Shown here piece by piece: positions 1 to 64,000 of a DNA stretch of 64,000 nt. The stretch spans positions 330-64,329 of the forward strand of contig JAGWHJ010000002.1 in the NCBI GenBank assembly GCA_028866835.1. The letters are read 5' to 3'. This stretch comes from Candidatus Micrarchaeota archaeon (GTDB taxonomy: Archaea > Micrarchaeota > Micrarchaeia > Micrarchaeales > CABMGC01). The notes beneath the pieces are model-generated. The model saw only the letters and a program-made list of their open reading frames with translations, was not told the origin of the DNA and did not search any database. Each line of letters opens with the position of its first letter. Within the stretch, counting starts at the first letter, position 1. The translations under genes were made by a program, and so were the position numbers.

Positions 1-129
1 TATGCACCAGACTTCATCGAAAGGGCAAGTTACATCTGCGGCCCACCTGCATTCACAAAGGCGTGCAAGGACGCGCTGGTCGGATTGGGCATCGACGAGC
101 ACTCCATAAAGGCAGAGATGTGGGGATAA
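1..129 (+). CDS. FNR-like FAD/NAD(P)-binding oxidoreductase, C-terminal end (5' part outside window)
   Basis: Frame 1 open from nt 1 to TAA 127-129: YAPDFIERASYICGPPAFTKACKDALVGLGIDEHSIKAEMWG. ICGPPxF plus a short tail is the usual C-terminus of ferredoxin-reductase-type NAD-binding domains. Confidence 0.5.
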   Translation, partial: YAPDFIERASYICGPPAFTKACKDALVGLGIDEHSIKAEMWG

Positions 130-152
130 CACCAAAAGCGCTTGATCACTTT

Positions 153-172
153 CTTGCAAAGTAGATTGCAAG
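153..172. other. perfect 7-bp inverted repeat CTTGCAA-agtaga-TTGCAAG
   Basis: Read directly. Lies 24 nt after the stop of the partial oxidoreductase gene and just outside the proposed IS left end. Could be a terminator-like or IS-end structure. Confidence 0.3.
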
Positions 173-196
173 ATTTCTGTGCTGCCAAATGAAGAA

Positions 197-216
197 CCCT
201 GCCCTAAAGGACAGGG
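197..216 (+). repeat. imperfect hairpin CCCTGCCC-TAAA-GGACAGGG (candidate IS left-end structure)
   Basis: Seen directly: 7 of 8 stem positions pair, TAAA loop. Same architecture as the 1654-1673 hairpin. Confidence 0.4.
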
Positions 217-279
217 TATCTAAGAGAATCAAGACCATGCAAGGCAATACAGCGACAAGATACGTTAATATGCGATTAA

Positions 280-549
280 ATGCGAAAGGTATATAAAGGT
301 GAAGGTTCATATAATATTGTGATAAAAAGGTCCGAACAAGCATTGTTTGTAGAAACAAGAAATGGAGACGGCGTAAGCCACTTCTTCCATGAGAAGGTAG
401 ACTTCCTATTCTTTGAAGCAGGAGAAGGAAGACGGGAAACAACAGTAAAGGAATATGCAAGGCAGTCCATAGCAAAAGGAGATATTGGATTCTTTGTAAA
501 CGAAGGTAAGAAGGGAAGCGTATACATAGACGCAAGGTTGGAAGCATGA
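280..549 (+). CDS. hypothetical 89-aa protein (inside IS-like block)
   Basis: ORF track. K/E-rich, no motif recognised. Same strand and tight spacing with the following ORFs. Confidence 0.35.
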   Translation: MRKVYKGEGSYNIVIKRSEQALFVETRNGDGVSHFFHEKVDFLFFEAGEGRRETTVKEYARQSIAKGDIGFFVNEGKKGSVYIDARLEA

Positions 550-568
550 ACAGTGAAAAGGCAAAAGC

Positions 569-697
569 ATGACCGAATCATTCATAGCAACAGTATTGGA
601 AGACAACAGGGTTACGATACCAAAGGATACGGCAGACGTAATCAAGGTCAAGAAGGGAAGCAAGGTCAGGATTGTAATTGAGAGGATAAGAGCATGA
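569..697 (+). CDS. AbrB/SpoVT-type (looped-hinge helix) small DNA-binding protein, 42 aa
   Basis: Translated by hand: MTESFIATVLEDNRVTIPKDTADVIKVKKGSKVRIVIERIRA. The RVTIPK...G..V pattern is the SpoVT-AbrB fold signature. Its stop overlaps the tnpA start (ATGA at 694-697). Confidence 0.6.
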   Translation: MTESFIATVLEDNRVTIPKDTADVIKVKKGSKVRIVIERIRA

Positions 698-1197
698 GAA
701 ATAGATACCCACACCACACAGAGCCGACAGAGAAGCTAAATACCATGCGTAAGGAATCGCATACGACTTACAACATAAACTACCATTGCGTATGGATACC
801 AAAATACAGAAGAAGGATATTGCAGAATCCATACATCAAGGAGATACTAACGGACATCATAAAGGGAAGATGCGAAGAGAACGACTGGCAGGTATTGGCG
901 TTTGAGATTCAGCCAGACCACATACACCTATTCGTAAGCGTTCCGCCAAAGGAATCTATCTCATGGGTAGTCAAGATACTAAAGGGAAATACAGCCTTGC
1001 AACTGCGAAGGGTATTCCCAGCCTTAAACGCAGTCCATACAAAGCATCTATGGGCAAAAGGATTCTTCGCATCAACCGCAGGATACATCAGCGAAGACAG
1101 CGTAAAGAGATACATAGATGAGCAGGAGCATCACAGATTAAGGGATGAATGGCAAAAGTCGCATCCTTTAGGAAAGCAGTTTACGTTGAGTGGTTGA
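694..1197 (+). CDS. tnpA: IS200/IS605-family Y1 (HUH) transposase TnpA
   Basis: YNINYHCVWIPKYRRRIL, HUH motif in PDHIHLFVSVPP, catalytic Tyr region FASTAGYIS. Typical length; alternative start at Met 745. Confidence 0.9.
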   Translation: MRNRYPHHTEPTEKLNTMRKESHTTYNINYHCVWIPKYRRRILQNPYIKEILTDIIKGRCEENDWQVLAFEIQPDHIHLFVSVPPKESISWVVKILKGNTALQLRRVFPALNAVHTKHLWAKGFFASTAGYISEDSVKRYIDEQEHHRLRDEWQKSHPLGKQFTLSG

Positions 1198-1198
1198 T

Positions 1199-1618
1199 AT
1201 GGAAGAGAAAGAATTAACAACAGAACGCAAATTGAAACTGTGGGATGAAGCCATAGCAAACAGAAAGAGATATTACTTTAGGAAGAAGAACGACCTGACA
1301 AAACGTCAAGAAGCAGAAGGAGTATCTAAATTGAATGGTCTTGAATTTAACATGCAAGCAGAAGTAGAAAAGCATAAGACTTGTAGTGCATGTTCCGAAA
1401 TACTGTCAGGAGATAACGAGCATTGTTTCTTATGCGATAAATTACTAACTGAAGGTCAAATTGCATGTGCAGAAGTATATGCAACCGATGATAATGGTAA
1501 GCACATACAGGACTGGACAGAACCTTTCATGAACTTTTGGAGAGATAGAAAAGAGGATTGGCACATGCACCTTTGTTATTACTGTGCAGACCAGAAACTA
1601 AAGATTATAGAGGATTGA
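1199..1618 (+). CDS. Cys-rich (three CxxC pairs) zinc-ribbon-like protein, unknown function
   Basis: ORF track (GTG 1190, first ATG 1199). CSAC, CFLC and CYYC pairs. No RuvC-like motifs, so not a TnpB. Confidence 0.4.
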   Translation: MEEKELTTERKLKLWDEAIANRKRYYFRKKNDLTKRQEAEGVSKLNGLEFNMQAEVEKHKTCSACSEILSGDNEHCFLCDKLLTEGQIACAEVYATDDNGKHIQDWTEPFMNFWRDRKEDWHMHLCYYCADQKLKIIED

Positions 1619-2373
1619 TTATGGATGGACAAAAAATCGCCGACGGCTTCACTCCCCAAACTAAAGTTAGGGGTTTCTCGCCGTCCTTCGCTAATGACTC
1701 CGAATTCAGAAAATCCTGCGCTGTACAGCCACTCCTGCTGGTCCGATAGTCTTGCAGGTTTGTCTTCAACGAAAGCATGGCGCATCCATGCCTCCAATTC
1801 GCCACCGCTCAAATACCGTTTCATATACTCCCTATAATATCTTTCCCAAGAACGCTGCCCCGAATCTGATTCTGAATGTACGAAATCGCCATTTACGAAT
1901 AAGCCGCCTGGCTTAAGCATCCTGAATATGTTTCTGAACAGTTTCTGCTTCCCCTCATCTGTCGCATTATGTATCGCTATGGTTGAAAAAACAATATCCA
2001 CGTCCTTGTAATTCATCTCTTTTGTAAAGTCCTGGTTCACTATCTTGGTCCTGGCGAGGAGGTCGTTTGCAGAAAGGTTCCTCTTTGCCTTGTCAAGCAT
2101 CTTGCTTGAAAAGTCTATTCCGGTAAGCAAGGCATTTTCGTTGTTAAGCAGGAATAGGGAGGCCCCATGCGCAGTTCCAAGCCCCAAGTCAACCGCTTTC
2201 ATTTTATTATCTTCATATGACAGATAGTCAAGGGAGATCTTGTAAACGGTTTCCTGTATTGTCTCGTTGTCTGGCACGACATGCTGGCTGCAGGTGTCAT
2301 AGTCGTTTATGGAATTGAAATGCCTTGCAACTGCCTCAGATTGCTCCAAAATATCAATTGATATGCCTGCCAT
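1579..2373 (-). CDS. class I SAM-dependent methyltransferase (C-terminal ~35 aa probably foreign read-through)
   Basis: Motif I VDLGLGTAHGA, post-I/II LKPGGLFVNGDF. Homology-like sequence ends near GFSEFGVISE (about nt 1687). Confidence 0.8.
   Translation of the reverse strand: MAGISIDILEQSEAVARHFNSINDYDTCSQHVVPDNETIQETVYKISLDYLSYEDNKMKAVDLGLGTAHGASLFLLNNENALLTGIDFSSKMLDKAKRNLSANDLLARTKIVNQDFTKEMNYKDVDIVFSTIAIHNATDEGKQKLFRNIFRMLKPGGLFVNGDFVHSESDSGQRSWERYYREYMKRYLSGGELEAWMRHAFVEDKPARLSDQQEWLYSAGFSEFGVISEGRRETPNFSLGSEAVGDFLSIHNQSSIIFSFWSAQ
1654..1673 (+). repeat. imperfect hairpin CCCCAAAC-TAAA-GTTAGGGG (candidate IS right-end structure)
   Basis: Seen directly: 7 of 8 stem positions pair, TAAA loop. 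Lies inside the 3' tail of the antisense methyltransferase ORF. Confidence 0.4.
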
Positions 2374-2425
2374 CAGAATAAATAGCTATCTGCATCGTTG
2401 TCAACTTTCTAAGAAGACCGTAAAC

Positions 2426-2887
2426 TCACAGGTTTTTTAAAAACTCTTCAGGAAACTTATTGCCAAGCATCTTAGAGAGCTCTGCCCTGTCTGCCCACTG
2501 GTGTTCAAGGCCCTTGCCCTGCAGCACTTGGTTCTTCGGCAGCCTGCAATCATAAACAATCAAAAACAGGCCCACCTTCTCCTTGCCAACATCTATCTTG
2601 ATCTTCGACACGACTGCATCGCGCAGGCCAAGTACCCCCACCTCCTTAATGCCTATCTCCTCCTCAAGCTCCCTGGAGAAGGCCTCAATGACGCTTTCGT
2701 TCCTCTCTATCCTGCCTCCAGGGAGGTCCCAATATCTTGCACCCTTCTCTTTCACTATCAGGAACCTGCCCTCGCCATCCCTGATCAATGCCTTGACTCC
2801 TACCTGGAAGACCTCTTCAACCACGTTGTTGCCCGGCCAATTTTCAGACCAAGAATTATATATCAGGGAATGCATATTATAATCCAT
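2426..2887 (-). CDS. NUDIX hydrolase
   Basis: Nudix box GRIERNESVIEAFSRELEEEIGI (Gx5Ex7REUxEExGU). Start moved to Met at 2887, because the longer ORF runs antisense into the neighbouring gene. Confidence 0.85.
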   Translation of the reverse strand: MDYNMHSLIYNSWSENWPGNNVVEEVFQVGVKALIRDGEGRFLIVKEKGARYWDLPGGRIERNESVIEAFSRELEEEIGIKEVGVLGLRDAVVSKIKIDVGKEKVGLFLIVYDCRLPKNQVLQGKGLEHQWADRAELSKMLGNKFPEEFLKNL

Positions 2888-3941
2888 GTTAAAGAAGGCG
2901 ATTCTTTCAAGGACCCTTGACGGGGACAAAGTGGAATGCATAGCATGCGCAAGGAGATGCAGGATCCCTGCGGGTTCGCACGGATTCTGTTTTGTAAGGC
3001 AGAACAAAGGGGGCACCTTATACCTTGCAAATTACGGCACTGTTGCCGCGATGCAGATAGACCCTATAGAGAAAAAGCCGTTCAACCACTTCATGCCTGG
3101 AAGCTACGTATTCGGCATAGGGACCTCATCTTGCAACTGGGGATGCCAGTTCTGCCAGAATCACAACATCTCAAAGGAAAAGGAGATAACCGGGGAGGAC
3201 ATGTCCCCAGAGGAGATCGTTGAGATCGCCCTAAGGAACAACACAAAGAGCATAGCCTTCACCTACAATGAACCAACTATATTCATAGAATACGCCCTCG
3301 ATATCGCCAGGCTCGCGCATAAGAAAAAACTGTACAACCTCTTCGTCACCAATGGATACATGACACCCGAGGCTGTAGGCGAGATGAAAGGCCTGATAGA
3401 CGCGGCAGTGGTCGACTTCAAGGGAAATGGCGACCAGAAGTTCTCAAACAAGTTCGAGATGGTTCAGTCCAACGAACCCATAAAGGAATCGACGCTTGCA
3501 ATGAAGCGCGCCGGAATCCACCTTGAGCTTACCGACCTTGTAATACCAAGGGTGGGCGAGAGCTTGGAGGCATGCACGGAGCTGTGCACATGGCTGTACG
3601 AGAACATGGGTTCTGACATACCAATTCAGTTCACGAGGTTCCATCCCGATTACAAGATGCTCGATTACCCGCCTACGCCGTACGATACCCTGAAGAAGCA
3701 TTACGATGCGGCAAAGGCGACAGGCCTCAAGTATGTCTACATAGGGAATGTCCCTGGGAATCGGTACGAAAACACGTACTGCCCTGGCTGCGGCAGCCTT
3801 GTCATAGAGCGCCAGGGCCTCTACCTGACCGGGTGGTTCCTGGACGATTCAAACAAATGCAACGGCTGCGGTTACAAGATTCCGATATTCGGCAAGCCGC
3901 CAAAGACAATAGAGCACAAGGAGATAGTGTCTATTTACTGA
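2886..3941 (+). CDS. radical SAM enzyme, AmmeMemoRadiSam-system / PflA-related type
   Basis: CNWGCQFC (Cx3Cx2C). N-terminal CIACARRCRIPAGSHGFCFVRQN and DPIEKKPFNHF are typical of this subfamily. Confidence 0.8.
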   Translation: MLKKAILSRTLDGDKVECIACARRCRIPAGSHGFCFVRQNKGGTLYLANYGTVAAMQIDPIEKKPFNHFMPGSYVFGIGTSSCNWGCQFCQNHNISKEKEITGEDMSPEEIVEIALRNNTKSIAFTYNEPTIFIEYALDIARLAHKKKLYNLFVTNGYMTPEAVGEMKGLIDAAVVDFKGNGDQKFSNKFEMVQSNEPIKESTLAMKRAGIHLELTDLVIPRVGESLEACTELCTWLYENMGSDIPIQFTRFHPDYKMLDYPPTPYDTLKKHYDAAKATGLKYVYIGNVPGNRYENTYCPGCGSLVIERQGLYLTGWFLDDSNKCNGCGYKIPIFGKPPKTIEHKEIVSIY

Positions 3942-4911
3942 ACTTAGGCCTTGTGCCCTTCACGTATTCCATGTAGAATGTTGCGGGCAGCATCGTGCTC
4001 CAAACGCCAAACACGATTGAGAGGACTATGTCTATTATGCTGCCAATGACGGGTATGAGGCTTATTAGAAAATAAACTGCTATGTACCCCAATGTTATCA
4101 GTATTATCAATGCGAACAGGCCAAGAATGTTCCAGAACCTCTTCCTGCCGATATCTATGCTTTTCTTGAAAGCATCAACAGGCCCTAGCCTCTCCAGTAC
4201 TGCAACCGCGTATCCGTTGTATAATAATATCCCCAATATTATGCCGATCACAAGCGCCAGTATGACGAAGACCACGCCAGTGACTAGCAGCGGAACCCAC
4301 TGGCCGGTGTTAGCGCCAGAGCCTGCGCTGCTCATGAGGTTTGTAATGGCCGAGATCTGCGTGCCAAACAGCAGCAGAGCAAGAATGCCGAAAACAATCA
4401 GGTATACTGCCAGATAAATCAGCGAAAGCCCAAGAACGCTCAGGAACCTTGCTACGGCCGTGTCAAACGCGGCGCCCAAGACTGGCTTTTTGGCGAAGGC
4501 CTGCGCCGCCATGTCTATGTACATTATGTTTATGAATACGCCTATCACGTAGAAGATGAGCACCACTATAATCAGCGAGGGCAGCAGCACCCACAGATCC
4601 TGCAGGAGCGATTCCATGGCCATTCTGCCGGCAGCTGTCCCGGCAAAAGTCGAATTGAATGACGAGTTTGTCGCATTCAGGGTGTAGTTCTGCGTAAGGT
4701 TTGCCATCATGTTTCCTGAATGGAAGAGGGCATTGCCGGAATGGAACTGCTGCGCAACTGACGCGAATATCGCCACTGCAAGGATCAGGCCAACTATAAA
4801 GCTCAGGCCAATCAATATCAGATAAGGGACTATGACTACCGGGTAATTCTTAAGTATGTTGAATGCATCCCAGACAACATCGAATACGGACATCGCTCTT
4901 GTGCGCCCCAA
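3931..4911 (-). CDS. polytopic membrane protein, unknown function
   Basis: ORF track. Multiple hydrophobic helices, extracytoplasmic loop with sequon run NLTQNYTLNATNSSFNST and duplicated FHSGN. Confidence 0.6.
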   Translation of the reverse strand: MGRTRAMSVFDVVWDAFNILKNYPVVIVPYLILIGLSFIVGLILAVAIFASVAQQFHSGNALFHSGNMMANLTQNYTLNATNSSFNSTFAGTAAGRMAMESLLQDLWVLLPSLIIVVLIFYVIGVFINIMYIDMAAQAFAKKPVLGAAFDTAVARFLSVLGLSLIYLAVYLIVFGILALLLFGTQISAITNLMSSAGSGANTGQWVPLLVTGVVFVILALVIGIILGILLYNGYAVAVLERLGPVDAFKKSIDIGRKRFWNILGLFALIILITLGYIAVYFLISLIPVIGSIIDIVLSIVFGVWSTMLPATFYMEYVKGTRPKFSK

Positions 4912-4981
4912 TAAAAAGTGCTGTTGCTATTGAACGACTATTCTTTGGTAACCTATTTAAATCTACCCTGCCATATATCCC

Positions 4982-5100
4982 CTGTCAAACGGCCATAGGG
5001 ACAGGGCAACGCCCAAACCCATTCCGAACTTGGAAGCTAAGCCTGTCCACGATACGAAATACTGCCCTAACAGGCGGGAAAGCGCATTGCTGTTTGGCAT
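4982..5100 (+). rRNA. rrf: 5S ribosomal RNA (orphan, not linked to 16S/23S)
   Basis: ACGGCCATAGGGACAGGG...CCCATTCCGAACTTGGAAGCTAAGCCTGTCC core. Helix I pairs GTCAAACGGC (4984-4993) with GCTGTTTGGC (5089-5098). Ends within about 3 nt. Confidence 0.85.
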
Positions 5101-6122
5101 TATTTTTTCCTTTTGTACATCTCTTCTATCGCGGAGAGCATTATCTCCCTGTACTCATTGTCAGGGAGCTCGTTCTTGTAATCCTCAATGGCCTTCTTTG
5201 CCTCTTCGCCATAACGTTCTGCAATGTCAACCGCATATCCCAAGCCATCGTATTTGTTTATCGTCTTCACCAGGAAATCTATATCCTTTGCCGTCTTCTT
5301 CTCCCTGTCTTTTGCATAGATCTTGTCTATCGCCTCCTTCTCGTTGACCGTTGCGGCACCGTACGTGTGCAGCATTATGAGCGTGAGCTTGCCCTCATAG
5401 AGGTCTCCATAGCGCTGCTTCCCGAACACCTTCTCGTCAGCAGTCATGTCCAGTATGTCATCGGTTATCTGGAATGCTATCCCTGCCGGCTCTCCTACGT
5501 TCTTTAGCGCCTCCAACGTACCGATGCCCTTTCCCGCTATCATTGCACCTATCTGCATGGGCCCGTACAGGCTGTAATAGCAGGTCTTGCTCTTCACTAT
5601 CCTATAGTAGATCTCTTCGGTTCCCTTTGACAGGTCACGCGTGTTGTGTATGAAGTTGTTGTCAAGGAACTGCCCCTCAACCGTGAACTCAAGTATATCA
5701 TAAAACTTGTCAAAGATCTTGCTTCCCTTCTCGAGCCCGACCTCAATGAGGTAGTCCTTCAGCATGCGCCACATTATGATGTGCAGAGCATCACCCGAAT
5801 TTATCGCTATCTCAATCCCATACATCTTCTGTAGCGCAGGCTTTCCCCTCCTAAGCTCCGAGTTGTCCTCTATGTCATCGTGTATCAATATCCAGTCTTC
5901 GGAAACCTGCATTACAGCCGCCGGAAGTATCAAATCCTTGGGCTCGGCGCCGAACATCTGACCCGTGAGCATTATCATCCCAGGCCTTCTGTAGCCCCCT
6001 TTCCTATCGCTATACTCCCTTACGCTGCGGTAATGTTGAATCGGATCCTTCACCTTCAAGTACTCGGATATCCTAGAGTAGATGCGCTCCTTGTGCGTTT
6101 CAACATACCCTTTGAAATCCAT
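5100..6122 (-). CDS. idsA: polyprenyl (geranylgeranyl) diphosphate synthase
   Basis: FARM LIHDDIEDNSELRRGKP and SARM FQITDDILD. Confidence 0.9.
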   Translation of the reverse strand: MDFKGYVETHKERIYSRISEYLKVKDPIQHYRSVREYSDRKGGYRRPGMIMLTGQMFGAEPKDLILPAAVMQVSEDWILIHDDIEDNSELRRGKPALQKMYGIEIAINSGDALHIIMWRMLKDYLIEVGLEKGSKIFDKFYDILEFTVEGQFLDNNFIHNTRDLSKGTEEIYYRIVKSKTCYYSLYGPMQIGAMIAGKGIGTLEALKNVGEPAGIAFQITDDILDMTADEKVFGKQRYGDLYEGKLTLIMLHTYGAATVNEKEAIDKIYAKDREKKTAKDIDFLVKTINKYDGLGYAVDIAERYGEEAKKAIEDYKNELPDNEYREIMLSAIEEMYKRKK

Positions 6123-6125
6123 AAA

Positions 6126-6803
6126 TCATCCTTGCATCTGAGCTTTATAATAGCTACAGTGACGTTTGACAGGACACATATCGCACAGCGGCTTTGTCCT
6201 GCAGTAGTTCTTTCCAAGCTCCACGAACTGCGCATGGAAGTCATTGTACAGTTTTGTGCTCCCCGGTATTCTCGACGAGATGTACTCCTGCAGCTCATCA
6301 TAGCCCATGTCGTCCGGCGTGCCGTACATCCTGCTCATTATCCTCCTTGTGTAGGCATCTATCACAAAGATCCGCTTCCCGGCCGCGTAGAGCATTATAG
6401 AATCTGCGGTCTCCGGCCCTACCCCATCGATATCTAGAAGTTCCTTCCGGAGCCCAGCGCTGTCCTTCCTGAACATGATTCCAAGCGAGCCATGGGTCCT
6501 TGCGACGTACTGCGCGAAGTTCCTGAGCCTTCTGGCCTTCTGCCTGAAGAAACCCGTTGGCCTAACCAGCCTTTCAAGCTCGGGCAGGTTCGCATCGGCT
6601 ATCGCGGCAAGGCTGAGCATGTCATTTTCCTTGAGATTTTTTATGGCCTTCTCGACGTTTGTCCATGAGACCTGCTGCGTAAGTATGGCCCCTATGGTTA
6701 TCTCGTCCTCGGTCTCTCCAGGCCACCAGTGCCTATATCCGAAGTTTTTCCTGAGTTCCTCGTAAAGGCCAAGCATGGGCAGGGATCCCATCAGATCATC
6801 CAA
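6126..6803 (-). CDS. HhH-GPD family DNA glycosylase (endonuclease III-like) with Fe-S cluster loop
   Basis: HhH-GPD region LLDIDGVGPETADSI and C-terminal CRTKPLCDMCPVKRHC. Confidence 0.8.
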   Translation of the reverse strand: MDDLMGSLPMLGLYEELRKNFGYRHWWPGETEDEITIGAILTQQVSWTNVEKAIKNLKENDMLSLAAIADANLPELERLVRPTGFFRQKARRLRNFAQYVARTHGSLGIMFRKDSAGLRKELLDIDGVGPETADSIMLYAAGKRIFVIDAYTRRIMSRMYGTPDDMGYDELQEYISSRIPGSTKLYNDFHAQFVELGKNYCRTKPLCDMCPVKRHCSYYKAQMQG

Positions 6804-6830
6804 AGAAACAGAATCTGCAACGATGCGCTT

Positions 6831-7298
6831 TCAGACCTTGACTTCCTTTGCATCTATCCTCTTAATGAACTCCATTGCGTCAGAGCCCTCTACGGTTATG
6901 TTCATGCTCTTGCATGTGCCTGCGACCTGCTTTATCTTGTCCTCAACGGTATTGCCGTAGAGCGAGGGTTCCTTCGCATTCACTACCTTCCTTAGCTGCT
7001 CCATGGTGATGTTGCCAACGACCTCCTCCTTGGCCTTGGCGCCCTTCTGGATGCCAAGCTCCTTCATTATGAGGGCGCTTGTTGGCGGCGAGCCTACTGA
7101 CACGGAGAAATGCTTCGTCTCGCTGTTCACGACCACCTTGACCGGCACCTTTATCCCGTCAAAGGCCTTCGTCTTCTCGTTTATCTCGTTGACTATGCTG
7201 GCGATATTTACCCCCAGGGGGCCCAAGGCTGGCCCGAACGGCGCTCCGCTCGTAGCCTTTCCGCCTTCAACAAGTCCGTTTATTACAACATCTCCCAT
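6831..7298 (-). CDS. rpl11: 50S ribosomal protein L11 (uL11)
   Basis: GGKATSGAPFGPALGPLGVNIASIV signature. Confidence 0.95.
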   Translation of the reverse strand: MGDVVINGLVEGGKATSGAPFGPALGPLGVNIASIVNEINEKTKAFDGIKVPVKVVVNSETKHFSVSVGSPPTSALIMKELGIQKGAKAKEEVVGNITMEQLRKVVNAKEPSLYGNTVEDKIKQVAGTCKSMNITVEGSDAMEFIKRIDAKEVKV

Positions 7299-7301
7299 GA
7301 T

Positions 7302-7757
7302 CTAAACCTCCTTTGCGTGTTCTATTATCTTTGCCATGTTGCTCTTTGTCGTTATTGGTATTGGCACTGCAACGTCCATGAGCTCCACAGTAATCTCCTC
7401 TTTAGAACTGTCCACCTTTATTACCTTTGCCTTATAGCCCTTGAACGGCCCAGTGAAGAATTCAACTGTGTCATTCACTGATATCTGCTGCACCTGCTGC
7501 TTTGCGGCGAGCATCTTGTCAAGCTCCGCCTCGCTCAGCGGCGTAGGCAGCATCCCCTTGACGTGCGGCTCGTTTAGTATGAGCTCCCTGATGACAATCT
7601 CGTTCTCGCCTTCGACTATTATGTACCCTCTCATGCCGTAGGGCATTATTATCGAATATATCGACGCGGTGGTCTTGCCTATCTTGTTCTGCAGTATGTC
7701 TGCAGTTATCTTCTCCTGGCTTGCGGTTACTCTTATTATGAAATACACTCGCATCAT
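7302..7757 (-). CDS. spt5: transcription elongation factor Spt5 (NusG)
   Basis: NGN domain plus KOW (FFTGPFKGYKAKVIKVD). Directly upstream of L11, as is usual. Confidence 0.9.
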   Translation of the reverse strand: MMRVYFIIRVTASQEKITADILQNKIGKTTASIYSIIMPYGMRGYIIVEGENEIVIRELILNEPHVKGMLPTPLSEAELDKMLAAKQQVQQISVNDTVEFFTGPFKGYKAKVIKVDSSKEEITVELMDVAVPIPITTKSNMAKIIEHAKEV

Positions 7758-7799
7758 CCATTCTTTTTAAATCTTAATATCAAATTCAATATCGGTTTT

Positions 7800-8843
7800 A
7801 TGCTCGGACTAAAGGTACCAAAAGCGCATGCCGAAGACTTAAAGGTGTACCTAAAAAACAAAAATTTATCAGATGACAGATACAGGATATTTGAGAGAAA
7901 CGGATTTATATACTTTCCTATAAGCTCCAAGCCCTCTCAAACGGCCCTATCCCTAATCGAAAACAGGTTCAAGGCCAGTCTTTCTGATACTTCGTTCGAA
8001 GGTTTCAAGCCCAACAGCGCATACCGTGAAATGTTGCTGAAGAAAACAGGGAAGAAAGCATACGATTCCATATCAAAGGGCTACGATCTTTTCGGTAACA
8101 TCGCAGTAATAGATGCCGAAGGAAGCGCCGCAAAGAAAGCGGCAGCTGTAATAATGGGAATCAACAAAAACGTTAAGACTGTGCTGAGCAAAGCAGGCGC
8201 CGTCAGCGGCAAGTACAGGACAAGAAAATACTCGTACGTAGCCGGAGAGGAAAACTATATTGCAACATACAAGGAGAACGGCTGCACCTTCAGTTTCGAC
8301 ATAAGGAAGACCTTCTTTTCAACCAGGCTTTCTTTTGAGAGGAATCGCCTGTGCGAACTTGTGGCTCCGCGCGAGAATGTGGTTGTGATGTTCGCAGGCA
8401 TAGGGCCGTTTGCAATAGAGATAGCAAAAAAGCATCCCGAAACAAAGGTCATTGCAATAGAACTGAACAAAAATGCATGCAAATACCTCTCACAGAATAT
8501 CAAACTTAACAAGGTCGGCAATGTTATCGCTGAATTGGGCGATGTCAAGAAATTCTCAAAAAAGTACCGCGGCTTCGCAGACAGGATAATAATGCCTCTG
8601 CCGAGAGACTCGTACGCTTTTATGGAACCTGCGCTTAGCATGGCAAAAAGAAAAAGTACAATACACTATTATGCATTTGCAGGCGCTGCCGATCCTTTCA
8701 ATGAGCATATCGCACCAATAAAGCGTTTTCTAGCAACAAAAAAAGCATCGATGGCTGTTTCCAGCAAGCGTATCGTGCGTTCCTATTCCCCTACTGAAGT
8801 TGAAATTGTGCTGGACATGAAGGTAAGAAAGCCTAAAGCATAA
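7800..8843 (+). CDS. trm5: tRNA (guanine37-N1)-methyltransferase Trm5 / Met-10+ family
   Basis: FDIRKTFFSTRLSFERNRL and VVVMFAGIGPFAIEIAKK are typical of the Trm5/Tyw2 family. Confidence 0.8.
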   Translation: MLGLKVPKAHAEDLKVYLKNKNLSDDRYRIFERNGFIYFPISSKPSQTALSLIENRFKASLSDTSFEGFKPNSAYREMLLKKTGKKAYDSISKGYDLFGNIAVIDAEGSAAKKAAAVIMGINKNVKTVLSKAGAVSGKYRTRKYSYVAGEENYIATYKENGCTFSFDIRKTFFSTRLSFERNRLCELVAPRENVVVMFAGIGPFAIEIAKKHPETKVIAIELNKNACKYLSQNIKLNKVGNVIAELGDVKKFSKKYRGFADRIIMPLPRDSYAFMEPALSMAKRKSTIHYYAFAGAADPFNEHIAPIKRFLATKKASMAVSSKRIVRSYSPTEVEIVLDMKVRKPKA

Positions 8844-8861
8844 ATATGATGAAAATCACCC

Positions 8862-9557
8862 ATGAATCGGATTAACATGGCTGAAGCGAAGCGTAGAATG
8901 CAGCCTGAAAGGACAGATGCACATTTCACCCACAAATTAGCCGATGGTTTAAGGGATAAAACAGCAAAGAATGTACTTGAGGTGGGATACGGGGGAGGCC
9001 CCATGGGCATTCACTTCCGTAGCTTCATATTGCATGTGCCTGATGGTGTAAGATATTATGGCATAGAAGTTCCACACGGATATCCTACGGCCAGATTATG
9101 GCCGCGCCTTGGAGTTACAGAAACGGAAAAAGAGGAGATGGCAAAGTTAGAGGCAGAATATCTCTATCTGAAGCCAGAAAATATTGTTCTTTACAGGATG
9201 GACGCCGCCAATCTTAAGTTTCCCGATGGCATGTTCGACGAAGTGCATATGCATTATTTTACCACGGATCCGCGAATACCATTGTCTACTATTGCAAATG
9301 CGGTACTGGAGGCAAAAAGGGTTCTAAAACCTGACGGTGCGCTTATCCTGATTGGCGAGACCGACATGCCCGCCCTTAAACTTTTTGGGCGCGGAAGGGA
9401 AGAGATAACTGAAATAATCGCTTCAGGAGCCGGGTTTTCAGTTTCAAGCGGAGTTGAGGCACTCAGAGGTTCTACTGTCTTCAGCAGGCATATAGAGGCA
9501 GCAGTAGAGGTACGATGTGGCATAGAAGAGACATTCATGCTTGTCGCTAGGAAATAG
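8862..9557 (+). CDS. class I SAM-dependent methyltransferase
   Basis: VLEVGYGGGPMG motif I; LKPDGALILIGE. Confidence 0.6.
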   Translation: MNRINMAEAKRRMQPERTDAHFTHKLADGLRDKTAKNVLEVGYGGGPMGIHFRSFILHVPDGVRYYGIEVPHGYPTARLWPRLGVTETEKEEMAKLEAEYLYLKPENIVLYRMDAANLKFPDGMFDEVHMHYFTTDPRIPLSTIANAVLEAKRVLKPDGALILIGETDMPALKLFGRGREEITEIIASGAGFSVSSGVEALRGSTVFSRHIEAAVEVRCGIEETFMLVARK

Positions 9558-9589
9558 TGTTTTTGCCGTCCATTGAGTAAAACGTAAAA

Positions 9590-9946
9590 TTACTTGTATA
9601 TCGAATGGTAGACATTGTTGGTGTCGTCAGTTATCACGATGCACTCCCCTTCGCACTCAACAAGGCAGGCCTGGCAAAGGATGCACGCAGGCCCTTGGAT
9701 CGCTACGGATATGCCACCGCTGCCTCCCTCGTTCTTCTCCGCGAAGTGGTGGTGTCCGTCCTGCACGTTGGCCCACTTTGCCGTTACCTCTGGAGTGTGC
9801 TGGCCCTTCCACTTGGCGTCCTCCGGAGCGACATCGGCGTTGACATCTGGTGAAGCCCTGTCCTTCATCTGGAAGACTGCGACCGGGCACACGTCAAAGC
9901 AGTGAGAGCATCCGGTGCATTTTGGTTTTTCCACGTAAACTTGCAT
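9590..9946 (-). CDS. 2x[4Fe-4S] ferredoxin with ~55-aa insertion between cluster motifs
   Basis: CTGCSHCFDVCP and CILCQACLVEC. Confidence 0.8.
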   Translation of the reverse strand: MQVYVEKPKCTGCSHCFDVCPVAVFQMKDRASPDVNADVAPEDAKWKGQHTPEVTAKWANVQDGHHHFAEKNEGGSGGISVAIQGPACILCQACLVECEGECIVITDDTNNVYHSIYK

Positions 9947-10079
9947 TTTATCGCCCGTAGTATTCCATATTCCAACAAAGACTTATAAAACATTGCGCAT
10001 ATCCTCGGCCTATGCCATGTGCATAGCTAGAGTTAACCCTAATGCCCATGCTAGTGGCTTATAGGCGCTCGCATCGAGC

Positions 10080-10385
10080 TCAGCCAAAGAGACTTGCAAG
10101 CCCTCCGGCCGCTTCCTCTTCGCTTACCGCCTTCTCCTCCTTAGCTTCCTTCTTCTCTGCCTTTGCAGGCTGTGCCCCTGAGGCTGCCGCAGGCGCCGCT
10201 ACCTGCATCGTCTGCGCGTTCTTTATGACGTCCTTTATGTTCACTCCCTTGAGTGAGTTCGCGACAGACTTCGCCATTGCCTGGTCCGGGCTAAGGCCCG
10301 CTGCCTTTACCACGTCCTCAAGACTCTTTTCGTTTATCTCCTTGCCTGCTGCATCCAGAAGAAGTGCAGCATAGATGTATTCCAT
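10080..10385 (-). CDS. rpl12: 50S ribosomal stalk protein P1 (L12)
   Basis: MEYIYAALLL... with A/E/K-rich hinge and C-terminal GLASLFG. Confidence 0.95.
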   Translation of the reverse strand: MEYIYAALLLDAAGKEINEKSLEDVVKAAGLSPDQAMAKSVANSLKGVNIKDVIKNAQTMQVAAPAAASGAQPAKAEKKEAKEEKAVSEEEAAGGLASLFG

Positions 10386-10405
10386 TCAAATTCACCTAAG
10401 TATGA

Positions 10406-11284
10406 TCATGTTGCCGGTTGTGCCGCCGGTTCAGGAGCCTTCGGCTCCTCCTTCACCATGCCTTTCAGCTCCATCGCGGCCCTCATCGCCTTGGCGAGCA
10501 GTTTCTCGGATATCTCCGGCTCGTATATCTCAGCGTCAAGGCCCAGGCCTAGCGCCGACATGTACGCCTTCCTTACCAGGCCGCTGACGTTGAAAGGCGT
10601 GACAAAGCCTATCGACAGTGCAAGCGCGTCTGCCTGCGAGAACGATGCCGCTATGTCCGTCCTGAGGCTCGCCTCTGTTATTGCCAGAACGCGCTCCGTG
10701 AAAAGTATCCTATCGTGCATGACTGCATTGAGCCTTGTCCCAGTCTCGAAAGGCATTATGTCAAGCATCTTCAGGGCCTTTGATACAGCGGTTGTTATCT
10801 TTGCGCCTTTCGCTACAAGAACCTTCGACTTCGATATGACTACCTTGCCCTTCTGTATCTGGACGTCTATGCCCGCGGTCTTCAGATCGGTAACCGCCTG
10901 CCCAGGGGCTATCGTTGTCTCCCCGGATTCTATGTGTATGTCCTCTGGAGAGAGCTGGTTCGGCTTTGCGCCGAGCTTCGTCCTGTTCGCCGCTATGATC
11001 TTGTTCAGCTCAGTAGGGTCCATGTTGGTTAGTATGAGTGCGAAGTCGCTCGGGATGTACTGCTCGAGCTGCTTCAGCCTCTCGTCCCCCTCAAGCGCGC
11101 GCATTACCAGGCTCTTCCTTGCTATGACGAACTTTGCCTTCGGCCTTAGCTCGTTCCTCACCTTCTGCACAAGCCTGTCAGGAACCTTCTCCATAGGCAT
11201 GACCGCTACCGTCTTGTAGCTCTTCATCTCGGTCCTGAGCTTGTTTACGAATTCTACCTTCTCTGCCTTTATCATAAATATCAC
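10406..11284 (-). CDS. rpl10: 50S ribosomal protein P0 (uL10)
   Basis: Position between L1 and L12. N-terminal KVEFVNKL...YKTVAVMPMEKVPDRLVQKVRNEL pattern. Confidence 0.9.
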   Translation of the reverse strand: MIFMIKAEKVEFVNKLRTEMKSYKTVAVMPMEKVPDRLVQKVRNELRPKAKFVIARKSLVMRALEGDERLKQLEQYIPSDFALILTNMDPTELNKIIAANRTKLGAKPNQLSPEDIHIESGETTIAPGQAVTDLKTAGIDVQIQKGKVVISKSKVLVAKGAKITTAVSKALKMLDIMPFETGTRLNAVMHDRILFTERVLAITEASLRTDIAASFSQADALALSIGFVTPFNVSGLVRKAYMSALGLGLDAEIYEPEISEKLLAKAMRAAMELKGMVKEEPKAPEPAAQPAT

Positions 11285-11919
11285 ATCAACCTCATCGGCG
11301 CGCTCATTGTCAGCTTGACGTACACCGAGCGTATGCGGTTCGCGCCTATCTTCTTCGATACTGTATTGACTACCTCGTTTATGTTCTCGTAGAGCTTCTG
11401 CGGCTCCATGTCCTCTGTGCCCACTATGCAGTGTATCGTTGGCAGGTTCTTGCCCTTGTTTCTAATAGTAACTCTCTTGTTAAGTTCGTTTGCTATCGCA
11501 GCCATGTTCACGTTGCCTAGGAGCGGCTTAGGCATCTTGTTCCTAGGTCCAAGGAACTGGCCGAGGCTCTTGGCTATCACGGGCATGAGGTTCGGCTGCG
11601 CTATGAGCTCGTAGTTCACCAGGGAACTGAGCCTTGCATTGTCGCTCTTTATCGAATCGAGCTCGTTTCCGTTTATTACCTCTATGTTGTTCTTCTTCGC
11701 CTCCTCTATCATGTTCCTCTCCGTGGCGAAGATGGCGATCTTCTTCACCTTGCTGCCCTTGCCGTTTGGAAGATTGACGTCGACATTGAGCTTGCTGTCC
11801 TGCTTCGTGAAGTCGATGTCCTTGAAGTTTATGGCTAGCTCTACCGTTTGCTTGAATTTCCTCTTTCCTTTATTGTCAGCAATGAACTTGCTGAACTGCT
11901 CCAAATTCTGCTCTGCCAT
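11281..11919 (-). CDS. rpl1: 50S ribosomal protein L1 (uL1)
   Basis: FKQTVELAINFKDIDF, GKGSKVKKIAIFA. First gene of the L1-L10-L12 block. Confidence 0.95.
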   Translation of the reverse strand: MAEQNLEQFSKFIADNKGKRKFKQTVELAINFKDIDFTKQDSKLNVDVNLPNGKGSKVKKIAIFATERNMIEEAKKNNIEVINGNELDSIKSDNARLSSLVNYELIAQPNLMPVIAKSLGQFLGPRNKMPKPLLGNVNMAAIANELNKRVTIRNKGKNLPTIHCIVGTEDMEPQKLYENINEVVNTVSKKIGANRIRSVYVKLTMSAPMRLM

Positions 11920-12062
11920 TATGATCCCTCCTGCAATATTGCAGTGCTTACGGGAAAATAAGCCGTAGATATGCTATGTCAGTACCAATATAAAAAGCTT
12001 TCCAGATTGGCGCTTTGCAGAAATTCATTTAAATCCACAAGCCAAAATTGTACTGAGCGGCA

Positions 12063-13421
12063 ATGGCATCTGCAAGGAATTATGCAACGTACATAGCTGC
12101 AATAATAGCGATCCTACTTGTTGTTGGCGTATTCTTAGGGGTGAATCATTGGAGAAACGGCGGTTCAACAAGCACCACGATAAGTCAAACCACCATCGCA
12201 TCAACTCATGTTACAACGCCGATGCCTACTTCCATACCTACGACAACCGCCCAGCCAGTAAATTATTCCTGCCCCAATGCAACACGGTATGACCTTACCG
12301 TGCCTTCAAGCTGGGTCAGCCTTTATTCTGAGCTGAACCAGAGCCTCGACAACTTCAGCCAGACTTTGGGCAATGTATCCTCAAAGCCTAATCATACAAC
12401 AATCTACGGCGCAGAGCTTCTCGCCGCTGATGCTAATAGCGGAACCAGCCTCTTGAATCCACAGGCGATGGCGTCTGTAAACAGGCAGCTTAATGCACTT
12501 CAGGCCATGGGCGTAAACGGCGTTACAGTTGACATATCCTTCCCTCTCTTCTTACCAAATTTCCCCAATTCGAGCCGGTACATAGCCTTCTACAAGCAGG
12601 TGGCCCAGGCGATCCATTCAAGGAACATGACTATGGTTGTTGAATACCATGTTATATTCACGGGCACCTCATTCTCATCGCTGACTTACAACTACTCAAA
12701 CCTTACATTCCAGCAGCTGCTGCGTGAGAGGCAGCAGATGGCTCAAATCCTCATAAGCAACATCTCCCCTGACATAGTCGACCTCGGAAGCGAGCCTGAG
12801 ACAACGTACACGCTTCTGCAAGGCAGCGGCAGGACGTACCCGGAGCTTCTCACCCCCGAGGGATGGTACAACTATACCATTGGATCCGTAAGCGGCGTCA
12901 ACACCGGCAGTACCAGAATAGCGGCCGGGTTGGGAAGCTGGGATTCTCCAACTGACATAAAATACATAGCAAACGAATCAAAGTTGAGCTACATCTCGTT
13001 GCACATCTACCCGCTTCTTTCTGTCAACCAGCAGAACGTTATTGAGGATGCAGCCATAGCGCAGGAGCACGGCAAGCCCCTTCTCATAGATGAGGCATGG
13101 GAATGGAAGGAATCGCAGACCAAGCCATACGCGAATGTTGACGTGAACGAATCTATGCGCGGCCCATGGTCGTTCTGGATGCCGATAGACAAGAAGTTCC
13201 TCTCGGATCTTATCAAATATGCAGATAAGTACAATGTGGCATACATCTCACCGTTCCATATCCAGTCTTTCTTCGCTTACGTGAACTACTCCTCAGTCGC
13301 AAGCCTCTCCTCCTCGCAGGAAAACGCGCTTCTTAACCAGCAGGCGAGTCAGGGCATCCAGAATGGCGCCCTTTCGCAGACTGGCTGCCACTACAAGAAT
13401 CTCATAAGCAAAAACCAGTGA
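12063..13421 (+). CDS. membrane-anchored extracellular protein, possible clan GH-A (TIM-barrel) glycoside hydrolase
   Basis: N-terminal TM helix, Thr-rich linker, many sequons. LGSEPE (NEP-like acid/base), ISLHIYP and LLIDEAWEW (nucleophile-like) are spaced as in GH5-type enzymes. Not verified. Confidence 0.45.
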   Translation: MASARNYATYIAAIIAILLVVGVFLGVNHWRNGGSTSTTISQTTIASTHVTTPMPTSIPTTTAQPVNYSCPNATRYDLTVPSSWVSLYSELNQSLDNFSQTLGNVSSKPNHTTIYGAELLAADANSGTSLLNPQAMASVNRQLNALQAMGVNGVTVDISFPLFLPNFPNSSRYIAFYKQVAQAIHSRNMTMVVEYHVIFTGTSFSSLTYNYSNLTFQQLLRERQQMAQILISNISPDIVDLGSEPETTYTLLQGSGRTYPELLTPEGWYNYTIGSVSGVNTGSTRIAAGLGSWDSPTDIKYIANESKLSYISLHIYPLLSVNQQNVIEDAAIAQEHGKPLLIDEAWEWKESQTKPYANVDVNESMRGPWSFWMPIDKKFLSDLIKYADKYNVAYISPFHIQSFFAYVNYSSVASLSSSQENALLNQQASQGIQNGALSQTGCHYKNLISKNQ

Positions 13422-13427
13422 GTGCCT

Positions 13428-13721
13428 TCAAAGCAGCCAGGGCATGTACGTTGCTATGTATGCGGTTATCGCAGCCGCCGCCCCTATGAAAATTCCGGGT
13501 ACATTACACGCTATAATCGGCCAATTCCTTTTCTCCATAAGCGCGCCGTACGCTACCCAGAATGAGCAGTTGAAGATCGTTACCACTGGAAGTATTATGG
13601 ATCCAGGATGCCCCGAAAGGTTAAGCCTTATCTGGTCCAAAAAAGAGAAGTACAGGACCAGCGACATAAACGACGCGGTCCATCCGACCTTCCTTACAAA
13701 TTTCTGGTCAACCTTCTTCAT
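13428..13721 (-). CDS. SemiSWEET-like 3-TM transporter
   Basis: 97 aa, three helices. FLDQIRLNLSG...S and FWVAYGAL...NWPII..N resemble the SemiSWEET/PQ-loop pattern. Confidence 0.5.
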   Translation of the reverse strand: MKKVDQKFVRKVGWTASFMSLVLYFSFLDQIRLNLSGHPGSIILPVVTIFNCSFWVAYGALMEKRNWPIIACNVPGIFIGAAAAITAYIATYMPWLL

Positions 13722-13737
13722 AACCTAACACTATCTT

Positions 13738-14109
13738 TTATAACAGCTTTAATGCAGATGTATAAAAATTTATCTCGCCGCTTTTCCACGGTCCTACGCC
13801 AAGGGCGGTTATGGTTCCTGGCTGCAGTTGCGTCAATCCTGCATCGTTAACGAGCCCGCATGGGATCTTCTTGAACTTGAATGCCTCGTACAGCTTCTTG
13901 ATTATCTTCTCGTCATCCACCTTGAGTACGATCTTCTTCTGGCCTGTCGCAAGCCACCGCTCTATCATTTCCTTGCTGCTCTTTTCCGCCTCCAGGTAGC
14001 TTATTATCGATGCATGCGCACCCTGGCTGACCGCCTTGCCCTGCCCCATGCCAAGGTCCTTCCTTATTATTATTACCTGCTTTACTTCGTCGTCGCCTGG
14101 TTTGTCCAT
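13738..14109 (-). CDS. pth2: peptidyl-tRNA hydrolase, archaeal type (Pth2)
   Basis: VIIIRKDLGMGQGKAVSQGAHASI...ITALGVGP. Confidence 0.9.
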   Translation of the reverse strand: MDKPGDDEVKQVIIIRKDLGMGQGKAVSQGAHASIISYLEAEKSSKEMIERWLATGQKKIVLKVDDEKIIKKLYEAFKFKKIPCGLVNDAGLTQLQPGTITALGVGPWKSGEINFYTSALKLL

Positions 14110-14110
14110 C

Positions 14111-14356
14111 TCACACCATCTTTAGTCTCCTTCCCGCCCGTTCAAGTTCCTTCCGCGCCTTGTTCATGTGACTCATCACAAGGTCGAGGTTCTCGACAAC
14201 ACCTTCGGTAAGCCCGGTCTTATACCCGCTCCTGGCAACGTGTTTTGCTATAGCCCTTATCTTCTTCTGGTGTTCGCCCAGCTTCTTTGTCATGTCATTG
14301 ATCATGTAAAAGTCCTTCAGCAGTTCGTTCGCCCCGGCCCTGCTTTTTCTTTTCAT
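14111..14356 (-). CDS. hypothetical 81-aa basic helical protein
   Basis: ORF track. 1-nt gap to pth2 suggests co-transcription. Confidence 0.45.
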   Translation of the reverse strand: MKRKSRAGANELLKDFYMINDMTKKLGEHQKKIRAIAKHVARSGYKTGLTEGVVENLDLVMSHMNKARKELERAGRRLKMV

Positions 14357-14402
14357 CTAATCGCCCTCTGCAACCTATTTATTGTTTGAGGCTATCTATT
14401 TA

Positions 14403-15578
14403 ATGATTTTGATGCAGCAGCTTCAGGACGCCGGAGGTCTGGGAATTGCAAAAAAGCTGATCTCAAGCTATTACGCAGGCGCGAAGGACATAGCACCTGA
14501 CAAGGTGGAGCAGAGGGAGTTCGGAGTTGGCAACTTCCAGACAAAGATAGCTTTCAGGCACATGCGCTTCATCGCAGAGAAAGACCTCAGGGCTTATCTT
14601 TCAAACAACGCGATACCCTATGTCTCCTGCTCCGCAGCATACTACAAGTATCCCGATGCAAGGCCCATGGAGAGGAAGGGCTGGGAGGGATCTGAGCTCG
14701 TCTTCGACCTTGACGTTACCGACATGGATCTCAAATGCCAGCTTCGGCATGGCAAGTCATGGATCTGCAGCGAATGCCTTGATGCAGTGAAGGCCGAGAC
14801 CATAAAGCTCATAGAGAAATTCCTGGTGCCTGACTTCGGCTTTGCTGAGAAGGACATCTCGGTGAACTTTAGCGGCAACCGCGGCTATCACGTGCATGTA
14901 AAGAACGAAGGCATTCTCAAGCTCGATGGCAATGCACGGAAGCAGATAACGGATTACATAGCAGGGATAGGCATAACCTTCGAGGAGCTCTTCCCCAACG
15001 CGGGCGAGAGAGGCGCGGCACTGCGCGGGCCGAGACCTGACGCTAAAGGGTGGAAGGGCAAGCTCGCGCGCAATTTCATCTCAAGCCTCAATTCCGGCAT
15101 CGATTCCCTGACCGAGCTTGGCATAGACCGCAAGGACGCGGCAAACCTTTACAGGAAAAGGTCGCTCGTGCTAATGGGGATCAACAGCGGCAACTGGGAC
15201 ATGATATACATAAAGAACAAGGCCGATTTCTGGAAGCGAACGATAGAGGTCCAGTCCATAAGGCAGAGCGACAGGATAGACCGCAACGTCACTAACGACC
15301 CATCCCATCTGATCAGGCTCCCGAATTCCATACACGGCGAGACGGGCCTTCTCGCAAGGAAGCTGGTGTCGACAAGCGCACTCTACAGATTCGATCCTAT
15401 GACGGATGCCATAGCATTCGGCAAAGGCGAGGTGGAGATGACCGCAAATTCCAGATACGAAGTGAGGATGAATGGCCAGGCATACGGGCCTTATGATGGC
15501 AATACCGTAAAGGTGCCGGTATATGTTGGCATCTACCTATATCTGAAGGGCGCTGCTGAGATAAGAAACCTTAATTAG
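14403..15578 (+). CDS. priS: DNA primase small (catalytic) subunit PriS
   Basis: ELVFDLDVTD catalytic Asp motif, GNRGYHVHV, zinc knuckle CQLRHGKSWICSEC. First ATG at 14403 (track starts at TTG 14382). Confidence 0.9.
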   Translation: MILMQQLQDAGGLGIAKKLISSYYAGAKDIAPDKVEQREFGVGNFQTKIAFRHMRFIAEKDLRAYLSNNAIPYVSCSAAYYKYPDARPMERKGWEGSELVFDLDVTDMDLKCQLRHGKSWICSECLDAVKAETIKLIEKFLVPDFGFAEKDISVNFSGNRGYHVHVKNEGILKLDGNARKQITDYIAGIGITFEELFPNAGERGAALRGPRPDAKGWKGKLARNFISSLNSGIDSLTELGIDRKDAANLYRKRSLVLMGINSGNWDMIYIKNKADFWKRTIEVQSIRQSDRIDRNVTNDPSHLIRLPNSIHGETGLLARKLVSTSALYRFDPMTDAIAFGKGEVEMTANSRYEVRMNGQAYGPYDGNTVKVPVYVGIYLYLKGAAEIRNLN

Positions 15579-15629
15579 ACTTTGCATATCGAATATATCC
15601 TTACTACTTCATTCAGAAAGGTCATTGAC

Positions 15630-16145
15630 ATGAGCATGTACAAATACATAGATTCAACGTTGCAGTCCCAGTACAAGGAAAGGGGCGACGTTTACAGGGC
15701 AAAGATAGCGGAATGGAGAAGGAACCCGCCTATAGTAAGAGTTGAACGGCCGGCAAACCTTGCAAGGGCGAGGGAGCTCGGATACAAGGCAAAGCAGGGA
15801 ATAATCGTCGTCAGGGTCAGGATAATAAAGGGAATGCGCAAGAGGGCCAAGGCACGAGGCGGAAGGAAACCGTCCAAGAGCGGAAGGTTCTTCTCTTACC
15901 ACAAATCGTTCCAGGCCATGGCAGAGGAAAGGGCCTCAAGGAAGTTCATGAACTGCGAGGTAATGAATTCATATTACGTAGGCGAGGACGGCAAGTACAA
16001 GTTCTTCGAGGCGATACTACTTGACAGGAGCCATCCCGCGCTCAAGAACGACAGGTTCTACAGCACGATAATAGCGCACAAGGGACGCGCCTTCAGGGGC
16101 CTCACAAGCGCGGGCAGGAAGCACAGGGAGGAATTGCAGAAGTAA
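15630..16145 (+). CDS. rpl15e: 50S ribosomal protein L15e
   Basis: MSMYKYI...ELGYKAKQGIIVVRVRI.KG.RKRAKARGGRKPSKSG. ATG at 15630. Confidence 0.9.
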   Translation: MSMYKYIDSTLQSQYKERGDVYRAKIAEWRRNPPIVRVERPANLARARELGYKAKQGIIVVRVRIIKGMRKRAKARGGRKPSKSGRFFSYHKSFQAMAEERASRKFMNCEVMNSYYVGEDGKYKFFEAILLDRSHPALKNDRFYSTIIAHKGRAFRGLTSAGRKHREELQK

Positions 16146-16157
16146 TCGGGAGATGCG

Positions 16158-16388
16158 TTGCCCGTTGCCAAAATCGAGTTCAAGATCGACAAACCAAAAG
16201 AGTGCATAAATATACTTAAAGAGGGCTGGCACAGAAACCGATCGATAAGAATGAAAGCGAGCGGCGACGGCATCCTTGTAACTTTGAGGGCGGACACAAC
16301 CAAAGAGCTTCTGTCATCCACGGAGGGCCTCGTCAAGAGATTGATGGTCTTAAGCAATACTCTGGACGCCATTAAAAGCCTCGAATAG
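16158..16388 (+). CDS. possible KEOPS subunit Pcc1
   Basis: 76 aa. LRADTTKELLSSTEGLVKRLMVLSNTLDAI resembles the Pcc1 A.D..ALR..VNS.LR motif. TTG start. Confidence 0.4.
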   Translation: MPVAKIEFKIDKPKECINILKEGWHRNRSIRMKASGDGILVTLRADTTKELLSSTEGLVKRLMVLSNTLDAIKSLE

Positions 16389-16445
16389 CCAGAATCAAAC
16401 TTTAAATATCAGAAAGCATCTTGAAGATGGAAAAGTGGGATACGG

Positions 16446-17396
16446 ATGGGGTTCATATCACGCAGGCCGATGTTGGCTGACGGGCATCTAAATGTAAAGC
16501 AGGAGCTTGCCAACCTCTTCCGTATGGTAGAAAAAACTTCAAAGGCCGTCATCCTCACTACCGCAATAGGGATCTCAACTACTTCTCATGCAGCTGCAAT
16601 CAAGGTACCTACAGTGATGCCTGTCCCAGGGCCAACAACCGCCACAAAGCTCGCTCCGGGAGGGAGCGTGCACATATCCCTGCGCGGCATACCTAAACAG
16701 ATGCAGCAGCATACGACGGCAGTATGGTACGCCCGCGATGGAACATACTGCCCCGGGCTTCCGATGCCGCCGCCGGTGCGCCTGGGCTCCGGGATAGTCG
16801 GAGCCTATTCCAGCACCATCTCATTCACATATACCCCTACTGCCCTCACAAGGAACTGCACAATAAATGTCCACTTCAGGATCTTTACCGGCCCGATACA
16901 ATGGATAACATATGACGGCAACGTCGGTCCTATCTCGGTGTCACCCTCAAGGCTAAGCCGAACAGGGAATTCTGGAGCGGTCTCGGAGCCGCAGGACAAG
17001 GTCGCATTGCTGCTGCTGCGTTACGAGGAAAATCCCCTAGGTGTGGGCTATGACGTTGGCTACGGTTCGATATCCAAGGACATATCCGAGGGCATAAGGC
17101 TGTCGAAAAGCAACCCCGAAAAGGCCTACGATCTGTTCGAGGAAGCTTCCGGAGTGTGCCACAGCAATAACATATTCGCAACAAACATCGGGGTGTACTG
17201 TGCCAGCGGCCTCAAGCCTGCGCTCGGCAAGGCCGAGGGCATACTTTACAATACATTCCCGCTCATAACAAAAATAAAGGTCACGGTCGTGAACGATGTC
17301 AGGAAGATATGGCCGCCCATGGTCCTTGTCGCTGCAATAGCTGCCATTTGCATAGGCGCCAGCGCCTACAGAAGGAAAAAGTATGACATAAGGTAG
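16446..17396 (+). CDS. hypothetical exported protein with C-terminal membrane anchor
   Basis: N-terminal hydrophobic segment; C-terminal MVLVAAIAAICIGASAYRRKK. Confidence 0.5.
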   Translation: MGFISRRPMLADGHLNVKQELANLFRMVEKTSKAVILTTAIGISTTSHAAAIKVPTVMPVPGPTTATKLAPGGSVHISLRGIPKQMQQHTTAVWYARDGTYCPGLPMPPPVRLGSGIVGAYSSTISFTYTPTALTRNCTINVHFRIFTGPIQWITYDGNVGPISVSPSRLSRTGNSGAVSEPQDKVALLLLRYEENPLGVGYDVGYGSISKDISEGIRLSKSNPEKAYDLFEEASGVCHSNNIFATNIGVYCASGLKPALGKAEGILYNTFPLITKIKVTVVNDVRKIWPPMVLVAAIAAICIGASAYRRKKYDIR

Positions 17397-17401
17397 CTTT
17401 T

Positions 17402-18451
17402 TCACTTCTGCTTTGCATCCATTCCCTCGACAGTCCATTTTATGGTGTTGTATTCCTTCTTTGTGTCTATGCTCCTTATCGGCAGCCTGCCCAGAAGCAC
17501 CTTCTGCACCTGGCCGCACTCCACCTTCGTCTTGTGCCTCTTCATGACCGACTTGTACTGGACTACGGCCTGCTTGTAGGCGGTGTTGTAGTTGTCGAAT
17601 ATCCCCATCACGAAGGAATCGTAGCTGCCAACAAGCTGCGTGCAGAGCAGGTACCTGCTTATTATCGGGTACTCGGTGCCGCTGCTTGTATAGACCTTTC
17701 GTATGACCGTGGCATCGTCCTCGAATCCCTCCGAGAGTATGTACTTGCTGAAAGTGGAGATGAGGGCAAGGTCCCTTGGCTGCTCCAGCGAGATTGTGAA
17801 CCTCCTTATGTATCCGGATTCCACCAGCTTCTTGAAGTTGTAAGCCACCGTATTGAAGTGCATCCCTATCCTTTTCGATATCTCGCTGAACGTGATTCTA
17901 GAGTTGATGTTTAGGAGTTTCAGCATCTTCTTGTAATTCTCGTCTATCGCAAGCCTGTCCAGTATCTCGTTCCTCAGCGGGAAGAAGCCGAGCTGCTTGT
18001 GCGCCACATTGGACGGGTGCCACGCCACGCCGTATTTCGACAGTAGGATCTGCATGCCTTTGTCCCAGTGCACGTACTCCTTGCTCGTTATCGCATTGGC
18101 GTATATGAACATATCATAGTCGCCCTTTACTACGGCCGCTATCTGCGGTATGTATGATGATGAAAGCAGCCTTGCAACCTCGTCCCAGTCAGGCTTCTTT
18201 ATGAACTTTACGAGTATTATGTGGGGATTGGAGAGCTGCAGCGCCGTTTCGCTGAAGGCAACGGTATATCTTATGCCGAACTCCCTCTCCGCTTTAAGAA
18301 GCCTCTCCCTTGCGGTCCTTCGCGAGACGCCGAGTTTCTTCGAGAGCTCAAGGATTGATATCCGCGAATCCTCCGATATGAAGCGCATCATCTTCCTTGT
18401 GAGGATGCCGTATGATTCATCGAATTTGCTCCCAAAGTCGGTTACCTGCAT
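17402..18451 (-). CDS. transcriptional regulator with two Lrp/AsnC-type wHTH modules
   Basis: SILELSKKLGVSRRTARERL and ITFSEISKRIGMHFNTVAYNFKKLVESGYI, each followed by a ~70-aa RAM-like segment. Confidence 0.7.
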   Translation of the reverse strand: MQVTDFGSKFDESYGILTRKMMRFISEDSRISILELSKKLGVSRRTARERLLKAEREFGIRYTVAFSETALQLSNPHIILVKFIKKPDWDEVARLLSSSYIPQIAAVVKGDYDMFIYANAITSKEYVHWDKGMQILLSKYGVAWHPSNVAHKQLGFFPLRNEILDRLAIDENYKKMLKLLNINSRITFSEISKRIGMHFNTVAYNFKKLVESGYIRRFTISLEQPRDLALISTFSKYILSEGFEDDATVIRKVYTSSGTEYPIISRYLLCTQLVGSYDSFVMGIFDNYNTAYKQAVVQYKSVMKRHKTKVECGQVQKVLLGRLPIRSIDTKKEYNTIKWTVEGMDAKQK

Positions 18452-18606
18452 GATAGTATATGCACAAAAGGGTTTTAATTATGCAAATCCAAGTGTTCCG
18501 CGATGTCTCTGCAACGAATTTCCTGATGATGCGCCAGCGATAGTAATATAAATATGTCTAAAGGAAATACTAATACTCTTACTCTTTATTCCTAAAAGTG
18601 TAGAGC

Positions 18607-19572
18607 ATGAGGAAAGGTTCCCTAGAATATTGGCCTCATAGAAGAGCCAAGAAGCAGATGCCAAGGATGAGGACTTGGCCTGCGGTAGCAGAGCAAGGCT
18701 TCCTCGGCTCGGTCGCATTCAAGGCCGGAATGACACACATCACAATGGTGGATGACAGCAGCTCTCCTGCGAAGGGCAGCGAGGTCGCAAAGCCCGTGAC
18801 AATTCTCGAGATACCAAAGGTCTACATATACGGCATAAGGATGTACCACATACTTCCAGACATCAATTACAAGGAGCCTGCGGCCGAGGCGTACAGCGCA
18901 GAGCTCGCAAAGCGCGTCGGCATAAAAAACGTTTCATCTCCTGATGGCCTCGCCGCAGTCAAGGCAAAGCTCGGGGAATACGGCGACGCAGTCGCGCTCG
19001 CCTTTGTCGACCCCAGCAACCTCGGATCAGGTAATAAGAAACTTATGAGGTTCGAGCTTGCAGTAGGCGGCAAGGACGTTGCAGAGAAGGTCGCGTTCAT
19101 AGAGAAGTGGATGGGGAAGGAGCTCAAGGCAAGCGACGTGATCAAGGTTGGCGATTACATAGATGTCAAGGCCATCAGCAAAGGGAAGGGCTGGGCAGGC
19201 GTAATAAAAAGATTCGGTGTGGCAAGGCAGGTAAGGAAGGCAACAGGGAAGATCAGGCACCTCGGCGTGCTTGGAGCCTGGCATCCCGCGAAGGTTCTCT
19301 ATACGGTGCCTCACTCCGGGCACATGGGATACAACTTCAGGATGGAGATGAACAAACGCGTGCTGATGATGGGCACGGACAAGGACGTCGCCAAGGTGAA
19401 CGTGAAGGGCGGGTTCCTCAACTACGGCGTAATAAAGAATGATTATATGATGCTCGAAGGCTCGATTCCGGGGCCTGCAAAAAGACTGATACGTTTCAGG
19501 AAGTCGGTAAGGAACAAGAAGCAGCCGAAGCAGCCGCAGATAGCGTACGTTTCTCTTGTCTCAAAGGGTTGA
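18607..19572 (+). CDS. rpl3: 50S ribosomal protein L3 (uL3)
   Basis: GSLEYWPHRRAKK, FKAGMTHI, GKGWAGVIKRFG. Confidence 0.95.
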   Translation: MRKGSLEYWPHRRAKKQMPRMRTWPAVAEQGFLGSVAFKAGMTHITMVDDSSSPAKGSEVAKPVTILEIPKVYIYGIRMYHILPDINYKEPAAEAYSAELAKRVGIKNVSSPDGLAAVKAKLGEYGDAVALAFVDPSNLGSGNKKLMRFELAVGGKDVAEKVAFIEKWMGKELKASDVIKVGDYIDVKAISKGKGWAGVIKRFGVARQVRKATGKIRHLGVLGAWHPAKVLYTVPHSGHMGYNFRMEMNKRVLMMGTDKDVAKVNVKGGFLNYGVIKNDYMMLEGSIPGPAKRLIRFRKSVRNKKQPKQPQIAYVSLVSKG

Positions 19573-19577
19573 TTTGA

Positions 19578-20366
19578 ATGAACGTTTATGGCATTGATGG
19601 CAACGTAGAGAAGAGCATCGAGCTCCCTGGCATCTTCAAGGGCACTTTCCGCGAAGACATTGTCAGGAGGGCGCTCCTCTCCGAGCAGAGCAGGCGGTAC
19701 CAGCCGCAGGCCCACGACGTCATGGCAGGCTTGAGGACAACTGCAGTTTACGTTGGAAACTACAAGAGCTACAGGACGGGAAGGCACATGGGAATCGCGA
19801 TAAGGCCCAGGCAGAGGCTGGGAGGCGGCTCGATGGGAGACGTGCGAAGGATACCATCCGCTACAAAGGGAAGGAGGGCCCATCCCCACCACCTTGAGAA
19901 GATCATAGAGGAGCACATCAACAGGAAGGAGTACATGCTTGCAATAAAGTCAGCGATAGCCGGCTGCTCAGACAGCGCAATGATAAAGAAGGGGCACAGG
20001 ATAGCAGAGCTTTCCATGCCCATAGTTGTTGACAACAAGCTCGAATCGATATCAAAGTCAAAGGAGTTGTCAAGCATCATGGACAAGCTCGGCCTTGCCA
20101 AGGATCTCGAGGCATCGCATAAGCCCAGGCTCAGGAAGGGCCTGAGGAGGGCTTCAAACAAGAGGCATTTCAGGAACAGCGTACTAATCGTAGTGAGCGA
20201 CTCAAAGCACATAGAGAAGGCCGGACGCAACATACCCGGCGTTGACGTATGCAGCATCAAGCAGCTATCGATAGGCAAGCTTGCACCCGGCGCAATCCCA
20301 AGGCCATCTATATGGACCGAAGGCGCTGTGCACGGGGTAGAGAAAGAGGTAGAGGCGAGAGCATGA
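19578..20366 (+). CDS. rpl4: 50S ribosomal protein L4 (uL4)
   Basis: Operon position; RRYQPQAHDVMAGLRTTA. Confidence 0.95.
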   Translation: MNVYGIDGNVEKSIELPGIFKGTFREDIVRRALLSEQSRRYQPQAHDVMAGLRTTAVYVGNYKSYRTGRHMGIAIRPRQRLGGGSMGDVRRIPSATKGRRAHPHHLEKIIEEHINRKEYMLAIKSAIAGCSDSAMIKKGHRIAELSMPIVVDNKLESISKSKELSSIMDKLGLAKDLEASHKPRLRKGLRRASNKRHFRNSVLIVVSDSKHIEKAGRNIPGVDVCSIKQLSIGKLAPGAIPRPSIWTEGAVHGVEKEVEARA

Positions 20367-20614
20367 ACGCGTTGATGTATCCACTTTCCACTGAAAAGGC
20401 GCTAGGCCTCATCGACAGGCAGAATACCATCTCATATGTCGTAGACATACGATGCGGCAAGGCGCAGATCAAGCAGGAGTTCGAAAAGCTCTTCAATGTG
20501 AAGGTGGACAAAATCAACACCACAACGACATTGAACAACACGAAGAAGGCGTACATAAGGATAAACAAGGCCTACAAGGCCGGTGACGTTGCAAGAAAGC
20601 TCAAACTGGTGTAA
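20363..20614 (+). CDS. rpl23: 50S ribosomal protein L23 (uL23)
   Basis: ATG 20363 overlaps the L4 stop (ATGA). YPLSTEKALGLIDRQNTISYVVD. Confidence 0.9.
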   Translation: MNALMYPLSTEKALGLIDRQNTISYVVDIRCGKAQIKQEFEKLFNVKVDKINTTTTLNNTKKAYIRINKAYKAGDVARKLKLV

Positions 20615-20616
20615 GC

Positions 20617-21336
20617 ATGGGAAAACGACTTAAGATGCAGAGGCAGGGCAAGGCGAGTCCCGCGTTCATGAAGCCCAAGCGCACCTTCAAGGCAGATGTC
20701 AGGTACAGGCCCAAGCCGGTAGAGGCAAAGGCCGTGGGCGAAGTGATAGAGTTCATAGATGATCCGGGCCATTCCGCTCCTCTCATGAAGATAAAGTACG
20801 AAGACGGCGCGGAGAACATCCTTCTCGCGCCTGAAGGCATAAAGATAGGTGACAAGATACAGGAAGGCAAGACCGCGGAGATAACGCTTGGCAGCATAAT
20901 GCCGCTGGGCAACATTCCGGAAGGAATGCCAGTTTACGATATAGAGGTCAATCCGGGCGACGGCGGCAAGCTGGTAAGGGCCGCCGGGAGCTACGCAACC
21001 ATACGCGCACACACAGACCAAGGCGTGAGCATACTTCTTCCCTCGAACAAGGACGTCGACCTCGACCCCAACTGCAGGGCTGAGATAGGCGCTGTCGCAG
21101 GAGGCGGCATATACGCGCAGCCGCTCATGAAGGCCGGAAGGAGCTTTTATATTTATCATGCAATCAACCAGAGATGGCCCAAGAACCGAGGTGTCAAGTC
21201 AAACCCTGTCGACCATCCTTTCGGAGGCAAGCAGCACCACAAGGGTTACTCGAGCATGACCTCAAGGCACGCGCCGCCTGGCGCAAAGGTAGGCCATATC
21301 GCGGCAAGAAGGGTAGGAAGGAAGAAGAGAGGATGA
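20617..21336 (+). CDS. rpl2: 50S ribosomal protein L2 (uL2)
   Basis: NPVDHPFGGKQHHKG, GNIPEGMPVYDIE. Confidence 0.95.
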   Translation: MGKRLKMQRQGKASPAFMKPKRTFKADVRYRPKPVEAKAVGEVIEFIDDPGHSAPLMKIKYEDGAENILLAPEGIKIGDKIQEGKTAEITLGSIMPLGNIPEGMPVYDIEVNPGDGGKLVRAAGSYATIRAHTDQGVSILLPSNKDVDLDPNCRAEIGAVAGGGIYAQPLMKAGRSFYIYHAINQRWPKNRGVKSNPVDHPFGGKQHHKGYSSMTSRHAPPGAKVGHIAARRVGRKKRG

Positions 21337-21340
21337 TATC

Positions 21341-21733
21341 ATGGCTAGGACATTCTTTTATAGAGGCAAGACTGTTGACCAGCTCCAGGCAATGAAGCCA
21401 GATGAGTTCACAAGCCTGATAAAGGCTAGAGGACGCAGGGCAATTAAGAGGAACGGCATCCTTTACAAGAGGCTCCTTGCAAAGATAGACCACATGAAGA
21501 AGGCCGGCGTCACCAAGCCGGTAAGGACCCACGTCAGGGAAGCGGTCATCCTCCCTGCATGGGTTGGCATGAGCTTCGCTGTATACGACGGCAAGCAGTA
21601 TCAGGAGATGCGCATAGCACCGGAGATGATCGGGCACAGGCTTGGCGAGTACGTTTACACCGTCAAGCGCGTAGTCCACTCGGCGCCTGGCATCAGGGCA
21701 ACGAGGGGAAGCAAGTTCCTTGCGGTGAAATAA
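21341..21733 (+). CDS. rps19: 30S ribosomal protein S19 (uS19)
   Basis: GHRLGEYVYTVKRVVHSAPGIRATRGSKF. Confidence 0.95.
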   Translation: MARTFFYRGKTVDQLQAMKPDEFTSLIKARGRRAIKRNGILYKRLLAKIDHMKKAGVTKPVRTHVREAVILPAWVGMSFAVYDGKQYQEMRIAPEMIGHRLGEYVYTVKRVVHSAPGIRATRGSKFLAVK

Positions 21734-22530
21734 TGGAATACTCTTTCAACATCCATGGCGGCAATTTCGCATTCGCTCAGGGTTACGATGTCAATGCGAG
21801 CTACAAGGACCTCTGCGCCGCATGCGATGCAGTAAGGTACGTGAGCGCATCGCAGGCGCTTGACATACTCGACCGCGTGGTTGGCATGGAGCGGGCAATC
21901 CCGTACAGGAGGCACAACAAGCATCTGGGTTCGAGGACCGAGCTCGGAGGCCAGAAGGGCAAGTATCCTGTAAAGGCGGCGGGCGAGGTAAGGAAGGTGG
22001 TGGTCAACGCCCTTGCAAACGCCTCGAATCTCGGTCTCGACAGCGACAGCATGGTGGTGGTTCATGCAGCGGCAAACAAGACCCATATAGAGACCAGGTA
22101 TCCTTCAAAGGGAGGGCTGGCGTGGGGCAGGGGCATGTACGGGAGGTCGGCGATAAACCACAGCGACCTCGAATATGCGAAGATAGAGATAGTTCTCGGA
22201 ACAAAGGACGATTCAGCGCTTACCAAGCGCATGAAGTACATGATCAAGAAGAGGACCGAGGAGCAGAAGCGCATCCTCTCGCAGCAAAGGCCGGGCGGCA
22301 GAGTGGCGGCTGCAACAGCAAAGAAGCCAGCAGCACCGGCGAAGAAGGCTACGGATAAGAAGGCAGCAGAGCCTGCAAAGCCTGCAGCGCTTCCTGCGAC
22401 TACGCCAAAACAGCAGCCGAAGCCTCCGGCAAAGCCTGCTGAGCAGAAGAAGGACGTTCAGGCACCTGCAGCGACGCCGGCTGCAAAGCCCGAGGCGAAG
22501 CAGGAAGAGAAGAAACAGGAAAACAAGTGA
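21733..22530 (+). CDS. rpl22: 50S ribosomal protein L22 (uL22) with ~105-aa Ala/Lys/Pro-rich C-terminal extension
   Basis: ATG 21733 overlaps the S19 stop (TAATG). Core reads YKDLCAACDAVRY...IPYRRHNKHLG. Tail runs from about 22204. Confidence 0.9.
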   Translation: MEYSFNIHGGNFAFAQGYDVNASYKDLCAACDAVRYVSASQALDILDRVVGMERAIPYRRHNKHLGSRTELGGQKGKYPVKAAGEVRKVVVNALANASNLGLDSDSMVVVHAAANKTHIETRYPSKGGLAWGRGMYGRSAINHSDLEYAKIEIVLGTKDDSALTKRMKYMIKKRTEEQKRILSQQRPGGRVAAATAKKPAAPAKKATDKKAAEPAKPAALPATTPKQQPKPPAKPAEQKKDVQAPAATPAAKPEAKQEEKKQENK

Positions 22531-23162
22531 TGTTCATGGTAGTCGAAAGGAAATTCATAGACGACTTGATGGTCAAGTACAGGATATCGAAGTACCTTGA
22601 GAGGAAGCTCTCCAAGGCTGGCTTCTCGAGGGTCGACATCCAGAAGACACCGGTCATAACTAGGATCACCGTCTATGTGACAAACCCGGGAAAGGTCATA
22701 GGAAGGGGCGGGGAGACGATCGATGCCCTCACGGACAACATGAAGAAGAGGTTCAACATAGAGAACCCCCAGATAAGCGTCTCTGACGTGAAGAACGAGA
22801 AGCTTGAGCCTAGGCTCATAGCCAAGTACATTGCTAACTCCCTAGAGAGGGGCGCGAACGCAAGGAGGCTGCTTCATTCCATAATAAAGGAGATAATGGA
22901 CAACGGCGCCCTCGGGGCGGAGATAATCGCGCAGGGCAAGCTCGCAGCCAAGGGAGCGAAGGCCAAGTCGATAAAGGTAAGGCTAGGCTACCTTCCCAAG
23001 GCAGGCCACGTGACCAAGCTGATAGACGAGGCAAAGGTCGCCTCATATCCAAAGTACGGGGCCATAGGAATACAGGTCAGGATAGTGCAGCCTGGTACCA
23101 AGTTCCCGGCAAGGGAGATCAAGAAGATAGCCCTTCCGAAGAGCATCCAGGCCGCCACATGA
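22530..23162 (+). CDS. rps3: 30S ribosomal protein S3 (uS3)
   Basis: KH domain TRITVYVTNPGKVIGRGGETI. ATG overlaps the L22 stop (GTGATG). Confidence 0.95.
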   Translation: MFMVVERKFIDDLMVKYRISKYLERKLSKAGFSRVDIQKTPVITRITVYVTNPGKVIGRGGETIDALTDNMKKRFNIENPQISVSDVKNEKLEPRLIAKYIANSLERGANARRLLHSIIKEIMDNGALGAEIIAQGKLAAKGAKAKSIKVRLGYLPKAGHVTKLIDEAKVASYPKYGAIGIQVRIVQPGTKFPAREIKKIALPKSIQAAT

Positions 23163-23231
23163 AACCTTCCGAACAGCACCGCAACGCTTTTTAAGGAGTT
23201 TTGCATTATAATAGGATTATCGTTGAGACCA

Positions 23232-23429
23232 ATGAGGATAAAGGAGGTAAGGGCTCTCTCTAACGACGCTCTTCAGGCAAGGATAAAAGAGATTCGCTTA
23301 GAGATGGGCATCGAGAAAAAGAGCATTGCCGCTACGGGGGTAGCGAGCAAGAAGGTGAAGATCCGTGAGATGAGGCGCACTCTGGCAAAGATGCTTACGA
23401 TTCTTGGCGAAAGGGGTGTCAAGAACTAA
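23232..23429 (+). CDS. rpl29: 50S ribosomal protein L29 (uL29)
   Basis: MRIKEVRALSNDALQARIKEIRLEM...REMRRTLAKMLT. Confidence 0.9.
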   Translation: MRIKEVRALSNDALQARIKEIRLEMGIEKKSIAATGVASKKVKIREMRRTLAKMLTILGERGVKN

Positions 23430-23734
23430 TGCCTGAGATATGCCCAAAATGCGGACTTCCCAAGGAGATATGCGTATGCGATATTCTTGACAAGGAGACG
23501 AACAGGAGGATAAAGGTCTACCTTGAGAAGAAGAAGTTCAACAAGTACATGACAGTGGTAACCGGTCTCACAGGAGATGAGCTTGACAAGACCGCAAAGG
23601 AGCTCAAGCGCGTGCTCGCATGCGGCGGCACGTCAAAGAACGGCATAATCGAGCTCCAGGGAGCCCACAAGAACAACGTTAAGAAGGCGCTGCTCGGTCT
23701 GGGCTATCCTGAAGAGAGCATTGACGTATCCTAA
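23429..23734 (+). CDS. sui1: translation initiation factor aSUI1 (eIF1 homologue)
   Basis: N-terminal zinc ribbon CPKCGLPKEICVC and SUI1 core VVTGL...LKRVLACGGTSKNG.IELQG. Confidence 0.9.
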   Translation: MPEICPKCGLPKEICVCDILDKETNRRIKVYLEKKKFNKYMTVVTGLTGDELDKTAKELKRVLACGGTSKNGIIELQGAHKNNVKKALLGLGYPEESIDVS

Positions 23735-23737
23735 AAG

Positions 23738-24085
23738 CTAACTCCTCTTCAGATGTGCCAGTTCAGGATATCTCCAAGAGTCCCCAATTATCTCTCTCCT
23801 CAAGGACCTGAAAGAACGTGGAAGTTCATCAATACGCTGGCAGATTTTTATTGATATATAAGATGGCGCAGCTACAAATGCTGCAATTCCGCCTACTGTT
23901 TGGATATGGTCGCGCAGAAGAACTGTCGCATGCGCAACTTCAGTCCCTACGAGTGCTCCAACGCCGGCCAACGCAATCCCACCTGCAATCCTAGCCCCCC
24001 TGATCAAAAACGCGGCCTCTCTGTCGCTCCTGTATGGGTTATTTACTACGTGCCCATCCACTTTTATTCTTGACAAAATTGCCAT
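23738..24085 (-). CDS. orphan small membrane protein (two Gly/Ala-rich helices)
   Basis: ORF track. IAGGIALAGVGALVG and VGGIAAFVAAPSYISI; Arg-rich tail. Converges on sui1 with a 3-nt gap. Confidence 0.5.
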   Translation of the reverse strand: MAILSRIKVDGHVVNNPYRSDREAAFLIRGARIAGGIALAGVGALVGTEVAHATVLLRDHIQTVGGIAAFVAAPSYISIKICQRIDELPRSFRSLRREIIGDSWRYPELAHLKRS

Positions 24086-24094
24086 ACGGATACC

Positions 24095-24865
24095 TTAATC
24101 GGACCTTTGCGAGCCCAGCAGGGATCTAAGCCCCATATGCTCCTTTATCCTTCCGCCAAAAGCTGCCCTGGCCCTGTCCATAAGTCCATGGTGCATCTCG
24201 CTGCCGTCTCTTCTTAAAACCATCTCCTCCCTTATTTCATTGGCTACCTCTTTTATTTTGGCGCGCCTTTTTGTCTCTAGCATATCCCAGATCTCCCTTA
24301 TCCTGGGCTGAGCATCTCTGTCTTTCACTTCTGTGGCGCTGGACCTGCGGTGCGCATCTGAAGGGAACGCCAACATCGAGTACATTGTACCTAACTGGTC
24401 ATCAGTTTCCTTTATCTCTATCCTGATCTTCCTTCCGCCTTCGGTAGTTGCAACCCCCTCATACTGGCGTAAAGACGTATCAACCCTACGGATTGGTTCT
24501 CTGTACTCCCAGGCCCCTGCCCTCCGGACCATGGAAAATACCTCCTCTTCGCTGAGTCTTCCCTTCACCATCCCGTTCTCTACTTCCCTTCTTACCGTAT
24601 CCTTTTGAGATTTTGTCAGCTCCACCTCGCCGATGCTGCCTGTGTCAATGCCATTATTTGAACGGTCTCGCCTCTCCCTTAACGTATCCCTGATGGCATT
24701 CCCTGCGCTGATCGCTCCTTTCGCAAGCAGTATCCCTCCAGCTACGCACGCTACCACCTGCTGGGAGCTCAACGGCCCGGGTTCCCCAAACCGCGCCATC
24801 CTGCCTCTGGCCATGTCCTTAAAGTTTGATAGTTCCTGTCTTCTTATTGTTCTTAATTGCATCAT
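24095..24865 (-). CDS. orphan Arg/Glu-rich protein with one Gly/Ala-rich hydrophobic segment
   Basis: ORF track. No motif recognised. Confidence 0.5.
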   Translation of the reverse strand: MMQLRTIRRQELSNFKDMARGRMARFGEPGPLSSQQVVACVAGGILLAKGAISAGNAIRDTLRERRDRSNNGIDTGSIGEVELTKSQKDTVRREVENGMVKGRLSEEEVFSMVRRAGAWEYREPIRRVDTSLRQYEGVATTEGGRKIRIEIKETDDQLGTMYSMLAFPSDAHRRSSATEVKDRDAQPRIREIWDMLETKRRAKIKEVANEIREEMVLRRDGSEMHHGLMDRARAAFGGRIKEHMGLRSLLGSQRSD

Positions 24866-24874
24866 TTTACCATC

Positions 24875-25555
24875 CTATCGTCTAATTTCATCGAGCAAAG
24901 ATCTTACTTCGCCAGTGTCATGCGTTCCGTAGACTTCATTTAACAAAGATCGCACAGAACCAGGTTCATTCGATCCACCTAGCGTATATCCGCTTCTTAA
25001 TGTACGCCTAGTTCCATAGGCCCCTAAAATAAAAGCTATTAGAGCTGCAAGCGAAAGGCTCCCGGCATCTTCATTGGTGTTTTGCCGCCTTTCAGTTACT
25101 AATTTTGTAAAGCCACGGTCGGTTGCTTTATCAAAAACACGTTTTGCAGAGGATGTCACCGGAACGGAATAGCTTACAGAGCCATCTATTGCATTCTTTA
25201 CCAATAGCCGTATATCTCTCTGCGTAAGTGGCACTATTATTCTGCCATCAACTATATTGCCAGGCAGCGTATTGCCTGATGTATGGTATAATGCCAATGC
25301 CACCTCTCTGTTTCCGCCCATTGCTGCTGCAGTCAGTTCTTCCGGCACTTTTCTTACAAGCGAGCTCAAAGCCCTCTCATGGGTTTCTATTGTAGCTGAT
25401 GCAAGATATCCTGACCCTGCACTGACGGTAAATGCCAATGAAATTCCCGATATGGCCGCAGCAGCTTTTCTCCTAGTTACACTACTTGTCATACTATTCA
25501 AAAGGAGGTGGGAATGCCTGATATTTAAATAATGCGCTGTGTTGCAAAATGGCAA
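24875..25555 (-). CDS. orphan protein with N- and C-proximal hydrophobic segments
   Basis: ORF track. Likely start at Met 25492 (MTSSVTRRK). C-terminal duplicated motif SVRSLLNEVYG / EVRSLLDEIRR. Confidence 0.5.
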   Translation of the reverse strand: MPFCNTAHYLNIRHSHLLLNSMTSSVTRRKAAAAISGISLAFTVSAGSGYLASATIETHERALSSLVRKVPEELTAAAMGGNREVALALYHTSGNTLPGNIVDGRIIVPLTQRDIRLLVKNAIDGSVSYSVPVTSSAKRVFDKATDRGFTKLVTERRQNTNEDAGSLSLAALIAFILGAYGTRRTLRSGYTLGGSNEPGSVRSLLNEVYGTHDTGEVRSLLDEIRR

Positions 25556-25588
25556 AATTATTAACCTTGCTGATGCAATAGATGAGAT

Positions 25589-26437
25589 ATGCAGGTTTCC
25601 GCGAAGTTAGCCTATGTTCTGGTCTCAACTGCGTTCCTGATAGGCATGGCTAACGCTACATATCTGAATATAGAAGGCCCTGTTGCAGGCACGCTTTACA
25701 ATAACGGCACGATCTATCTCGGCAAGGTCGCGCCTGGGGAGAGCTTCTACGTCCTTGCATCAGCGACAACAGCAAATTCCAGCGGCTATCTTGTCAACAT
25801 AGGCTGGAACAGGCTCGAGACAACGGAGCTTCCCGCAGGCTGGTCTTCACAGCCATCTCCATTGTACCAGGATCCGATGAAGATGAAGATAACAGTGTCG
25901 CCAAATGCGCCAGTGGGCAATTACAGGATCCTAATCAAGGCGATCAACGTACAGAACTATTCAAAGCTGGGCAACATCTCCATTATCGCATATGTTAACG
26001 TGAGCCCCGATGTCTTCAATGTGAAGGTGGCCCCTACTGACATCAATACCGGAATAGGCCAGCCCACCAACCTCTACGTAACGATAAACAACACTGGAAT
26101 CTCAGATGACCCGTTCGTGATAAGCGCAACTGGCCTTCCTGCATGGAACCAGACCGTATCTGTCATATCACTTCACTCGACAAAGAACACATTCATCTAT
26201 CCCGTCTTCGTGAACGAATCCGGCACCTATCCGTTCAAGCTCACAATCAGCGCGTCAACGAGCCCAGAGGTGAATAAGACCTTCGATATAAACCTGACTG
26301 CCAGGGAGAGCCTTCTTAACGACTACAGCGCGATAACGCAGGGCGCTGTGCTCTCACCGATAGTCTTTGCACCTGCATACTCTGTGATGGCGCTTATTTC
26401 GTACATCTACAAAACCTACGGCGGCCAATTAACCTAG
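25589..26437 (+). CDS. cell-surface protein with CARDB/NEW3-like Ig-fold repeats
   Basis: Signal peptide. LPAGWSSQPSP...ITVSPNAPVGNYRILIKA pattern repeated. C-terminal TM helix. Confidence 0.55.
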   Translation: MQVSAKLAYVLVSTAFLIGMANATYLNIEGPVAGTLYNNGTIYLGKVAPGESFYVLASATTANSSGYLVNIGWNRLETTELPAGWSSQPSPLYQDPMKMKITVSPNAPVGNYRILIKAINVQNYSKLGNISIIAYVNVSPDVFNVKVAPTDINTGIGQPTNLYVTINNTGISDDPFVISATGLPAWNQTVSVISLHSTKNTFIYPVFVNESGTYPFKLTISASTSPEVNKTFDINLTARESLLNDYSAITQGAVLSPIVFAPAYSVMALISYIYKTYGGQLT

Positions 26438-27130
26438 ATGAGCCACATGCCAAAATCTTCAAGGGGAAAAAGCATACTCTACGTAAGGGCAGCATCGCTC
26501 AACGACCTTTGCAGGTACTGCTCAAGGTTCGACTTCACTTCTGACAACCTCTTTGTTACCGACGGCAGTTCCGGCGCAAGGGTAATGGCTTTTGGCGAGA
26601 GCATAGGGAAGACAACAATAGCGTATTACGTTGACATGGATGCGAGGAGCAGGCTCATCAAGTACACGCTCCCCACATCAGCACAGGGCTCCGAGCGTTA
26701 CTCGTTCGTGAGCAACGCAGAGGAGCAGCCCGGCAACTACCTTAATGTCATAGGCATCGACATGCATAGGTTCGGCAAGGCGAAGAGCCTCAAGAGCGGT
26801 GAGATAAGCATAGTGATGATGAGCGATGCGCCCAGCATAATAAACGCGGTCATAAAGAAGTCGATGAGGAACGAGATGCTGCTGCATCTATATTCCTTCA
26901 AGTACAAGGACAGGACGGTCCTGTGCGGATTCGATCTCGTGGACGAGCTTGTTGACGACACAAGGATATTCTACTACGCCTTTTCCAAGCCCATAGAGCA
27001 GCCATGCTTCGCAAGGTATGACTATATAAATGACAAAGTAGACTTTACAAACACCGTAGGGGAGCACTCCTACATGTACACCAAGATAATAAACCTCGCA
27101 GAGCAGTTTCCTTTTTTCAGGCCCGAATAG
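26438..27130 (+). CDS. hypothetical cytoplasmic 230-aa protein
   Basis: ORF track. Start abuts the preceding stop (TAGATG). Its last 10 nt overlap the tRNA-Asn 5' end. Confidence 0.5.
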   Translation: MSHMPKSSRGKSILYVRAASLNDLCRYCSRFDFTSDNLFVTDGSSGARVMAFGESIGKTTIAYYVDMDARSRLIKYTLPTSAQGSERYSFVSNAEEQPGNYLNVIGIDMHRFGKAKSLKSGEISIVMMSDAPSIINAVIKKSMRNEMLLHLYSFKYKDRTVLCGFDLVDELVDDTRIFYYAFSKPIEQPCFARYDYINDKVDFTNTVGEHSYMYTKIINLAEQFPFFRPE

Positions 27131-27192
27131 CTCAGTGGTAGAGCGTCTGGCTGTTAACCAGAAAGTCGCAGGTTCGATCCCTGCTTCGGGCG
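27121..27192 (+). tRNA. tRNA-Asn(GTT): tRNA-Asn (anticodon GTT), no encoded CCA
   Basis: Folded by hand: acceptor GCCCGAA/TTCGGGC, D arm GCTC-AGTGGTA-GAGC, anticodon arm TCTGG-CTGTTAA-CCAGA, T arm GCAGG-TTCGATC-CCTGC, discriminator G. Confidence 0.9.
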
Positions 27193-27212
27193 ATGCACTT
27201 CAAGGTAGACCC
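27182..27212 (+). repeat. repeat family copy R0: tRNA-Asn 3' end plus trailer (3' module only)
   Basis: TGCTTCGGGCGATGCaCTTCAAGGTAGACCC. Same string as the 3' module of R2, R3, R4 and R6. Confidence 0.8.
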
Positions 27213-27219
27213 CCGCTCC

Positions 27220-27227
27220 TTTTATAA
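27220..27227 (+). promoter_or_regulatory. TATA-box-like TTTTATAA, 25-32 nt before GTG 27252
   Basis: Spacing fits an archaeal leaderless promoter. Confidence 0.35.
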
Positions 27228-27251
27228 TCAAACTACACAAGGATACTGATT

Positions 27252-27704
27252 GTGGTGTCGAAGCGGAGAGGCCTAAATCCAGCGCTTAAAGAACTCAGTA
27301 TACTGGTAGGTGGCTGGGACATGGAGTTATCCAATGCTGCATTCTTGCCAAATCCCAAAGCAAAAGTTCATGGGCCTGCCTCATTCAAATGGATAGAGGA
27401 TGGTGCCTATCTAGTCGCATATCAAGGGGCCAAAGGCGCACCGCAGTCTAGATGGCTGATAGGGCGTGACGAAGCGACAGGCCAATACAAGGTCGTTTAT
27501 TTTGACTCCAGGGGGGTATCTAGGATCTATGACATGAGCTTTAAGAAAGGGGTTTGGAAGATGTGGAGAAATGCACCGGATCTACCGCAAAGCTTCAGGG
27601 GCGTTTTCAAGGGCAGAAACACGATAATCGCAGAATGGAAGACCGCAAAAGATGGGAGGCATTTAAAACACGATTTTGATATGAAATATACAAGGAAAAA
27701 GTGA
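27252..27704 (+). CDS. DUF1579-like / lipocalin-like small protein
   Basis: LKELSILVGGW start and an all-beta pattern typical of the family. GTG start. Confidence 0.45.
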   Translation: MVSKRRGLNPALKELSILVGGWDMELSNAAFLPNPKAKVHGPASFKWIEDGAYLVAYQGAKGAPQSRWLIGRDEATGQYKVVYFDSRGVSRIYDMSFKKGVWKMWRNAPDLPQSFRGVFKGRNTIIAEWKTAKDGRHLKHDFDMKYTRKK

Positions 27705-27714
27705 ATTTTAAGAG

Positions 27715-27770
27715 CTTCCTTGTCGGGATGCGCCTAGCGAACATCTTGTGCATCAGGCGTAGAGTTCTTG
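27715..27770 (+). repeat. repeat family copy R1 (diverged)
   Basis: CTTCCTTGTCGGGATGCGCCTAGCGAACATCTTGTGCATCAGGCG...TTCTTGAC. Confidence 0.65.
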
Positions 27771-27813
27771 ACGCTAGAAGTAATTTGCCATCTTGGTGGT
27801 GTAACATAACAGA

Positions 27814-28407
27814 CTACCCACCAACAGTTCCTGTCTTAACTTCCCCAGCTCGCTTGTAATTCGCCATGACAACGCCGCTTGGCGTGGTCGTACTCTCCGT
27901 TAGTTTGAATGTGGCCGGAATGGTGCCCTCTGCAAATAGCTTTTGTCCTTGACCAAGCGTCAACGGATAGGTTACTAATCTGAACTCGTCAACTAAATCA
28001 TTCTTCATTAGTAGCTGGATGAGCTTGCCACTGCCCCAAACATGAAGGTCAGAACCGTTTGAATCTTTAAGTTTCTTTATATCTGTCAAATTTTTGAGGA
28101 ATGTGGTGTTCTTCCAATCTGACTTTTCCAGAGTGTTGCTCAGAACGTACTTCATGCCGTAGTTTATGCCTGGCCAGATGTCTTTGTGCTGTGGCCAGTA
28201 GCTGGCAAAAATCTCGAATGTTTTTCTGCCTAATAGATATTCTGCAGGCTGCATATTTTTTTGGAAGAAATCGCTCCCGTTGTCATTCGAAAAAGGTGCT
28301 GTCCAACCGCCATATTTGAAACCGCTTGATGTGTCTTCCTCTGGCCCGCCGGGAGCTTGCATTACCCCATCTAGCGTAATCATTGTTATGACGATTATTT
28401 TTCTCAT
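27814..28407 (-). CDS. dihydrofolate reductase-like (RibD C-terminal domain) family protein
   Basis: MRKIIVITMITLDGVMQAPGGPEED...GGW; VWGSGKLIQ. Confidence 0.85.
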   Translation of the reverse strand: MRKIIVITMITLDGVMQAPGGPEEDTSSGFKYGGWTAPFSNDNGSDFFQKNMQPAEYLLGRKTFEIFASYWPQHKDIWPGINYGMKYVLSNTLEKSDWKNTTFLKNLTDIKKLKDSNGSDLHVWGSGKLIQLLMKNDLVDEFRLVTYPLTLGQGQKLFAEGTIPATFKLTESTTTPSGVVMANYKRAGEVKTGTVGG

Positions 28408-28455
28408 GTTTATCGACTTTTATTTAAGTTATTTAAACTTAGTTATTTATTAGGT

Positions 28456-28512
28456 TTCTTGTCGGAGATGTGCCTGACGCACATCTTGTGCTTCGGGCGA
28501 TGCCCTTCAGGT
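28456..28512 (+). repeat. repeat family copy R2 (best-preserved core)
   Basis: TTCTTGTCGGAGATGTGCCTGACGCACATCTTGTGCTTCGGGCGATGCCCTTCAGGT. Confidence 0.85.
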
Positions 28513-28541
28513 TCTGCTCCCGCTTAGTGAAAGTTGCTGCG

Positions 28542-31500
28542 CTATGTGCACTCAAAGCCGCCATAGCTGCAGGATATTGTAGTAGGGCAGGCTGAAGGGC
28601 ATGTGTACCCTGCTATTACAACCTTGTAGCATGTGTTGCATGCATAGTATCCTTGCTGCACAGTAGTGGTTGATGAAGACGACGTGCTTGTTGTTGAGGT
28701 GGATGTGGAGACAGTGGAAGTTGACGTTGAAGTTGTACTGCTTACACTGCCGTATATGGGTATGGCAACATGTGTCACTGCGCCGGCCGCGACATTAACG
28801 TAGTTGGTGCTGTTTGTTATGTTGTTATACGTTGCATCCACCTCATAGTTACCTGGCACTACGGTGTATCCGCTGTCGTATTCGCCGTTTGAGCCGGTGT
28901 ACCATCCACTATAAACCTGCCCACCAGGAGAGAATGCACGTACCTGGGCACCTCCAGCAGGCGCACCGTTGTAGTGGACGGTTACGTTAAGCGCACCGTA
29001 TCCTGAGCCGCCATTTATCGTTGTTGTCGTTGAAGTGGATGTAGCGGTGGTAGTGGTAGAACCAATGCTGCCGTTCATGGATACATAGATCACCAAAGGC
29101 ACTGTCACATTATAGGTTGCATTGGGGGTTGCCATGCTTGCGGTAATTTTGGCTACATATACACCTTTGCGCACTCCTCCGCCAAGCGATATCCGTAGTG
29201 CTGTAGAATCATAAAGTGTCTTGGTGTTTGCAGGTGCTGGATCTGGCATGAATACGGCGATGGTGTTTACAGGGCTATCGCCGATATAGCGCAGAGTCAT
29301 GTTTGCTGCATAGGGAGTTAATGGGATGCACGGCAGCGACCTGTTGAGCCCTATGTTGAACGAATTGCACAGCCTTACCGTGATGTTATCTGTAAACGAG
29401 GTCGGGGTGTTGGGAGCTGCATGCATTGTGCTGTTTGTCAGGCTTACGTTAAGCGTAGTAACCGGATAGCTGCCTGAAAAGACCACCACCGGTATGCTGT
29501 AGGTCCAATAGGCGTAGCCTGCGCCGAGCAGGGGTGGGAAGGGCCCACCCGCAGCACCAACCAGCGGAGTAAAGTTCAGGTGGTATATGCCTTGCGTGTT
29601 GCCTGTGTGCCAGACGAAGTCAGCGCCAGCAGCATTGTTGGTCAGGCCAAGAGCATAGCCTTTCATGTTGCCGCAGGCAGTCTGATTATTGTACCCGTTG
29701 AACCATCTGGTGCACAGCGTGCCGTTTGAAGGTGACGGATATGTGCCGCTCACCGAGCCAGAGTCTGTGCGCAAGCCCAGAATGACACCACTCGCAAGCA
29801 GCCCCTGCTGGGCATACAGCATCGTGAGGTTTACCGGCATTGCGCTGTTGATAGGCGCTGCACCATACGGATACGTCGCTGGCCACGAAATGTTGTAAAC
29901 GAAGATGCCCAACGTCTGCACGAGCACATCCGTAGGGCCGTTGACGCAGGCAGGATTTGGTCCAGCTATGAGCGCGTATCCGGGCTTGTACGCATTCACC
30001 TTGTAGCAGCCCCCTGCGAGCACGGGGGTAACAAGCTGGCCGTTCGTTCCAGTGATGTTCGAGTAGGCCGTCTGTCCGTTTGGGCCGACAAGCGAAACTG
30101 TCACGCCGGCAATGCCGTTGCTGGGGCCTCCGGCACCAAAGCCCCCTCCAAAGCCCGTATATATTGTTACGGTGCCAGGCGCGCTGCTGCTCGTGTAGAC
30201 TGCCTGCGCCTGTGTGGGGCCCACTATCTGGAAGGTCGCATCGGACGTGTTGAACGTCTGGTGGAACTGCGTTGTGCCTACCTCAGAATACACACTCCAG
30301 TAGCTGAAGTAATACGTTTTGGATTGCGTCCTCACAACCTTCGGTGCGGTCAGCGTTACCGGGTCGAACAGTGCGTAGTAATTCTTCCCAGGCCCCACAG
30401 CGGTGCTTGAGCCATTCACCGCACGCATACCCGGCGGCAATGTTGACGATTCGTTCATTAGCGCATATATCGCATAATCAAAAAAGGCACCGCAGTAGCC
30501 AGCACCGCATGCATATGACACAGACGCATTGGTACTGTTGTATCCTGTAAAGTTGCCGAACGGTGTTTCTTCATAAGGAGTTGAGAACACCTCAACGCTT
30601 GCATTCATAAGCAAGGCATTCTGCGAAGTAGTCGTGATGTTGTACTGGAAGAGGCCTCCGGTATTGAGGTTGGATCCGCCAGGCCCCCAGTTCCACCACG
30701 TAACGGGGTCTATTGGGCTAAGGGGTCCACCCGTCCCGGTCATTGAAGGCGGAATCGGGCTTCCAGTGCCGGTAAAGCCGTACTGCACACTTGGTATCTC
30801 TTGATACGGCAACTGCGGGTTAAGTCCGGAGGCAGCCCAGCCTTCGGTGTCTATGCAGTCTTCAGCCCAAAGACAGTCTCCTGTGCCAAGGTTCCACTGG
30901 GGCGCCTGCGGCGGCGTCATCCCATACTGGAGCATTGGCATAGCAAAATATTCTCCGATGCACAACGACGTGCCATCGGGCGGCGGTGGCGGAGGGAAGC
31001 AGAGCGAGGCGCTCATCGGAAGACCCTGCCCCGAAGAGTTCCCTCCGATTCCAAATCCGAGCGGCAGCGGAGCCCAGTATACCAGATATGCAAACTGCTC
31101 GTAGTAAGTGTAGTTGCTAAGCCACTTATCATAAGGGCCAAGCTCGTAGGAGCCGTCAAGGTAGGCATCCAGTATCGGATCGTTTGACGCCTTTTTCAGG
31201 TTGCTGATCGTGTTGGTTCCATTGAAGTTGATGAACTTGACGCCCATCTGTTTTGGTGCGTACACAGGCCTTCTTTCAAAGAAGGTTAGAAGCGCAGCCG
31301 ATAGCGTGCTGCTGTTCTCATAACCGATGAGCAGAAATACCGTCTGCCCAGCTGCCCATATGTCCTTTCTGCTTATTATTACCCCTTTGGTGTGGTTCAG
31401 TGCGCTGTTCAGTGCAGTGGAATTCAGCACCATCCCTGCAATCTGCAGGTATGCCGGCTCACTCCTGTTCGCCACGATCACTATGAAAGATGATTTTCCT

Positions 31501-31766
31501 ACAGTGCTGAAGTTCGAAGAGTTGGCATACAGGAAATTGTAATCCTGCTCGGCAAGGCCGGCAAACTTGCTGTTGTTCGCAAGCACCCCTGAAGGCGCAA
31601 CCAATGCAAACGACGCTGTTCCAAGGTGCGCATAGGGATCTGCTCCGCTAAGATTCTCTATCTGGGACGTACCAGGCGATCTCGTGGCTAGTAGGAACAC
31701 AGCAACTATGGCCAACACTACTACAGCTACCAGAACAATGACATAGCCTGACCTTTTCTTGGCCAT
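28542..31766 (-). CDS. 1074-aa N-terminally anchored surface glycoprotein with carboxypeptidase-regulatory-like domains and Cys-rich C-terminus
   Basis: MAKKRSGYVIVLVAVVVLAIVAV anchor, dozens of N-x-S/T sequons. GVTVSLVGPNGQ...CYKVNAYKPGY and VTVHYNG...NYEVDATY are CarboxypepD_reg-like. Ser/Thr linker, then 7 Cys in the last 35 aa. Confidence 0.8.
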   Translation of the reverse strand: MAKKRSGYVIVLVAVVVLAIVAVFLLATRSPGTSQIENLSGADPYAHLGTASFALVAPSGVLANNSKFAGLAEQDYNFLYANSSNFSTVGKSSFIVIVANRSEPAYLQIAGMVLNSTALNSALNHTKGVIISRKDIWAAGQTVFLLIGYENSSTLSAALLTFFERRPVYAPKQMGVKFINFNGTNTISNLKKASNDPILDAYLDGSYELGPYDKWLSNYTYYEQFAYLVYWAPLPLGFGIGGNSSGQGLPMSASLCFPPPPPPDGTSLCIGEYFAMPMLQYGMTPPQAPQWNLGTGDCLWAEDCIDTEGWAASGLNPQLPYQEIPSVQYGFTGTGSPIPPSMTGTGGPLSPIDPVTWWNWGPGGSNLNTGGLFQYNITTTSQNALLMNASVEVFSTPYEETPFGNFTGYNSTNASVSYACGAGYCGAFFDYAIYALMNESSTLPPGMRAVNGSSTAVGPGKNYYALFDPVTLTAPKVVRTQSKTYYFSYWSVYSEVGTTQFHQTFNTSDATFQIVGPTQAQAVYTSSSAPGTVTIYTGFGGGFGAGGPSNGIAGVTVSLVGPNGQTAYSNITGTNGQLVTPVLAGGCYKVNAYKPGYALIAGPNPACVNGPTDVLVQTLGIFVYNISWPATYPYGAAPINSAMPVNLTMLYAQQGLLASGVILGLRTDSGSVSGTYPSPSNGTLCTRWFNGYNNQTACGNMKGYALGLTNNAAGADFVWHTGNTQGIYHLNFTPLVGAAGGPFPPLLGAGYAYWTYSIPVVVFSGSYPVTTLNVSLTNSTMHAAPNTPTSFTDNITVRLCNSFNIGLNRSLPCIPLTPYAANMTLRYIGDSPVNTIAVFMPDPAPANTKTLYDSTALRISLGGGVRKGVYVAKITASMATPNATYNVTVPLVIYVSMNGSIGSTTTTATSTSTTTTINGGSGYGALNVTVHYNGAPAGGAQVRAFSPGGQVYSGWYTGSNGEYDSGYTVVPGNYEVDATYNNITNSTNYVNVAAGAVTHVAIPIYGSVSSTTSTSTSTVSTSTSTTSTSSSSTTTVQQGYYACNTCYKVVIAGYTCPSACPTTISCSYGGFECT

Positions 31767-31863
31767 CGGTACATCCCCCTCCGCCGCAATATTAAAATAC
31801 ATCCAGATTATTATTTAAATTACCATATGTTATTTACCTCTATCAATATAGCAAAAGGGCCCT

Positions 31864-31941
31864 AAAATCAAGTCATTTAAAAGTTCTTTGCCGGAGCTGT
31901 GCCTGACGCGCATCTTGTGCTCCGGGCGATGCGCTTCAAGT
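31864..31941 (+). repeat. repeat family copy R3 (with A-rich 5' module)
   Basis: AAAATCAAGTCATTTAAAAGTTCTTTGCCGGAGCTGTGCCTGACGCGCATCTTGTGCTCCGGGCGATGCGCTTCAAGT. Confidence 0.85.
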
Positions 31942-31960
31942 ACGACTCCACAGCCAAATG

Positions 31961-31968
31961 TTTTTAAA
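31961..31968 (+). promoter_or_regulatory. TATA-box-like TTTTTAAA, 20-27 nt before ATG 31988
   Basis: Spacing fits a leaderless promoter. Lies just 3' of repeat R3. Confidence 0.35.
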
Positions 31969-31987
31969 CAGTAATTTCCTTTAAATT

Positions 31988-34177
31988 ATGGGTCATATGT
32001 CTCGTTTCAGTTTTTTATTGCCAGCGTTATTAATTGTCTTTACATTATCCATTTCCGGCATCTCCTACTCACAACAGGCGTCTTTCACCGTAACGGCAGT
32101 GAACCCAATAGTGTATACAAACACTTCCACACAAAATGCACGGTTCTATTTTAACATAACAAATACAGGAAGCTCGCTGGACTACATCACAATACTGAGA
32201 AGCCAGATGGACATCTCTGGGCCGCTGGGAAGCGGTGAGGCGCTTGGCGTCTCGTCGCCTGAGTTCGGAAGGTCATTAGGGCCCGGAGTCACTGGGCAGA
32301 TGATGGTTATAGTACAATGGACCGGATTGCAGAACTCTCCAGCCGGGGCGGTACAGCTTGGCAATTACACAATATCAGTGCCCTTCAAGTCAGAGGCGTC
32401 CGGTAGCATAGAGACTGTCAAGGTACGAGTTGTGGCAAACAAAGATACCGGCGAATACGAGCCTGATACAAACATAAACATAACTCCCGCCGAGCATTCG
32501 GTAGGCAACGTTTCCGTAACACAGTATAGCATCCCGGACTCGATTTGGACGCTTGGAGGATCGAGTAACCTAAATGTTATGGCAACCGCACCCATGAATC
32601 ACGGCGGGGGAGCAACAAAAGGTGCTGGCACTGGTGAGATAACAACCGGCGGATCCTTTTACGGCATAGTTAACGGCAAGGTAAGCTGGAATTACACCTT
32701 TCCAAGTCCCTCACCATTTGTAACAGCGAGCAACGCATCGCAATGGCAGGCAACCGATACCTACATAAGCGTATCAAATGATGGGAAATATGCTGCTGGA
32801 ATGGACTGGAACGGATGGCTATACCTGTTCAACGCAACAAGCGGCAAGGTGCTCTGGTCCACAAACAGGAGTCAGGACGTAAACCCGCTTTACCCGCCAA
32901 ACAGCAAGCTAGGCGTCGGTTTCCTGACAAGCGGGGCAACGGCGTTCAGCTCTGATGACAGGCTCGTGGCAGCGGCGGGTACCGATGGGGATCTTGTAAT
33001 GTTCAATACCACAACAGGACAGGCACGTTGGTCAAAGCCCTTCTCTGCGGAGATAAGGGCATTGGCTTTCACCAGCGACGGCAAGCTGGCTGTTGGCTCC
33101 GGAGACTGGCATTTGTACCTTTTGAATGCGACTACAGGTGCCACCGTATGGAAGGCAAACGATTATTTCTGGCCGTTCTTCTTCATCGCAATTAACCAGA
33201 ATTCATCACTGATAGGCAGTGGCGGAAAGGACAGCGAGTTCAATGTATGGAATTTGAGCACTGGCCAGTTGAAGTTCCATGAGAATTACACCGGTGCGAG
33301 CGTAGGGTTTGTATCAGGGGGAGGAATAGCAAACAATGGCGATTTCATGGCGAGCATGTGGAGCGGTGGCAACGGCGTGTTCTATTACAACAAATACGGG
33401 CAACTGCTCTGGAAGCACAGCATAAACGGCGCTGTGGCGGCCATTGCGCAGGATGGAAATTACACGCTAGTGTCAGGGTACAATCCGGTTTCCAACGAAA
33501 ATTACATCTATCTTCTTGACAATACTGGCTCGGTCATATGGAACTACACTCCAAACACGCAGACCTCATGTCTGTCAACCATAAGCCCGTTCCCAAGGGT
33601 GCAGCCTAAGTTCGTTAGGCTTTACGAATCACCAAACCACAGAACTCTCATAGGCGCTGTTGCATGCATAGGTGGCACGGTATTCTACCTCAAAATACCA
33701 GTATACAATACCCCTCCTTCGACACCTAATCCGAACAACAACGGTGGCTTGGGATTCGGGAATGGAAACGCACAGCCGCAGCCACCTCTGCCGAACGGCG
33801 GCAAGCTTAATGGCAGCAATGGGACTCTTCCTCCATGCACGCAGAACTGCGCTGCTGGCGGGAGTGTCAATACTACAAACTCTACACGGCCCCCTCAGCC
33901 TAATGGTGCCGGCAACGGCAATCTCCCCCCATGTACGCAACACTGTGCCGTTGGTGGAAGTTCAGGAACCACAACCCCTACTCCAGGCAATGCAACTGCA
34001 GTTAATGGCCAACCAACAGCACCATCCACGATGGCACCTGCCGGTCCGCAACCAACAGTCCAGCCAAACACCACAGAACAAACCACTATAGCTCAAAATT
34101 CCTCCGGCACGCAAAGTCAACCTTCTATATGGAATCAGATAGTAAACTTCTTAGAAAACCTCTTTAAGGGTCTGTAG
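31988..34177 (+). CDS. secreted PQQ-like beta-propeller repeat protein with low-complexity, Cys-motif C-terminus
   Basis: Signal peptide. Repeated LYLFNATSGKVLWS / LVMFNTTTGQARWS / LYLLNATTGATVWK blades. P/N/G/T-rich tail. Confidence 0.8.
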   Translation: MGHMSRFSFLLPALLIVFTLSISGISYSQQASFTVTAVNPIVYTNTSTQNARFYFNITNTGSSLDYITILRSQMDISGPLGSGEALGVSSPEFGRSLGPGVTGQMMVIVQWTGLQNSPAGAVQLGNYTISVPFKSEASGSIETVKVRVVANKDTGEYEPDTNINITPAEHSVGNVSVTQYSIPDSIWTLGGSSNLNVMATAPMNHGGGATKGAGTGEITTGGSFYGIVNGKVSWNYTFPSPSPFVTASNASQWQATDTYISVSNDGKYAAGMDWNGWLYLFNATSGKVLWSTNRSQDVNPLYPPNSKLGVGFLTSGATAFSSDDRLVAAAGTDGDLVMFNTTTGQARWSKPFSAEIRALAFTSDGKLAVGSGDWHLYLLNATTGATVWKANDYFWPFFFIAINQNSSLIGSGGKDSEFNVWNLSTGQLKFHENYTGASVGFVSGGGIANNGDFMASMWSGGNGVFYYNKYGQLLWKHSINGAVAAIAQDGNYTLVSGYNPVSNENYIYLLDNTGSVIWNYTPNTQTSCLSTISPFPRVQPKFVRLYESPNHRTLIGAVACIGGTVFYLKIPVYNTPPSTPNPNNNGGLGFGNGNAQPQPPLPNGGKLNGSNGTLPPCTQNCAAGGSVNTTNSTRPPQPNGAGNGNLPPCTQHCAVGGSSGTTTPTPGNATAVNGQPTAPSTMAPAGPQPTVQPNTTEQTTIAQNSSGTQSQPSIWNQIVNFLENLFKGL

Positions 34178-34194
34178 TAATCTAGAATCTGTCA

Positions 34195-34274
34195 AAAAAT
34201 CAAGTTATTCGGAACTTCCTTGTCTGATATGCGCCTGACGCACATCTTGCGCTTCGGGCGATGCGCTTCAAGGT
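34195..34274 (+). repeat. repeat family copy R4 (with A-rich 5' module)
   Basis: AAAAATCAAGTTATTCGGAACTTCCTTGTCTGATATGCGCCTGACGCACATCTTGCGCTTCGGGCGATGCGCTTCAAGGT. Its last 7 nt overlap the stop of the 34268 gene. Confidence 0.85.
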
Positions 34275-34681
34275 CTACTCTGCTCGAGATATTTTTTAAG
34301 CCCATCTAGCATCATCTTCCATCCCTGCTCATTATGCTGCAGAGCCTCCTGTGTAGGGTTGTTTGTCTGGGATAGGGACACCAAGGTACGTGCTCCACTG
34401 CTGGCCAATTCCACCGTGACTATGTGATAACTCTCAGGTGCATCGGGTAACCCAGTTAGCGGGCTGAAGTGGCTGTATCTAATGAGGCGCTCAGGAACAA
34501 GCTTCAGTATTTTTCCTTTGTCTTCGTATTTTTTACCATTCCATTCCCCTCTCCATACAATAGAACTTCCCTCCCTCCATTCTGATACTGCGTCGGCGCC
34601 AAGCATGTACTTCTTGATTGCCTTTGGGTTAGTCAGAGCATCCCAAACTCTCTCTATAGGTGCATTAACCTCAATTTGCAC
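34268..34681 (-). CDS. SRPBCC-superfamily (AHSA1-like) protein
   Basis: IEVNAPIERVWDALTNPKAIKKY... Confidence 0.8.
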   Translation of the reverse strand: MQIEVNAPIERVWDALTNPKAIKKYMLGADAVSEWREGSSIVWRGEWNGKKYEDKGKILKLVPERLIRYSHFSPLTGLPDAPESYHIVTVELASSGARTLVSLSQTNNPTQEALQHNEQGWKMMLDGLKKYLEQSRP

Positions 34682-34750
34682 TTTTACAATAAGATCCTTG
34701 TCTGAGTTTGCCGTGTAATCACAAATATATGTTTAAGCCCTTACTTATAT

Positions 34751-34776
34751 CTCTTTGCCGGAGATGTGCCTGACGC
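34751..34776 (+). repeat. repeat family copy R5 (5' half only, truncated after CCTGACGC)
   Basis: CTCTTTGCCGGAGATGTGCCTGACGC, then unrelated sequence. Confidence 0.7.
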
Positions 34777-34810
34777 TATTAAAATAGTCCAGGCCAACGT
34801 AACATTTTTA

Positions 34811-34833
34811 TATATATCATAATATGATATATA
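34811..34833. promoter_or_regulatory. perfect 10-bp inverted repeat TATATATCAT-aat-ATGATATATA over the TATA/start region of the PadR-TRASH gene (candidate operator)
   Basis: Read directly. Overlaps TTTTTATA (34805-34812) and ends 3 nt before ATG 34836. Confidence 0.5.
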
Positions 34834-34835
34834 CT

Positions 34836-35261
34836 ATGTCAGACATTGAAATAAAGAATGTGGCAAAACTGTTTACGGTCCTTTTGCTCAGTGAGAATGG
34901 GCAGCACGGCTACGAAATTATGAAGGAGGTGGGGAAAAGAACTGGAAGGAAAGTAAGCCCGGGACAGATATATCCATTCCTGAGGCAGCTCAAGGCGTAC
35001 CATTATGTCGAGACCAAAGGAAGGGCGGAGAGAGACAAGCAGACCTACTATCTGACTCCAGAAGGCAGGAAGTTCGTGACAAGACTTTCGGACAAGTTCG
35101 GGGACATGTTCGAGATCGCAATAAAGCCAAAGCTTACAATGTGTGCACACTGCAATTGTGAAATATACAGGGGCGGATACAAGGAGAAGATAGGCGGCAG
35201 GCACCTTACCTTCTGCTGCGAGAACTGTGCTAAGGGTTACAGGGCAATGAATGCCAGATGA
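34836..35261 (+). CDS. PadR-family wHTH regulator fused to a C-terminal TRASH metal-binding domain
   Basis: GQHGYEIMKEV...GQIYPFLRQLKAYHYV (PadR). C-terminal CAHC-x20-CCENC fits Cx2C-x20-Cx3C. Track start 34824 lies inside the palindrome. Confidence 0.8.
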   Translation: MSDIEIKNVAKLFTVLLLSENGQHGYEIMKEVGKRTGRKVSPGQIYPFLRQLKAYHYVETKGRAERDKQTYYLTPEGRKFVTRLSDKFGDMFEIAIKPKLTMCAHCNCEIYRGGYKEKIGGRHLTFCCENCAKGYRAMNAR

Positions 35262-35274
35262 TGTTGGTGAGAAT

Positions 35275-35646
35275 ATGGCTAAACAAACATTTCCTGTGAT
35301 AAATGTAAAGGCTGCTGCAATAACAGGCGCAGTCATTGGCTTTCTCTGCTGGTTGCTGGTCATCCCTCTCGGTTTCTCAGGCTATGGGATGATGGGTTAC
35401 TTCGGAGGATACGGGACGATGAACTACAGGTACATGGGCTACATGATGGGCGGCGTATTCCACAACGCAACATTCGGCTACATGATGAACGGTGTATTCT
35501 ATCCGTACAATGCAACTGGGTATTATCCCACCGGAGACATATTCCACAGCTATAGCTTTGCCTCTGTGATAATCGATATCGTGTTGGGCGCTTTGGCAGG
35601 GCTTGCAATTGCGCTGGTATACAATTGGGCGTTAAAGTTCAAATGA
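35275..35646 (+). CDS. small membrane protein with Gly/Tyr/Met-rich loop ('..LVYNW' family)
   Basis: Two helices flank GYGMMGYFGGYGTMNYRYMGYMMGG. C-terminal helix is paralogous to the 39683-39940 product. Confidence 0.6.
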   Translation: MAKQTFPVINVKAAAITGAVIGFLCWLLVIPLGFSGYGMMGYFGGYGTMNYRYMGYMMGGVFHNATFGYMMNGVFYPYNATGYYPTGDIFHSYSFASVIIDIVLGALAGLAIALVYNWALKFK

Positions 35647-35655
35647 GGTTATCCT

Positions 35656-36150
35656 ATGTTACTCCGAAGACATTATGAAGTGACAGTTAATAAAAACATC
35701 AAAGAAGATGATATATGGAAATTTGCGTGGAATCCCAAAAATTGGACGGCATCAAACCCATCCGAGCATCTCGGGTTGGTTTTCTATAATAAGCAGGACA
35801 GGCCAGAAACAGGTGCAACTTTCCTTCAAAGAGAATCTCTTGCAGGAATCTATGCTGATCTGCATGGCCAGATCCTCTATGCAGAAAGGCCAAAGGTCTG
35901 TGTCTGGACAGGAACTGCCGCATATAGATTTGGCTATTTCACCTTTTACATCTCGGAAGGTGGGACATTAAGGCTTGTACGGAATAAAGATGGCATCATA
36001 ATATCCCATGATGTATTCATGGATTTCGTTGATAGTTGGCTTGGCAAACTCGCCATGTGGTACTTCAAAACAGTGCTTAAAGGCGAAAGAGCGCTTAACC
36101 TCCACGCGCAGAGGGAGCTTGATTATTTTAAAAAATGTCTAGAAAAATAA
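35656..36150 (+). CDS. hypothetical protein, possibly SRPBCC/START-like
   Basis: ORF track. Pattern only weakly suggestive. Confidence 0.4.
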   Translation: MLLRRHYEVTVNKNIKEDDIWKFAWNPKNWTASNPSEHLGLVFYNKQDRPETGATFLQRESLAGIYADLHGQILYAERPKVCVWTGTAAYRFGYFTFYISEGGTLRLVRNKDGIIISHDVFMDFVDSWLGKLAMWYFKTVLKGERALNLHAQRELDYFKKCLEK

Positions 36151-36161
36151 TTGGTGAAAAT

Positions 36162-36311
36162 ATGAATTGCATAGTATGTGGTATGGAGATAAAACGGAAG
36201 AAGTTCCACAGCAAATATGAATAGAAGGAACAGTATTTTTGCTCTTCAAAATGCAAGACCGAGTTCGATAATAACCCAGGTCTTTTTGCGAACTTTACTC
36301 CTTCGAGATAA
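36162..36311 (+). pseudogene. TRASH/YHS-domain small protein interrupted by in-frame TAG (36222-36224)
   Basis: Hand translation: MNCIVCGMEIKRKKFHSKYE*KEQYFCSSKCKTEFDNNPGLFANFTPSR*. Both halves together make one YHS/TRASH module. Confidence 0.6.
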
Positions 36312-36332
36312 GTTAAGATGTTAGGTGAAAAA

Positions 36333-36473
36333 ATGAAAGACCCTGTATGTAAGATGGAAGTCGACGAAAAGTCCCAGTTCAGGAGCAGCTATAAGGGCAA
36401 GACGTATGTTTTCTGCTCTGTGAACTGCAAGCAGAACTTCGACAAGAAGCCAGAGAGCTACGCAAAGAGTTAG
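36333..36473 (+). CDS. YHS/TRASH-domain metallochaperone-like protein, 46 aa
   Basis: MKDPVCKMEVDEKSQFRSSYKGKTYVFCSVNCKQNFDKKPESYAKS. Confidence 0.75.
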   Translation: MKDPVCKMEVDEKSQFRSSYKGKTYVFCSVNCKQNFDKKPESYAKS

Positions 36474-36475
36474 CC

Positions 36476-36631
36476 ATGGCAGAGTACAAATGCGCCATAT
36501 GCGGTTTGCATTACAGGAGCAGGAAGCTGGCAGAAAAGTGTTACAGATGGTGCTCCGCAAGTAAGAGCTGCAATCTCGATATAACAAGGCAGTCCATAGA
36601 AAGATCATCTGGTGATGCAAATGGCGAATGA
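36476..36631 (+). CDS. Cys-rich 51-aa protein
   Basis: MAEYKCAICGLHYRSRKLAEKCYRWCSASKSCNLD... Starts 2 nt after the preceding stop. Confidence 0.5.
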   Translation: MAEYKCAICGLHYRSRKLAEKCYRWCSASKSCNLDITRQSIERSSGDANGE

Positions 36632-37307
36632 ATACCTGACATTCTCATTAATATTTCTGGCAGTATGGCTTTTGGTTTTCCTGCTGAAAAAGCCCTTAAG
36701 ACGAGAGATGTTCTGGGTCAGCATATTCACAATGCCCTTCGGCCTTACTGAGCCCCTCTTCATACCATTCTACTGGCATCCTCCTACTTTATTCAACCTT
36801 GCAACTACCAGCGGATTCGATATCGAGAGTCTCATATTCAGCTTTGCTGTAGGCGGCTTAGGGGCCATACTATATGAGATTTTTTTCAGGTCAGAGCACA
36901 TCAGGGTCAGCAAACACGAGATGCATAGTCCAAGACACAGGTTCCATCTTCTCGCAATAATATCGCCTGTCATAGTGTTTGTACTATTGCATTTCTTAAC
37001 CAGTCTAAACCCCATATACGCTGCAAGCATAGCTATGTTTATAGGAGGCATTGCAACGATGCTGTGCAGACCAGATCTAAGTAAAAGGGTTATCACAGGA
37101 GGAATAACGTTCTTGGCTATATACTTCGTTTTCTTTCTGCTATTTGTCATGGTTTATCCCTATGCAGTTAAGGGGTTCTGGAACCTCGGAGCCCTGTCCG
37201 GAATCCTCGTAATCGGAATCCCCATAGAAGAGCTGATCTTCGCATTTACATTCGGGATGATGTGGTCAAGCGTTTACGAACATATTAATTGGTACAGAAA
37301 CAAATAG
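36615..37307 (+). CDS. polytopic membrane protein, possible lycopene-cyclase-domain family
   Basis: About 7 helices. [11 protein letters not shown] resembles the PxEE motif of CrtYc/Yd-type domains. Weak. Confidence 0.4.
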
Positions 37308-37315
37308 TTGATATT

Positions 37316-39388
37316 ATGGCAACAGATCCAGTATGCGGCATGTACGTTGATGAGAAAAGCTCCACATTGGCTACCGAAAGGGAGGGCAGGAAGTACTATT
37401 TCTGCAGCACAAACTGCAAGCTTCAGTTCGAGAGGCCTGAGAAGGAACTCAGGAACCTGAGAATCGCACTTATGGTTTCATGGCCCCTTACTATCGTAGT
37501 TGCAACACTTACTTACGTTCTGCACTTTGGCTTTGGCAACTACACAATGCTGGTCCTTGCAAGCATAGTGCAGTTCTATGCCGGACAGAGGTTCTACGCT
37601 GGCATTTTGGATGCAATAAAGAACAGGTCTGCCAATATGGATACACTGATTGCAATAGGCACAAGCGCAGCATGGGCCTATAGCACTGTGGTCACGCTCT
37701 TGCCATCAATCTTCCCTGCTGGAGGGGTATATTTCGATACCTCGACAATAATCATCTCCCTCATACTGACTGGAACGTACATGCAGAGGCTCGCAGAATC
37801 GAGGGCGTCAACTGCAGTCTCTGCACTAATCGCACTGCAGCCGAAAATAGCACATAAAATTGACGGTAACAAGATCACAGATACTCTGATAGAGCGGATC
37901 AAGGAAGGCGACCTGCTTCTTGTAAAGCCGGGCGAGAAGATACCGACCGACTCGGTTGTTGTGGGGGGCGAGAGCTCGGTTGACGAATCCATGATAACAG
38001 GGGAGAGCATGCCTTTAACTAAAAGGGCAGGAGACAAGGTTATAGGAGGCACCATAAATGCAACAAGTTCGCTAAGGATTAAGGCTGCAAAGGTCGGTGA
38101 AGACACGGCACTGGCGCAGATAATAAAGATTGTGCAGGATGCAGCCTCAAGCAAGGTTCCGATACAAAAGCTGGCTGACAGGATCGCATCATATTTCGTT
38201 CCTATAGTAGTGCTTGTGGGGATTGTCGCTTCGCTGGCCTGGTACTTTATCGGAGGAGTAGGGGCAAACGTGTCAATACTCATATTCGTAAGCGTGCTGA
38301 TAATAGCATGTCCGTGTGCGCTTGGCATAGCAACTCCAGCCGCGTTATTGGTGTCATCCGGGAGGGCAGCCAAGCAGGGGATACTGGTAAAGAGCGGAGA
38401 GAGCCTGCAGAAAGCAAGCAGGGTAAATGCACTGGTATTGGATAAGACAGGAACACTCACCAAAGGCAAGCCAGAAGTTACAGACATAATTGCTGTTGCT
38501 GGGCATAATGAAAGGGATATACTCAGGTTCGCAGCCACGGCAGAGATAAATTCAGAGCACGTGATTGGCAAGGCTATACTGGCGAAGGCCAGCAAGTCAG
38601 GTGTTAGAGCCAACTTCCCTAAAAAGTTCACCTACAAGCAAGGAAGCGGCATAACTGCGATTGACAAGAATGGAACCAAGATAACAATAGGGAACAGGGA
38701 TCTGTTCAGTAAAGAAGGGATGGCTGTATTAGAGAAGCAGCTAAACAAGCTGGAATCCGATGGCAAAACTACTCTTATAGTTGGTATAGATAACAAGGCC
38801 ATAGGGTTGATAGCCTTGGCCGATGTGCTCAAGGAAGACAGCAAGAAGGCGATAAGCTCTTTCAAGAATGCAGGCTATGACATATGGCTCATAACAGGGG
38901 ACAACGAGAGGGTAGCTAATGCCATTGCAAAGCAGTTGGGTATAGGCAACGTTGTCTCACGGGCAAAGCCCAAGGACAAGATGGATAAGATAGCACAGCT
39001 GCAGAAGGGCGGAAAGGTTGTTGCGATGGTCGGAGACGGCATAAATGACGCACCTGCGCTGACAAAGGCCGATGTCGGAATAGCGATTGGTGCAGGCACC
39101 GACGTTGTGCTTCAGGCCGGAAGCATAGTTCTGATAAAGAACAGCATCTACGATGCATTCATCGCAATACAGCTGGGCAAGAGGACAATGGGCAAGATAA
39201 GGCAGAACCTCTTCTGGGCATTCGCATACAACATAGTCTTGATCCCCGTAGCTGCTGGCGTGCTAATACCTTTCTTCACGGTAAGTGTCTATAGCTTTTT
39301 GCCCGTATTGGCCGCCTTTGCCATGGCGTTTAGCTCTGTGACAGTAGTTTCCAATTCCTTGTTGCTGGCGAGGTTCAAGGTACCGTAA
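37316..39388 (+). CDS. copA: copper-translocating P1B-type ATPase with N-terminal YHS/TRASH domain
   Basis: [11 protein letters not shown]...[12 protein letters not shown]; CPC in [11 protein letters not shown]; DKTGTLT; GDGINDAP. Confidence 0.95.
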
Positions 39389-39431
39389 CGACCCGCACGC
39401 CCAGGCCACTACGCCCCTTACAATCTAAATA

Positions 39432-39488
39432 ATATACATGGATTTAAACAATATACACTCTTGTAAATTCATTTAAATCAATGTATAT
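39432..39488. repeat. 17-bp inverted repeat ATATACATGGATTTAAA ... TTTAAATCAATGTATAT (1 mismatch, 23-nt spacer)
   Basis: Read directly, 44 nt downstream of the copA stop. Confidence 0.5.
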
Positions 39489-39520
39489 CTGGTATACACG
39501 TTCATATGCGAAAGCAGGGC

Positions 39521-39598
39521 AAAAATCGACGGTATAAAAATCCTCCTTGCGGGACGTGCCTTACGAACATATTGTGCATCGGGCGATGTGCTTCAGGC
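39521..39598 (+). repeat. repeat family copy R6
   Basis: AAAAATCGACGGTATAAAAATCCTCCTTGCGGGACGTGCCTTACGAACATATTGTGCATCGGGCGATGTGCTTCAGGC, followed by AGACCC as after the tRNA. Confidence 0.8.
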
Positions 39599-39682
39599 AG
39601 ACCCATACGGGACAAACTGATAATGCGGCGGACATAATTACAGGGATTACTACAAGGCTGTGCTGATCCCGCCCATTCACTA

Positions 39683-39940
39683 CTATCTGTGTTTCTTAGG
39701 AACAGTTACCCAGTTGTATATCAAAGCTATTATTGCGCCAGCCGCCGCACCGTCAAAGAATGCCTCTATTCCTCCTATCATGCCGCCAACCAGTCCAGGA
39801 GCATAGCCGGGATAGACTGTAGAAAACACTTGCACAAAGCCAGACGCCCAGTACGGTGCCATCCATCCGCCAGCGAGCATGCAAAGCCCCCACGGTACCC
39901 CGATTCCTAGAGCCAGCCCCTTTACACTTAGCTTGTCCAT
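39683..39940 (-). CDS. small two-helix membrane protein ('..LIYNW' family), paralogue of 35275-35646
   Basis: GGIEAFFDGAAAGAIIALIYNWVTV versus IIDIVLGALAGLAIALVYNWALK. Confidence 0.6.
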   Translation of the reverse strand: MDKLSVKGLALGIGVPWGLCMLAGGWMAPYWASGFVQVFSTVYPGYAPGLVGGMIGGIEAFFDGAAAGAIIALIYNWVTVPKKHR

Positions 39941-40030
39941 GCTATCATCATATTGGCTTACCCTGCAAAGCTTAATAATCTAAAATCCTTGCCCATGAAT
40001 TTATAAAAACATGGATACAAAGGCATACTA

Positions 40031-41362
40031 ATGGAGGGCAAAGGGAAGGGCAAGGTGGGGGTTGCCGTTGCAGCGGCAGTAGGGCTCGGCGCCATAATAG
40101 GTGCAGGCATATTCGTGCTCAGCGGCACGGCCATAGCCCTTTCAGGCACGTACGCTTTGGTCGCGTTTGCAATAGTCGGAGTGCTTGCTTTCATAATAGC
40201 CCTCGAGCTCGGCGAGCTCGGTTCCCTGATGCCGTACGTGAAAGGGGCATCGTACTCGTACACATACAAGGCCTTTGGAAGCGAGCTAGGCTTCATAACA
40301 GGCATGCTGAGGTACATGGCGCTTTCCACATCAATAGGCGCCATAGCCCTGGGGTTCGGCTCCTACCTTGCAAGCTTTGCCGGCATATCAATTGCAGTGT
40401 ATGCCATACCCTTCGCCATAGTGCTGATATTCGTCCTGTCGATAGTCAACATGTTCGGCGTCAAGAAGGCAGCAGAGATGGACTTCGTTCTTGTGGCCAT
40501 AAAGATAGGCGTGCTGATTGTTTTCATAGCCTTCGCGTTGTTCCTGGCGCTTAACAGCCCGCAGCTGGGCCTGTCCAACCTCTCTTTCGGAGTACCGAGC
40601 GGAGGCGCAATTGGCGGCATATTCGCCGCCTCAATCGCCGTATTCTTTGCGTATTCCGGCTTCCAATCCATATCAACGATCACGGATAGGATAAACGGAG
40701 GGGCAAGGGGATACGTTAAAGCGATACTCACCGCAGTTACTATAAGCGTAGCGCTGTACCTGCTTGTGGTGCTGGCAATGCTCATAATGATGCCGCCGTC
40801 GGCCTACAAGATAGCGGCGGATCCGCTGGCTACGGCGCTCAAGAGCGTGAATGCGCCATCCTGGCTCTTCGTGATAGTGGACATAGGCGCCCTCGTGGCT
40901 ACGGCATCGGCCACCATAGCGATGATACTGAGCTCGTCGCGCTCGCTGTACCAGATGAGCATGGACAGGCTCCTGCCAAGGTTCTTCAGGAAGTACAATG
41001 CAAAAACCGACACCGCTGAGAACGGCATAATAATATCCGCAATAATAGGCGTGATGATACTCTTCGCCGGCAACATCTACATAATAGCGGCCATATCAAA
41101 CTTCGGCCTCATGTTCGATTACATGATCATAGGCTTCGACGTCATACACTTCAGGAGGAGGAATGTTAAGGCGCCGTTCGCCATGCCGCTTTATCCATAC
41201 CTGCCGATCGCCAGCGTGATACTGCTGCTTGTGATGTTCACTGGAATGCCGCAGGAGGCTCTGGCCATAGGCGTCGTGCTTATAATGCTCCTGCTTGTCG
41301 TGTACTACTCGCTCCGTGAGATAAGGGAGAAGAAGGTAATACGTATAAGGCTGTTCGAGTAG
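40031..41362 (+). CDS. APC-superfamily amino acid permease
   Basis: GLGAIIGAGIFVLSGTA; about 12 helices. Confidence 0.9.
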   Translation: MEGKGKGKVGVAVAAAVGLGAIIGAGIFVLSGTAIALSGTYALVAFAIVGVLAFIIALELGELGSLMPYVKGASYSYTYKAFGSELGFITGMLRYMALSTSIGAIALGFGSYLASFAGISIAVYAIPFAIVLIFVLSIVNMFGVKKAAEMDFVLVAIKIGVLIVFIAFALFLALNSPQLGLSNLSFGVPSGGAIGGIFAASIAVFFAYSGFQSISTITDRINGGARGYVKAILTAVTISVALYLLVVLAMLIMMPPSAYKIAADPLATALKSVNAPSWLFVIVDIGALVATASATIAMILSSSRSLYQMSMDRLLPRFFRKYNAKTDTAENGIIISAIIGVMILFAGNIYIIAAISNFGLMFDYMIIGFDVIHFRRRNVKAPFAMPLYPYLPIASVILLLVMFTGMPQEALAIGVVLIMLLLVVYYSLREIREKKVIRIRLFE

Positions 41363-41386
41363 CGCGAGGCCAGACGGCGGGCTTCT

Positions 41387-42727
41387 TCAGTCTGCGGTAT
41401 GGCTGGGCTTTCTATGGCCCATGCCTTTGCTGTTTGCCTTGCTTGTAAAGAATTCCGGGGGAGCGTCCCTGAAGATTACCTCCCTCCTCGGGTACTGTAT
41501 GCTTATCCCCTTCTGCATGAGCCTCTTCCTTATGTTGTAGAGCAGATCCTTTGACATCTGGAAGTTTGTTCCCTGGTCCGGGGCGTTCAGCAACAGTCTC
41601 AACTGAATTCCGGACTCATCGTACTCCATTACGTGCACCGCCGGCAGGCCCTCGGTTGGCACCGCTGACGGATGCTTTCTGGCCTCATCCTTCATTATCT
41701 CAATGACCGTATCGAGATCCGCTTCGTACGGCACCTGTATGAATACTATGCAGAGCTTTGACTGGTCCGTCATTGTGTAATTGACCAGAGGCGTGTTAAG
41801 GAAGATCTGGTTAGGGATCACAAGCCGCCTCTTATCCCAGGTCTTGAGTATCGTGTACGAGAGGCGCAGGTCCTCGACCCAGCACCACTCTGCGCCCCAC
41901 GGCATCTGGAACAGGACCGCATCGCCTATCCTGAACGGCCTTGATGTGGAGACTATCATCCCAGCGAATATGTTGGATAGGCTGGACTGAGCCGCCAGCC
42001 CGATGACTATGGATGCAAAGCCTGCCGCGACGAAAAGCGATGCGACTGTCGCCCCTGCGCCCGGGAAGCTTGTAAAAGTCACAATGGCCACACCCACCAG
42101 CGCAATCACCGCAAGGATCAGTCTCCTGCCGAATGTTACAGTGATGGCCATCTGCGGCTCCTTTCTTGATAAAACCGTCGCGTACTTCTTGAAAGCCGCA
42201 TTTGCTATGTAGGTAACCAGATATACCAGTATCAGTCCGGTCCCGAATCCCACGACCTGCCAAACGCCGGTGACGACCACAGGGCTAGCCGGAGATGTGA
42301 GCAAAATGAATGAAAGTGCTATGAGTCCCAGTGTATAAACGCCGTACACCAATACCTTGTCCGCCTCCTTGTGTCCCGTAAGGTTGGTCATTACGTCATT
42401 GGCTATCACACCGAAGGTGCGTACCGTCACGGCCAATATCACTATCTCGATTGCAATCGTTATGGCGTCCTGGTTCAGTGCGGGCAGGGTTATGGAGAAT
42501 AAGCGCACGGCCTCGAAAAGCGCGAACCCTACTATCCCTGCAGAGACCGGGCCAGCGAATATGCGTTTTATCGAGCGCTTTATGGGGTCCGGCAATTTCG
42601 AACCGTTGACAATTCTTCGGACCACAAAAAAACTGAGTGCCGAGATGGCTACCGCTATGCCCAACGCACCCATAAGATCTACCGCTATTGTTGCGACCAT
42701 AGGACTCCCAATGCAACAAGTTGCCAT
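41387..42727 (-). CDS. MscS-family mechanosensitive channel
   Basis: LSNIFAGMIVSTSRPFRIGDAVLF pore-helix/beta-domain junction. Confidence 0.85.
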   Translation of the reverse strand: MATCCIGSPMVATIAVDLMGALGIAVAISALSFFVVRRIVNGSKLPDPIKRSIKRIFAGPVSAGIVGFALFEAVRLFSITLPALNQDAITIAIEIVILAVTVRTFGVIANDVMTNLTGHKEADKVLVYGVYTLGLIALSFILLTSPASPVVVTGVWQVVGFGTGLILVYLVTYIANAAFKKYATVLSRKEPQMAITVTFGRRLILAVIALVGVAIVTFTSFPGAGATVASLFVAAGFASIVIGLAAQSSLSNIFAGMIVSTSRPFRIGDAVLFQMPWGAEWCWVEDLRLSYTILKTWDKRRLVIPNQIFLNTPLVNYTMTDQSKLCIVFIQVPYEADLDTVIEIMKDEARKHPSAVPTEGLPAVHVMEYDESGIQLRLLLNAPDQGTNFQMSKDLLYNIRKRLMQKGISIQYPRREVIFRDAPPEFFTSKANSKGMGHRKPSHTAD

Positions 42728-42900
42728 CTACTGTCTAGTAAAAGCCCGATAAGACAAAATCTGGTCTGGAAAAGACCGGCAACTATTAATCCGTCTTTCA
42801 CGGCAAAGGTATATAAATTTTAGCAAGATTTTCGTTTTCGAAGATCAGCATATGCTCTTTTCTTTTTGAAAAATAATGGGCTTAGTATCGGCAAGATTAT

Positions 42901-43419
42901 TTATGGCTCTAGTTCTAGTTTTTCTGCACAGATCTTGATCGCAACCAAGACAATTATTCCAGATACGAGTACCAGCAGGCCCGCATAACTTACATGAAAG
43001 ATGACAAATGCCAGTGCAGCGCCCATTGCTGGAGCATGCACATTATTGGTTTCGAAAAGGATCAGGGACATTGAGAAAAGAACAACTGTTACGGCCCCAT
43101 AAAAGCCAACATACGGTAGCGATAGGTAACCAATTTCGCCTACAATCCCTGCTATAATATAACTTAGAACGAACTTTCTCATGTTTGCCGATTTAGAATA
43201 CGGCGTCATGAATATTATGAAGGAGCTTGCGGCGAAAGAGGTGAAAATTATGGTAGAATCGCCGTTTGCCATTAGATTGCTGTTTACTATGCTTAGTATA
43301 AACACGAGCAGCAGCATGGTTCCGGTTGCGAGAAATAACGGGATCAGAATATGTTTTTTGTCGCGCTTGTGTCTGGATGCCTTATATCTTTCAAAGTTAA
43401 ATCTTTCGCTTAAGCTCAT
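42901..43419 (-). CDS. HPP-family membrane protein
   Basis: Four helices. NVHAPAMGAALAF resembles the HPPAGA motif. Confidence 0.5.
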   Translation of the reverse strand: MSLSERFNFERYKASRHKRDKKHILIPLFLATGTMLLLVFILSIVNSNLMANGDSTIIFTSFAASSFIIFMTPYSKSANMRKFVLSYIIAGIVGEIGYLSLPYVGFYGAVTVVLFSMSLILFETNNVHAPAMGAALAFVIFHVSYAGLLVLVSGIIVLVAIKICAEKLELEP

Positions 43420-43464
43420 GGATGATTCATCTGCACCTATCTTTATCTACGTTGGGTTATTTAA

Positions 43465-43659
43465 TTTGTTTCGCACGATAAGGGCAAACCCCAGTCTGAG
43501 ACATGCCTATTCAACATCTGGCTGTTTGCTCCGGGCGTTATAAACCCCACCTATGCGGTGTATTGGTTTATGATGCAGATAGGCATGCTCCTGGGACACC
43601 TCACCAGCTCTCCGGCAAACTGGTTCCTAGTGAGACACGGGATAAAGGAGGGCATGTAG
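43465..43659 (+). pseudogene. 5'-truncated remnant resembling the C-terminus of DUF4396 membrane proteins
   Basis: Frame open only from 43465. ...PGVINPTYAVYWFMMQIGMLLGHLTSSPANWFLVRHGIKEGM*. No plausible N-terminal part or start context. Confidence 0.45.
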
Positions 43660-43682
43660 CATATCTGACGATTTAGAATCGA

Positions 43683-43760
43683 AACTCAAACTATTTGAAT
43701 CCTTCTTCCTTGAGATATGCCCGGCGCACATCTTGTGCTTGTGGAGACGGCCTTAAAGTG
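43683..43760 (+). repeat. repeat family copy R7 (3' module diverged)
   Basis: AACTCAAACTATTTGAATCCTTCTTCCTTGAGATATGCCCGGCGCACATCTTGTGCTTGTGGAGACGGCCTTAAAGTG. Confidence 0.7.
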
Positions 43761-43766
43761 CGGTCC

Positions 43767-45029
43767 CTATACGGCAAGAAAAATCCAGCATACAATGACG
43801 TTCAGTGACGTAACCACGATACCAACCTTTGCAAAGTCAACGAATGATAGCACATGGTCGTATTTTCTCTCTGCAATCTGTATTATGATGATGTTGCTTG
43901 CTGCACCAAATACGAACAGATTGCCGGCTATGGTGCTGCCTGCGGCAAGCGCCATTGCCTCTGCTGTAGAGACGTGGGCGTATGCCAGCAACTTCAGATA
44001 AATAAGCACCATTGGGACGTTCGAAACTAACTGGCTTCCAAGCACATTAACCAAGAGTATCGTAGGCACCGACCCTAGGTTTAAATTTGCGCTTCCTATC
44101 AAATTCTGCAAGAATCCAGACTGCCATACGCTTCCTACAAGTACAAACAGCGCCATGAAAAATATTATCGTACGCCAATCGATGTTTGCGACCAATGACA
44201 ATCTTTTGTTGCTGAAGATCAGGATGGGCAGGGCAGCCATTACTGCTATATATGAAAAACTTAAGCTCACAGGAACGTCTGTTACTTCTACCGTGGCATA
44301 TATAATCACCGATATGGCCATAATGGCGAGAGATAGCTTGCATAACCCAGCGAGTTTCTTGTCCTTTAGCGGAGGGCGCGTATGGATCAGCGGCTCACGG
44401 TGAAACTCTTTCCTATAAAACGCTTTTAGGACCAGGTATGCGATCGCCAGATTTATGGCTGTTGGAACCAGAAGGTAACTGAAGAACGCGACAAACGGAT
44501 CCTTCACCAGACCGCTAGAAGCGACTATAAGATTCTGCGGATTTCCTATAGGGCTTGCAACGCTTCCTATGGTAATTGCAAAGGCAAGCGACAGCAGCAA
44601 GAGATTAGGATTTATTCTCCATCTCATAGCAAAAATCATAACTACGGGGGTTACGATCACCGCAATCGTATCATTAAGCAAAAACATCGATGCAAAACCC
44701 ATAACCAGAAGCACGAGGAGTACGAGTTCGTCGACTGAACTTGCAACCTTGAATATCTTATAAGATAGGTACTGCGCATAACCGCTTTCGGTTAGCGCTT
44801 CACCCACTATGAAAATACCCAAAAGAAATGTTATCACTGTAAGATCAATGTAGGAAGCTGCCTCGTATGGAGATACCTGCCCAGTAATCATAACTGCTAG
44901 AGCTCCTCCAAGCACGATCTGCCATATCTGTAACCTTATATTGCCTATCCGCCTAAATGTTATTAGTACAAACGCTATCACTAATACTATTACCGATAAG
45001 GGAGGAAGACCCATGCCCATATAAGGCAA
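43767..45029 (-). CDS. ArsB/NhaD-superfamily (SLC13-like) anion permease
   Basis: 420 aa, about 11-12 helices. N-terminal VIAFVLITFRRIGNIRLQIWQIVLGGAL pattern of this family. Confidence 0.65.
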   Translation of the reverse strand: MPYMGMGLPPLSVIVLVIAFVLITFRRIGNIRLQIWQIVLGGALAVMITGQVSPYEAASYIDLTVITFLLGIFIVGEALTESGYAQYLSYKIFKVASSVDELVLLVLLVMGFASMFLLNDTIAVIVTPVVMIFAMRWRINPNLLLLSLAFAITIGSVASPIGNPQNLIVASSGLVKDPFVAFFSYLLVPTAINLAIAYLVLKAFYRKEFHREPLIHTRPPLKDKKLAGLCKLSLAIMAISVIIYATVEVTDVPVSLSFSYIAVMAALPILIFSNKRLSLVANIDWRTIIFFMALFVLVGSVWQSGFLQNLIGSANLNLGSVPTILLVNVLGSQLVSNVPMVLIYLKLLAYAHVSTAEAMALAAGSTIAGNLFVFGAASNIIIIQIAERKYDHVLSFVDFAKVGIVVTSLNVIVCWIFLAV

Positions 45030-45043
45030 TGGATCTATTTAAG

Positions 45044-45100
45044 TCTCCTGCGTAAATTGTGCCTCGGCCTTTTTGCTTTGATGTCGCTGTTCTACCTTTA
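45044..45100 (+). repeat. possible degenerate repeat family copy R8
   Basis: TCTCCTGCGTAAATTGTGCCTCGGCC..TTTTTGCTTTGATGTCGC aligns loosely to TTCCTTGCCGGAGATGTGCCTGACGC..CTTGTGCTT..GATGCGC. Confidence 0.3.
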
Positions 45101-45148
45101 CTAGGCGTTCTTCGGTATGTATCGACAAGTAAGATAAAGAATTCACGC

Positions 45149-45826
45149 TCAATCCAGCCGGCTCTGGACCTCCTTGCTTTCGAGCTCCCTGATAGCATCC
45201 GCCGCCACCCACCTTGCGCTCCTGGAATCCATTTTCTGTATCTCCCGTGCCGTCCGTATTGCAAGAGCATTCAACTTCCTGCTGCGCTTGCCCATCTGCC
45301 TGAGCGCCCAGTTTACCGCCTTCTTAACGAAATTCCTTTCGTCGCGAGACCCGTATTTTATCAATGGGAAAAAAGGTACGAATCTGTCATCGCCCGACTT
45401 CTTGTCATGGACGGCAAGTGCCGCCATCATCGCGTACCCCGCCCTCTTTACGAACTCGCCATCCTCCCTGCTCCATCTGCTGGCCTTCCTGTAGGCGTAT
45501 CTCGTCCTTGCAAAGAGATTGGAGCAGCATTGGTCACACACGTCCCACGAATCGAAATCGCCTGCCCATCTGTCCAACTGGCTCTCGGCCACTTTGTCAG
45601 GGTCATCGATCATGCTGGCAAGAATGCGCGCCTCATGGATCCTGGACCGCCATAGCCTCCCCGCAAGCTCATGATCCTTGCCTATCTCCCTGGCCATCTC
45701 TCGCAACGCCGCTACGGATATGCCAAGCGTGCCTTTTGTATTTATCCCGAACCTTTTCATGCCCTCTATATTCTTTGGGTCTTTCTTAGACTTGAGCCTT
45801 TGAATTACCTGATTGTATAGCGCCAT
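45149..45826 (-). CDS. DNA alkylation repair protein (AlkD-like HEAT-repeat family)
   Basis: KNIEGMKRFGI...LGISVAALREMAREIG...LW.S.IHEARILA...WDVCDQCC. Confidence 0.8.
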   Translation of the reverse strand: MALYNQVIQRLKSKKDPKNIEGMKRFGINTKGTLGISVAALREMAREIGKDHELAGRLWRSRIHEARILASMIDDPDKVAESQLDRWAGDFDSWDVCDQCCSNLFARTRYAYRKASRWSREDGEFVKRAGYAMMAALAVHDKKSGDDRFVPFFPLIKYGSRDERNFVKKAVNWALRQMGKRSRKLNALAIRTAREIQKMDSRSARWVAADAIRELESKEVQSRLD

Positions 45827-45961
45827 CGGACCAGACCAAACAAGTATTCGCAGTATGTTTATAAAATCCTGCAGAAGTCCCGATTCTACTGATCTTCAAC
45901 GGACTGAAGAGCATTCACTATTAAATAATACCATTCAATATGATATGAAGCGTGGAACTGC

Positions 45962-47287
45962 ATGTACTCAAAAGACGCCTCAAGAGTTCTCGGGCAGAAG
46001 GGCATCGCAGTAGGCGATAGGATACGTTTAGTCAAGGATGGCAAGACAATAGAAGGCACACTTATGCCGAGATCGGAGCTTGGCGATCAGGATGTTCTGG
46101 TAATAAAGCTCGACAATGGCTATAACATAGGAGTCAATGTCAAGGCAACTTCATCAGTAGAACGCCTTTCGGGCCCTGCAATGAAGGCCCCGCTTCCAAA
46201 AAGCGACCTGCATCCCAAGAAAGGCCTTGATAAGGTCAAGCTGCTCTACACCGGCGGCACGATAGGGAGCAAGATAGACTATGCCACAGGCGGCGTCTAC
46301 ATGCTGACCAAGCCCGAGGAGCTGCTCTACGACGTGCCGGAGCTTGCCGGCATAGCTAACATAGACATAGAGCATCTCATGAGCATAGCCAGCGAAGACA
46401 TCACCTCCACAGAATGGCAGGCTATTGCAAGAAGCGTCGCGAAGGCATTCGATTCAGGGGCCAAGGGGGTTGTGGTGACGATAGGCACGGACACGATGCA
46501 CTATTCGTCTGCGGCGCTTAGTTTCATGGTGCAGAACCTTCCCGGGCCCGTTGTGCTTACCGGAGCGCAGAGAAGCTCCGACAGGGGATCCAGCGACGGG
46601 TTCATGAACCTGATATGCGCGACGCACCTCGCGTCGTCAAGCGACATCGCAGAGGTGGGCATTTGCATGCACGCCACATCGTCAGACAGCTTCTGCAATT
46701 TCATGCGCGGAACAAAGGTGAGGAAGCTGCACACGTCAAGCAGGGACGCGTTCAAGCCAGTGAACAGCACGCCTATCGCAAGGGTCAATTCGCAGGGGAG
46801 GATAGACTATCTCAGCACCTACGAAAAGGCAGATGGCAAAAGGAAGGCGAAGCTCATGGAAAAGTTCGAGGAGAAGGTGGCGTTGGTAATGCCGTATCCA
46901 AACTCCGACCCAGCCATAGTCAAGCACTATGTCGACAAGGGCTACAAGGGCATGATAATAGCGGCAACAGGCATGGGCCACCTCCCCATATCGACGTCCC
47001 ACAAGGAGTACAACTGGTTCGATAGCGTGAAGGACGCCATTGCATCTGGCGTTATTGTCGGCATCACCTCCCAGTGCCTGTTCGGCAGGGTGAGCGGGAC
47101 GGTGTACAGGTACGGGCGCATGCTCACCGAGGCGGGAGCCATCTACTGCGAGGACATGCTTCCAGAAACAGCATACGTCAAGCTGGGCTTCCTTCTCGGC
47201 AATTATAAGAAGAAGGAGGCCGAGAAGATGCTGGCATCGAACCTTGTAGGGGAGATCACTGACAGGACCCTGGTCGAATGGCAATGA
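45962..47287 (+). CDS. gatD: Glu-tRNA(Gln) amidotransferase subunit D
   Basis: N-terminal GatD domain plus asparaginase-type LLYTGGTIGSK and GVVVTIGTDTM. Confidence 0.9.
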   Translation: MYSKDASRVLGQKGIAVGDRIRLVKDGKTIEGTLMPRSELGDQDVLVIKLDNGYNIGVNVKATSSVERLSGPAMKAPLPKSDLHPKKGLDKVKLLYTGGTIGSKIDYATGGVYMLTKPEELLYDVPELAGIANIDIEHLMSIASEDITSTEWQAIARSVAKAFDSGAKGVVVTIGTDTMHYSSAALSFMVQNLPGPVVLTGAQRSSDRGSSDGFMNLICATHLASSSDIAEVGICMHATSSDSFCNFMRGTKVRKLHTSSRDAFKPVNSTPIARVNSQGRIDYLSTYEKADGKRKAKLMEKFEEKVALVMPYPNSDPAIVKHYVDKGYKGMIIAATGMGHLPISTSHKEYNWFDSVKDAIASGVIVGITSQCLFGRVSGTVYRYGRMLTEAGAIYCEDMLPETAYVKLGFLLGNYKKKEAEKMLASNLVGEITDRTLVEWQ

Positions 47288-47392
47288 TTTCTCTTAATGC
47301 GGAAGGTATAAATAAGCATAGAGTTTCATTTGTATAACCCAGTTATATAACTGCGTTATAAAATAAAGTTTCAATGACAATAGAGTGCAATC

Positions 47393-48223
47393 ATGATTGA
47401 CTATTACCAGCTCCTGGTGCTCGGCGCGATTGCGGGATTCACAATCTTCCTGGGCTTTCCTATAGCACTTATGAGGGCGAGCTCCAGGACCAAGGCGTTC
47501 CTCAACTCCCTTGCGATAGGCATCCTTGTCTTTCTTGTCATAGACGTTTTCAGCCATGCGTGGGACGCCACAACGAACGCTGTGGTAAGCTCGTTTGCAG
47601 GGGAGACGCCGCTTGCCAGCGGCATAGCGCTTCTCATAACGATGTTCATCGGCATAATCCTTGGCTTGATCGGCCTCACAGTGTATGAAAGCAGGTACAT
47701 GAAACCGCAGGCGAAGACCGAGACGAAGCTCGAGAGCACAATGGCCGGAAGGGACGGCATGCACGTGGACCGCCTCAAGCTTGCTACAATGATAGCGATA
47801 GGGATCGGCGCCCACAACTTCAGCGAGGGGCTTGCGATAGGGCAATCGTACGTTGCTGGGGTTATCGGCCTTGCGCTTATACTGGTCATCGGTTTCGGGC
47901 TTCACAACGCCACCGAGGGCTTCGGGATACTCGGGCCTCTACAGGGGAGCGACAAAAGGCCATCGCTGTTGACTCTCGCAAAGCTCGGATTGATAGGAGG
48001 AGGGCCTACATTCATAGGCACGGTCGTCGGGAGCATCTGGGTATCACAGATACTGTACGTACTGTTCCTTTCATTTGCAGGAGGCGCGCTCATCTTCGTG
48101 ATACTGCTCATGTATTCCGTAGTCATAAAGCAGACTTCGAACATGACCGCGATGACCGGCATCCTCATGGGGCTGCTGTTCGGCTTCTTCACAGACCTCA
48201 TAGTATCTCTCGGAGGTGCGTAG
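47393..48223 (+). CDS. ZIP-family divalent metal transporter
   Basis: IGIGAHNFSEGLAIG and GLHNATEGFG. Confidence 0.85.
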   Translation: MIDYYQLLVLGAIAGFTIFLGFPIALMRASSRTKAFLNSLAIGILVFLVIDVFSHAWDATTNAVVSSFAGETPLASGIALLITMFIGIILGLIGLTVYESRYMKPQAKTETKLESTMAGRDGMHVDRLKLATMIAIGIGAHNFSEGLAIGQSYVAGVIGLALILVIGFGLHNATEGFGILGPLQGSDKRPSLLTLAKLGLIGGGPTFIGTVVGSIWVSQILYVLFLSFAGGALIFVILLMYSVVIKQTSNMTAMTGILMGLLFGFFTDLIVSLGGA

Positions 48224-48259
48224 GCGCAAAGAGATAAGAAGTAGCTGCATTATAGTATA

Positions 48260-48763
48260 ATGGTGAATTTCATGCCAAGAGCCGTTAAGGTACCTGCAGT
48301 TCCGCAAGGGTTTCACACGGTAACGCCTTATCTATCGGTAAACGGGGGGATCAAGGCCATCAACTTCTACAAGAAGGCGTTCGGCGCAAAGGAGATAACC
48401 AAATGGCGCTCGCAGACGCCTGACGGAAAGGTAATCCATTCAAGGCTCAGGATCGGGGATTCCCTGGTTATGGTATCCGACAGATTCGGTCCCAACCGCG
48501 GTGATTCAAAGGCCCAGAGCCCTGTAACCCTTCATATATACTCAAAGGATGTGGATAAGCTGTGGAAGAACGCGCTGGCCGCGGGAGCCAAGGTAGAGAT
48601 GCCATTGGATGACATGTTCTGGGGAGAGCGCTATGGCCAGCTCAGGGACCCGCTCGGCCACAGGTGGTCCGTCTCAACCCTGATAAGGATGAGCAAGGAG
48701 GAGATGGAGGCAAAGAGGAAGAAGGCGATGGCCATGTTTGGGCAGGGCAAGCAGCACAAATGA
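48260..48763 (+). CDS. VOC-family (PhnB-like glyoxalase fold) protein
   Basis: VTPYLSVNGG..AINFYKKAFGA...MFWGERYGQLRDPLGHRWSV. Confidence 0.8.
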   Translation: MVNFMPRAVKVPAVPQGFHTVTPYLSVNGGIKAINFYKKAFGAKEITKWRSQTPDGKVIHSRLRIGDSLVMVSDRFGPNRGDSKAQSPVTLHIYSKDVDKLWKNALAAGAKVEMPLDDMFWGERYGQLRDPLGHRWSVSTLIRMSKEEMEAKRKKAMAMFGQGKQHK

Positions 48764-48784
48764 AGCAGTAACGAAGGTCTTTAT

Positions 48785-49333
48785 ATGGACTACAAAAAGA
48801 TAATTCTGAATCCTAACTTCCTGCTGGCTGCAGCGATAGTCGCAGGTGTCATCTATGTTTCGTACGATGTCTTCGGGGGCAGTGCGCCCATAGTCGCAAA
48901 CGGCGACACCGTACAGGTGTACTACATGGGCAAGCTGTCGAATGGGACCGTGTTCGGCTCCAACTTCGGGCAGCAGCCCCTCACGTTCACTGTCGGTGCA
49001 AACCAGGTTATACCTGGCTTCGACCAGGCGGTCATAGGGATGAAGCTCAACTCTACCAAGAGCGTCACAATACCTCCGGACCAGGCTTATGGCGCGGTTA
49101 AACCAAGCCTAATAGTCCAGGTGCCCCTCGCAGAGTTCGGAAACCAAACAGTCAAGGCGGGCATGGTTGTGACAAGGACCGAGAACGGCCAGCAGATCCA
49201 GGGCCTGGTCACCGCAGTCAACGGATCCAACGCAACTCTGAACTTCAATTCGCCGCTTGCGGGGCAGACGCTCAACTTCGAGATCAAGGTAGTGAGCATA
49301 CAGAAGGGAAGAGGCTCGGCTAGCGCACCGTAG
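48785..49333 (+). CDS. membrane-anchored FKBP-type peptidyl-prolyl isomerase
   Basis: N-terminal TM helix. VQVYYMGKLSNGTVFGSNF...VIPGFDQAVIGMK. Confidence 0.85.
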   Translation: MDYKKIILNPNFLLAAAIVAGVIYVSYDVFGGSAPIVANGDTVQVYYMGKLSNGTVFGSNFGQQPLTFTVGANQVIPGFDQAVIGMKLNSTKSVTIPPDQAYGAVKPSLIVQVPLAEFGNQTVKAGMVVTRTENGQQIQGLVTAVNGSNATLNFNSPLAGQTLNFEIKVVSIQKGRGSASAP

Positions 49334-49409
49334 TATAATTTATAATAAAAACAAGGCCGCCCAACTCTGAGCGGCTCTCCTTTCCCGGAGAAACGGCCGT
49401 CCTGCGGCT

Positions 49410-49547
49410 TTACCCTCCTATCTTGAACATCTTAGTGCCGCAGACAGAGCAGAGCCCTTCCTTCGCAGGCTTTCCATTCTTCATGGTAACTTGTTTAACA
49501 TCCTTCATCTCTCTTTTCTGCTTGCACTTCATGCAATATGCTTCCAT
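49410..49547 (-). CDS. DUF5679-like zinc-ribbon protein, 45 aa
   Basis: Hand translation: MEAYCMKCKQKREMKDVKQVTMKNGKPAKEGLCSVCGTKMFKIGG. Confidence 0.6.
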   Translation of the reverse strand: MEAYCMKCKQKREMKDVKQVTMKNGKPAKEGLCSVCGTKMFKIGG

Positions 49548-49606
49548 TCTCATCACCAATTATATTGTATTTTGTTATAGGTAATAATATATTACCATAT
49601 CCTGCG

Positions 49607-50434
49607 TCAACCCTGCCCCTGATCCTGGTTCGTCGTGTCGTTTATCGCCCACCTTGCAAACCTACCGAAGAATCCGCGCCTCTTCTTCCCTCCGACCGGC
49701 GTGTGCGTCTCCGGCTCTCCAACCCTCAGCATGTACACCCTCGAAAGCGCCTCTATGGCCGTTGCGAAGCCCGACCCCCTGTCAAGCATGTATGCGGGCC
49801 TGTGCTTTGCAAGGCTCTCCGGTATTATCTTGTCCTCGGGCATCGTCGCGTAGGCTACGTCGCCGAAGAGCCTCTCGACGCCCTCCCTTGTAAGCTCGAA
49901 CTTGCTGTATCCCGTCCTGTTTATGAGCAGCCTGTGCGATACCTTGAGCTTCTCGCAGTAGCTTGAGAGCTTCGCGCTGCTGATAGCCGAAGGATTGTCA
50001 GGGGTCGTTACTATTATGACATCATTCAGGTATTTCGCGATGGTGCTGTTGAACAGCCCCGGCTGGCCGTCCACTATTATGAAATCATAGCTCAGCTTCA
50101 GTACCTGCGAGTAGAACTTGTTCAGGCTATCCGGAGTTACGTCACCAGAAGTGTCATCTCCTGTATCGCCCAGTATGAGGTCGAGGCCCACCGGCTGGTA
50201 CGAGAAGATGCAGTCAGCCACAGTTGCCTTGCCGGTTATGGCATCTATGTAGCCCTTGCCGCTGCCCTGTATTCCAAGGTGCTCCTTGACGCTGAATGTC
50301 GCGACATCGCTGTCGATCAAAAGAACCGAGTAATCCTGGTAGGTAAGCGCGATGGAGAGGTTCAGGGCTATCGTTGTCTTCCCCACCCCTCCCTTCTGCG
50401 ACGCTACAAATATCAGATACGGTTTCTTGTCCAT
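49607..50434 (-). CDS. ParA/MinD-family ATPase with C-terminal amphipathic helix
   Basis: Deviant Walker A SQKGGVGKTT. C-terminal KKRRGFFGRFARW. Confidence 0.85.
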   Translation of the reverse strand: MDKKPYLIFVASQKGGVGKTTIALNLSIALTYQDYSVLLIDSDVATFSVKEHLGIQGSGKGYIDAITGKATVADCIFSYQPVGLDLILGDTGDDTSGDVTPDSLNKFYSQVLKLSYDFIIVDGQPGLFNSTIAKYLNDVIIVTTPDNPSAISSAKLSSYCEKLKVSHRLLINRTGYSKFELTREGVERLFGDVAYATMPEDKIIPESLAKHRPAYMLDRGSGFATAIEALSRVYMLRVGEPETHTPVGGKKRRGFFGRFARWAINDTTNQDQGQG

Positions 50435-50516
50435 TCAATCCTCAAGAAATGTAATTATAATGCTAGAACATATTTTATATAATTATGTATGGCGCGCGCT
50501 CGCATCAGATAAAACC

Positions 50517-51446
50517 CTACCTCATTGAATTCAGCTCCTTTATCACGGCAGCTGCCACCTCAAGGCTTGCATCATGCGCGGATTCCCTTGTAGAGGCAGC
50601 CACATGCGGAGTTACCAGAAGATTGCTGTGCTTCCTTGCGTAAGCGAGCAGCTGGTTATCCTTGTCAGTCAGAGGCTCGTTCACGAACACGTCTATGGCA
50701 GCGCCGGCTATTACCTTGTTCTTCAGCGCCTCCAGGAGCGCATCCTCGGACACCACCGCACCCCTTGATGTGTTTATAAGGAACGCGCTCTTCTTCATCG
50801 TCTTCATCTCTTCGTAGCCAAGCTCTCCCTTGCTTCCGCTTGTCAGCGCCGCGTGGACCGTCACTATATCCGATTCCCGCAGAAGCTCCTCCAGCGTTAC
50901 CCTCCTCGCTATCGGCGATGAATCAACGTATGGGTCGAAGTATATCACATTCATGCCGAAGGCCCTGGCGTATGTGGCAACGCGGCTGCCTATGCGCCCA
51001 AGCCCCACGACCCCCAGCGTCTTTCCCTCAAGGATGGAGCCTATGAACTGGTACCTCTTCCATACGCCTCTGCTCAGGCTCTTGTAGGACCATGGTATCC
51101 TCCTCAGCAGCGATAGCATGAGTCCGATCGTGTACTCCGCTGTCGACGCGGTGTGCAGCCCATGCAGATTTATTATCTTTATGCCCATGCCCTTCGCGTA
51201 TTCGACATCGATATGATCCAGCCCCGTTGTCACGGAGCCTATTATCTTGAGCCTCTTCGCCACGCTGAGCAGGTCCTTGTCTATGTGCTCCTCGATCCTG
51301 ACAATGAGCACATCGACTTCAGGTATGGCCTCCTCAAGCTGCTTCCTGCTCAGCCTCTTGGCGCGCACCTTCCCTGCCTTTCTGAGCAGATCAATTATCT
51401 CCTTATCGAAATATTCCGGCTCAAGAACTAGTATGTTGTACATCAA
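50517..51446 (-). CDS. D-isomer-specific 2-hydroxyacid dehydrogenase (phosphoglycerate dehydrogenase-like)
   Basis: GKTLGVVGLGRIGSRVA NAD-binding motif; catalytic-region pattern TPHVAAST. Confidence 0.85.
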   Translation of the reverse strand: MMYNILVLEPEYFDKEIIDLLRKAGKVRAKRLSRKQLEEAIPEVDVLIVRIEEHIDKDLLSVAKRLKIIGSVTTGLDHIDVEYAKGMGIKIINLHGLHTASTAEYTIGLMLSLLRRIPWSYKSLSRGVWKRYQFIGSILEGKTLGVVGLGRIGSRVATYARAFGMNVIYFDPYVDSSPIARRVTLEELLRESDIVTVHAALTSGSKGELGYEEMKTMKKSAFLINTSRGAVVSEDALLEALKNKVIAGAAIDVFVNEPLTDKDNQLLAYARKHSNLLVTPHVAASTRESAHDASLEVAAAVIKELNSMR

Positions 51447-51451
51447 TGCAC

Positions 51452-51919
51452 CTAGTGATGCCTTTTATCCATAGCCTTATTCCCATTTATGTCTATCTCA
51501 CCTGCATATATCCTGCTCGATGAGATCGGCAGCCTGTCATACGCCTTGACCATCCCTACCTTCACTATCCTGAGCGGATCAAGCCCGCTCTTCCTCCTTA
51601 TGAGATTTATCTCCTTTGCAGCCTTGACCGTCTCCTGGCTGACGACTATCGCATCGAAATTGCCGCTGGCCGCAGTCCCGTTCCTGTCGTTAAGCCTCTG
51701 TATCCTGAACTTCTTCCCGAACCGCGCAACGAACCGCACCAGCTCCCTCCTCCTCTCCGAGTACCTCTTTATCGCTGCCCCCTTCCTACTTTTGACAAAC
51801 GCATCAGTGGTCAGCCCTATGACTACGGTGTCGCCAAGCATGAAGGCCTTCCTAAGGAGGGCCCTGTGGCCCTTGTGCAGGTATGCGAACGTGCCGCCGA
51901 CTATTACCTTCATTGACAT
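51452..51919 (-). CDS. coaD: archaeal phosphopantetheine adenylyltransferase (cytidylyltransferase fold)
   Basis: VIVGGTFAYLHKGHRALL (HxGH-type); IGLTTD. Confidence 0.75.
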   Translation of the reverse strand: MSMKVIVGGTFAYLHKGHRALLRKAFMLGDTVVIGLTTDAFVKSRKGAAIKRYSERRRELVRFVARFGKKFRIQRLNDRNGTAASGNFDAIVVSQETVKAAKEINLIRRKSGLDPLRIVKVGMVKAYDRLPISSSRIYAGEIDINGNKAMDKRHH

Positions 51920-51965
51920 GAACCTGTCTCTGATCTACAATTGACAAGGTATTTATTTAAACTGA

Positions 51966-54800
51966 ATGCGTATATTAACCATGCCAGCGGATTCAGGACT
52001 GGACCTAGGCGACAGGGTACTGAAGAGCTTCAGGCTTTCCAGCGGCAAGGAGGTCTTCTACTACTCACTTCCGTCGCTGAAGGAGCAAGGCTTCAACAAG
52101 ATAGACCGGCTCCCCTTTTCCATACGCGTGGTTCTGGAATCATTGCTGCGGAACCTTGATGGGAAGGAGGTCAAGTACGAAGACATAATCGCCCTTGCAG
52201 ACTGGGACGCAAAATCCCCTCTGGATGTGGACATACCATTCAAGGTATCTAGGATCCTCATGCAGGACTTCACGGGAGTTCCTGCGATTGTAGATCTAGC
52301 GGCCATGCGCGAATACATGGTCAAGGAGGGCTGCGCGCCGGATTCGATACAGCCGATAATAAACGTCGACCTTATAATAGACCATTCCGTGCAGGTGGAC
52401 GAGTTCAATGATCCTGGCGCCGTTGCATTCAACCAGGAGCGCGAGATAGAGAGGAACAGCGAGCGCTACAAACTCCTTAAATGGTCGCATCATGCTTTTG
52501 AGGGTTTCAGGGTCTATCCTCCCTCCGCAGGCATCTGCCACCAGGTGAACCTGGAATACCTCTCAAAGTGCGTCGTCACAAAGAAGAAGGATGGAAGGCT
52601 GGTCGCAATGCCTGACACCCTTGTAGGGACCGACTCGCACACGACGATGGTCGACGCACTCGGCATAGTGGGGTTCGGCGTAGGCGGCATAGAGGCCGAG
52701 GCAGCGCTTCTGGGCCAGGCGGTATCCTTCACTACGCCAAAGGTCGTCGGCGTTCACCTGAAGGGCAGGCTCAGGGAAGGCGTCACCGCGACGGACTTCG
52801 CCCTCACACTGACGAAAAGGCTGAGGGACAAAGAGGTGGTTAACATGTTCGTGGAGTTCTTCGGCGACGGCTTATCCGCCCTCTCCCTTCCCGACAGGGC
52901 CACGCTTTCGAACATGTGCCCCGAATACGGCGCTACGATAGCGCTGTTCCACATCGATGACGTAACCTTGGATTACCTCAAGGCTACCGGAAGGACCGAC
53001 GAAGAGATAGAGCTTGTGAAGAGGTACTACTCGGAGCAGGGCATGCTCGGCCTGGACCACAAGCAGATAATGTACAGCGATGTCATGGAAGTCGACCTGG
53101 GCAGCATCGTGCCTAGCGTCTCGGGCCCGTCCCTGCCAAAACAGCAGCTTTCACTAGGGGCAGTGAAGGGCAATTTCACCAACACCTTCCTTGTAAGGGA
53201 GGCGGAGGCCATGCCCGAAGAGCACAGGCTCACCACAAAGGACTATACAAGATGGTCCTCGGAAAGCCTCGCTGCTGAGAACGGCAGGATAAAGAATGCG
53301 CCGAGGCACAAGGAGGTGAAGTCCGTGCAGATAAAATACGATGACGGCTACGAGGCCACCCTTTCCGACGGCGACGTGGTGATATCCTCTATAACCAGCT
53401 GCACGAACACCAGCAATCCGTCAGTCATGATAGCGGCAGGGCTGCTTGCAAAGCGCGCAGTAGAGCTGGGGCTCAAGGTCAATACCCGGAAGGTAAAGAC
53501 AAGCATGGGGCCTGGCTCGAGGGTCGTAACCTTGTACCTGGAGAAGGCAGGGCTTATCGAGCCCCTGGAAAAGCTGGGCTACGGCCTGGTTGGCTACGGG
53601 TGCATAACCTGCATAGGCAACAGCGGAAACCTGATCGAGAAGCAGAGCGATGCGATAAACAGGGAGAACCTGGCCGTAGCGGCGGTGCTGTCCGGGAACA
53701 GGAACTACCCGGCAAGGATACACCGCGACGTGCGCGCGAACTACCTAATGTCCCCCCCGCTGCTGATATCCTATGCCATAGCCGGCACAATGCTCAGGGA
53801 CCTGACCAAGGAGCCGTTGGGCAAGGGCAGCAACGGCAAGGACGTTTACCTCCGCGACATATGGCCGTCGGAGAAGGAGATCAACAAGGTGATAGCTAAG
53901 GTAGTCAGGCAAAGCCTGTTCAAGAAGGAGTACGGCAAGAAGATCTTCAAGGTCAACCCCTACTGGAACAAGCTGAGGAGCACCACGGAAAAGATGTACG
54001 ACTGGGACAAGAGCAGCACCTACATACAGCATCCGCCCTTCTTCCATGAATTCAACCACAGGGAGAAGCACAAGGCGAAGGAGATACGCGGAGCGCGCGT
54101 GCTTGCGGTCTTCGGCGATTCCGTCTCAACCGACCACATCTCGCCTGCAGGTTCCATAAGCAGCGACAGCCCGGCAGGGAGGTACCTCATGGAGCTTGGC
54201 GTAAAGCCCGAAGACTTCAACACCTACGGATCAAGGAGGGGCAACCACCACGTCATGGTAAGGGGCACCTTTGCGAACAGCAGGATCAACAACCTCATGA
54301 TACCAGGGATCGACGGAGGTCTCACCTTCCATTTCCCGAGCGGCGAAAAGATGGCGATATTCCACGCGGCGATGAAATACCGGGAGGAGAAGGTGCCGCT
54401 TGTCGTTATAGCAGGCAAGGAGTACGGCTCCGGGAGCTCGAGGGACTGGGCTGCGAAGGGGCCTGCTTTGCTAGGCGTCAAGGCGATAATAGCGGAGAGT
54501 TTCGAGCGCATACACCGCAGCAATCTCGTGGGCATGGGCATAATGCCCCTGCAGTTCAAGGGCGGCGAGAACGCAACCACGCTAAAGATCGATTACTCGA
54601 AGCCCATCTCGATAATCATCAAGGAGGACACTAAGCCCCGCAGCGACATCGAGTTTATCTATTACAAGACAGGGTCGAGCAAGGAATCAAAGACGTACGT
54701 CACTTGCAGGCTTGACACGGAGCTGGAGGTGGAGTACTACAAGGTCGGCGGCGTGCTAACGTACGTTCTTAAGAAGATGGCTGGTAAAAATGCGGGCTAA
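51966..54800 (+). CDS. acnA: aconitate hydratase
   Basis: VGTDSHTTM, SCTNTSNP, CITCIGNSG and a swivel domain. Alternative start at Met 51981. Confidence 0.95.
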   Translation: MRILTMPADSGLDLGDRVLKSFRLSSGKEVFYYSLPSLKEQGFNKIDRLPFSIRVVLESLLRNLDGKEVKYEDIIALADWDAKSPLDVDIPFKVSRILMQDFTGVPAIVDLAAMREYMVKEGCAPDSIQPIINVDLIIDHSVQVDEFNDPGAVAFNQEREIERNSERYKLLKWSHHAFEGFRVYPPSAGICHQVNLEYLSKCVVTKKKDGRLVAMPDTLVGTDSHTTMVDALGIVGFGVGGIEAEAALLGQAVSFTTPKVVGVHLKGRLREGVTATDFALTLTKRLRDKEVVNMFVEFFGDGLSALSLPDRATLSNMCPEYGATIALFHIDDVTLDYLKATGRTDEEIELVKRYYSEQGMLGLDHKQIMYSDVMEVDLGSIVPSVSGPSLPKQQLSLGAVKGNFTNTFLVREAEAMPEEHRLTTKDYTRWSSESLAAENGRIKNAPRHKEVKSVQIKYDDGYEATLSDGDVVISSITSCTNTSNPSVMIAAGLLAKRAVELGLKVNTRKVKTSMGPGSRVVTLYLEKAGLIEPLEKLGYGLVGYGCITCIGNSGNLIEKQSDAINRENLAVAAVLSGNRNYPARIHRDVRANYLMSPPLLISYAIAGTMLRDLTKEPLGKGSNGKDVYLRDIWPSEKEINKVIAKVVRQSLFKKEYGKKIFKVNPYWNKLRSTTEKMYDWDKSSTYIQHPPFFHEFNHREKHKAKEIRGARVLAVFGDSVSTDHISPAGSISSDSPAGRYLMELGVKPEDFNTYGSRRGNHHVMVRGTFANSRINNLMIPGIDGGLTFHFPSGEKMAIFHAAMKYREEKVPLVVIAGKEYGSGSSRDWAAKGPALLGVKAIIAESFERIHRSNLVGMGIMPLQFKGGENATTLKIDYSKPISIIIKEDTKPRSDIEFIYYKTGSSKESKTYVTCRLDTELEVEYYKVGGVLTYVLKKMAGKNAG

Positions 54801-55827
54801 AAAGGGCAGGAGGTGGAAAGTAGCCGTACTCATGGGCGACGGCATAGGCCCGGAAGTTGTAGAGGCCTCCCTGGATGTGCTGGAGAGCGCAAAGGCGCGC
54901 TTCGGGATAGGTCTTGACTTGCAGTACGCTGATGCGGGATACTCGTGCATAGAAAAGTACGGCACAAATCTACCCGAGGATACCATAAGACTTCTGAAGA
55001 AGACAGATTGCGTCATCAAAGGGCCGATGACCACTCCGGAGGGCCCGACATCTGAGATGAGCGCGGCGGTGAAGATACGCCGCATGTTTAAGCTTTACGC
55101 CGATGTGAGGCCGTGCAAGGCCAGGCCCAACATACCATCAATAGGCAAGGATACCGACCTGGTCATAGTGAGGGAGAATTCCGAGGGGATGTATTCGGGG
55201 CTGGATTTCAACCTCTCACCTGATCTCGCGGTTGGCATAAGGGTGGTGACCAAAAGCGCCACCGAGAGGATAGGCAGGTTCGCGTTCGAGCTGGCTCAAA
55301 AGCGCAGGAAGCACCTTACAATAGTCCACAAGGGCAACATACTGAAGGCGTCAGACGGCCTTTTCAAGGCAACGATAGAATCCCTGCACAAGAGATATCC
55401 CCGTGTCAGGCTCGACGACGCCCATGTTGATGCAATGTCGCAGTGGCTCATCAAGAAGCCGCAGGATTACGACGTCCTGGTCATGGAGAACCTTTTCGGA
55501 GACATACTCTCCGATGAGGCGGCGATGGTCGTCGGCGGCGTCGGGGTGGTGCCATCGGCCAACATCGGCAGCGACTTCGCTATGTTCGAGCCTGTGCACG
55601 GCTCCGCGCCGAAGTATGCGGGCATGGACAAGGCCGACCCCATCGGCACCATACTCTCGGTGAAGATGATGCTCGAATGGATGGGGCACGGTTCGGCGGC
55701 GAATGCCATCGAGAATGCGGTATCGAAGTCCCTTTCGACGAAGTTCAGGACGTACGACCTTGGCGGCAGCAGCAAGTGCTCTGAAGTGGGGAAATACATA
55801 TCGGGCCTTGTCAGCAGGGCGGACTAG
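54790..55827 (+). CDS. isocitrate/isopropylmalate dehydrogenase-family enzyme
   Basis: VAVLMGDGIGPEV, NLFGDILSDEAA. Overlaps the aconitase end by 11 nt. Confidence 0.85.
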   Translation: MRAKKGRRWKVAVLMGDGIGPEVVEASLDVLESAKARFGIGLDLQYADAGYSCIEKYGTNLPEDTIRLLKKTDCVIKGPMTTPEGPTSEMSAAVKIRRMFKLYADVRPCKARPNIPSIGKDTDLVIVRENSEGMYSGLDFNLSPDLAVGIRVVTKSATERIGRFAFELAQKRRKHLTIVHKGNILKASDGLFKATIESLHKRYPRVRLDDAHVDAMSQWLIKKPQDYDVLVMENLFGDILSDEAAMVVGGVGVVPSANIGSDFAMFEPVHGSAPKYAGMDKADPIGTILSVKMMLEWMGHGSAANAIENAVSKSLSTKFRTYDLGGSSKCSEVGKYISGLVSRAD

Positions 55828-56699
55828 AGCGTCCTGAGCCATCGTCCTATATCACGGCCAAGCTCTTCCTTGCCCACCGAAAAGAAGTGGTCTGCGCCTT
55901 CTATGACGGACGACGAGAACCTGGCCGAATTGCTCTTCTCCTCAAGTATTCGGAGGCACGTTCTCACATCCATCGGCACGTACTGCTCTTTGAGGCCGAA
56001 TGCCGCATATACCGGTACCTTGATCCTGCCGAATTCCTCCAACCTGCCCTTGTAATTAAGGATCCTGGCCTCAACACGGCTCAGATTTATTATGGAATCG
56101 AGCCTCTGCGCAGAGAACTCGCTGCCTGAACCGGGCACCTGCATCTCTCCTCTCCCAGATCTGACCATGTTCCTGCAGCGTCTTGCAATCGCATCAAACT
56201 TTCCGCCCAATTCTGATTTCAGCATGTTATAATCGTCTGCCGGGCCTATCATGGCAATCCCTATTACACGCCTGTCCTTCGTCCTGTCCTTGTAGTATAT
56301 CGCCTTCTGGCAGCCGGTGCTGTGGCCGCAGATCACGAATCTCTTGTAGCCGAGCCCTGCAAGCGCTCCTACGGCCGCATCTATGTCAAGCCACGAATCC
56401 TCGAAAACCTCGTAATCTGTGCCGCCTCTCAGGTTCTCCCTCTTCCCATTGACATACCTGGAGAGGCTGGCGGAATTGTCATGGCCGCGAGTGTCTATGG
56501 TGAACAGCGCGAACCCGGCGGCATTTGCATATCGGTAGATCGCGAATGGGATTGAGGTCAGGAAACTGCTGCCCATCCCGTGCACGTATATCATGCACGC
56601 GTCTGTTGTGCGGCTGCCGATAAGAAACCCGTGCAGCTTTATCTTGTCCCTGGTCAGGAATTGGATTAGATGACCGGGGAACTTTCCAGCTAGATCCAT
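55824..56699 (-). CDS. alpha/beta-fold hydrolase
   Basis: Nucleophile elbow GHSTG; HG oxyanion motif in VHGMGSS. Confidence 0.75.
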   Translation of the reverse strand: MDLAGKFPGHLIQFLTRDKIKLHGFLIGSRTTDACMIYVHGMGSSFLTSIPFAIYRYANAAGFALFTIDTRGHDNSASLSRYVNGKRENLRGGTDYEVFEDSWLDIDAAVGALAGLGYKRFVICGHSTGCQKAIYYKDRTKDRRVIGIAMIGPADDYNMLKSELGGKFDAIARRCRNMVRSGRGEMQVPGSGSEFSAQRLDSIINLSRVEARILNYKGRLEEFGRIKVPVYAAFGLKEQYVPMDVRTCLRILEEKSNSARFSSSVIEGADHFFSVGKEELGRDIGRWLRTL

Positions 56700-56767
56700 C
56701 AGACCAACTTGGAATGTTATTAAATGTGAATTTATTAATATCTGACTAATAATCTACATCTATCTTT

Positions 56768-56842
56768 GGGCCTGTAACTCAGCTTGGCTAGAGTGGCTGG
56801 CTTTTAACCAGCAAGTCGCGGGTTCAAATCCCGTCGGGCCCG
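56768..56842 (+). tRNA. tRNA-Lys(TTT): tRNA-Lys (anticodon TTT), no encoded CCA
   Basis: Folded by hand: acceptor GGGCCTG/CGGGCCC, anticodon arm GCTGG-CTTTTAA-CCAGC, T arm GCGGG-TTCAAAT-CCCGT, discriminator G. Confidence 0.9.
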
Positions 56843-56932
56843 CCTATTTATCTGCCGGTACAAGGTTCGTGGTTTGCATAAGTTTATAATATCTAACACT
56901 AACACTATCTATACTAGCAGAAGGCGCTTATA

Positions 56933-58378
56933 TTGGTCAGCGGAAACAAAGGGCAGGGGCGCAGCCGCGAAACGTTTCTTTCCTACATGAATAGGTTTGT
57001 TTCCGGGCAATTTTTCATAAAAGAGGTGCCTTCATATGCCAACAGCTTCTGGTACTCTCTGGGCTTCCTGAATATGACCTGCTTTGCAGTTCTGCTGCTA
57101 ACCGGTCTTGTACTGGTCGCGTTCGGCCCCGTTTGGTGGAACGCAGCCCCAATGGGCGTATTCATCCGCAGCGTGCACTTATGGGCAGCTAACGCATTTC
57201 TCCTATTCCTCTGCCTGCATGCTTTCGTGGCATTCTCAACATCGGGGTTCAGGAAGCCGAGAAGACTGCTCTGGTTTATTGGCACGATAATGTTTTTCAT
57301 GATTGCAATCCAGGTGGAGTTTGGCTTTGGCCTGAGAACTGATTTCGGGGCACAGTACAGACTTCTTTCGGCTGCAGATTTTTGGAATGGCAACCTGCTC
57401 GGCAACTTCCTTAACGTACTTGATTACGGTCAACTTTATGGGATACATGTCGCCTTAATACCGATGCTCCTCATAGCGCTTATTATCGTCCACTATTCAT
57501 TAGTAAAGATGCACGGCTTATCGACGCCTTACAGGAAGGATATCCCATATCACATGGTAAAGGCCGACCACAAGATGCTTTTCGTGCGCGGCATAGCTGC
57601 AGTTTTGGTCATAGTCTTTATGGCGCTCGAATTTCCCTCCCCATTCATCCCCCCTGTAACTATACAAAGCCTTGCCACTACGAACAGCTCCATGATTGCC
57701 ACTACCCTAATAAACGAGCTTAATCGTTCGTCAGGCACGGCAACTTATTTTGATGGCATAGACCCATACCAATTCAATACCAGCAACGTCTATGTGATCG
57801 GCCCATACAACCAGTACACCGGAAACCGCAGCGGCAACAACATGGCAGCCGTATTCCTAAGCAAGGACGCAACAGCGCAGGCAAACGACATATCCGGCGC
57901 CATGGCCTATTTCACGGACAACGGTACGATAAATACCAATCCTAACATTAGCAATCCAGTCATACCAATGGTAAGCTCCCTGGTTCTAATGGCGCAAAGC
58001 GGCCTTTATCAGGATGCCCTAATGAACGGCGCTTCCCAATATGGCAATCAGACCCGTGTGCTGAGATTCCTTTCCGATACCGGATACATAAGCCAGCATG
58101 CCGGCCAGCTCGGAATAAACCTCCAGCAGTACGGTATGGTATTTGATGAGAATCACCTGCCGACATCGTGGTTGCTGTCCCCAGTAAATTTCATAGACAA
58201 TACCGTCCTTGCAAACGATTCAAACCAGGACAGGGACAACGGCTTATTCCTGAGTATACTATTCCTAATAATGATCGCTGTGCCTGTCACTCCTTTGTTA
58301 AATGAGTTGCCAGACAGAATTGGCTTATACAAGCTCTTCTGGCGTTCTAAAAAGCAGGAACATAAGCAAAGATCCTAG
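56933..58378 (+). CDS. cytochrome b (b6-like 4-helix core) fused to a ~260-aa C-terminal region
   Basis: His pairs SVHLWAANAFLLFLCLH (H-x13-H) and IHVALIPMLLIALIIVH (H-x14-H). TTG 56933 or ATG 56987 start. Confidence 0.7.
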   Translation: MVSGNKGQGRSRETFLSYMNRFVSGQFFIKEVPSYANSFWYSLGFLNMTCFAVLLLTGLVLVAFGPVWWNAAPMGVFIRSVHLWAANAFLLFLCLHAFVAFSTSGFRKPRRLLWFIGTIMFFMIAIQVEFGFGLRTDFGAQYRLLSAADFWNGNLLGNFLNVLDYGQLYGIHVALIPMLLIALIIVHYSLVKMHGLSTPYRKDIPYHMVKADHKMLFVRGIAAVLVIVFMALEFPSPFIPPVTIQSLATTNSSMIATTLINELNRSSGTATYFDGIDPYQFNTSNVYVIGPYNQYTGNRSGNNMAAVFLSKDATAQANDISGAMAYFTDNGTINTNPNISNPVIPMVSSLVLMAQSGLYQDALMNGASQYGNQTRVLRFLSDTGYISQHAGQLGINLQQYGMVFDENHLPTSWLLSPVNFIDNTVLANDSNQDRDNGLFLSILFLIMIAVPVTPLLNELPDRIGLYKLFWRSKKQEHKQRS

Positions 58379-58438
58379 CAGCGCAAGAGTGTCACGGCAC
58401 AGGCATGGTTTATAATACTAAAGAAATAGGTATTCTTC

Positions 58439-59986
58439 ATGGTTTCCGATGAGAAAGAGCGCCTCAAAAACAAGCACTGGACGGAGATACTGGCAGACAA
58501 GGTGCAGTCAGAGAAGAAGGCGCCCTACGTTATAACCGGCGGCATGACTACCAGCGGCCCTGCGCATCTCGGCACCGTTTGTGAATTCCTTTATCCTGCA
58601 GTTCTTAAGCAGGTGCTTGAAGGCAGGGGAGTTGCTGTTGAAATGCACTTCGTTGGAGACATCCTTGACGCATTCGACGGCATACCATATGAGATGCTCA
58701 AGTACTCAAAGGAGCTGACGCCGGAGCTCGGCAAGCCGCTCTGCAATACTGTCGACCCACTAGGCTGCCATAAGTCGTTCGGCGAGCATTACCTCGACCA
58801 GGCCGTGCGCCTGATGGCCAAGCTCTCGCTCAAGATCGATGTCATAAAGGCAAACGACCTTTATTCAAGCGGGAGGATGGACAAGTATGCGCTCATCTTC
58901 CTGGAGAATGAGGGGCAGGTAAAGGAGGTAATTGCGCGTACCTCGATGAAGAAGATAGAGGAGCTCAAGGACTGGAGCCCCATAATGCCGATATGCGAGA
59001 AGTGCGGCAAGATAGCAACCACAATGGTGACCCAGCATGATAAAGACAGCTACAAGTATGTGTGCAACAGGGATGTCGAGTACACCAAGGGCTGCGGATA
59101 CCAGGGCAGCGCGAGCATAAAGGACCATAAATACAAGCTGCAGTGGCGGCTTCACTGGCCAGCCTGGCAGGCGCTGTTCAATTCAAGCGTCGAGGGCAGC
59201 GGCATAGACCACATGACAAAGGGAGGCAGCGCAACAACCGCGTACGCGATACACAAGGAGGTGCTGAAGCGTGACCCCCCTATCTTCTTCAAATACGGAT
59301 TCGTCCTTATACACGGCAAGAAGTACTCTAAATCAAAGGGGATAGGTATGAGTGCGATGGATCTTTCGGAGCTGATCCCTCCTGAGATACTGAAGTACTG
59401 CCTCATAGAGCCGAATCTCGAGCAGAACAAGGACATAGACCCGACGGGGGACAAGCTCATACTCATATACAACGACGTCGAGAGGATAAGCGCGCTCGCG
59501 AAGCCTGAGAACAGGGCCGACGAGAAGAAGCTGCTCGCATTCAATGTATCAATAAAGGAGCTTCCGTGGAAGGCATCATTCGTCGACATGCTGCTGAATT
59601 ACCAGATATACAAGGACTGGGACAAAGTTGCATCAATGCTTGGCGACAAGTCCGGAGTTGCATACCTGTCCGGATACATAGATAAGTGGCTACAGAAGGG
59701 ATACGAGCCCGAGCGCTACAACTTCTCGGTAAGGCAGACCAAGATAACCGATCTCAACGATGTCGTCAGGGCATTTGCAGGGAGCATAAAGCCAGGGATG
59801 AGCGACCTTCAGCTGCACAACCTGGTTTATGATGTGGCGAAGGAGAATGGCGTAGGGTCGGAGGACCTTTTCAAGGCCGTGTACACCGCCATAATAGGCA
59901 AGGACAACGGCCCGCGTCTTGGCAAGCTGCTGGCATCGCTGGGCGTCGAGAAGACGAAGGAGATGCTTGATTTTGCGACTACATAA
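58439..59986 (+). CDS. lysK: class I lysine--tRNA ligase
   Basis: TSGPAHLGTVCEF (HIGH-type), KYSKSKG (KMSKS-type), zinc-binding CEKCG. Confidence 0.9.
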   Translation: MVSDEKERLKNKHWTEILADKVQSEKKAPYVITGGMTTSGPAHLGTVCEFLYPAVLKQVLEGRGVAVEMHFVGDILDAFDGIPYEMLKYSKELTPELGKPLCNTVDPLGCHKSFGEHYLDQAVRLMAKLSLKIDVIKANDLYSSGRMDKYALIFLENEGQVKEVIARTSMKKIEELKDWSPIMPICEKCGKIATTMVTQHDKDSYKYVCNRDVEYTKGCGYQGSASIKDHKYKLQWRLHWPAWQALFNSSVEGSGIDHMTKGGSATTAYAIHKEVLKRDPPIFFKYGFVLIHGKKYSKSKGIGMSAMDLSELIPPEILKYCLIEPNLEQNKDIDPTGDKLILIYNDVERISALAKPENRADEKKLLAFNVSIKELPWKASFVDMLLNYQIYKDWDKVASMLGDKSGVAYLSGYIDKWLQKGYEPERYNFSVRQTKITDLNDVVRAFAGSIKPGMSDLQLHNLVYDVAKENGVGSEDLFKAVYTAIIGKDNGPRLGKLLASLGVEKTKEMLDFATT

Positions 59987-60039
59987 TCCCTTGATGCAGA
60001 TTCAGAATGTTTATAATATCACTGGGTAATAACCTAATC

Positions 60040-60609
60040 ATGAGCGATCCAGTCGCTGATTATACGTCCCAATTTCAAAACAAAATATCAAAACGCGAAG
60101 CTGAGTTGCGGCAGATCACCGGCCAAATGCTGATGGATAAAAACGCCGAGACCGCCATCGCAAAGAAGATGATACGCGAGATGCTGTACATAACGCTAGC
60201 CACGTCAGACAAAAAGGCCATCCCATGGAACACACCGGTCTTCTATGCCTGCGACCGGGACTACAATTTTTACTGGATCTCATCGCAGGTCTGCGTGCAC
60301 TCGGTAAATATCGAGGAGAACGAGAATGTCGCATTGGTCATCTATGATTCAAGGGTTCCCGAGGGGAAGGGCGTCGGCGTTTACATCAAGGCCAAGGCAA
60401 GGCTTGTCACCGACAACGTCGAGATAGCCAAGGCGATAACTCTTCTTTATCGGAAGAAAGGCAAGCCCGCTCCACGGCTGAGCGAATTCAACGAGGGTGC
60501 GCCAAGGCGGGTCTATGTGGCTACTCCTGTAACCGTCTGGGTGAACGACCTGAAGGCGAAGGGAGGCGAGGAATTTAGGTACCTGAGGCTGGAGATACAG
60601 CTCAAATAA
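60040..60609 (+). CDS. pyridoxamine 5'-phosphate oxidase-family (FMN-binding split barrel) protein
   Basis: MLYITLATSDKKAIPWNTPVFYA...ALVIYDS. TTTATAATA at 60010-60018 sits about 25 nt before ATG 60040. Confidence 0.65.
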   Translation: MSDPVADYTSQFQNKISKREAELRQITGQMLMDKNAETAIAKKMIREMLYITLATSDKKAIPWNTPVFYACDRDYNFYWISSQVCVHSVNIEENENVALVIYDSRVPEGKGVGVYIKAKARLVTDNVEIAKAITLLYRKKGKPAPRLSEFNEGAPRRVYVATPVTVWVNDLKAKGGEEFRYLRLEIQLK

Positions 60610-60647
60610 GTATTCGCCAGGGTTGGGATTTCCATAAGCTTCTGATT

Positions 60648-60705
60648 AAAATCCAAAAGTTTATTTTGAACCCAAAAGACTCGCGAGAGTCATGCGCTTT
60701 CAAGG
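60648..60705 (+). repeat. internally deleted copy (R9) of the tRNA-Asn-linked repeat family
   Basis: AAAATCCAAAAGTTTATTTTGAAC...ATGCGCTTTCAAGG keeps the A-rich 5' module and the extreme 3' module but lacks the hairpin core. Confidence 0.45.
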
Positions 60706-60798
60706 AAAATTTCCAGGCGCACGCGTTACCGGATTCTGCCACCCTGGCAATGATTAATGATTGGAACGTCAGGTATTAAAAGTGTCTGATAAAATTCT

Positions 60799-61518
60799 CT
60801 ATAGACCCAGGAGTGACGCAGCATTTTTATAAAGTATCTTTTCCATGTCTTCGTAGGTTATATCGCACCTTCTTATCTTGAGCAACTCCAGTTCCTGGTT
60901 AGAGTAAGGAATATCCGAGCCAAAAAGAATCTTGTCCGGGCCCACGATCTCCAAAGTCCTTTTCAGATGTAGCGGATGCGTGCATCTAATCGAAGTCTCC
61001 AAATACAGATTATCTAATTTGCCTACCCTGGCAATTGCATCTGGAGATCCATGTGCGAAATGGCCTAGTATTATCTTCAGGTTCGGGAATACGTCTCCAA
61101 GCATCGATATTCTGTCTGGATCTGCGGTTGGGAACCTTTGGTCTGCCTTTGTGTGTACGAGCAGTGGCTTTTTGCTCTTAGCTATAATCTCGTAGAGCGG
61201 ATAGAAATCATTGTCCATAACATCAAAATCCTGCGATTGTGGATGAAGCTTTACCCCTCTAAATCTGGAGATGTGTTTTCTTAACATTTCCGGAGTTGTG
61301 GACTTTGGGTCAAACCTAAGAAAGGGCACCAATCTTGGGTTCTTCGCTTCAAGCAGCTTAAGGCTTGCTCCTATGAGGTCGCCGTCCTTCTCGTTCAGCG
61401 GAAATACTACTGCTTTGTCGACGTAATTAAAATCCATTGTTGCAAGGAGTTCCTGTATCGTATGTGACATGCCATCCTTGTCGAAGCCTACGTGTGTATG
61501 AAAATCCAGCATCATCAT
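60799..61518 (-). CDS. amidohydrolase-2-family metal-dependent hydrolase (TIM barrel)
   Basis: MLDFHTHVG; KLHP; ILGHFAHG; FGSDIPY. Confidence 0.75.
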   Translation of the reverse strand: MMMLDFHTHVGFDKDGMSHTIQELLATMDFNYVDKAVVFPLNEKDGDLIGASLKLLEAKNPRLVPFLRFDPKSTTPEMLRKHISRFRGVKLHPQSQDFDVMDNDFYPLYEIIAKSKKPLLVHTKADQRFPTADPDRISMLGDVFPNLKIILGHFAHGSPDAIARVGKLDNLYLETSIRCTHPLHLKRTLEIVGPDKILFGSDIPYSNQELELLKIRRCDITYEDMEKILYKNAASLLGL

Positions 61519-61596
61519 TGCCTACACCATACATTACGCAAATTGTCTCTGATATACTGATAAGCTAACCGCGCCACAAGCATATATTAGTTTGGC

Positions 61597-62781
61597 CTAT
61601 TCTCTCATCAGATGCTGAGCGTATGCGATTGGGTTGCGTAGGATAACCTCCATCTGCCTGCTCCAACTCTCTGATATGTGAGAAAGATCCCCGCCATACT
61701 TGACTGCAAGCTCGCGTGTAAGCCCCGTACCTGGCTTATCGTTTATTTCAAGGTATCTACCGACCATGTCCTCCCCCAAAACTATGTCAAAGCCTATCTC
61801 CCCGCTAGGCGAACCCGCCTTCCTTTCCAAAGCCTTCAATACCTTTACCCCGGATTCTACAAGGCCCCCTCTTATCGATTCGAAGTTAGGCGATACGATG
61901 GCTGGGTCTTCTGCCACGACATCTACATTCGACTGCTCAAATCCCTTTGCTCCTACATAAGCGTATATCACCGGCACATCAAGGTTTCCGGATCCGTTTC
62001 TCTGAAATAAGACCCTGAAGCTACAGGAGCGGCCATCAATTTTCGCTATTTTTATCCCTTCCTGTACCAGGTACTCGCTTCCGTCCATCCTGCCCTCTAT
62101 AAACTCCAGTGCATCATCCAATTTTCCAAATGGTATTCGTACATTCTCATTGGATTTCCTAACCCAAAAATCATCAGAATCTTTGACTAGGAACCGATTC
62201 CCCTCTTTCGATATAGTAAATTGACTCATTCCCCCTTCACCCACTACCTTCTTTATGAATATGAAACCTGTCTTGGCAATAAGCGTTGCTGCGTTATCCG
62301 GGCTATAGACCATTGTCGCAGGGGTATTAACTCCTGCCTCAATGAAAACATCATGGTTAAGCAATTTGCTGTCGCATATCTCCCTTACGACTGGATCGTT
62401 GACGAATTTGGTGCCAATGCGTCTGAATGCCTCCAAAATCTGGCCATGGATATCCATATCGCACGAACCACTGGTGCCATGCCCGGCATAGTCATATACT
62501 ACTCTCACATTTGCAGAAGGTAGAGCCAGTTCGTGCATCTCCGAGCCGTCCCAATACCTTGCGCTAACTGTCCCATTACCAATTATGCTTGCTACGTTTT
62601 CTGGTGTAATATCTATGCTTAATAGTCTAGAGCCCATATCACTTGCAACGACGGCTCTTTCCATGTAAGTAGCCATCCCATACCCCCCGGCCTTGCCCGT
62701 ATAGGGATTGCTCAGCATGCCTATTGCATCGCCTTCGATTGCGGGGCTTGCCTTTCTGGCCCTCATTTTTTGCATTTCCAT
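61597..62781 (-). CDS. YheC/YheD-like ATP-grasp ligase
   Basis: FIFIKKVVGEGG, CSFRVLFQRNGSGNLDV, GEIGFDIVLGEDMVGRYLEINDKPG. Confidence 0.65.
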   Translation of the reverse strand: MEMQKMRARKASPAIEGDAIGMLSNPYTGKAGGYGMATYMERAVVASDMGSRLLSIDITPENVASIIGNGTVSARYWDGSEMHELALPSANVRVVYDYAGHGTSGSCDMDIHGQILEAFRRIGTKFVNDPVVREICDSKLLNHDVFIEAGVNTPATMVYSPDNAATLIAKTGFIFIKKVVGEGGMSQFTISKEGNRFLVKDSDDFWVRKSNENVRIPFGKLDDALEFIEGRMDGSEYLVQEGIKIAKIDGRSCSFRVLFQRNGSGNLDVPVIYAYVGAKGFEQSNVDVVAEDPAIVSPNFESIRGGLVESGVKVLKALERKAGSPSGEIGFDIVLGEDMVGRYLEINDKPGTGLTRELAVKYGGDLSHISESWSRQMEVILRNPIAYAQHLMRE

Positions 62782-62799
62782 AATATATCCTTTCGCAGT

Positions 62800-64000
62800 T
62801 CAGATCTCAAACCTGAGACTCTCTATAAATGCCCTCATTCCCCTATCATTCAATACTTGCAGGCTCTCCTCCGAAGGTGTCGCAGAGCTGTAGAGCCGTT
62901 CATAGGCAGGCTTCAAAAACGAGACCTCCTCATGGATGCTTACCAATCCTTCTCTTGCAATATCAAGCATCTCCCCTACAGGTCTTATCCTGGCGCCGTC
63001 TATCCCAAAGCCCTCATTGGCTATCTGTCTTTTCGCAAGTCTGGTCCGGTCAATATCCCTTCCTAATACTGTCATCTCTGCCTTATCAATATTCGATGCA
63101 AGGCCCTTTACTATTGCAGCAAGAGCCATTATGTCGCTTCTAGATCTTTGCATTGAACATGTCCTCAATTCTACGCTGCCTGTACCGCCCTTCGGCCTTG
63201 CCTCCCACCTTACTGTACCTTCTACTGTAATCACATCTTCCTCGATCGGGTGTATCAAAGCCACAGAACCACCTTCGCCTACCATTGTCGCATGCGCGCT
63301 GCCCGTCGAAAGGAACTGCCCCAAAGTCATACGGTCTATCGTTGTTACGTAATACCCATTTCTCCTAAGCAGCTCCACTGGCAATGAGCATAGGCGGTCA
63401 AAATAGTCTCCAAAACCCGAAAATCTATCTGGCACGCCCCTTCCATATCTCTCCCTTAGATAATCCTCATAGAACATGGCTCTGGTATCGGCTCTTCCTG
63501 AATCAATGCCCCTGGTCACCCTAGAATTTGCGGATAGGAGCAAGAACTCTGGAGAAAACCCATTCAATATATTCGCAACTCTGACTGCATCCTCCTGGTC
63601 TTTTGCACTGACATGAAAATGTACAGCCGCATTTATTGCGTATGCAATGTCGCTATCATCTTGGACGACTGAATAAAACCTGCCCCTCGTTTTCAGCATC
63701 ATCTGATATCTGTTCAATGGAGATATCAGCACTATGCTTGGTGGCGTTAAAGGCTGCACACCATAACCAAGAGCAAAAGCCCTATTTTCTTTAGCAGAAT
63801 CAATCATCGGCCTTGTTAGTTCTGCTATCAAGTGGTTTGCTATTCCCAGGCTATTCGCAGGCGGCAATCCTACCTCCACTGTGCAAATGCCTGCCTCTGC
63901 GCTTATGTGTGCAGGATCTCCCTTCCTCATAGGCTTTAGCGCAAATCCCTCATCTGTAGCTTCCCAACCTGTGTTATCAGAAATGTCCCTGAGTATCCTC
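62800..64000 (-). CDS. glutamate-cysteine-ligase family 2 (YbdK-like carboxylate-amine ligase), N-terminus outside window
   Basis: Frame stays open upstream of Met 63930 to the window edge (...RILRDISDNTGWEATDEGFALKP-MRKG...). ISAEAGICTVEVG and AAVHFHVS fit GCS2 motifs. Confidence 0.6.
   Translation of the reverse strand, partial: RILRDISDNTGWEATDEGFALKPMRKGDPAHISAEAGICTVEVGLPPANSLGIANHLIAELTRPMIDSAKENRAFALGYGVQPLTPPSIVLISPLNRYQMMLKTRGRFYSVVQDDSDIAYAINAAVHFHVSAKDQEDAVRVANILNGFSPEFLLLSANSRVTRGIDSGRADTRAMFYEDYLRERYGRGVPDRFSGFGDYFDRLCSLPVELLRRNGYYVTTIDRMTLGQFLSTGSAHATMVGEGGSVALIHPIEEDVITVEGTVRWEARPKGGTGSVELRTCSMQRSRSDIMALAAIVKGLASNIDKAEMTVLGRDIDRTRLAKRQIANEGFGIDGARIRPVGEMLDIAREGLVSIHEEVSFLKPAYERLYSSATPSEESLQVLNDRGMRAFIESLRFEI

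Follow-up and report, generated by a model that had tools for sequence, protein, structure and literature searches.

Tandem accretion of integrase-less, att-flanked gene cassettes at a tRNA-Asn gene of Micrarchaeota

Downstream of a tRNA-Asn gene of Candidatus Micrarchaeota archaeon, about 18 kb are cut into units of one or a few genes by an att repeat of about 100 nt. What are these repeats, and how could single genes come to lie between them? The locus is part of the window analysed here, a 64,000-nt stretch of contig JAGWHJ010000002.1 (assembly GCA_028866835.1). The host is a tiny acid-mine archaeon of the Micrarchaeota, which belong to the DPANN. The repeats are very probably att sites belonging to a family of integrative elements with the tRNA-Asn 3' end as target in a Micrarchaeota clade, whose serial integration resulted in an array with integrase decay and att-flanked cassettes. 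The array is a tandem accretion of integrase-less, att-flanked cassettes, and the locus looks like a dedicated gene-capture site that a tRNA-targeting integrase, now decayed, has built up.

The tRNA-Asn target and the anatomy of the repeat

The copies were mapped with an nhmmer profile of the 108-nt element, which revealed six full repeats of about 100 nt (R1-R4, R6, and R7) and one truncated copy (R5), all on the forward strand (Table 1). A degenerate 28-nt core pattern matches the window six times, again always on the forward strand and always within 27.7-43.8 kb, compared to zero matches expected from shuffles. Both searches confirm the claim of an earlier note on this DNA that the tRNA 3' end and its trailer recur on the same strand in R1-R4, R6, and R7, and R5 is indeed cut mid-element, as its 5' half alone matches the profile. 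A suggested eighth copy, R8 (~45030-45150), was rejected because it has no nhmmer match even at E=50. The copies are essentially intergenic, as had been noted, except that the 3' arm of R4 runs over the stop end of the ORF of cassette 5.

The common core TGCTTCGGGCG corresponds to the last 11 nt of tRNA-Asn. Because the tRNA 3' end and trailer (R0, 27182-27215) match profile positions 68-101 and no others, R0 lacks the 5' arm. The element-borne site (attP) consists of 5' arm, core, and 3' arm. Its 5' arm of 65-200 nt contains, at constant spacing, an A/T-rich TATA-like box, followed by CTTGTCGGAG and a palindrome whose 8-bp stem encloses a loop of 5 nt (AGATGYGC-CTGAC-GCRCATCT). The core TGC(T/A)TCGGGCG is the same as the tRNA 3' end, and the 3' arm reads ATGCGCTTCAGG-N-CCCC...ACAAGMTA; in autonomous elements it would run into the integrase gene. 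We infer that the crossover takes place inside the 23-bp block TGCWTCGGGCGATGCGCTTCAGG. The additional 5' arm had been described as about 35 nt long and missing from the tRNA. Its absence from the tRNA holds but it is longer, as most copies have 65 nt and R6 has about 200 nt. R6, including its long 5' arm, is 79-84% identical (blastn) to sequences at related loci, which are numbered with an L here (L003, L009, L014, L020, and L024), and 5' arms of the R6 type close elements carrying integrase fragments in L014, L020, L024, and L038. A breakpoint of the R5 type, at the identical place, also divides L035 from L039.

Table 1. Features of the tRNA-Asn locus in the window
Feature	Position	Strand	Evidence
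tRNA-Asn(GTT), primary target (attB)	27121-27192	+	ARAGORN; Rfam tRNA, 77 bits
R0, B-O-P' junction: core and element-type 3' arm (ATGCACTTCAAGG...)	27182-27217	+	nhmmer profile
Cassette 1, DUF1579-like ORF	27252-27704	+	Pfam
R1, degraded full repeat (P-O-P')	27693-27774	+	nhmmer 50.6 bits
Cassette 2, RibD_C (DHFR-like) ORF	27814-28407	-	Pfam 9e-19
R2, full repeat; core TGCTTCGGGCG at 28489-28499	28435-28524	+	nhmmer 80.5 bits
Cassette 3, 1086-aa surface-type protein	28542-31802	-	Pfam CarboxypepD_reg, weak
R3, full repeat	31854-31953	+	nhmmer 83.7 bits
Cassette 4, PQQ/WD beta-propeller protein	31988-34177	+	Pfam
R4, full repeat	34186-34282	+	nhmmer 79.6 bits
Cassette 5, AHSA1/SRPBCC protein	34268-34681	-	Pfam 7e-26
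R5, truncated: 5' arm and left palindrome half, break after GCCTGACGC	34747-34776	+	nhmmer positions 30-59
Cassette 6, copper set: PadR-TRASH 34824-35261, small ORFs, lycopene_cyc-domain ORF 36612-37307, YHS Cu P-type ATPase 37289-39388	34795-39393	+	Pfam
R6, full repeat	39516-39606 (39394-39606 including the long 5' arm, ~200 nt)	+	nhmmer 66.6 bits
Cassette 7: amino-acid permease 40031-41362 (+), MscS 41387-42727 (-), HPP 42901-43419 (-), small ORFs	39607-43670	mixed	Pfam
R7, full repeat, degraded core (TGCTTGTGGAG)	43671-43770	+	nhmmer 60 bits
Cassette 8, CitMHS transporter; right boundary undefined in the window	43767-45029	-	Pfam 6e-48

Insertion at the tRNA and reshuffling of the cassettes

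A pattern scan of one genome each for 185,579 species identified 23 loci in about 21 MAGs labelled Micrarchaeota or Marsarchaeota and nowhere else. tRNA-Asn(GTT) is the sole tRNA in these loci and, where in view, is located upstream of the repeat on the same strand. In the comparison data, which comprise only MAGs and metagenome contigs with possible mis-joins at repeats, 64 copies are distributed over 27 non-redundant loci, none of which has copies on both strands. The repeats are shorter than assembly k-mers, and the pattern was seen in many independent assemblies. Scatter over the genome, which the earlier note had considered, was found in none of these species, the repeat being restricted to one locus per genome, the tRNA-Asn locus. 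Two array-free relatives (L031 and L032) have kept the order of the core genes F1 and F2 and tRNA-Asn, with zero repeats and an unrelated trailer after the tRNA.

The loci L035 and L038, from near-identical strains of one population, are 99.9% identical apart from a 3,304-bp insert, whose edges are a 23-bp direct repeat of the core, TGCATCGGGCG(A/T)TGCGCTTCAGG. The insert begins on the left with an integrase fragment and finishes on the right with a full repeat. This pair is direct evidence that an element has integrated at the tRNA and that the full repeat forms its distal junction. L024 and L026 are 99.95% identical, and their divergence point is exactly inside the core. Every integration would restore the tRNA and displace the older units outward, which would explain why the tRNA has a B-O-P' junction and all internal junctions are P-O-P'. 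This arrangement, already proposed in the earlier note, is supported by the pair of empty and filled sites in L035 and L038 as well as by the linkage of the arms. The sequence 5' of the core moves with the left cassette, and the sequence 3' of the core moves with the right cassette. For example, the repeat downstream of five AHSA1-type cassettes always has the same 5' arm family, and the variant of the 3' arm follows the right-hand cassette. R7, whose 3' arm has remained similar to that of the element type, is not demonstrably the distal P-O-B' junction. Some junctions have no repeat (L024, 17191-17200) or are broken inside the palindrome, which suggests that ordinary deletion is also at work.

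The same cassette units are reshuffled in more than 20 related species, and polymorphism of whole cassettes at repeat boundaries is abundant. Cassettes recur from species to species with changed ranks and order, including the families of the propeller, SRPBCC, the 1086-aa protein, the copper set, CitMHS, AAA_14/DUF4143, AbiE, and MazF. The propeller cassette precedes the copper set in the window and follows it in L008. The orientation of each family with respect to the repeats is constant except for two divergent members, an 800-aa ATPase (L013) and an AAA_14 gene (L008). The median cassette spacing is 0.86 kb, and the smallest units comprise 0.32-0.57 kb. Between species, recurring cassettes share 73-93% nucleotide identity, while the core genes F1 and F2 beside the tRNA are at most about 70% identical or have no blastn match. 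The unit of cassette 1 is 83% identical to the first cassette of L019 compared to 67-68% for the core genes, and cassette 5 is 81% identical to the first cassette of L002, aligned from the core up to the next repeat. The propeller cassette is 84% identical to that of L008 and 75% to that of L001, at differing array ranks. Segments of the copper set are common to the window, L008, L012, L021, L023, and L024 (73-85% identity), and two further segments are specific to the window. The exceptions are the 1086-aa protein, whose family provides the first cassette of L016 and is also found in L011, and CitMHS, which also comes after a repeat in L006, L015, and L035. With 63-67% identity these two are no closer between species than the core genes and, therefore, some of the array may have been inherited vertically from long ago.

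Decayed integrases and alternative explanations

Pfam did not reveal any integrase family in the ORFs of 24.1-47.3 kb and in ten chosen ORFs from other parts of the window. The whole window, searched in six frames with a profile of three relatives of the F14 integrase fragments, did not give a match either. The earlier statement that no recombinase is in sight thus holds for the window. The ORFs scanned include a single transposase, an IS200-type TnpA (Y1_Tnp) at 694-1197. In relatives, truncated tyrosine-integrase genes start 40-70 nt right of the core (L006, L014, L019, L020, and L024-27). The fragments match the N-terminal half of Pfam Phage_integrase. Next to the integrase fragment of L030, the distal part alone of the 3' arm has been kept, and L006 and L035 have a 17-aa integrase remnant ahead of the CitMHS cassette. 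Full-length relatives (about 400 aa, 43-44% identity) are encoded directly after tRNA-His in L041 and L044, and in L044 three further copies of the tRNA-His 3' end are found around small ORFs, forming a similar mini-array. The integrase N-terminus aligns with the N-termini of full-length relatives and, judged from these sequences, the integrase is apparently not interrupted by its att site as in the SSV type. An intact integrase of the close lineage was not found among 5.8 billion clustered proteins, in which all homologues of at least 85% identity are fragments, and episomal or circular forms were not found in viral contigs, JGI metagenomes, phage records, or plasmid records. The earlier note had offered cassettes serviced in trans and decayed att scars as alternatives. 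Each half is partly true because the relatives hold decayed tyrosine-integrase genes at att sites. Decay of the integrase genes would leave units with both att sites around one or a few cargo genes, and these could serve as cis-mobilizable cassettes. Probably, a tyrosine integrase acting in trans, encoded by a rare autonomous element or elsewhere in the genome, still excises and inserts whole cassettes.

If the repeats were inert scars, the genes of old, serially integrated full-size elements would have been deleted, and reshuffling would result from homologous recombination across the ~100-nt repeats after DNA uptake, with no site-specific mobilisation of cassettes. The truncation of all close integrase copies, the 17-aa remnants, the plain deletions at some junctions, and the lack of circular forms in the viral, metagenome, phage, and plasmid scans would all fit, and the conservation of the repeat across species is sufficient for homology arms. 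However, because the tRNA does not have the 5' arm, the insert distinguishing L035 and L038 has just 23 bp of identity at its edges, which is the signature of a site-specific event and not of recombination between 100-nt arms. Although the flanks of the inserted element and the empty strain are 99.9% identical, its integrase is already a stub of 97 aa, which suggests that recombination did not rely on an enzyme of its own. In addition, inert scars do not account well for the conserved orientation within families (the divergent L008 and L013 members aside), for units as small as 0.32-0.57 kb, or for repeats more conserved than expected of neutral scars when core genes are at most 70% identical. 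We consider this explanation unlikely.

The strongly conserved palindrome and the restriction of the copies to one strand could also indicate REP/REPIN or IS200/IS605-type hairpin elements, which a Y1 (HUH) transposase such as that at 694-1197 would move in single-stranded form. A fragment of a Y1_Tnp gene is also present in L003, and two breakpoints are located directly after the hairpin loop. However, 26 kb separate the TnpA gene from the array, the copies are limited to one locus per genome downstream of tRNA-Asn, and the remnants at the sites belong to tyrosine integrases and not to Y1 transposases. A 23-bp direct repeat of the tRNA end borders the inserted unit on both sides, and to our knowledge Y1 transposition yields no such repeat. 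Hairpin transposition is therefore highly improbable. Concerning a tRNA-derived sequence duplicated in intergenic DNA, be it the gene of a small structured RNA or an element with a regulatory or terminator role, three features are suggestive: the TATA-like box with its constant spacing ahead of a conserved ATG and the hairpin, the T-A, C-G, and T-G variants at one hairpin base pair, and the T-arm-like stem adjoining the tRNA acceptor 3' strand. But this variation concerns a single stem pair, single-sequence folds are no better than those of shuffles (z -0.3 to -2.3) and differ in structure per copy, Rfam has no match, and the neighbouring genes are on either strand. An RNA gene would also leave the insertion polymorphism, the arm linkage, and the adjoining integrase remnants unexplained, and we regard it as extremely improbable.

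Comparison with known systems

Regarded as serial integrations at tRNA-Asn with decayed integrases, the array is the archaeal counterpart of the bacterial CIMEs and of tycheposon islands, and not an IntI/attC integron. In CIMEs (defined in PMC5704250), whose tandem accretion is exemplified by ICESt1/ICESt3 of Streptococcus thermophilus, the integration genes are also gone with attL and attR kept, successive site-specific integrations stack units at the 3' end of one target gene, and a related integrase is in principle able to mobilise the units. In contrast to CIMEs, the array belongs to a DPANN archaeon, is far longer (7-8 units), consists of units of 0.3-3 kb that are often single genes, has cassettes common to many species, and is without an observed functional partner element and without a conjugation module. 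Islands built by tycheposons adjoin tRNA genes in Prochlorococcus (bioRxiv 10.1101/2020.12.28.424599) and similarly arise by repeated integration with newcomers pushing older elements inward; they also share partial tRNA repeats, fragmented integrases, niche-adaptive cargo, and a streamlined genome. However, their hosts are bacterial, whereas the array has smaller, more cassette-like units, and its junctions keep a conserved two-armed site of about 100 nt and not merely a partial tRNA.

The tRNA-integrated elements of archaea ('gene capture', PMC8371274) resemble the array in the tyrosine integrase at a tRNA gene, the tandem integration at one locus, and the loss of the integrase gene after integration. 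The apparently unsplit integrase sets it apart from SSV-type elements, and that review mentions neither arrays of single-gene att-flanked cassettes nor DPANN. Integrons, including archaeal IntI/attC (PMC9668308), have a fixed chromosomal platform, co-oriented recombination sites, and small cassettes in common with the array, as well as toxin-antitoxin, defence, and metal-resistance cargo and cassettes common to several species. The description of the array as integron-like, given in the earlier note, is appropriate for its logic only because the system fails the defining features of integrons. The platform is without an adjacent intI, the primary site is a tRNA 3' end, and the sites conserve sequence and not structure alone, without GTTRRRY / RYYYAAC boxes. 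Unlike those of integrons, the cassette genes of the array are found in either orientation, presumably with their own promoters.

Recurrence of the tRNA-Asn end and anatomy of the repeat

The last 11 nt of tRNA-Asn(GTT) together with its trailer recur six to seven times in the window, downstream of the gene and on the same strand. A degenerate 28-nt pattern, which was derived from the copies themselves, has six matches between 27.7 and 43.8 kb, all on the + strand, while none are expected from dinucleotide shuffles. The repeat coordinates (see the table) are those of a 108-nt nucleotide profile built on 35 copies from the window and the related loci. The tRNA-Asn end matches this profile at positions 68-101 only. 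The earlier note had listed a doubtful eighth copy, R8, which has to be dropped because the profile does not match at 45030-45150 even at E=50. As in tRNA-targeted islands, the locus combines an intact tRNA gene on one side with a direct repeat of the tRNA 3' part on the opposite side. The base composition of the array is not distinct from that of the remainder of the window.

Features of the window and distribution of the cassette families
Feature	Position	Strand	Remarks and evidence
TnpA, IS200/IS605-type Y1 transposase	694-1197	+	Pfam Y1_Tnp, 1.2e-35; adjacent ORF 1190-1618
5S rRNA gene	4985-5098		Rfam, 67 bits
tRNA-Asn(GTT)	27121-27192	+	ARAGORN, Rfam
R1	27693-27774	+	degraded; profile
R2	28435-28524	+	full; profile
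R3	31854-31953	+	full; profile
R4	34186-34282	+	full; profile
R5	34747-34776	+	5' half only; profile
ORF	35656-36150		in window-specific segment of copper cassette
Lycopene_cyc-domain ORF	36612-37307		in window-specific segment of copper cassette
R6	39516-39606	+	full, long arm from 39394; profile
R7	43671-43770	+	full, core degraded; profile
GatD	45962-47287		Pfam; marks an archaeon
1086-aa protein family	rank 3 in window; rank 1 in L016		ORF clustering
Propeller family	rank 4 in window; rank 2 in L001; after copper set in L008		ORF clustering
SRPBCC family	rank 5 in window; rank 1 in L002		ORF clustering
Copper set	six loci		ORF clustering
AAA_14/DUF4143 family	several loci		ORF clustering
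AbiEii/AbiEi family	several loci		ORF clustering
MazF family	two loci		ORF clustering

A scan for the pattern in one genome per species (185,579 prokaryotic species) resulted in 23 stretches, all from MAGs of acid-mine sites that are labelled Candidatus Micrarchaeota (two are labelled Marsarchaeota). The sole tRNA in these 23 loci is tRNA-Asn(GTT), which is always located upstream of the repeats and on the same strand. Several of the repeat-bearing MAGs have contigs of 438-771 kb and still contain one locus each. The 27 non-redundant loci comprise 64 copies with a spacing of 324-4,792 bp (median 861 bp), and none of these loci has copies on both strands. Because of this single-locus and strand-fixed occurrence in the Micrarchaeota, the repeat is specific to one locus and one clade and is not a dispersed intergenic repeat. 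A genome-wide scatter through intergenic DNA, which the earlier note had named as speaking against its proposal, is thus not observed.

In the alignment of 44 distinct full copies, the site starts at its 5' end with a variable distal arm, of which there are about six sequence families common to several species. This arm is followed by a TATA-like A/T-rich box at a fixed position, (C)CTTGTCGGAG, the palindrome AGATGYGC-CTGAC-GCRCATCT (8-bp/5-nt), a TTG between palindrome and core, the core TGC(T/A)TCGGGCG corresponding to the tRNA 3' end, and the 3' arm consisting of ATGCGCTTCAGG and then N-CCCC...ACAAGMTA. Variation in the palindrome is confined to one pair (24 T-A, 8 C-G, 8 T-G, and 4 C-A). 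A structured RNA was considered and rejected, because no stem pair other than this one varies and the folds of six single copies are inconsistent in structure, with weak z-scores that are not significant. The palindrome is therefore read as a protein-binding or DNA-level feature. Rfam matches in the window are restricted to two tRNAs and the 5S rRNA, with none for the repeat. Two independent breakpoints are found directly after the palindrome loop, at the end of R5 in the window (34776) and at 14215 in two related contigs (L035/L039), where the sequence breaks off after GCCTGACGC and GCCTGACAT, respectively. Such breaks may reflect aberrant events at a second site of cleavage or binding, which would lie upstream of the tRNA-like core. 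Other att variants occur in the arrays of the relatives as well, among them displaced pieces of tRNA-Asn, 40-55 nt long, and copies whose 5' arm differs. Several element types have evidently used this tRNA-Asn.

The repeats as att junctions

Direct proof that the repeats are att junctions comes from an empty and a filled site among contigs with an identical F2 protein (P0014), F2 being one of the two genes upstream of tRNA-Asn. Three of the contigs (L035, L036, and L037) have the layout tRNA-Asn, AAA_14 cassette, repeat, CitMHS and further genes. L038 is 99.9% identical to these on both flanks but contains 3,304 extra bp directly after the tRNA. The insert is flanked on both sides by a direct repeat of 23 bp, TGCATCGGGCG(A/T)TGCGCTTCAGG. 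On the left it begins with the 3' arm, followed by an integrase fragment, and on the right it closes with the long 5' arm and the palindrome. The single A/T marker in the direct repeat tentatively suggests that the exchange happened right of position 12. In addition, L024 and L026 are 99.95% identical across 13.7 kb, and the point at which they part lies exactly within the core. The tail of L026 is 100% identical to the start of the array in another MAG (L018). In both comparisons the presence/absence polymorphism has a precise junction at the att core.

The elements were inserted serially at the tRNA. In five cassettes of the AHSA1 type the right-hand repeat always has a 5' arm of one family, and the 3'-arm variant just after the left-hand repeat tracks the cassette and not the preceding arm. 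This arm linkage indicates that the internal repeats are junctions between two elements (P-O-P'). In two more distant contigs, L031 and L032, the synteny of F1, F2, and tRNA-Asn is kept, the repeats are absent, and what follows the tRNA bears no relation to the repeat arm. The trailer after the window tRNA-Asn is therefore derived from an element, as predicted for a junction of target, core, and element arm (B-O-P'). The arrangement predicted in the earlier note, B-O-P' at the tRNA and P-O-P' internally, fits the arm linkage, the L038 insert, and the L031 and L032 trailers. Some cassette junctions are without a site: at 17191-17200 of L024 the copper cassette lies directly against the MazF cassette. 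In the search for an excised or episomal form, the repeat pattern had no matches in IMG/VR and in JGI metagenome contigs, the integrase fragment had none in JGI metagenomes, and R3 had none in blastn searches against phage and plasmid records.

The genes F1 (282 aa) and F2 (230 aa; together at 25589-27130 of the window) precede tRNA-Asn in every relative seen, whether an array is present or not, and the first 10 nt of the tRNA gene also belong to F2. They were considered as hidden array-specific recombinases and rejected, because they have no Pfam or PDB similarity and are both kept where the array is absent. In the array-free L031 (10740-11670) and L032 (10736-12558) the distance between tRNA-Asn and tRNA-Lys(TTT) is 0.8-1.7 kb, and the two tRNAs are followed by an aminoacyl-tRNA synthetase gene, which is of the lysyl type in L031. 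The same tRNAs are separated by 29.6 kb in the window (27121-56844), and the genes for GatD, aconitase, and isocitrate dehydrogenase are located between them. Given this difference, insertion or rearrangement at the window locus may exceed the repeat-bounded 18 kb.

Recurrence of the cassettes and decay of the integrase

Every cassette of the window lies between repeats and contains cargo genes only, in which the cassettes resemble cis-mobilizable elements (CIMEs), and Pfam confirmed the contents guessed before from the sequence. The cassettes recur between species as units. Families were obtained by clustering the ORFs of all loci, and their orientation with respect to the repeats is constant except for two divergent cases, an 800-aa ATPase in L013 and the AAA_14 gene in L008. 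The propeller precedes the copper set in the window and follows it in L008. Because the order is permuted, deletions from a single ancestral array cannot have generated both arrangements. Cassette alignments start or stop at repeats. Cassette-level polymorphism at the repeat boundaries, which the earlier note had proposed to look for in relatives, is thus seen in the different ranks, the permuted order, and the alignment ends.

At the nucleotide level, the copper segments of the window are 73-85% identical to those of five loci, the propeller is 84% (L008) and 75% (L001) identical, and SRPBCC and the DUF1579 unit are 81% and 83% identical to the respective shared copy. The copper set of L024 is 88-93% identical to those of L008, L012, and L023, and its MazF unit 88-91% identical to those of L017 and L018. 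F1-F2 next to the tRNA show at most about 70% nucleotide identity over partial alignments or no blastn match, and the F2 proteins are only 36-59% identical among the relatives. Many units are thus far more alike between species than the core genome, which points to horizontal transfer within acid-mine communities by a specific route. Exceptions are the 1086-aa protein and CitMHS, which are merely 63-67% identical between species, and not all cassettes look recently moved. Within the copper cassette of the window, the segments 35640-36309 and 36577-37301 are absent from the otherwise collinear copies of this cassette in L008, L012, L023, and L024. A repeat-bounded unit of L003 (4534-7441) and L009 (1605-4512), composed of an 834-aa protein and partners of 208 and 120 aa, looks defence-related by eye.

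No integrase family was found by Pfam among the submitted ORFs, covering 24.1-47.3 kb and ten selected ORFs elsewhere in the window, and a profile of three integrases related to the integrase-fragment family F14 had no match when the whole window was searched in six frames. The earlier observation that no recombinase is in sight near the array therefore stands, and the window cassettes do not contain detectable integrase remnants either. In L006, L014, L019, L020, and L024-27, a truncated ORF that matches the N-terminal half of Pfam Phage_integrase starts 40-70 nt right of the core. Some units of the relatives retain integrase fragments or stubs of 17-228 aa at their left end; in these relatives the integrase has decayed. 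Next to the L030 fragment the 3' arm is kept in its distal part only, and in L019 and L020 the fragment is followed by a wHTH-PCNA gene. The N-terminus of the integrase can be aligned with those of full-length relatives, which suggests that the gene is not interrupted by its own att site, although an ATG inside the repeat is in frame with it in L019 and, for L020, in the reconstructed circle. In SSV-type ("suicidal") elements, in contrast, attP is located inside the integrase ORF and the gene is split on integration.

The fragments have four close homologues in 5.8 billion protein clusters, all of which are fragments as well. The tyrosine recombinases retrieved by an exhaustive HMMER search form a large family of proteins that are ~400 aa long and have a zinc ribbon at the C-terminus. 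Among its full-length members, P0029 and P0031 (410-413 aa, 43-44% identical) are the nearest and are encoded directly after tRNA-His(GTG) in L041 (7863-9242) and L044 (3321-11760). In L044, the tRNA-His 3' 18-mer GACTCCCGGCCGAGGCCT is found again at 10254, 11323, and 11738 with semi-conserved arms, and these repeats surround small ORFs of 277, 82, and 247+ aa. This locus is a parallel mini-array in which the integrase is still present. The more distant integrase matches P0005 and P0007 were rejected, because their contigs contain neither the repeat nor tRNA-Asn.

Mobilisation of the cassettes and relation to known systems

The Micrarchaeota are ultra-small and host-dependent archaea with reduced genomes, and to our knowledge their acquisition of adaptive genes is poorly understood. 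The locus at tRNA-Asn gathers metal resistance, transporters, toxin-antitoxin pairs, and defence genes as exchangeable units. Because these units recur at other ranks and are more similar to each other than core genes, we infer that cassettes having lost their integrase would recombine via the retained sites with an integrase provided in trans. The stub in the L038 insert is already reduced to 97 aa while the flanks are nearly identical to the empty strain, which fits such an action in trans, but the stub could also postdate the insertion. The main rival explanation regards the sites as inert today and has the cassettes moved by homologous recombination across the conserved repeats. For the exchange between species this may apply, but it leaves the 23-bp junction unexplained.

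With mobilisation in trans, it is conceivable, although we propose this tentatively, that a DPANN clade with ~1-Mb genomes maintains a dedicated cassette-exchange platform at tRNA-Asn. There, a tyrosine integrase that targets tRNAs and is provided in trans would excise single-gene units, each with a complete two-armed ~100-nt site, and insert them again after exchange between species. Such a platform would correspond to the integron in function but would have arisen independently, out of integrative elements. The sister system at tRNA-His hints that it would be a general property of this integrase clade. If true, an integron-like solution was reached from another starting point, a tRNA-targeting integrase, and the compact ~100-bp recombination site and the integrase family would be of experimental interest. 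The repeat profile is usable as a metagenome marker for the accessory gene pool of the clade.

By the definition used for bacteria and archaea (PMC9668308), the array itself does not qualify as an integron. It contains neither IntI nor attC boxes, its primary site is a tRNA, and the genes upstream of this tRNA, F1 and F2, do not resemble intI or any other Pfam or PDB entry. Integron attC sites are imperfect palindromes with RYYYAAC and GTTRRRY boxes, in which the structure and not the sequence is conserved, whereas the 44 copies are strongly conserved in sequence and by inspection have no such boxes. Also, integron cassettes are promoterless and co-oriented, whereas the cassette genes of the array are found on both strands. 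The same logic as in the window array is known from three cases, which are tandem accretion and CIMEs in streptococci (PMC5704250), the tycheposon-built tRNA islands in Prochlorococcus (bioRxiv 10.1101/2020.12.28.424599), and archaeal tandem integration with loss of the integrase (PMC8371274). Full-text literature searches did not find a published description of such an array, and these three papers and the integron definition are the nearest concepts. The DPANN host, the cassette-like unit size, the presence at every junction of a conserved ~100-nt site with two arms, and the cassettes common to ~20 species appear to be new.

REP/REPIN-RAYT and IS200/IS605 elements are dispersed and do not duplicate a target copy, whereas the repeats are found at a single locus per genome and the L038 insert is flanked by a direct repeat. 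TnpA, the only transposase found among the scanned window ORFs, lies 26 kb upstream of the array, and the C-terminal part of a similar gene is present within another array (L003, 3-266).

Follow-up and report, generated by a model that had tools for sequence, protein, structure and literature searches.

Introduction

In bacteria, units that are flanked by att sites and lack recombination genes are found stacked at the end of tRNA genes, where such CIMEs build up by tandem accretion beside an ICE or IME. The pdif modules of Acinetobacter plasmids are small gene cassettes of another kind, with Xer-type sites (11-6-11) inverted around each module, while at the attP(+) site of the CTX phage one strand folds by itself into a mimic of the duplex dif site of XerCD. 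For elements that insert into archaeal tRNA genes, the dyad symmetries of the tRNA are the classic explanation of why a recombinase chooses its target, and the exchange of modules by homologous recombination has been described between elements integrated in tandem (PMC8371274). Cassette arrays of the integron type also have archaeal examples (PMC9668308).

Here we describe an array of gene units on a contig of a Micrarchaeota MAG (1.09 Mb, 52% GC), within a stretch of 64,000 nucleotides that we refer to as the window. The units are separated by direct repeats of ~100–120 nt, and a 57-nt segment (28456–28512 in the copy under study) is the most sequence-conserved part of the repeat. In our judgement, this segment is probably the centre of an attP-type attachment site, used by elements whose insertion target is the 3′ end of tRNA-Asn(GTT). 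The array is best read as the att sites of tRNA-targeting tyrosine-integrase elements, with tandem accretion of CIME-like units that have no integrase. No description of such arrays in Micrarchaeota was found in literature searches.

Results

The array downstream of tRNA-Asn and how it compares

Every copy of the repeat in this genome lies on one contig, on the + strand and downstream of tRNA-Asn. The features of the array are as follows.

27121–27192, + strand: tRNA-Asn(GTT) gene, anchor of the array on the attB side (ARAGORN; Rfam tRNA, 77 bits)
27182–27217, + strand: putative attL, the core TGCTTCGGGCG (27182–27192) and then a trailer of the 3′-arm type (repeat family D3; nhmmer, HMM positions 55–90)
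27701–27766, + strand: R1, 5′ arm and variant core TGCATCAGGCG, without a 3′ arm (profile match)
28439–28525, + strand: R2, the copy under study (fold analysis and profile match)
28440–28452, + strand: AT-rich box of R2
28466–28473, + strand: X1 of R2
28479–28486, + strand: X′ of R2
28487–28491, + strand: X2 of R2
28489–28499, + strand: core TGCTTCGGGCG of R2
28500–28525, + strand: 3′ arm of R2
31864–31960, + strand: R3, full copy with GCGCA/TGTGC, G·T at the third pair (profile match)
34196–34286, + strand: R4, full copy with GCACA/TGCGC, A·C mismatch at the third pair (profile match)
34747–34776, + strand: R5, cut off in the loop of hairpin A (profile match)
39394–39523, + strand: AT-rich, palindrome-rich extension of the 5′ arm of R6 (alignment A3, ~90 invariant columns)
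39524–39606, + strand: R6, full copy closing the unit from PadR to the copper ATPase (profile match)
43683–43777, + strand: R7, last copy, with the degenerate core TGCTTGTGGAG (profile match)

The units of the window carry accessory genes: RibD_C, a 1086-aa surface protein, a PQQ-like propeller, AHSA1/SRPBCC, CitMHS, a run from PadR through a copper P-type ATPase, and an amino-acid permease with MscS and HPP; one further unit has a weak, sub-threshold match to DUF1579. Pfam scans found no recombinase domain in these units, and several of their ORFs have no Pfam match at all. The units thus have att sites on their flanks and no recombination gene, as CIMEs do.

Upstream of the tRNA, two ORFs are syntenic in relatives at 22–61% aa identity. 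One of them encodes 230 aa (26438–27130, + strand) and its stop overlaps the 5′ end of tRNA-Asn; it keeps this place across the order at 22–46% identity. It was considered as a hidden recombinase and set aside, as its confident AlphaFold model (pLDDT 88) contains nothing recombinase-like; its sequence matches nothing in Pfam, NCBIfam or PDB, and its fold has no counterpart in PDB.

As in CIMEs, att-flanked units without recombination genes are gathered at one tRNA end, with an integrase presumed to be supplied in trans. Unlike CIMEs, they reside in an archaeal host, are much smaller and form arrays that are conserved across a whole order. The likeness to pdif lies in small gene modules that are bounded by recombinase sites while the recombinase is encoded elsewhere; the sites here, unlike pdif, are direct repeats with a tRNA-derived core. 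Compared with the archaeal elements that target tRNA genes (PMC8371274), the array has the same kind of core, equal to the 3′ end of the tRNA, which is restored after insertion; an integrase gene adjoins attL (here in relatives and not in this genome), integration occurs in tandem at one tRNA, and dyad symmetries of the tRNA region would likewise serve as recombinase sites. It differs from them in that the integrases appear to form a Micrarchaeota lineage with a C-terminal zinc ribbon, that most units are single genes of 0.15–5 kb without an integrase, and that the arm adjoining the core looks like a shortened acceptor/T-arm.

With integrons, the array shares units of one or a few genes between co-oriented, imperfectly palindromic repeats, and with CALINs it shares that many arrays have no integrase. 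This likeness is one of outline only. The array is headed by a tRNA gene and not by attI next to intI, and the integrases found in relatives, of ~407 aa, lie 3′ of the tRNA with no attI beside them; unlike attC, it is sequence (1.5–1.6 bits in the arms) and not structure that is conserved, and genes point both ways (28 vs 12). Core sites of integron attC (RYYYAAC ... GTTRRRY) in attC order, sought on either strand, were found in 0 of 73 copies.

Units are shared between genomes

A profile of the window copies (nhmmer HMM) was used to search relatives, from which 20-kb stretches were fetched around matches; this gave 114 matches in 41 loci. The repeat is present in 26 of 82 and 21 of 94 sampled genomes of two families, which belong to one order; a further 224 genomes, representing the remaining families of the phylum, yielded no copy. 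Scanning viral contigs with the repeat pattern returned 0 matches, and the same scan of metagenome contigs returned one locus (L076), again a tRNA-Asn array and with an AbiE unit. In L076 the first unit after the tRNA is an AbiEi/AbiEii toxin–antitoxin pair, and two repeats only ~190 nt apart (features at 10202–10555 and 10672–12139) make up an empty unit.

All copies are co-oriented with tRNA-Asn(GTT) in 41 of 41 loci, with none of mixed orientation. Together these loci contain 73 inter-repeat units of 145–5400 nt; of the 40 units with a single gene, 28 have it against the direction of the tRNA and 12 with it. A second array in G029 (contig C34, L036 4878–5767) begins 8 nt beyond the end of a protein-coding frame, its stop codon included, with only 13 nt of the tRNA-Asn 3′ end and no tRNA nearby; it is either a secondary site or a translocated array.

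Many units are common to relatives, also across genera, at 88–98% nt identity and in differing positions of the array; one is the first after the tRNA in G087 and the third in G115. The matches between shared units stop inside the repeats. The RibD_C unit of the window matches that of G029 at 97% aa and 93.6% nt identity. G029 is a member of the other family, and its neighbouring core gene has only 50% aa identity. Other shared units of the window have aa identities of 84–88% (AHSA1), 81% (propeller) and about 86% (copper ATPase). Judged by these sequence comparisons, units move between genomes.

Anatomy and conservation of the repeat

From 5′ to 3′, the repeat is made up of an AT-rich box, CCTTGTCGG, X1 (AGATGTGC), CTGAC, X′ (GCACATCT), X2 (TGTGC), the core and a 3′ arm of the type ATGCGCTTCAGG..ACCCC... 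The core, TGCTTCGGGCG, overlaps X2, and its 11 nt are identical to the last 11 nt of tRNA-Asn. One motif, ATGYGC, recurs: it is direct in X1, inverted in X′, direct and partial in X2, and direct again in the 3′ arm (X3). Conservation amounts to 1.56 bits in X1, 1.51 in X′ and 1.62 in X2, compared with 1.27 where the core is identical to the tRNA, and the loops show a conservation similar to that of the stems. The conserved motifs and loops therefore fit sequence-specific binding by a protein, and not a purely structural element. An earlier, preliminary description of this DNA had argued that the element is no neutral scar, and on this point we agree, since the hairpin-forming motifs, at 1.5–1.6 bits per column, are its best-conserved part.

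Sites that vary are mostly flips between GTGC and GCGC, which fall on the same position of each ATGYGC (profile columns 37, 47 and 55, corresponding to 28471, 28481 and 28489 in R2). These flips occur even between copies whose flanking units are 96–98% identical.

The AT-rich box is found at a fixed distance, ~19 nt before GCCTGAC, in nearly all copies, a spacing close to that between the TATA-like box and the 5′ end of the tRNA genes of this genome. R6-type repeats are preceded by a longer AT-rich stretch of ~150 nt, whose ~90 invariant columns hold across 8 loci in 7 genomes and which contains nested palindromes (AAATTCATTTAAATGAAT and TGTATA..TATACA). The same long arm precedes the repeat that ends the integrase-bearing element of G323 (L078 16540–16600). 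In the window, this stretch (39394–39523) is probably the long P arm of the attachment site.

Copies break sharply on both sides of the core

Incomplete copies delimit the core. The 3′-only copies, 30 in number, have one and the same start, HMM position 55, which is the T of TGCTTCGGGCG. The majority are the tRNA itself, others are 3′ fragments of tRNA-Asn that vary in length, and still others follow unrelated DNA. Conversely, 14 of the 16 5′-only copies end at positions 63–68, where the last G of the core is position 65, with unrelated sequence beyond. The RibD_C unit begins directly after GGCG in two different contexts: in the window it follows the GGCG of R1, and the junction of R1, GGCG followed by TAG.GTTCTTGAC, recurs in G029. 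One unit, common to G023 and G114, closes with a genuine 3′ half of tRNA-Asn, and the similarity stops exactly after GGGCG. Such sharp breaks on both sides of an 11-nt block of identity are the mark of site-specific exchange within the block.

A less simple picture emerges from pairs of copies that share one flanking unit. Pairs sharing the left unit are alike above background only up to about profile column 28, and pairs sharing the right unit only from about columns 60–66, so that the central ~37 nt of the repeat are statistically unlinked to either flanking unit. No homogenization of this central module was found within genomes. The break point is not constant among copies whose left flanks are near-identical (columns 18/19, 26/27, ~30 and >64), which a single fixed crossover does not predict and which counts against the attP-type reading. 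Recurrent mutation, correction of the quasi-palindrome or variable points of exchange are possible reasons for the unlinked centre.

An integrase family lies beside tRNA-Asn in relatives

Cross-matching the positions of integrases with those of the repeat over 401 genomes gave two matches, G307 and G323. In G307 the gene of a 407-aa PF00589 integrase starts 55 nt after tRNA-Asn, and a full repeat follows 5.4 kb further on. In G323 the gene of a 408-aa integrase lies 37 nt past the 3′-arm-type trailer of the tRNA, and the full repeat is 13 kb on. Both elements are bounded by a site on the side of the tRNA and a distal copy of the repeat, as listed here.

L077, 5637–5709: tRNA
L077, 4359–5582, − strand: integrase
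L077, 89–181: distal repeat
L078, 3441–3514: tRNA
L078, 3581–4807, + strand: integrase
L078, 16584–16670: distal repeat

Remnants of the G323-type integrase sit directly after tRNA-Asn or after a repeat: G058 has a near-full-length pseudogene at the head of its array, G298, G373 and G023 keep N-terminal pieces of 65–84 codons, and G087 keeps 17 codons. The family combines PF00589 with a C-terminal zinc ribbon in ~400 aa and occurs in 52 of 181 genomes of the order. Of the 30 loci fetched, 23 have a tRNA gene ~100 nt before the integrase gene and on its strand; the tRNAs in question are those for Asn, Gly, Glu, Pro, Thr, Val, Ala, His and Ser (loci L077–L108), and subgroups of the integrase seem to differ in their tRNA target.

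This genome has no homologue of the integrases of G307 and G323, and its contig has no recombinase apart from an unrelated gene of the IS200 type; both facts weigh against the attP-type reading. The four PF00589 proteins of the genome were rejected as candidates for the recombinase of the array, being Xer-like and encoded on other contigs. Across 41 relatives the presence of PF00589 does not track that of arrays, and no serine recombinase was found in five array genomes.

Two observations concern Xer-like proteins and their surroundings. Four Xer-like tyrosine recombinase paralogues of 289–330 aa are encoded on contigs C34, C15, C21 and C24 of G000 (L001–L004), a ~1.1-Mb genome, and all score far below the XerA cut-off. 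The motif TTTACGACGACAAA occurs on contig C34 of G000 (L001, 1358 and 2303), in the 3′ flanks of tRNA-Glu(ttc) and tRNA-Cys, and at array ends in L058 and L074. It follows several tRNA genes, flanks a Xer-like recombinase gene beside tRNA-Glu on both sides, and behind tRNA-Cys forms an 11-6-11 palindrome of dif-like geometry. In some tRNA-Asn arrays it comes after the last repeat, which is 5′-only, and probably represents the ancestral trailer.

Could the units move without any integrase? If the repeats were merely relics of old integrations, they would provide ~40–60 nt of portable homology, over which units move by homologous recombination. Exchange of modules in this manner is reported between tandem archaeal elements (PMC8371274). 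It is in keeping with the variable break points, with a central module unlinked to both flanks, with array-bearing genomes that have no PF00589 match, among them G011, G024, G026 and G038, and with the lack of a tRNA-Asn-type integrase in this genome. Nevertheless, we consider this explanation unlikely. At many junctions the shared sequence amounts to the 11-nt core alone, too short a stretch for homologous recombination to be efficient, and these junctions are sharp on both sides, with all left ends at position 55 and right ends after GGGCG next to unrelated flanks. In addition, the strict co-orientation of copies, the strong constraint on the motifs including their loops, and the integrase genes and remnants at the heads of arrays all speak for an attachment site.

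The hairpins are probably a by-product of repeated motifs

The preliminary description drew attention to two hairpins in R2, and their geometry is as it had stated. Hairpin A pairs AGATGTGC (28466–28473) with GCACATCT (28479–28486) over a perfect 8 bp, around the loop CTGAC, while hairpin B pairs GCACA (28479–28483) with TGTGC (28487–28491) around the loop TCT. The 3′ strand of A supplies the 5′ strand of B, hence the two folds are mutually exclusive. Hairpin B lies directly 5′ of TTCGGGCG (28492–28499), which is the place of a T-arm, and the same 8 nt terminate the real tRNA-Asn (27185–27192).

The likeness to a tRNA goes further. The T-stem opens with the same three pairs, GCA/TGC, that occur in hairpin B, and GCCTGAC of the repeat resembles GCCCGAA, the 5′ strand of the tRNA acceptor. 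In R2, GCCTGA (28472–77), upstream of hairpin B, can pair with TCGGGC (28493–98) in the manner of an acceptor stem, and some units have a genuine tRNA-Asn 3′ fragment in place of the hairpin arm. The resemblance of the arm to tRNA is real at the level of design.

As a hairpin, however, R2 is no rarity. The 64-kb window contains 5 perfect 8-bp hairpins with loops of 3–8 nt, against a mean of 5.4 in shuffles, so that one such hairpin is unremarkable. R2 folds better than its own shuffles (z −2.9 as RNA, −2.5 as DNA) and R4 also beats its shuffles, by less; R1, R6 and R7 fold no better than theirs (z −1.0 to +0.9). What lies above chance is the conservation of the motifs across copies, and not the hairpin.

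The third pair of hairpin B had been described as A-T in R2 and R7, G·T in R3 and G-C in R4, and read as a compensatory series. The first two assignments stand, but R4 (34225–34260) reads ...GACGCACATCTTGCGCTTCGG, with GCACA/TGCGC at hairpin B, and its third pair is therefore an A·C mismatch; the GCGC was probably taken from the ATGCGC motif upstream. In place of a compensatory series, the window shows two independent single changes.

We then assembled the 77 distinct copies among the 114 matches that cover the hairpin region (alignment A5). Their third pair of hairpin B is A-U in 37 copies, G-U in 31, G-C in 1 and unpaired in 8. Hairpin B and its acceptor-like extension have 87.0% of their cells paired, against 86.9 ± 0.4% in shuffles, and the covariation of this helix is below the shuffle mean, a score reached by 448 of 500 shuffles. 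Each of the acceptor-like pairs is broken in 3–20 of the 77 copies. For hairpin A, 90.6% of cells are paired compared with 89.9% in shuffles, and 20 of 500 shuffles reach its covariation score, a value that the covariation tool warns is often attained by related sequences without any structure; this nominal signal comes from one pair only (U-A 35, U-G 21, C-G 12, unpaired 9), at which the slight surplus of C-G over unpaired copies counts, weakly, against the attP-type reading. Over the same 77 copies, the inverted repeat GCRCATC/GATGCGC covaries worse than shuffles, and the terminal CTTG/CAAG stem does not covary clearly above them. A set of 43 copies gives the same answer, with no helix clearly beating column shuffles, and RNAalifold predicts no consensus structure for the copy alignment. 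The larger set thus holds substitutions in hairpin B that are not compensatory, the very finding that the preliminary description had named as telling against its proposal of selection on the structure; the compensatory series does not hold, and that proposal finds no support.

Hairpins A and B are best read as a by-product of three to four copies of ATGYGC, some direct and some inverted, that adjoin the core on its 5′ side. On the same best reading, the variable third pair corresponds to the degenerate Y in X′ and X2, which change independently of each other.

A fold of this kind could still be used by a recombinase. The arm would then be a DNA mimic of the acceptor/T-arm minihelix of tRNA-Asn that works folded, as a single strand or cruciform, in a recombination site of the attC or CTX type, where GCCTGA:TCGGGC atop hairpin B rebuilds a duplex acceptor end. 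The extended hairpin is indeed the RNA minimum-energy fold of R2 (−23.5 kcal/mol) and also of R3, R4 and R1; its pairing register is specific, with 87% of cells paired in register and no more than 51% once the partner is shifted along; on the + strand, the third pair remains a wobble despite the A/G change; and a genuine tRNA 3′ half substitutes for the arm in some units. Like CTX attP(+), the hairpin could rebuild the duplex target by mimicking the end of the tRNA acceptor, but unlike in CTX attP(+), the pairs are not maintained by compensation. The loops are as conserved as the stems, the core sites of attC are lacking, and a duplex core is present anyway in ordinary double-stranded DNA. We thus find folded action quite improbable. 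If true, it would mean that single-gene units without an integrase are captured at a tRNA end by a folded mimic, an archaeal, tRNA-anchored counterpart of the integron. The preliminary description was right to propose a recombination site, but not one that is attC-like or IS200/REP-like.

Still less probable is a small tRNA-like or cis-regulatory RNA, with its own TATA-like box and a minihelix processed by tRNA enzymes. The AT-rich box with its tRNA-gene-like spacing is consistent with it, as is the minihelix as the RNA minimum-energy structure of four window copies. Against this, the helix lacks covariation and an RNAalifold structure, and Rfam at E≤1 matches the real tRNA alone. Because 28 of the 40 single-gene units have their gene start facing the AT-rich box of the repeat on their right, this box is probably the promoter of the unit's own opposite-strand gene, which is the simpler explanation.

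A hairpin of the IS200/IS605 or REP type, as an end or target for an HUH (Y1) transposase on single-stranded DNA, would account for a subterminal hairpin, for insertion always 3′ of one sequence and for the single orientation of all copies, and the genome has three Y1 transposase genes, one on this contig, but it is extremely improbable given that the flanks of the Y1 genes are unlike the repeat (local scores 10–13 vs a shuffle maximum of 14), that Y1 shows no association with arrays (present in 10 of 15 genomes that have one and in about 13 of 26 that do not), that G012 with ~10 copies has no Y1 gene, and that the repeats are confined to one locus instead of dispersed. The Y1 gene of the window lies at 694–1197 (+ strand), with flanks unrelated to the repeat.

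Discussion

The attP-type attachment site that we favour suggests the following course of events. A tyrosine integrase of ~407 aa, whose gene lies next to attL in complete elements, would act on the repeat and recombine 5′ arm-TGCTTCGGGCG-3′ arm with the tRNA gene at its terminal 11 nt, which equal the core, and the crossover would fall inside this 11-nt core. A complete element would carry the long P arm, the ATGYGC-rich arm, the core and the 3′ arm immediately upstream of its integrase gene. Repeated insertion would then stack units in the order tRNA-core-3′arm [unit] 5′arm-core-3′arm [unit] ... 5′arm-core-old trailer. Deletions would remove the integrase, often sparing its first codons, and leave units that are bounded by intact sites. 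Since most units have lost the integrase and keep the sites alone, they could move only with an integrase acting in trans. X1, X′, X2 and X3 are most likely sub-sites for protein binding on double-stranded DNA, and we would expect the ATGYGC motifs to be bound as duplex.

Taken together, our results remove a false positive, as the compensatory series rested on a misread copy and vanishes with 77 copies. They tie the integrase-less arrays behind the tRNA genes of Micrarchaeota to a family of ~400-aa tyrosine integrases whose genes come right behind tRNA genes of at least nine amino-acid specificities. They also define a site that is testable in vitro, with an 11-nt core, an ATGYGC-rich arm and a long AT-rich P arm. 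This offers a handle on how these tiny symbionts exchange genes for metal resistance, transport and defence.
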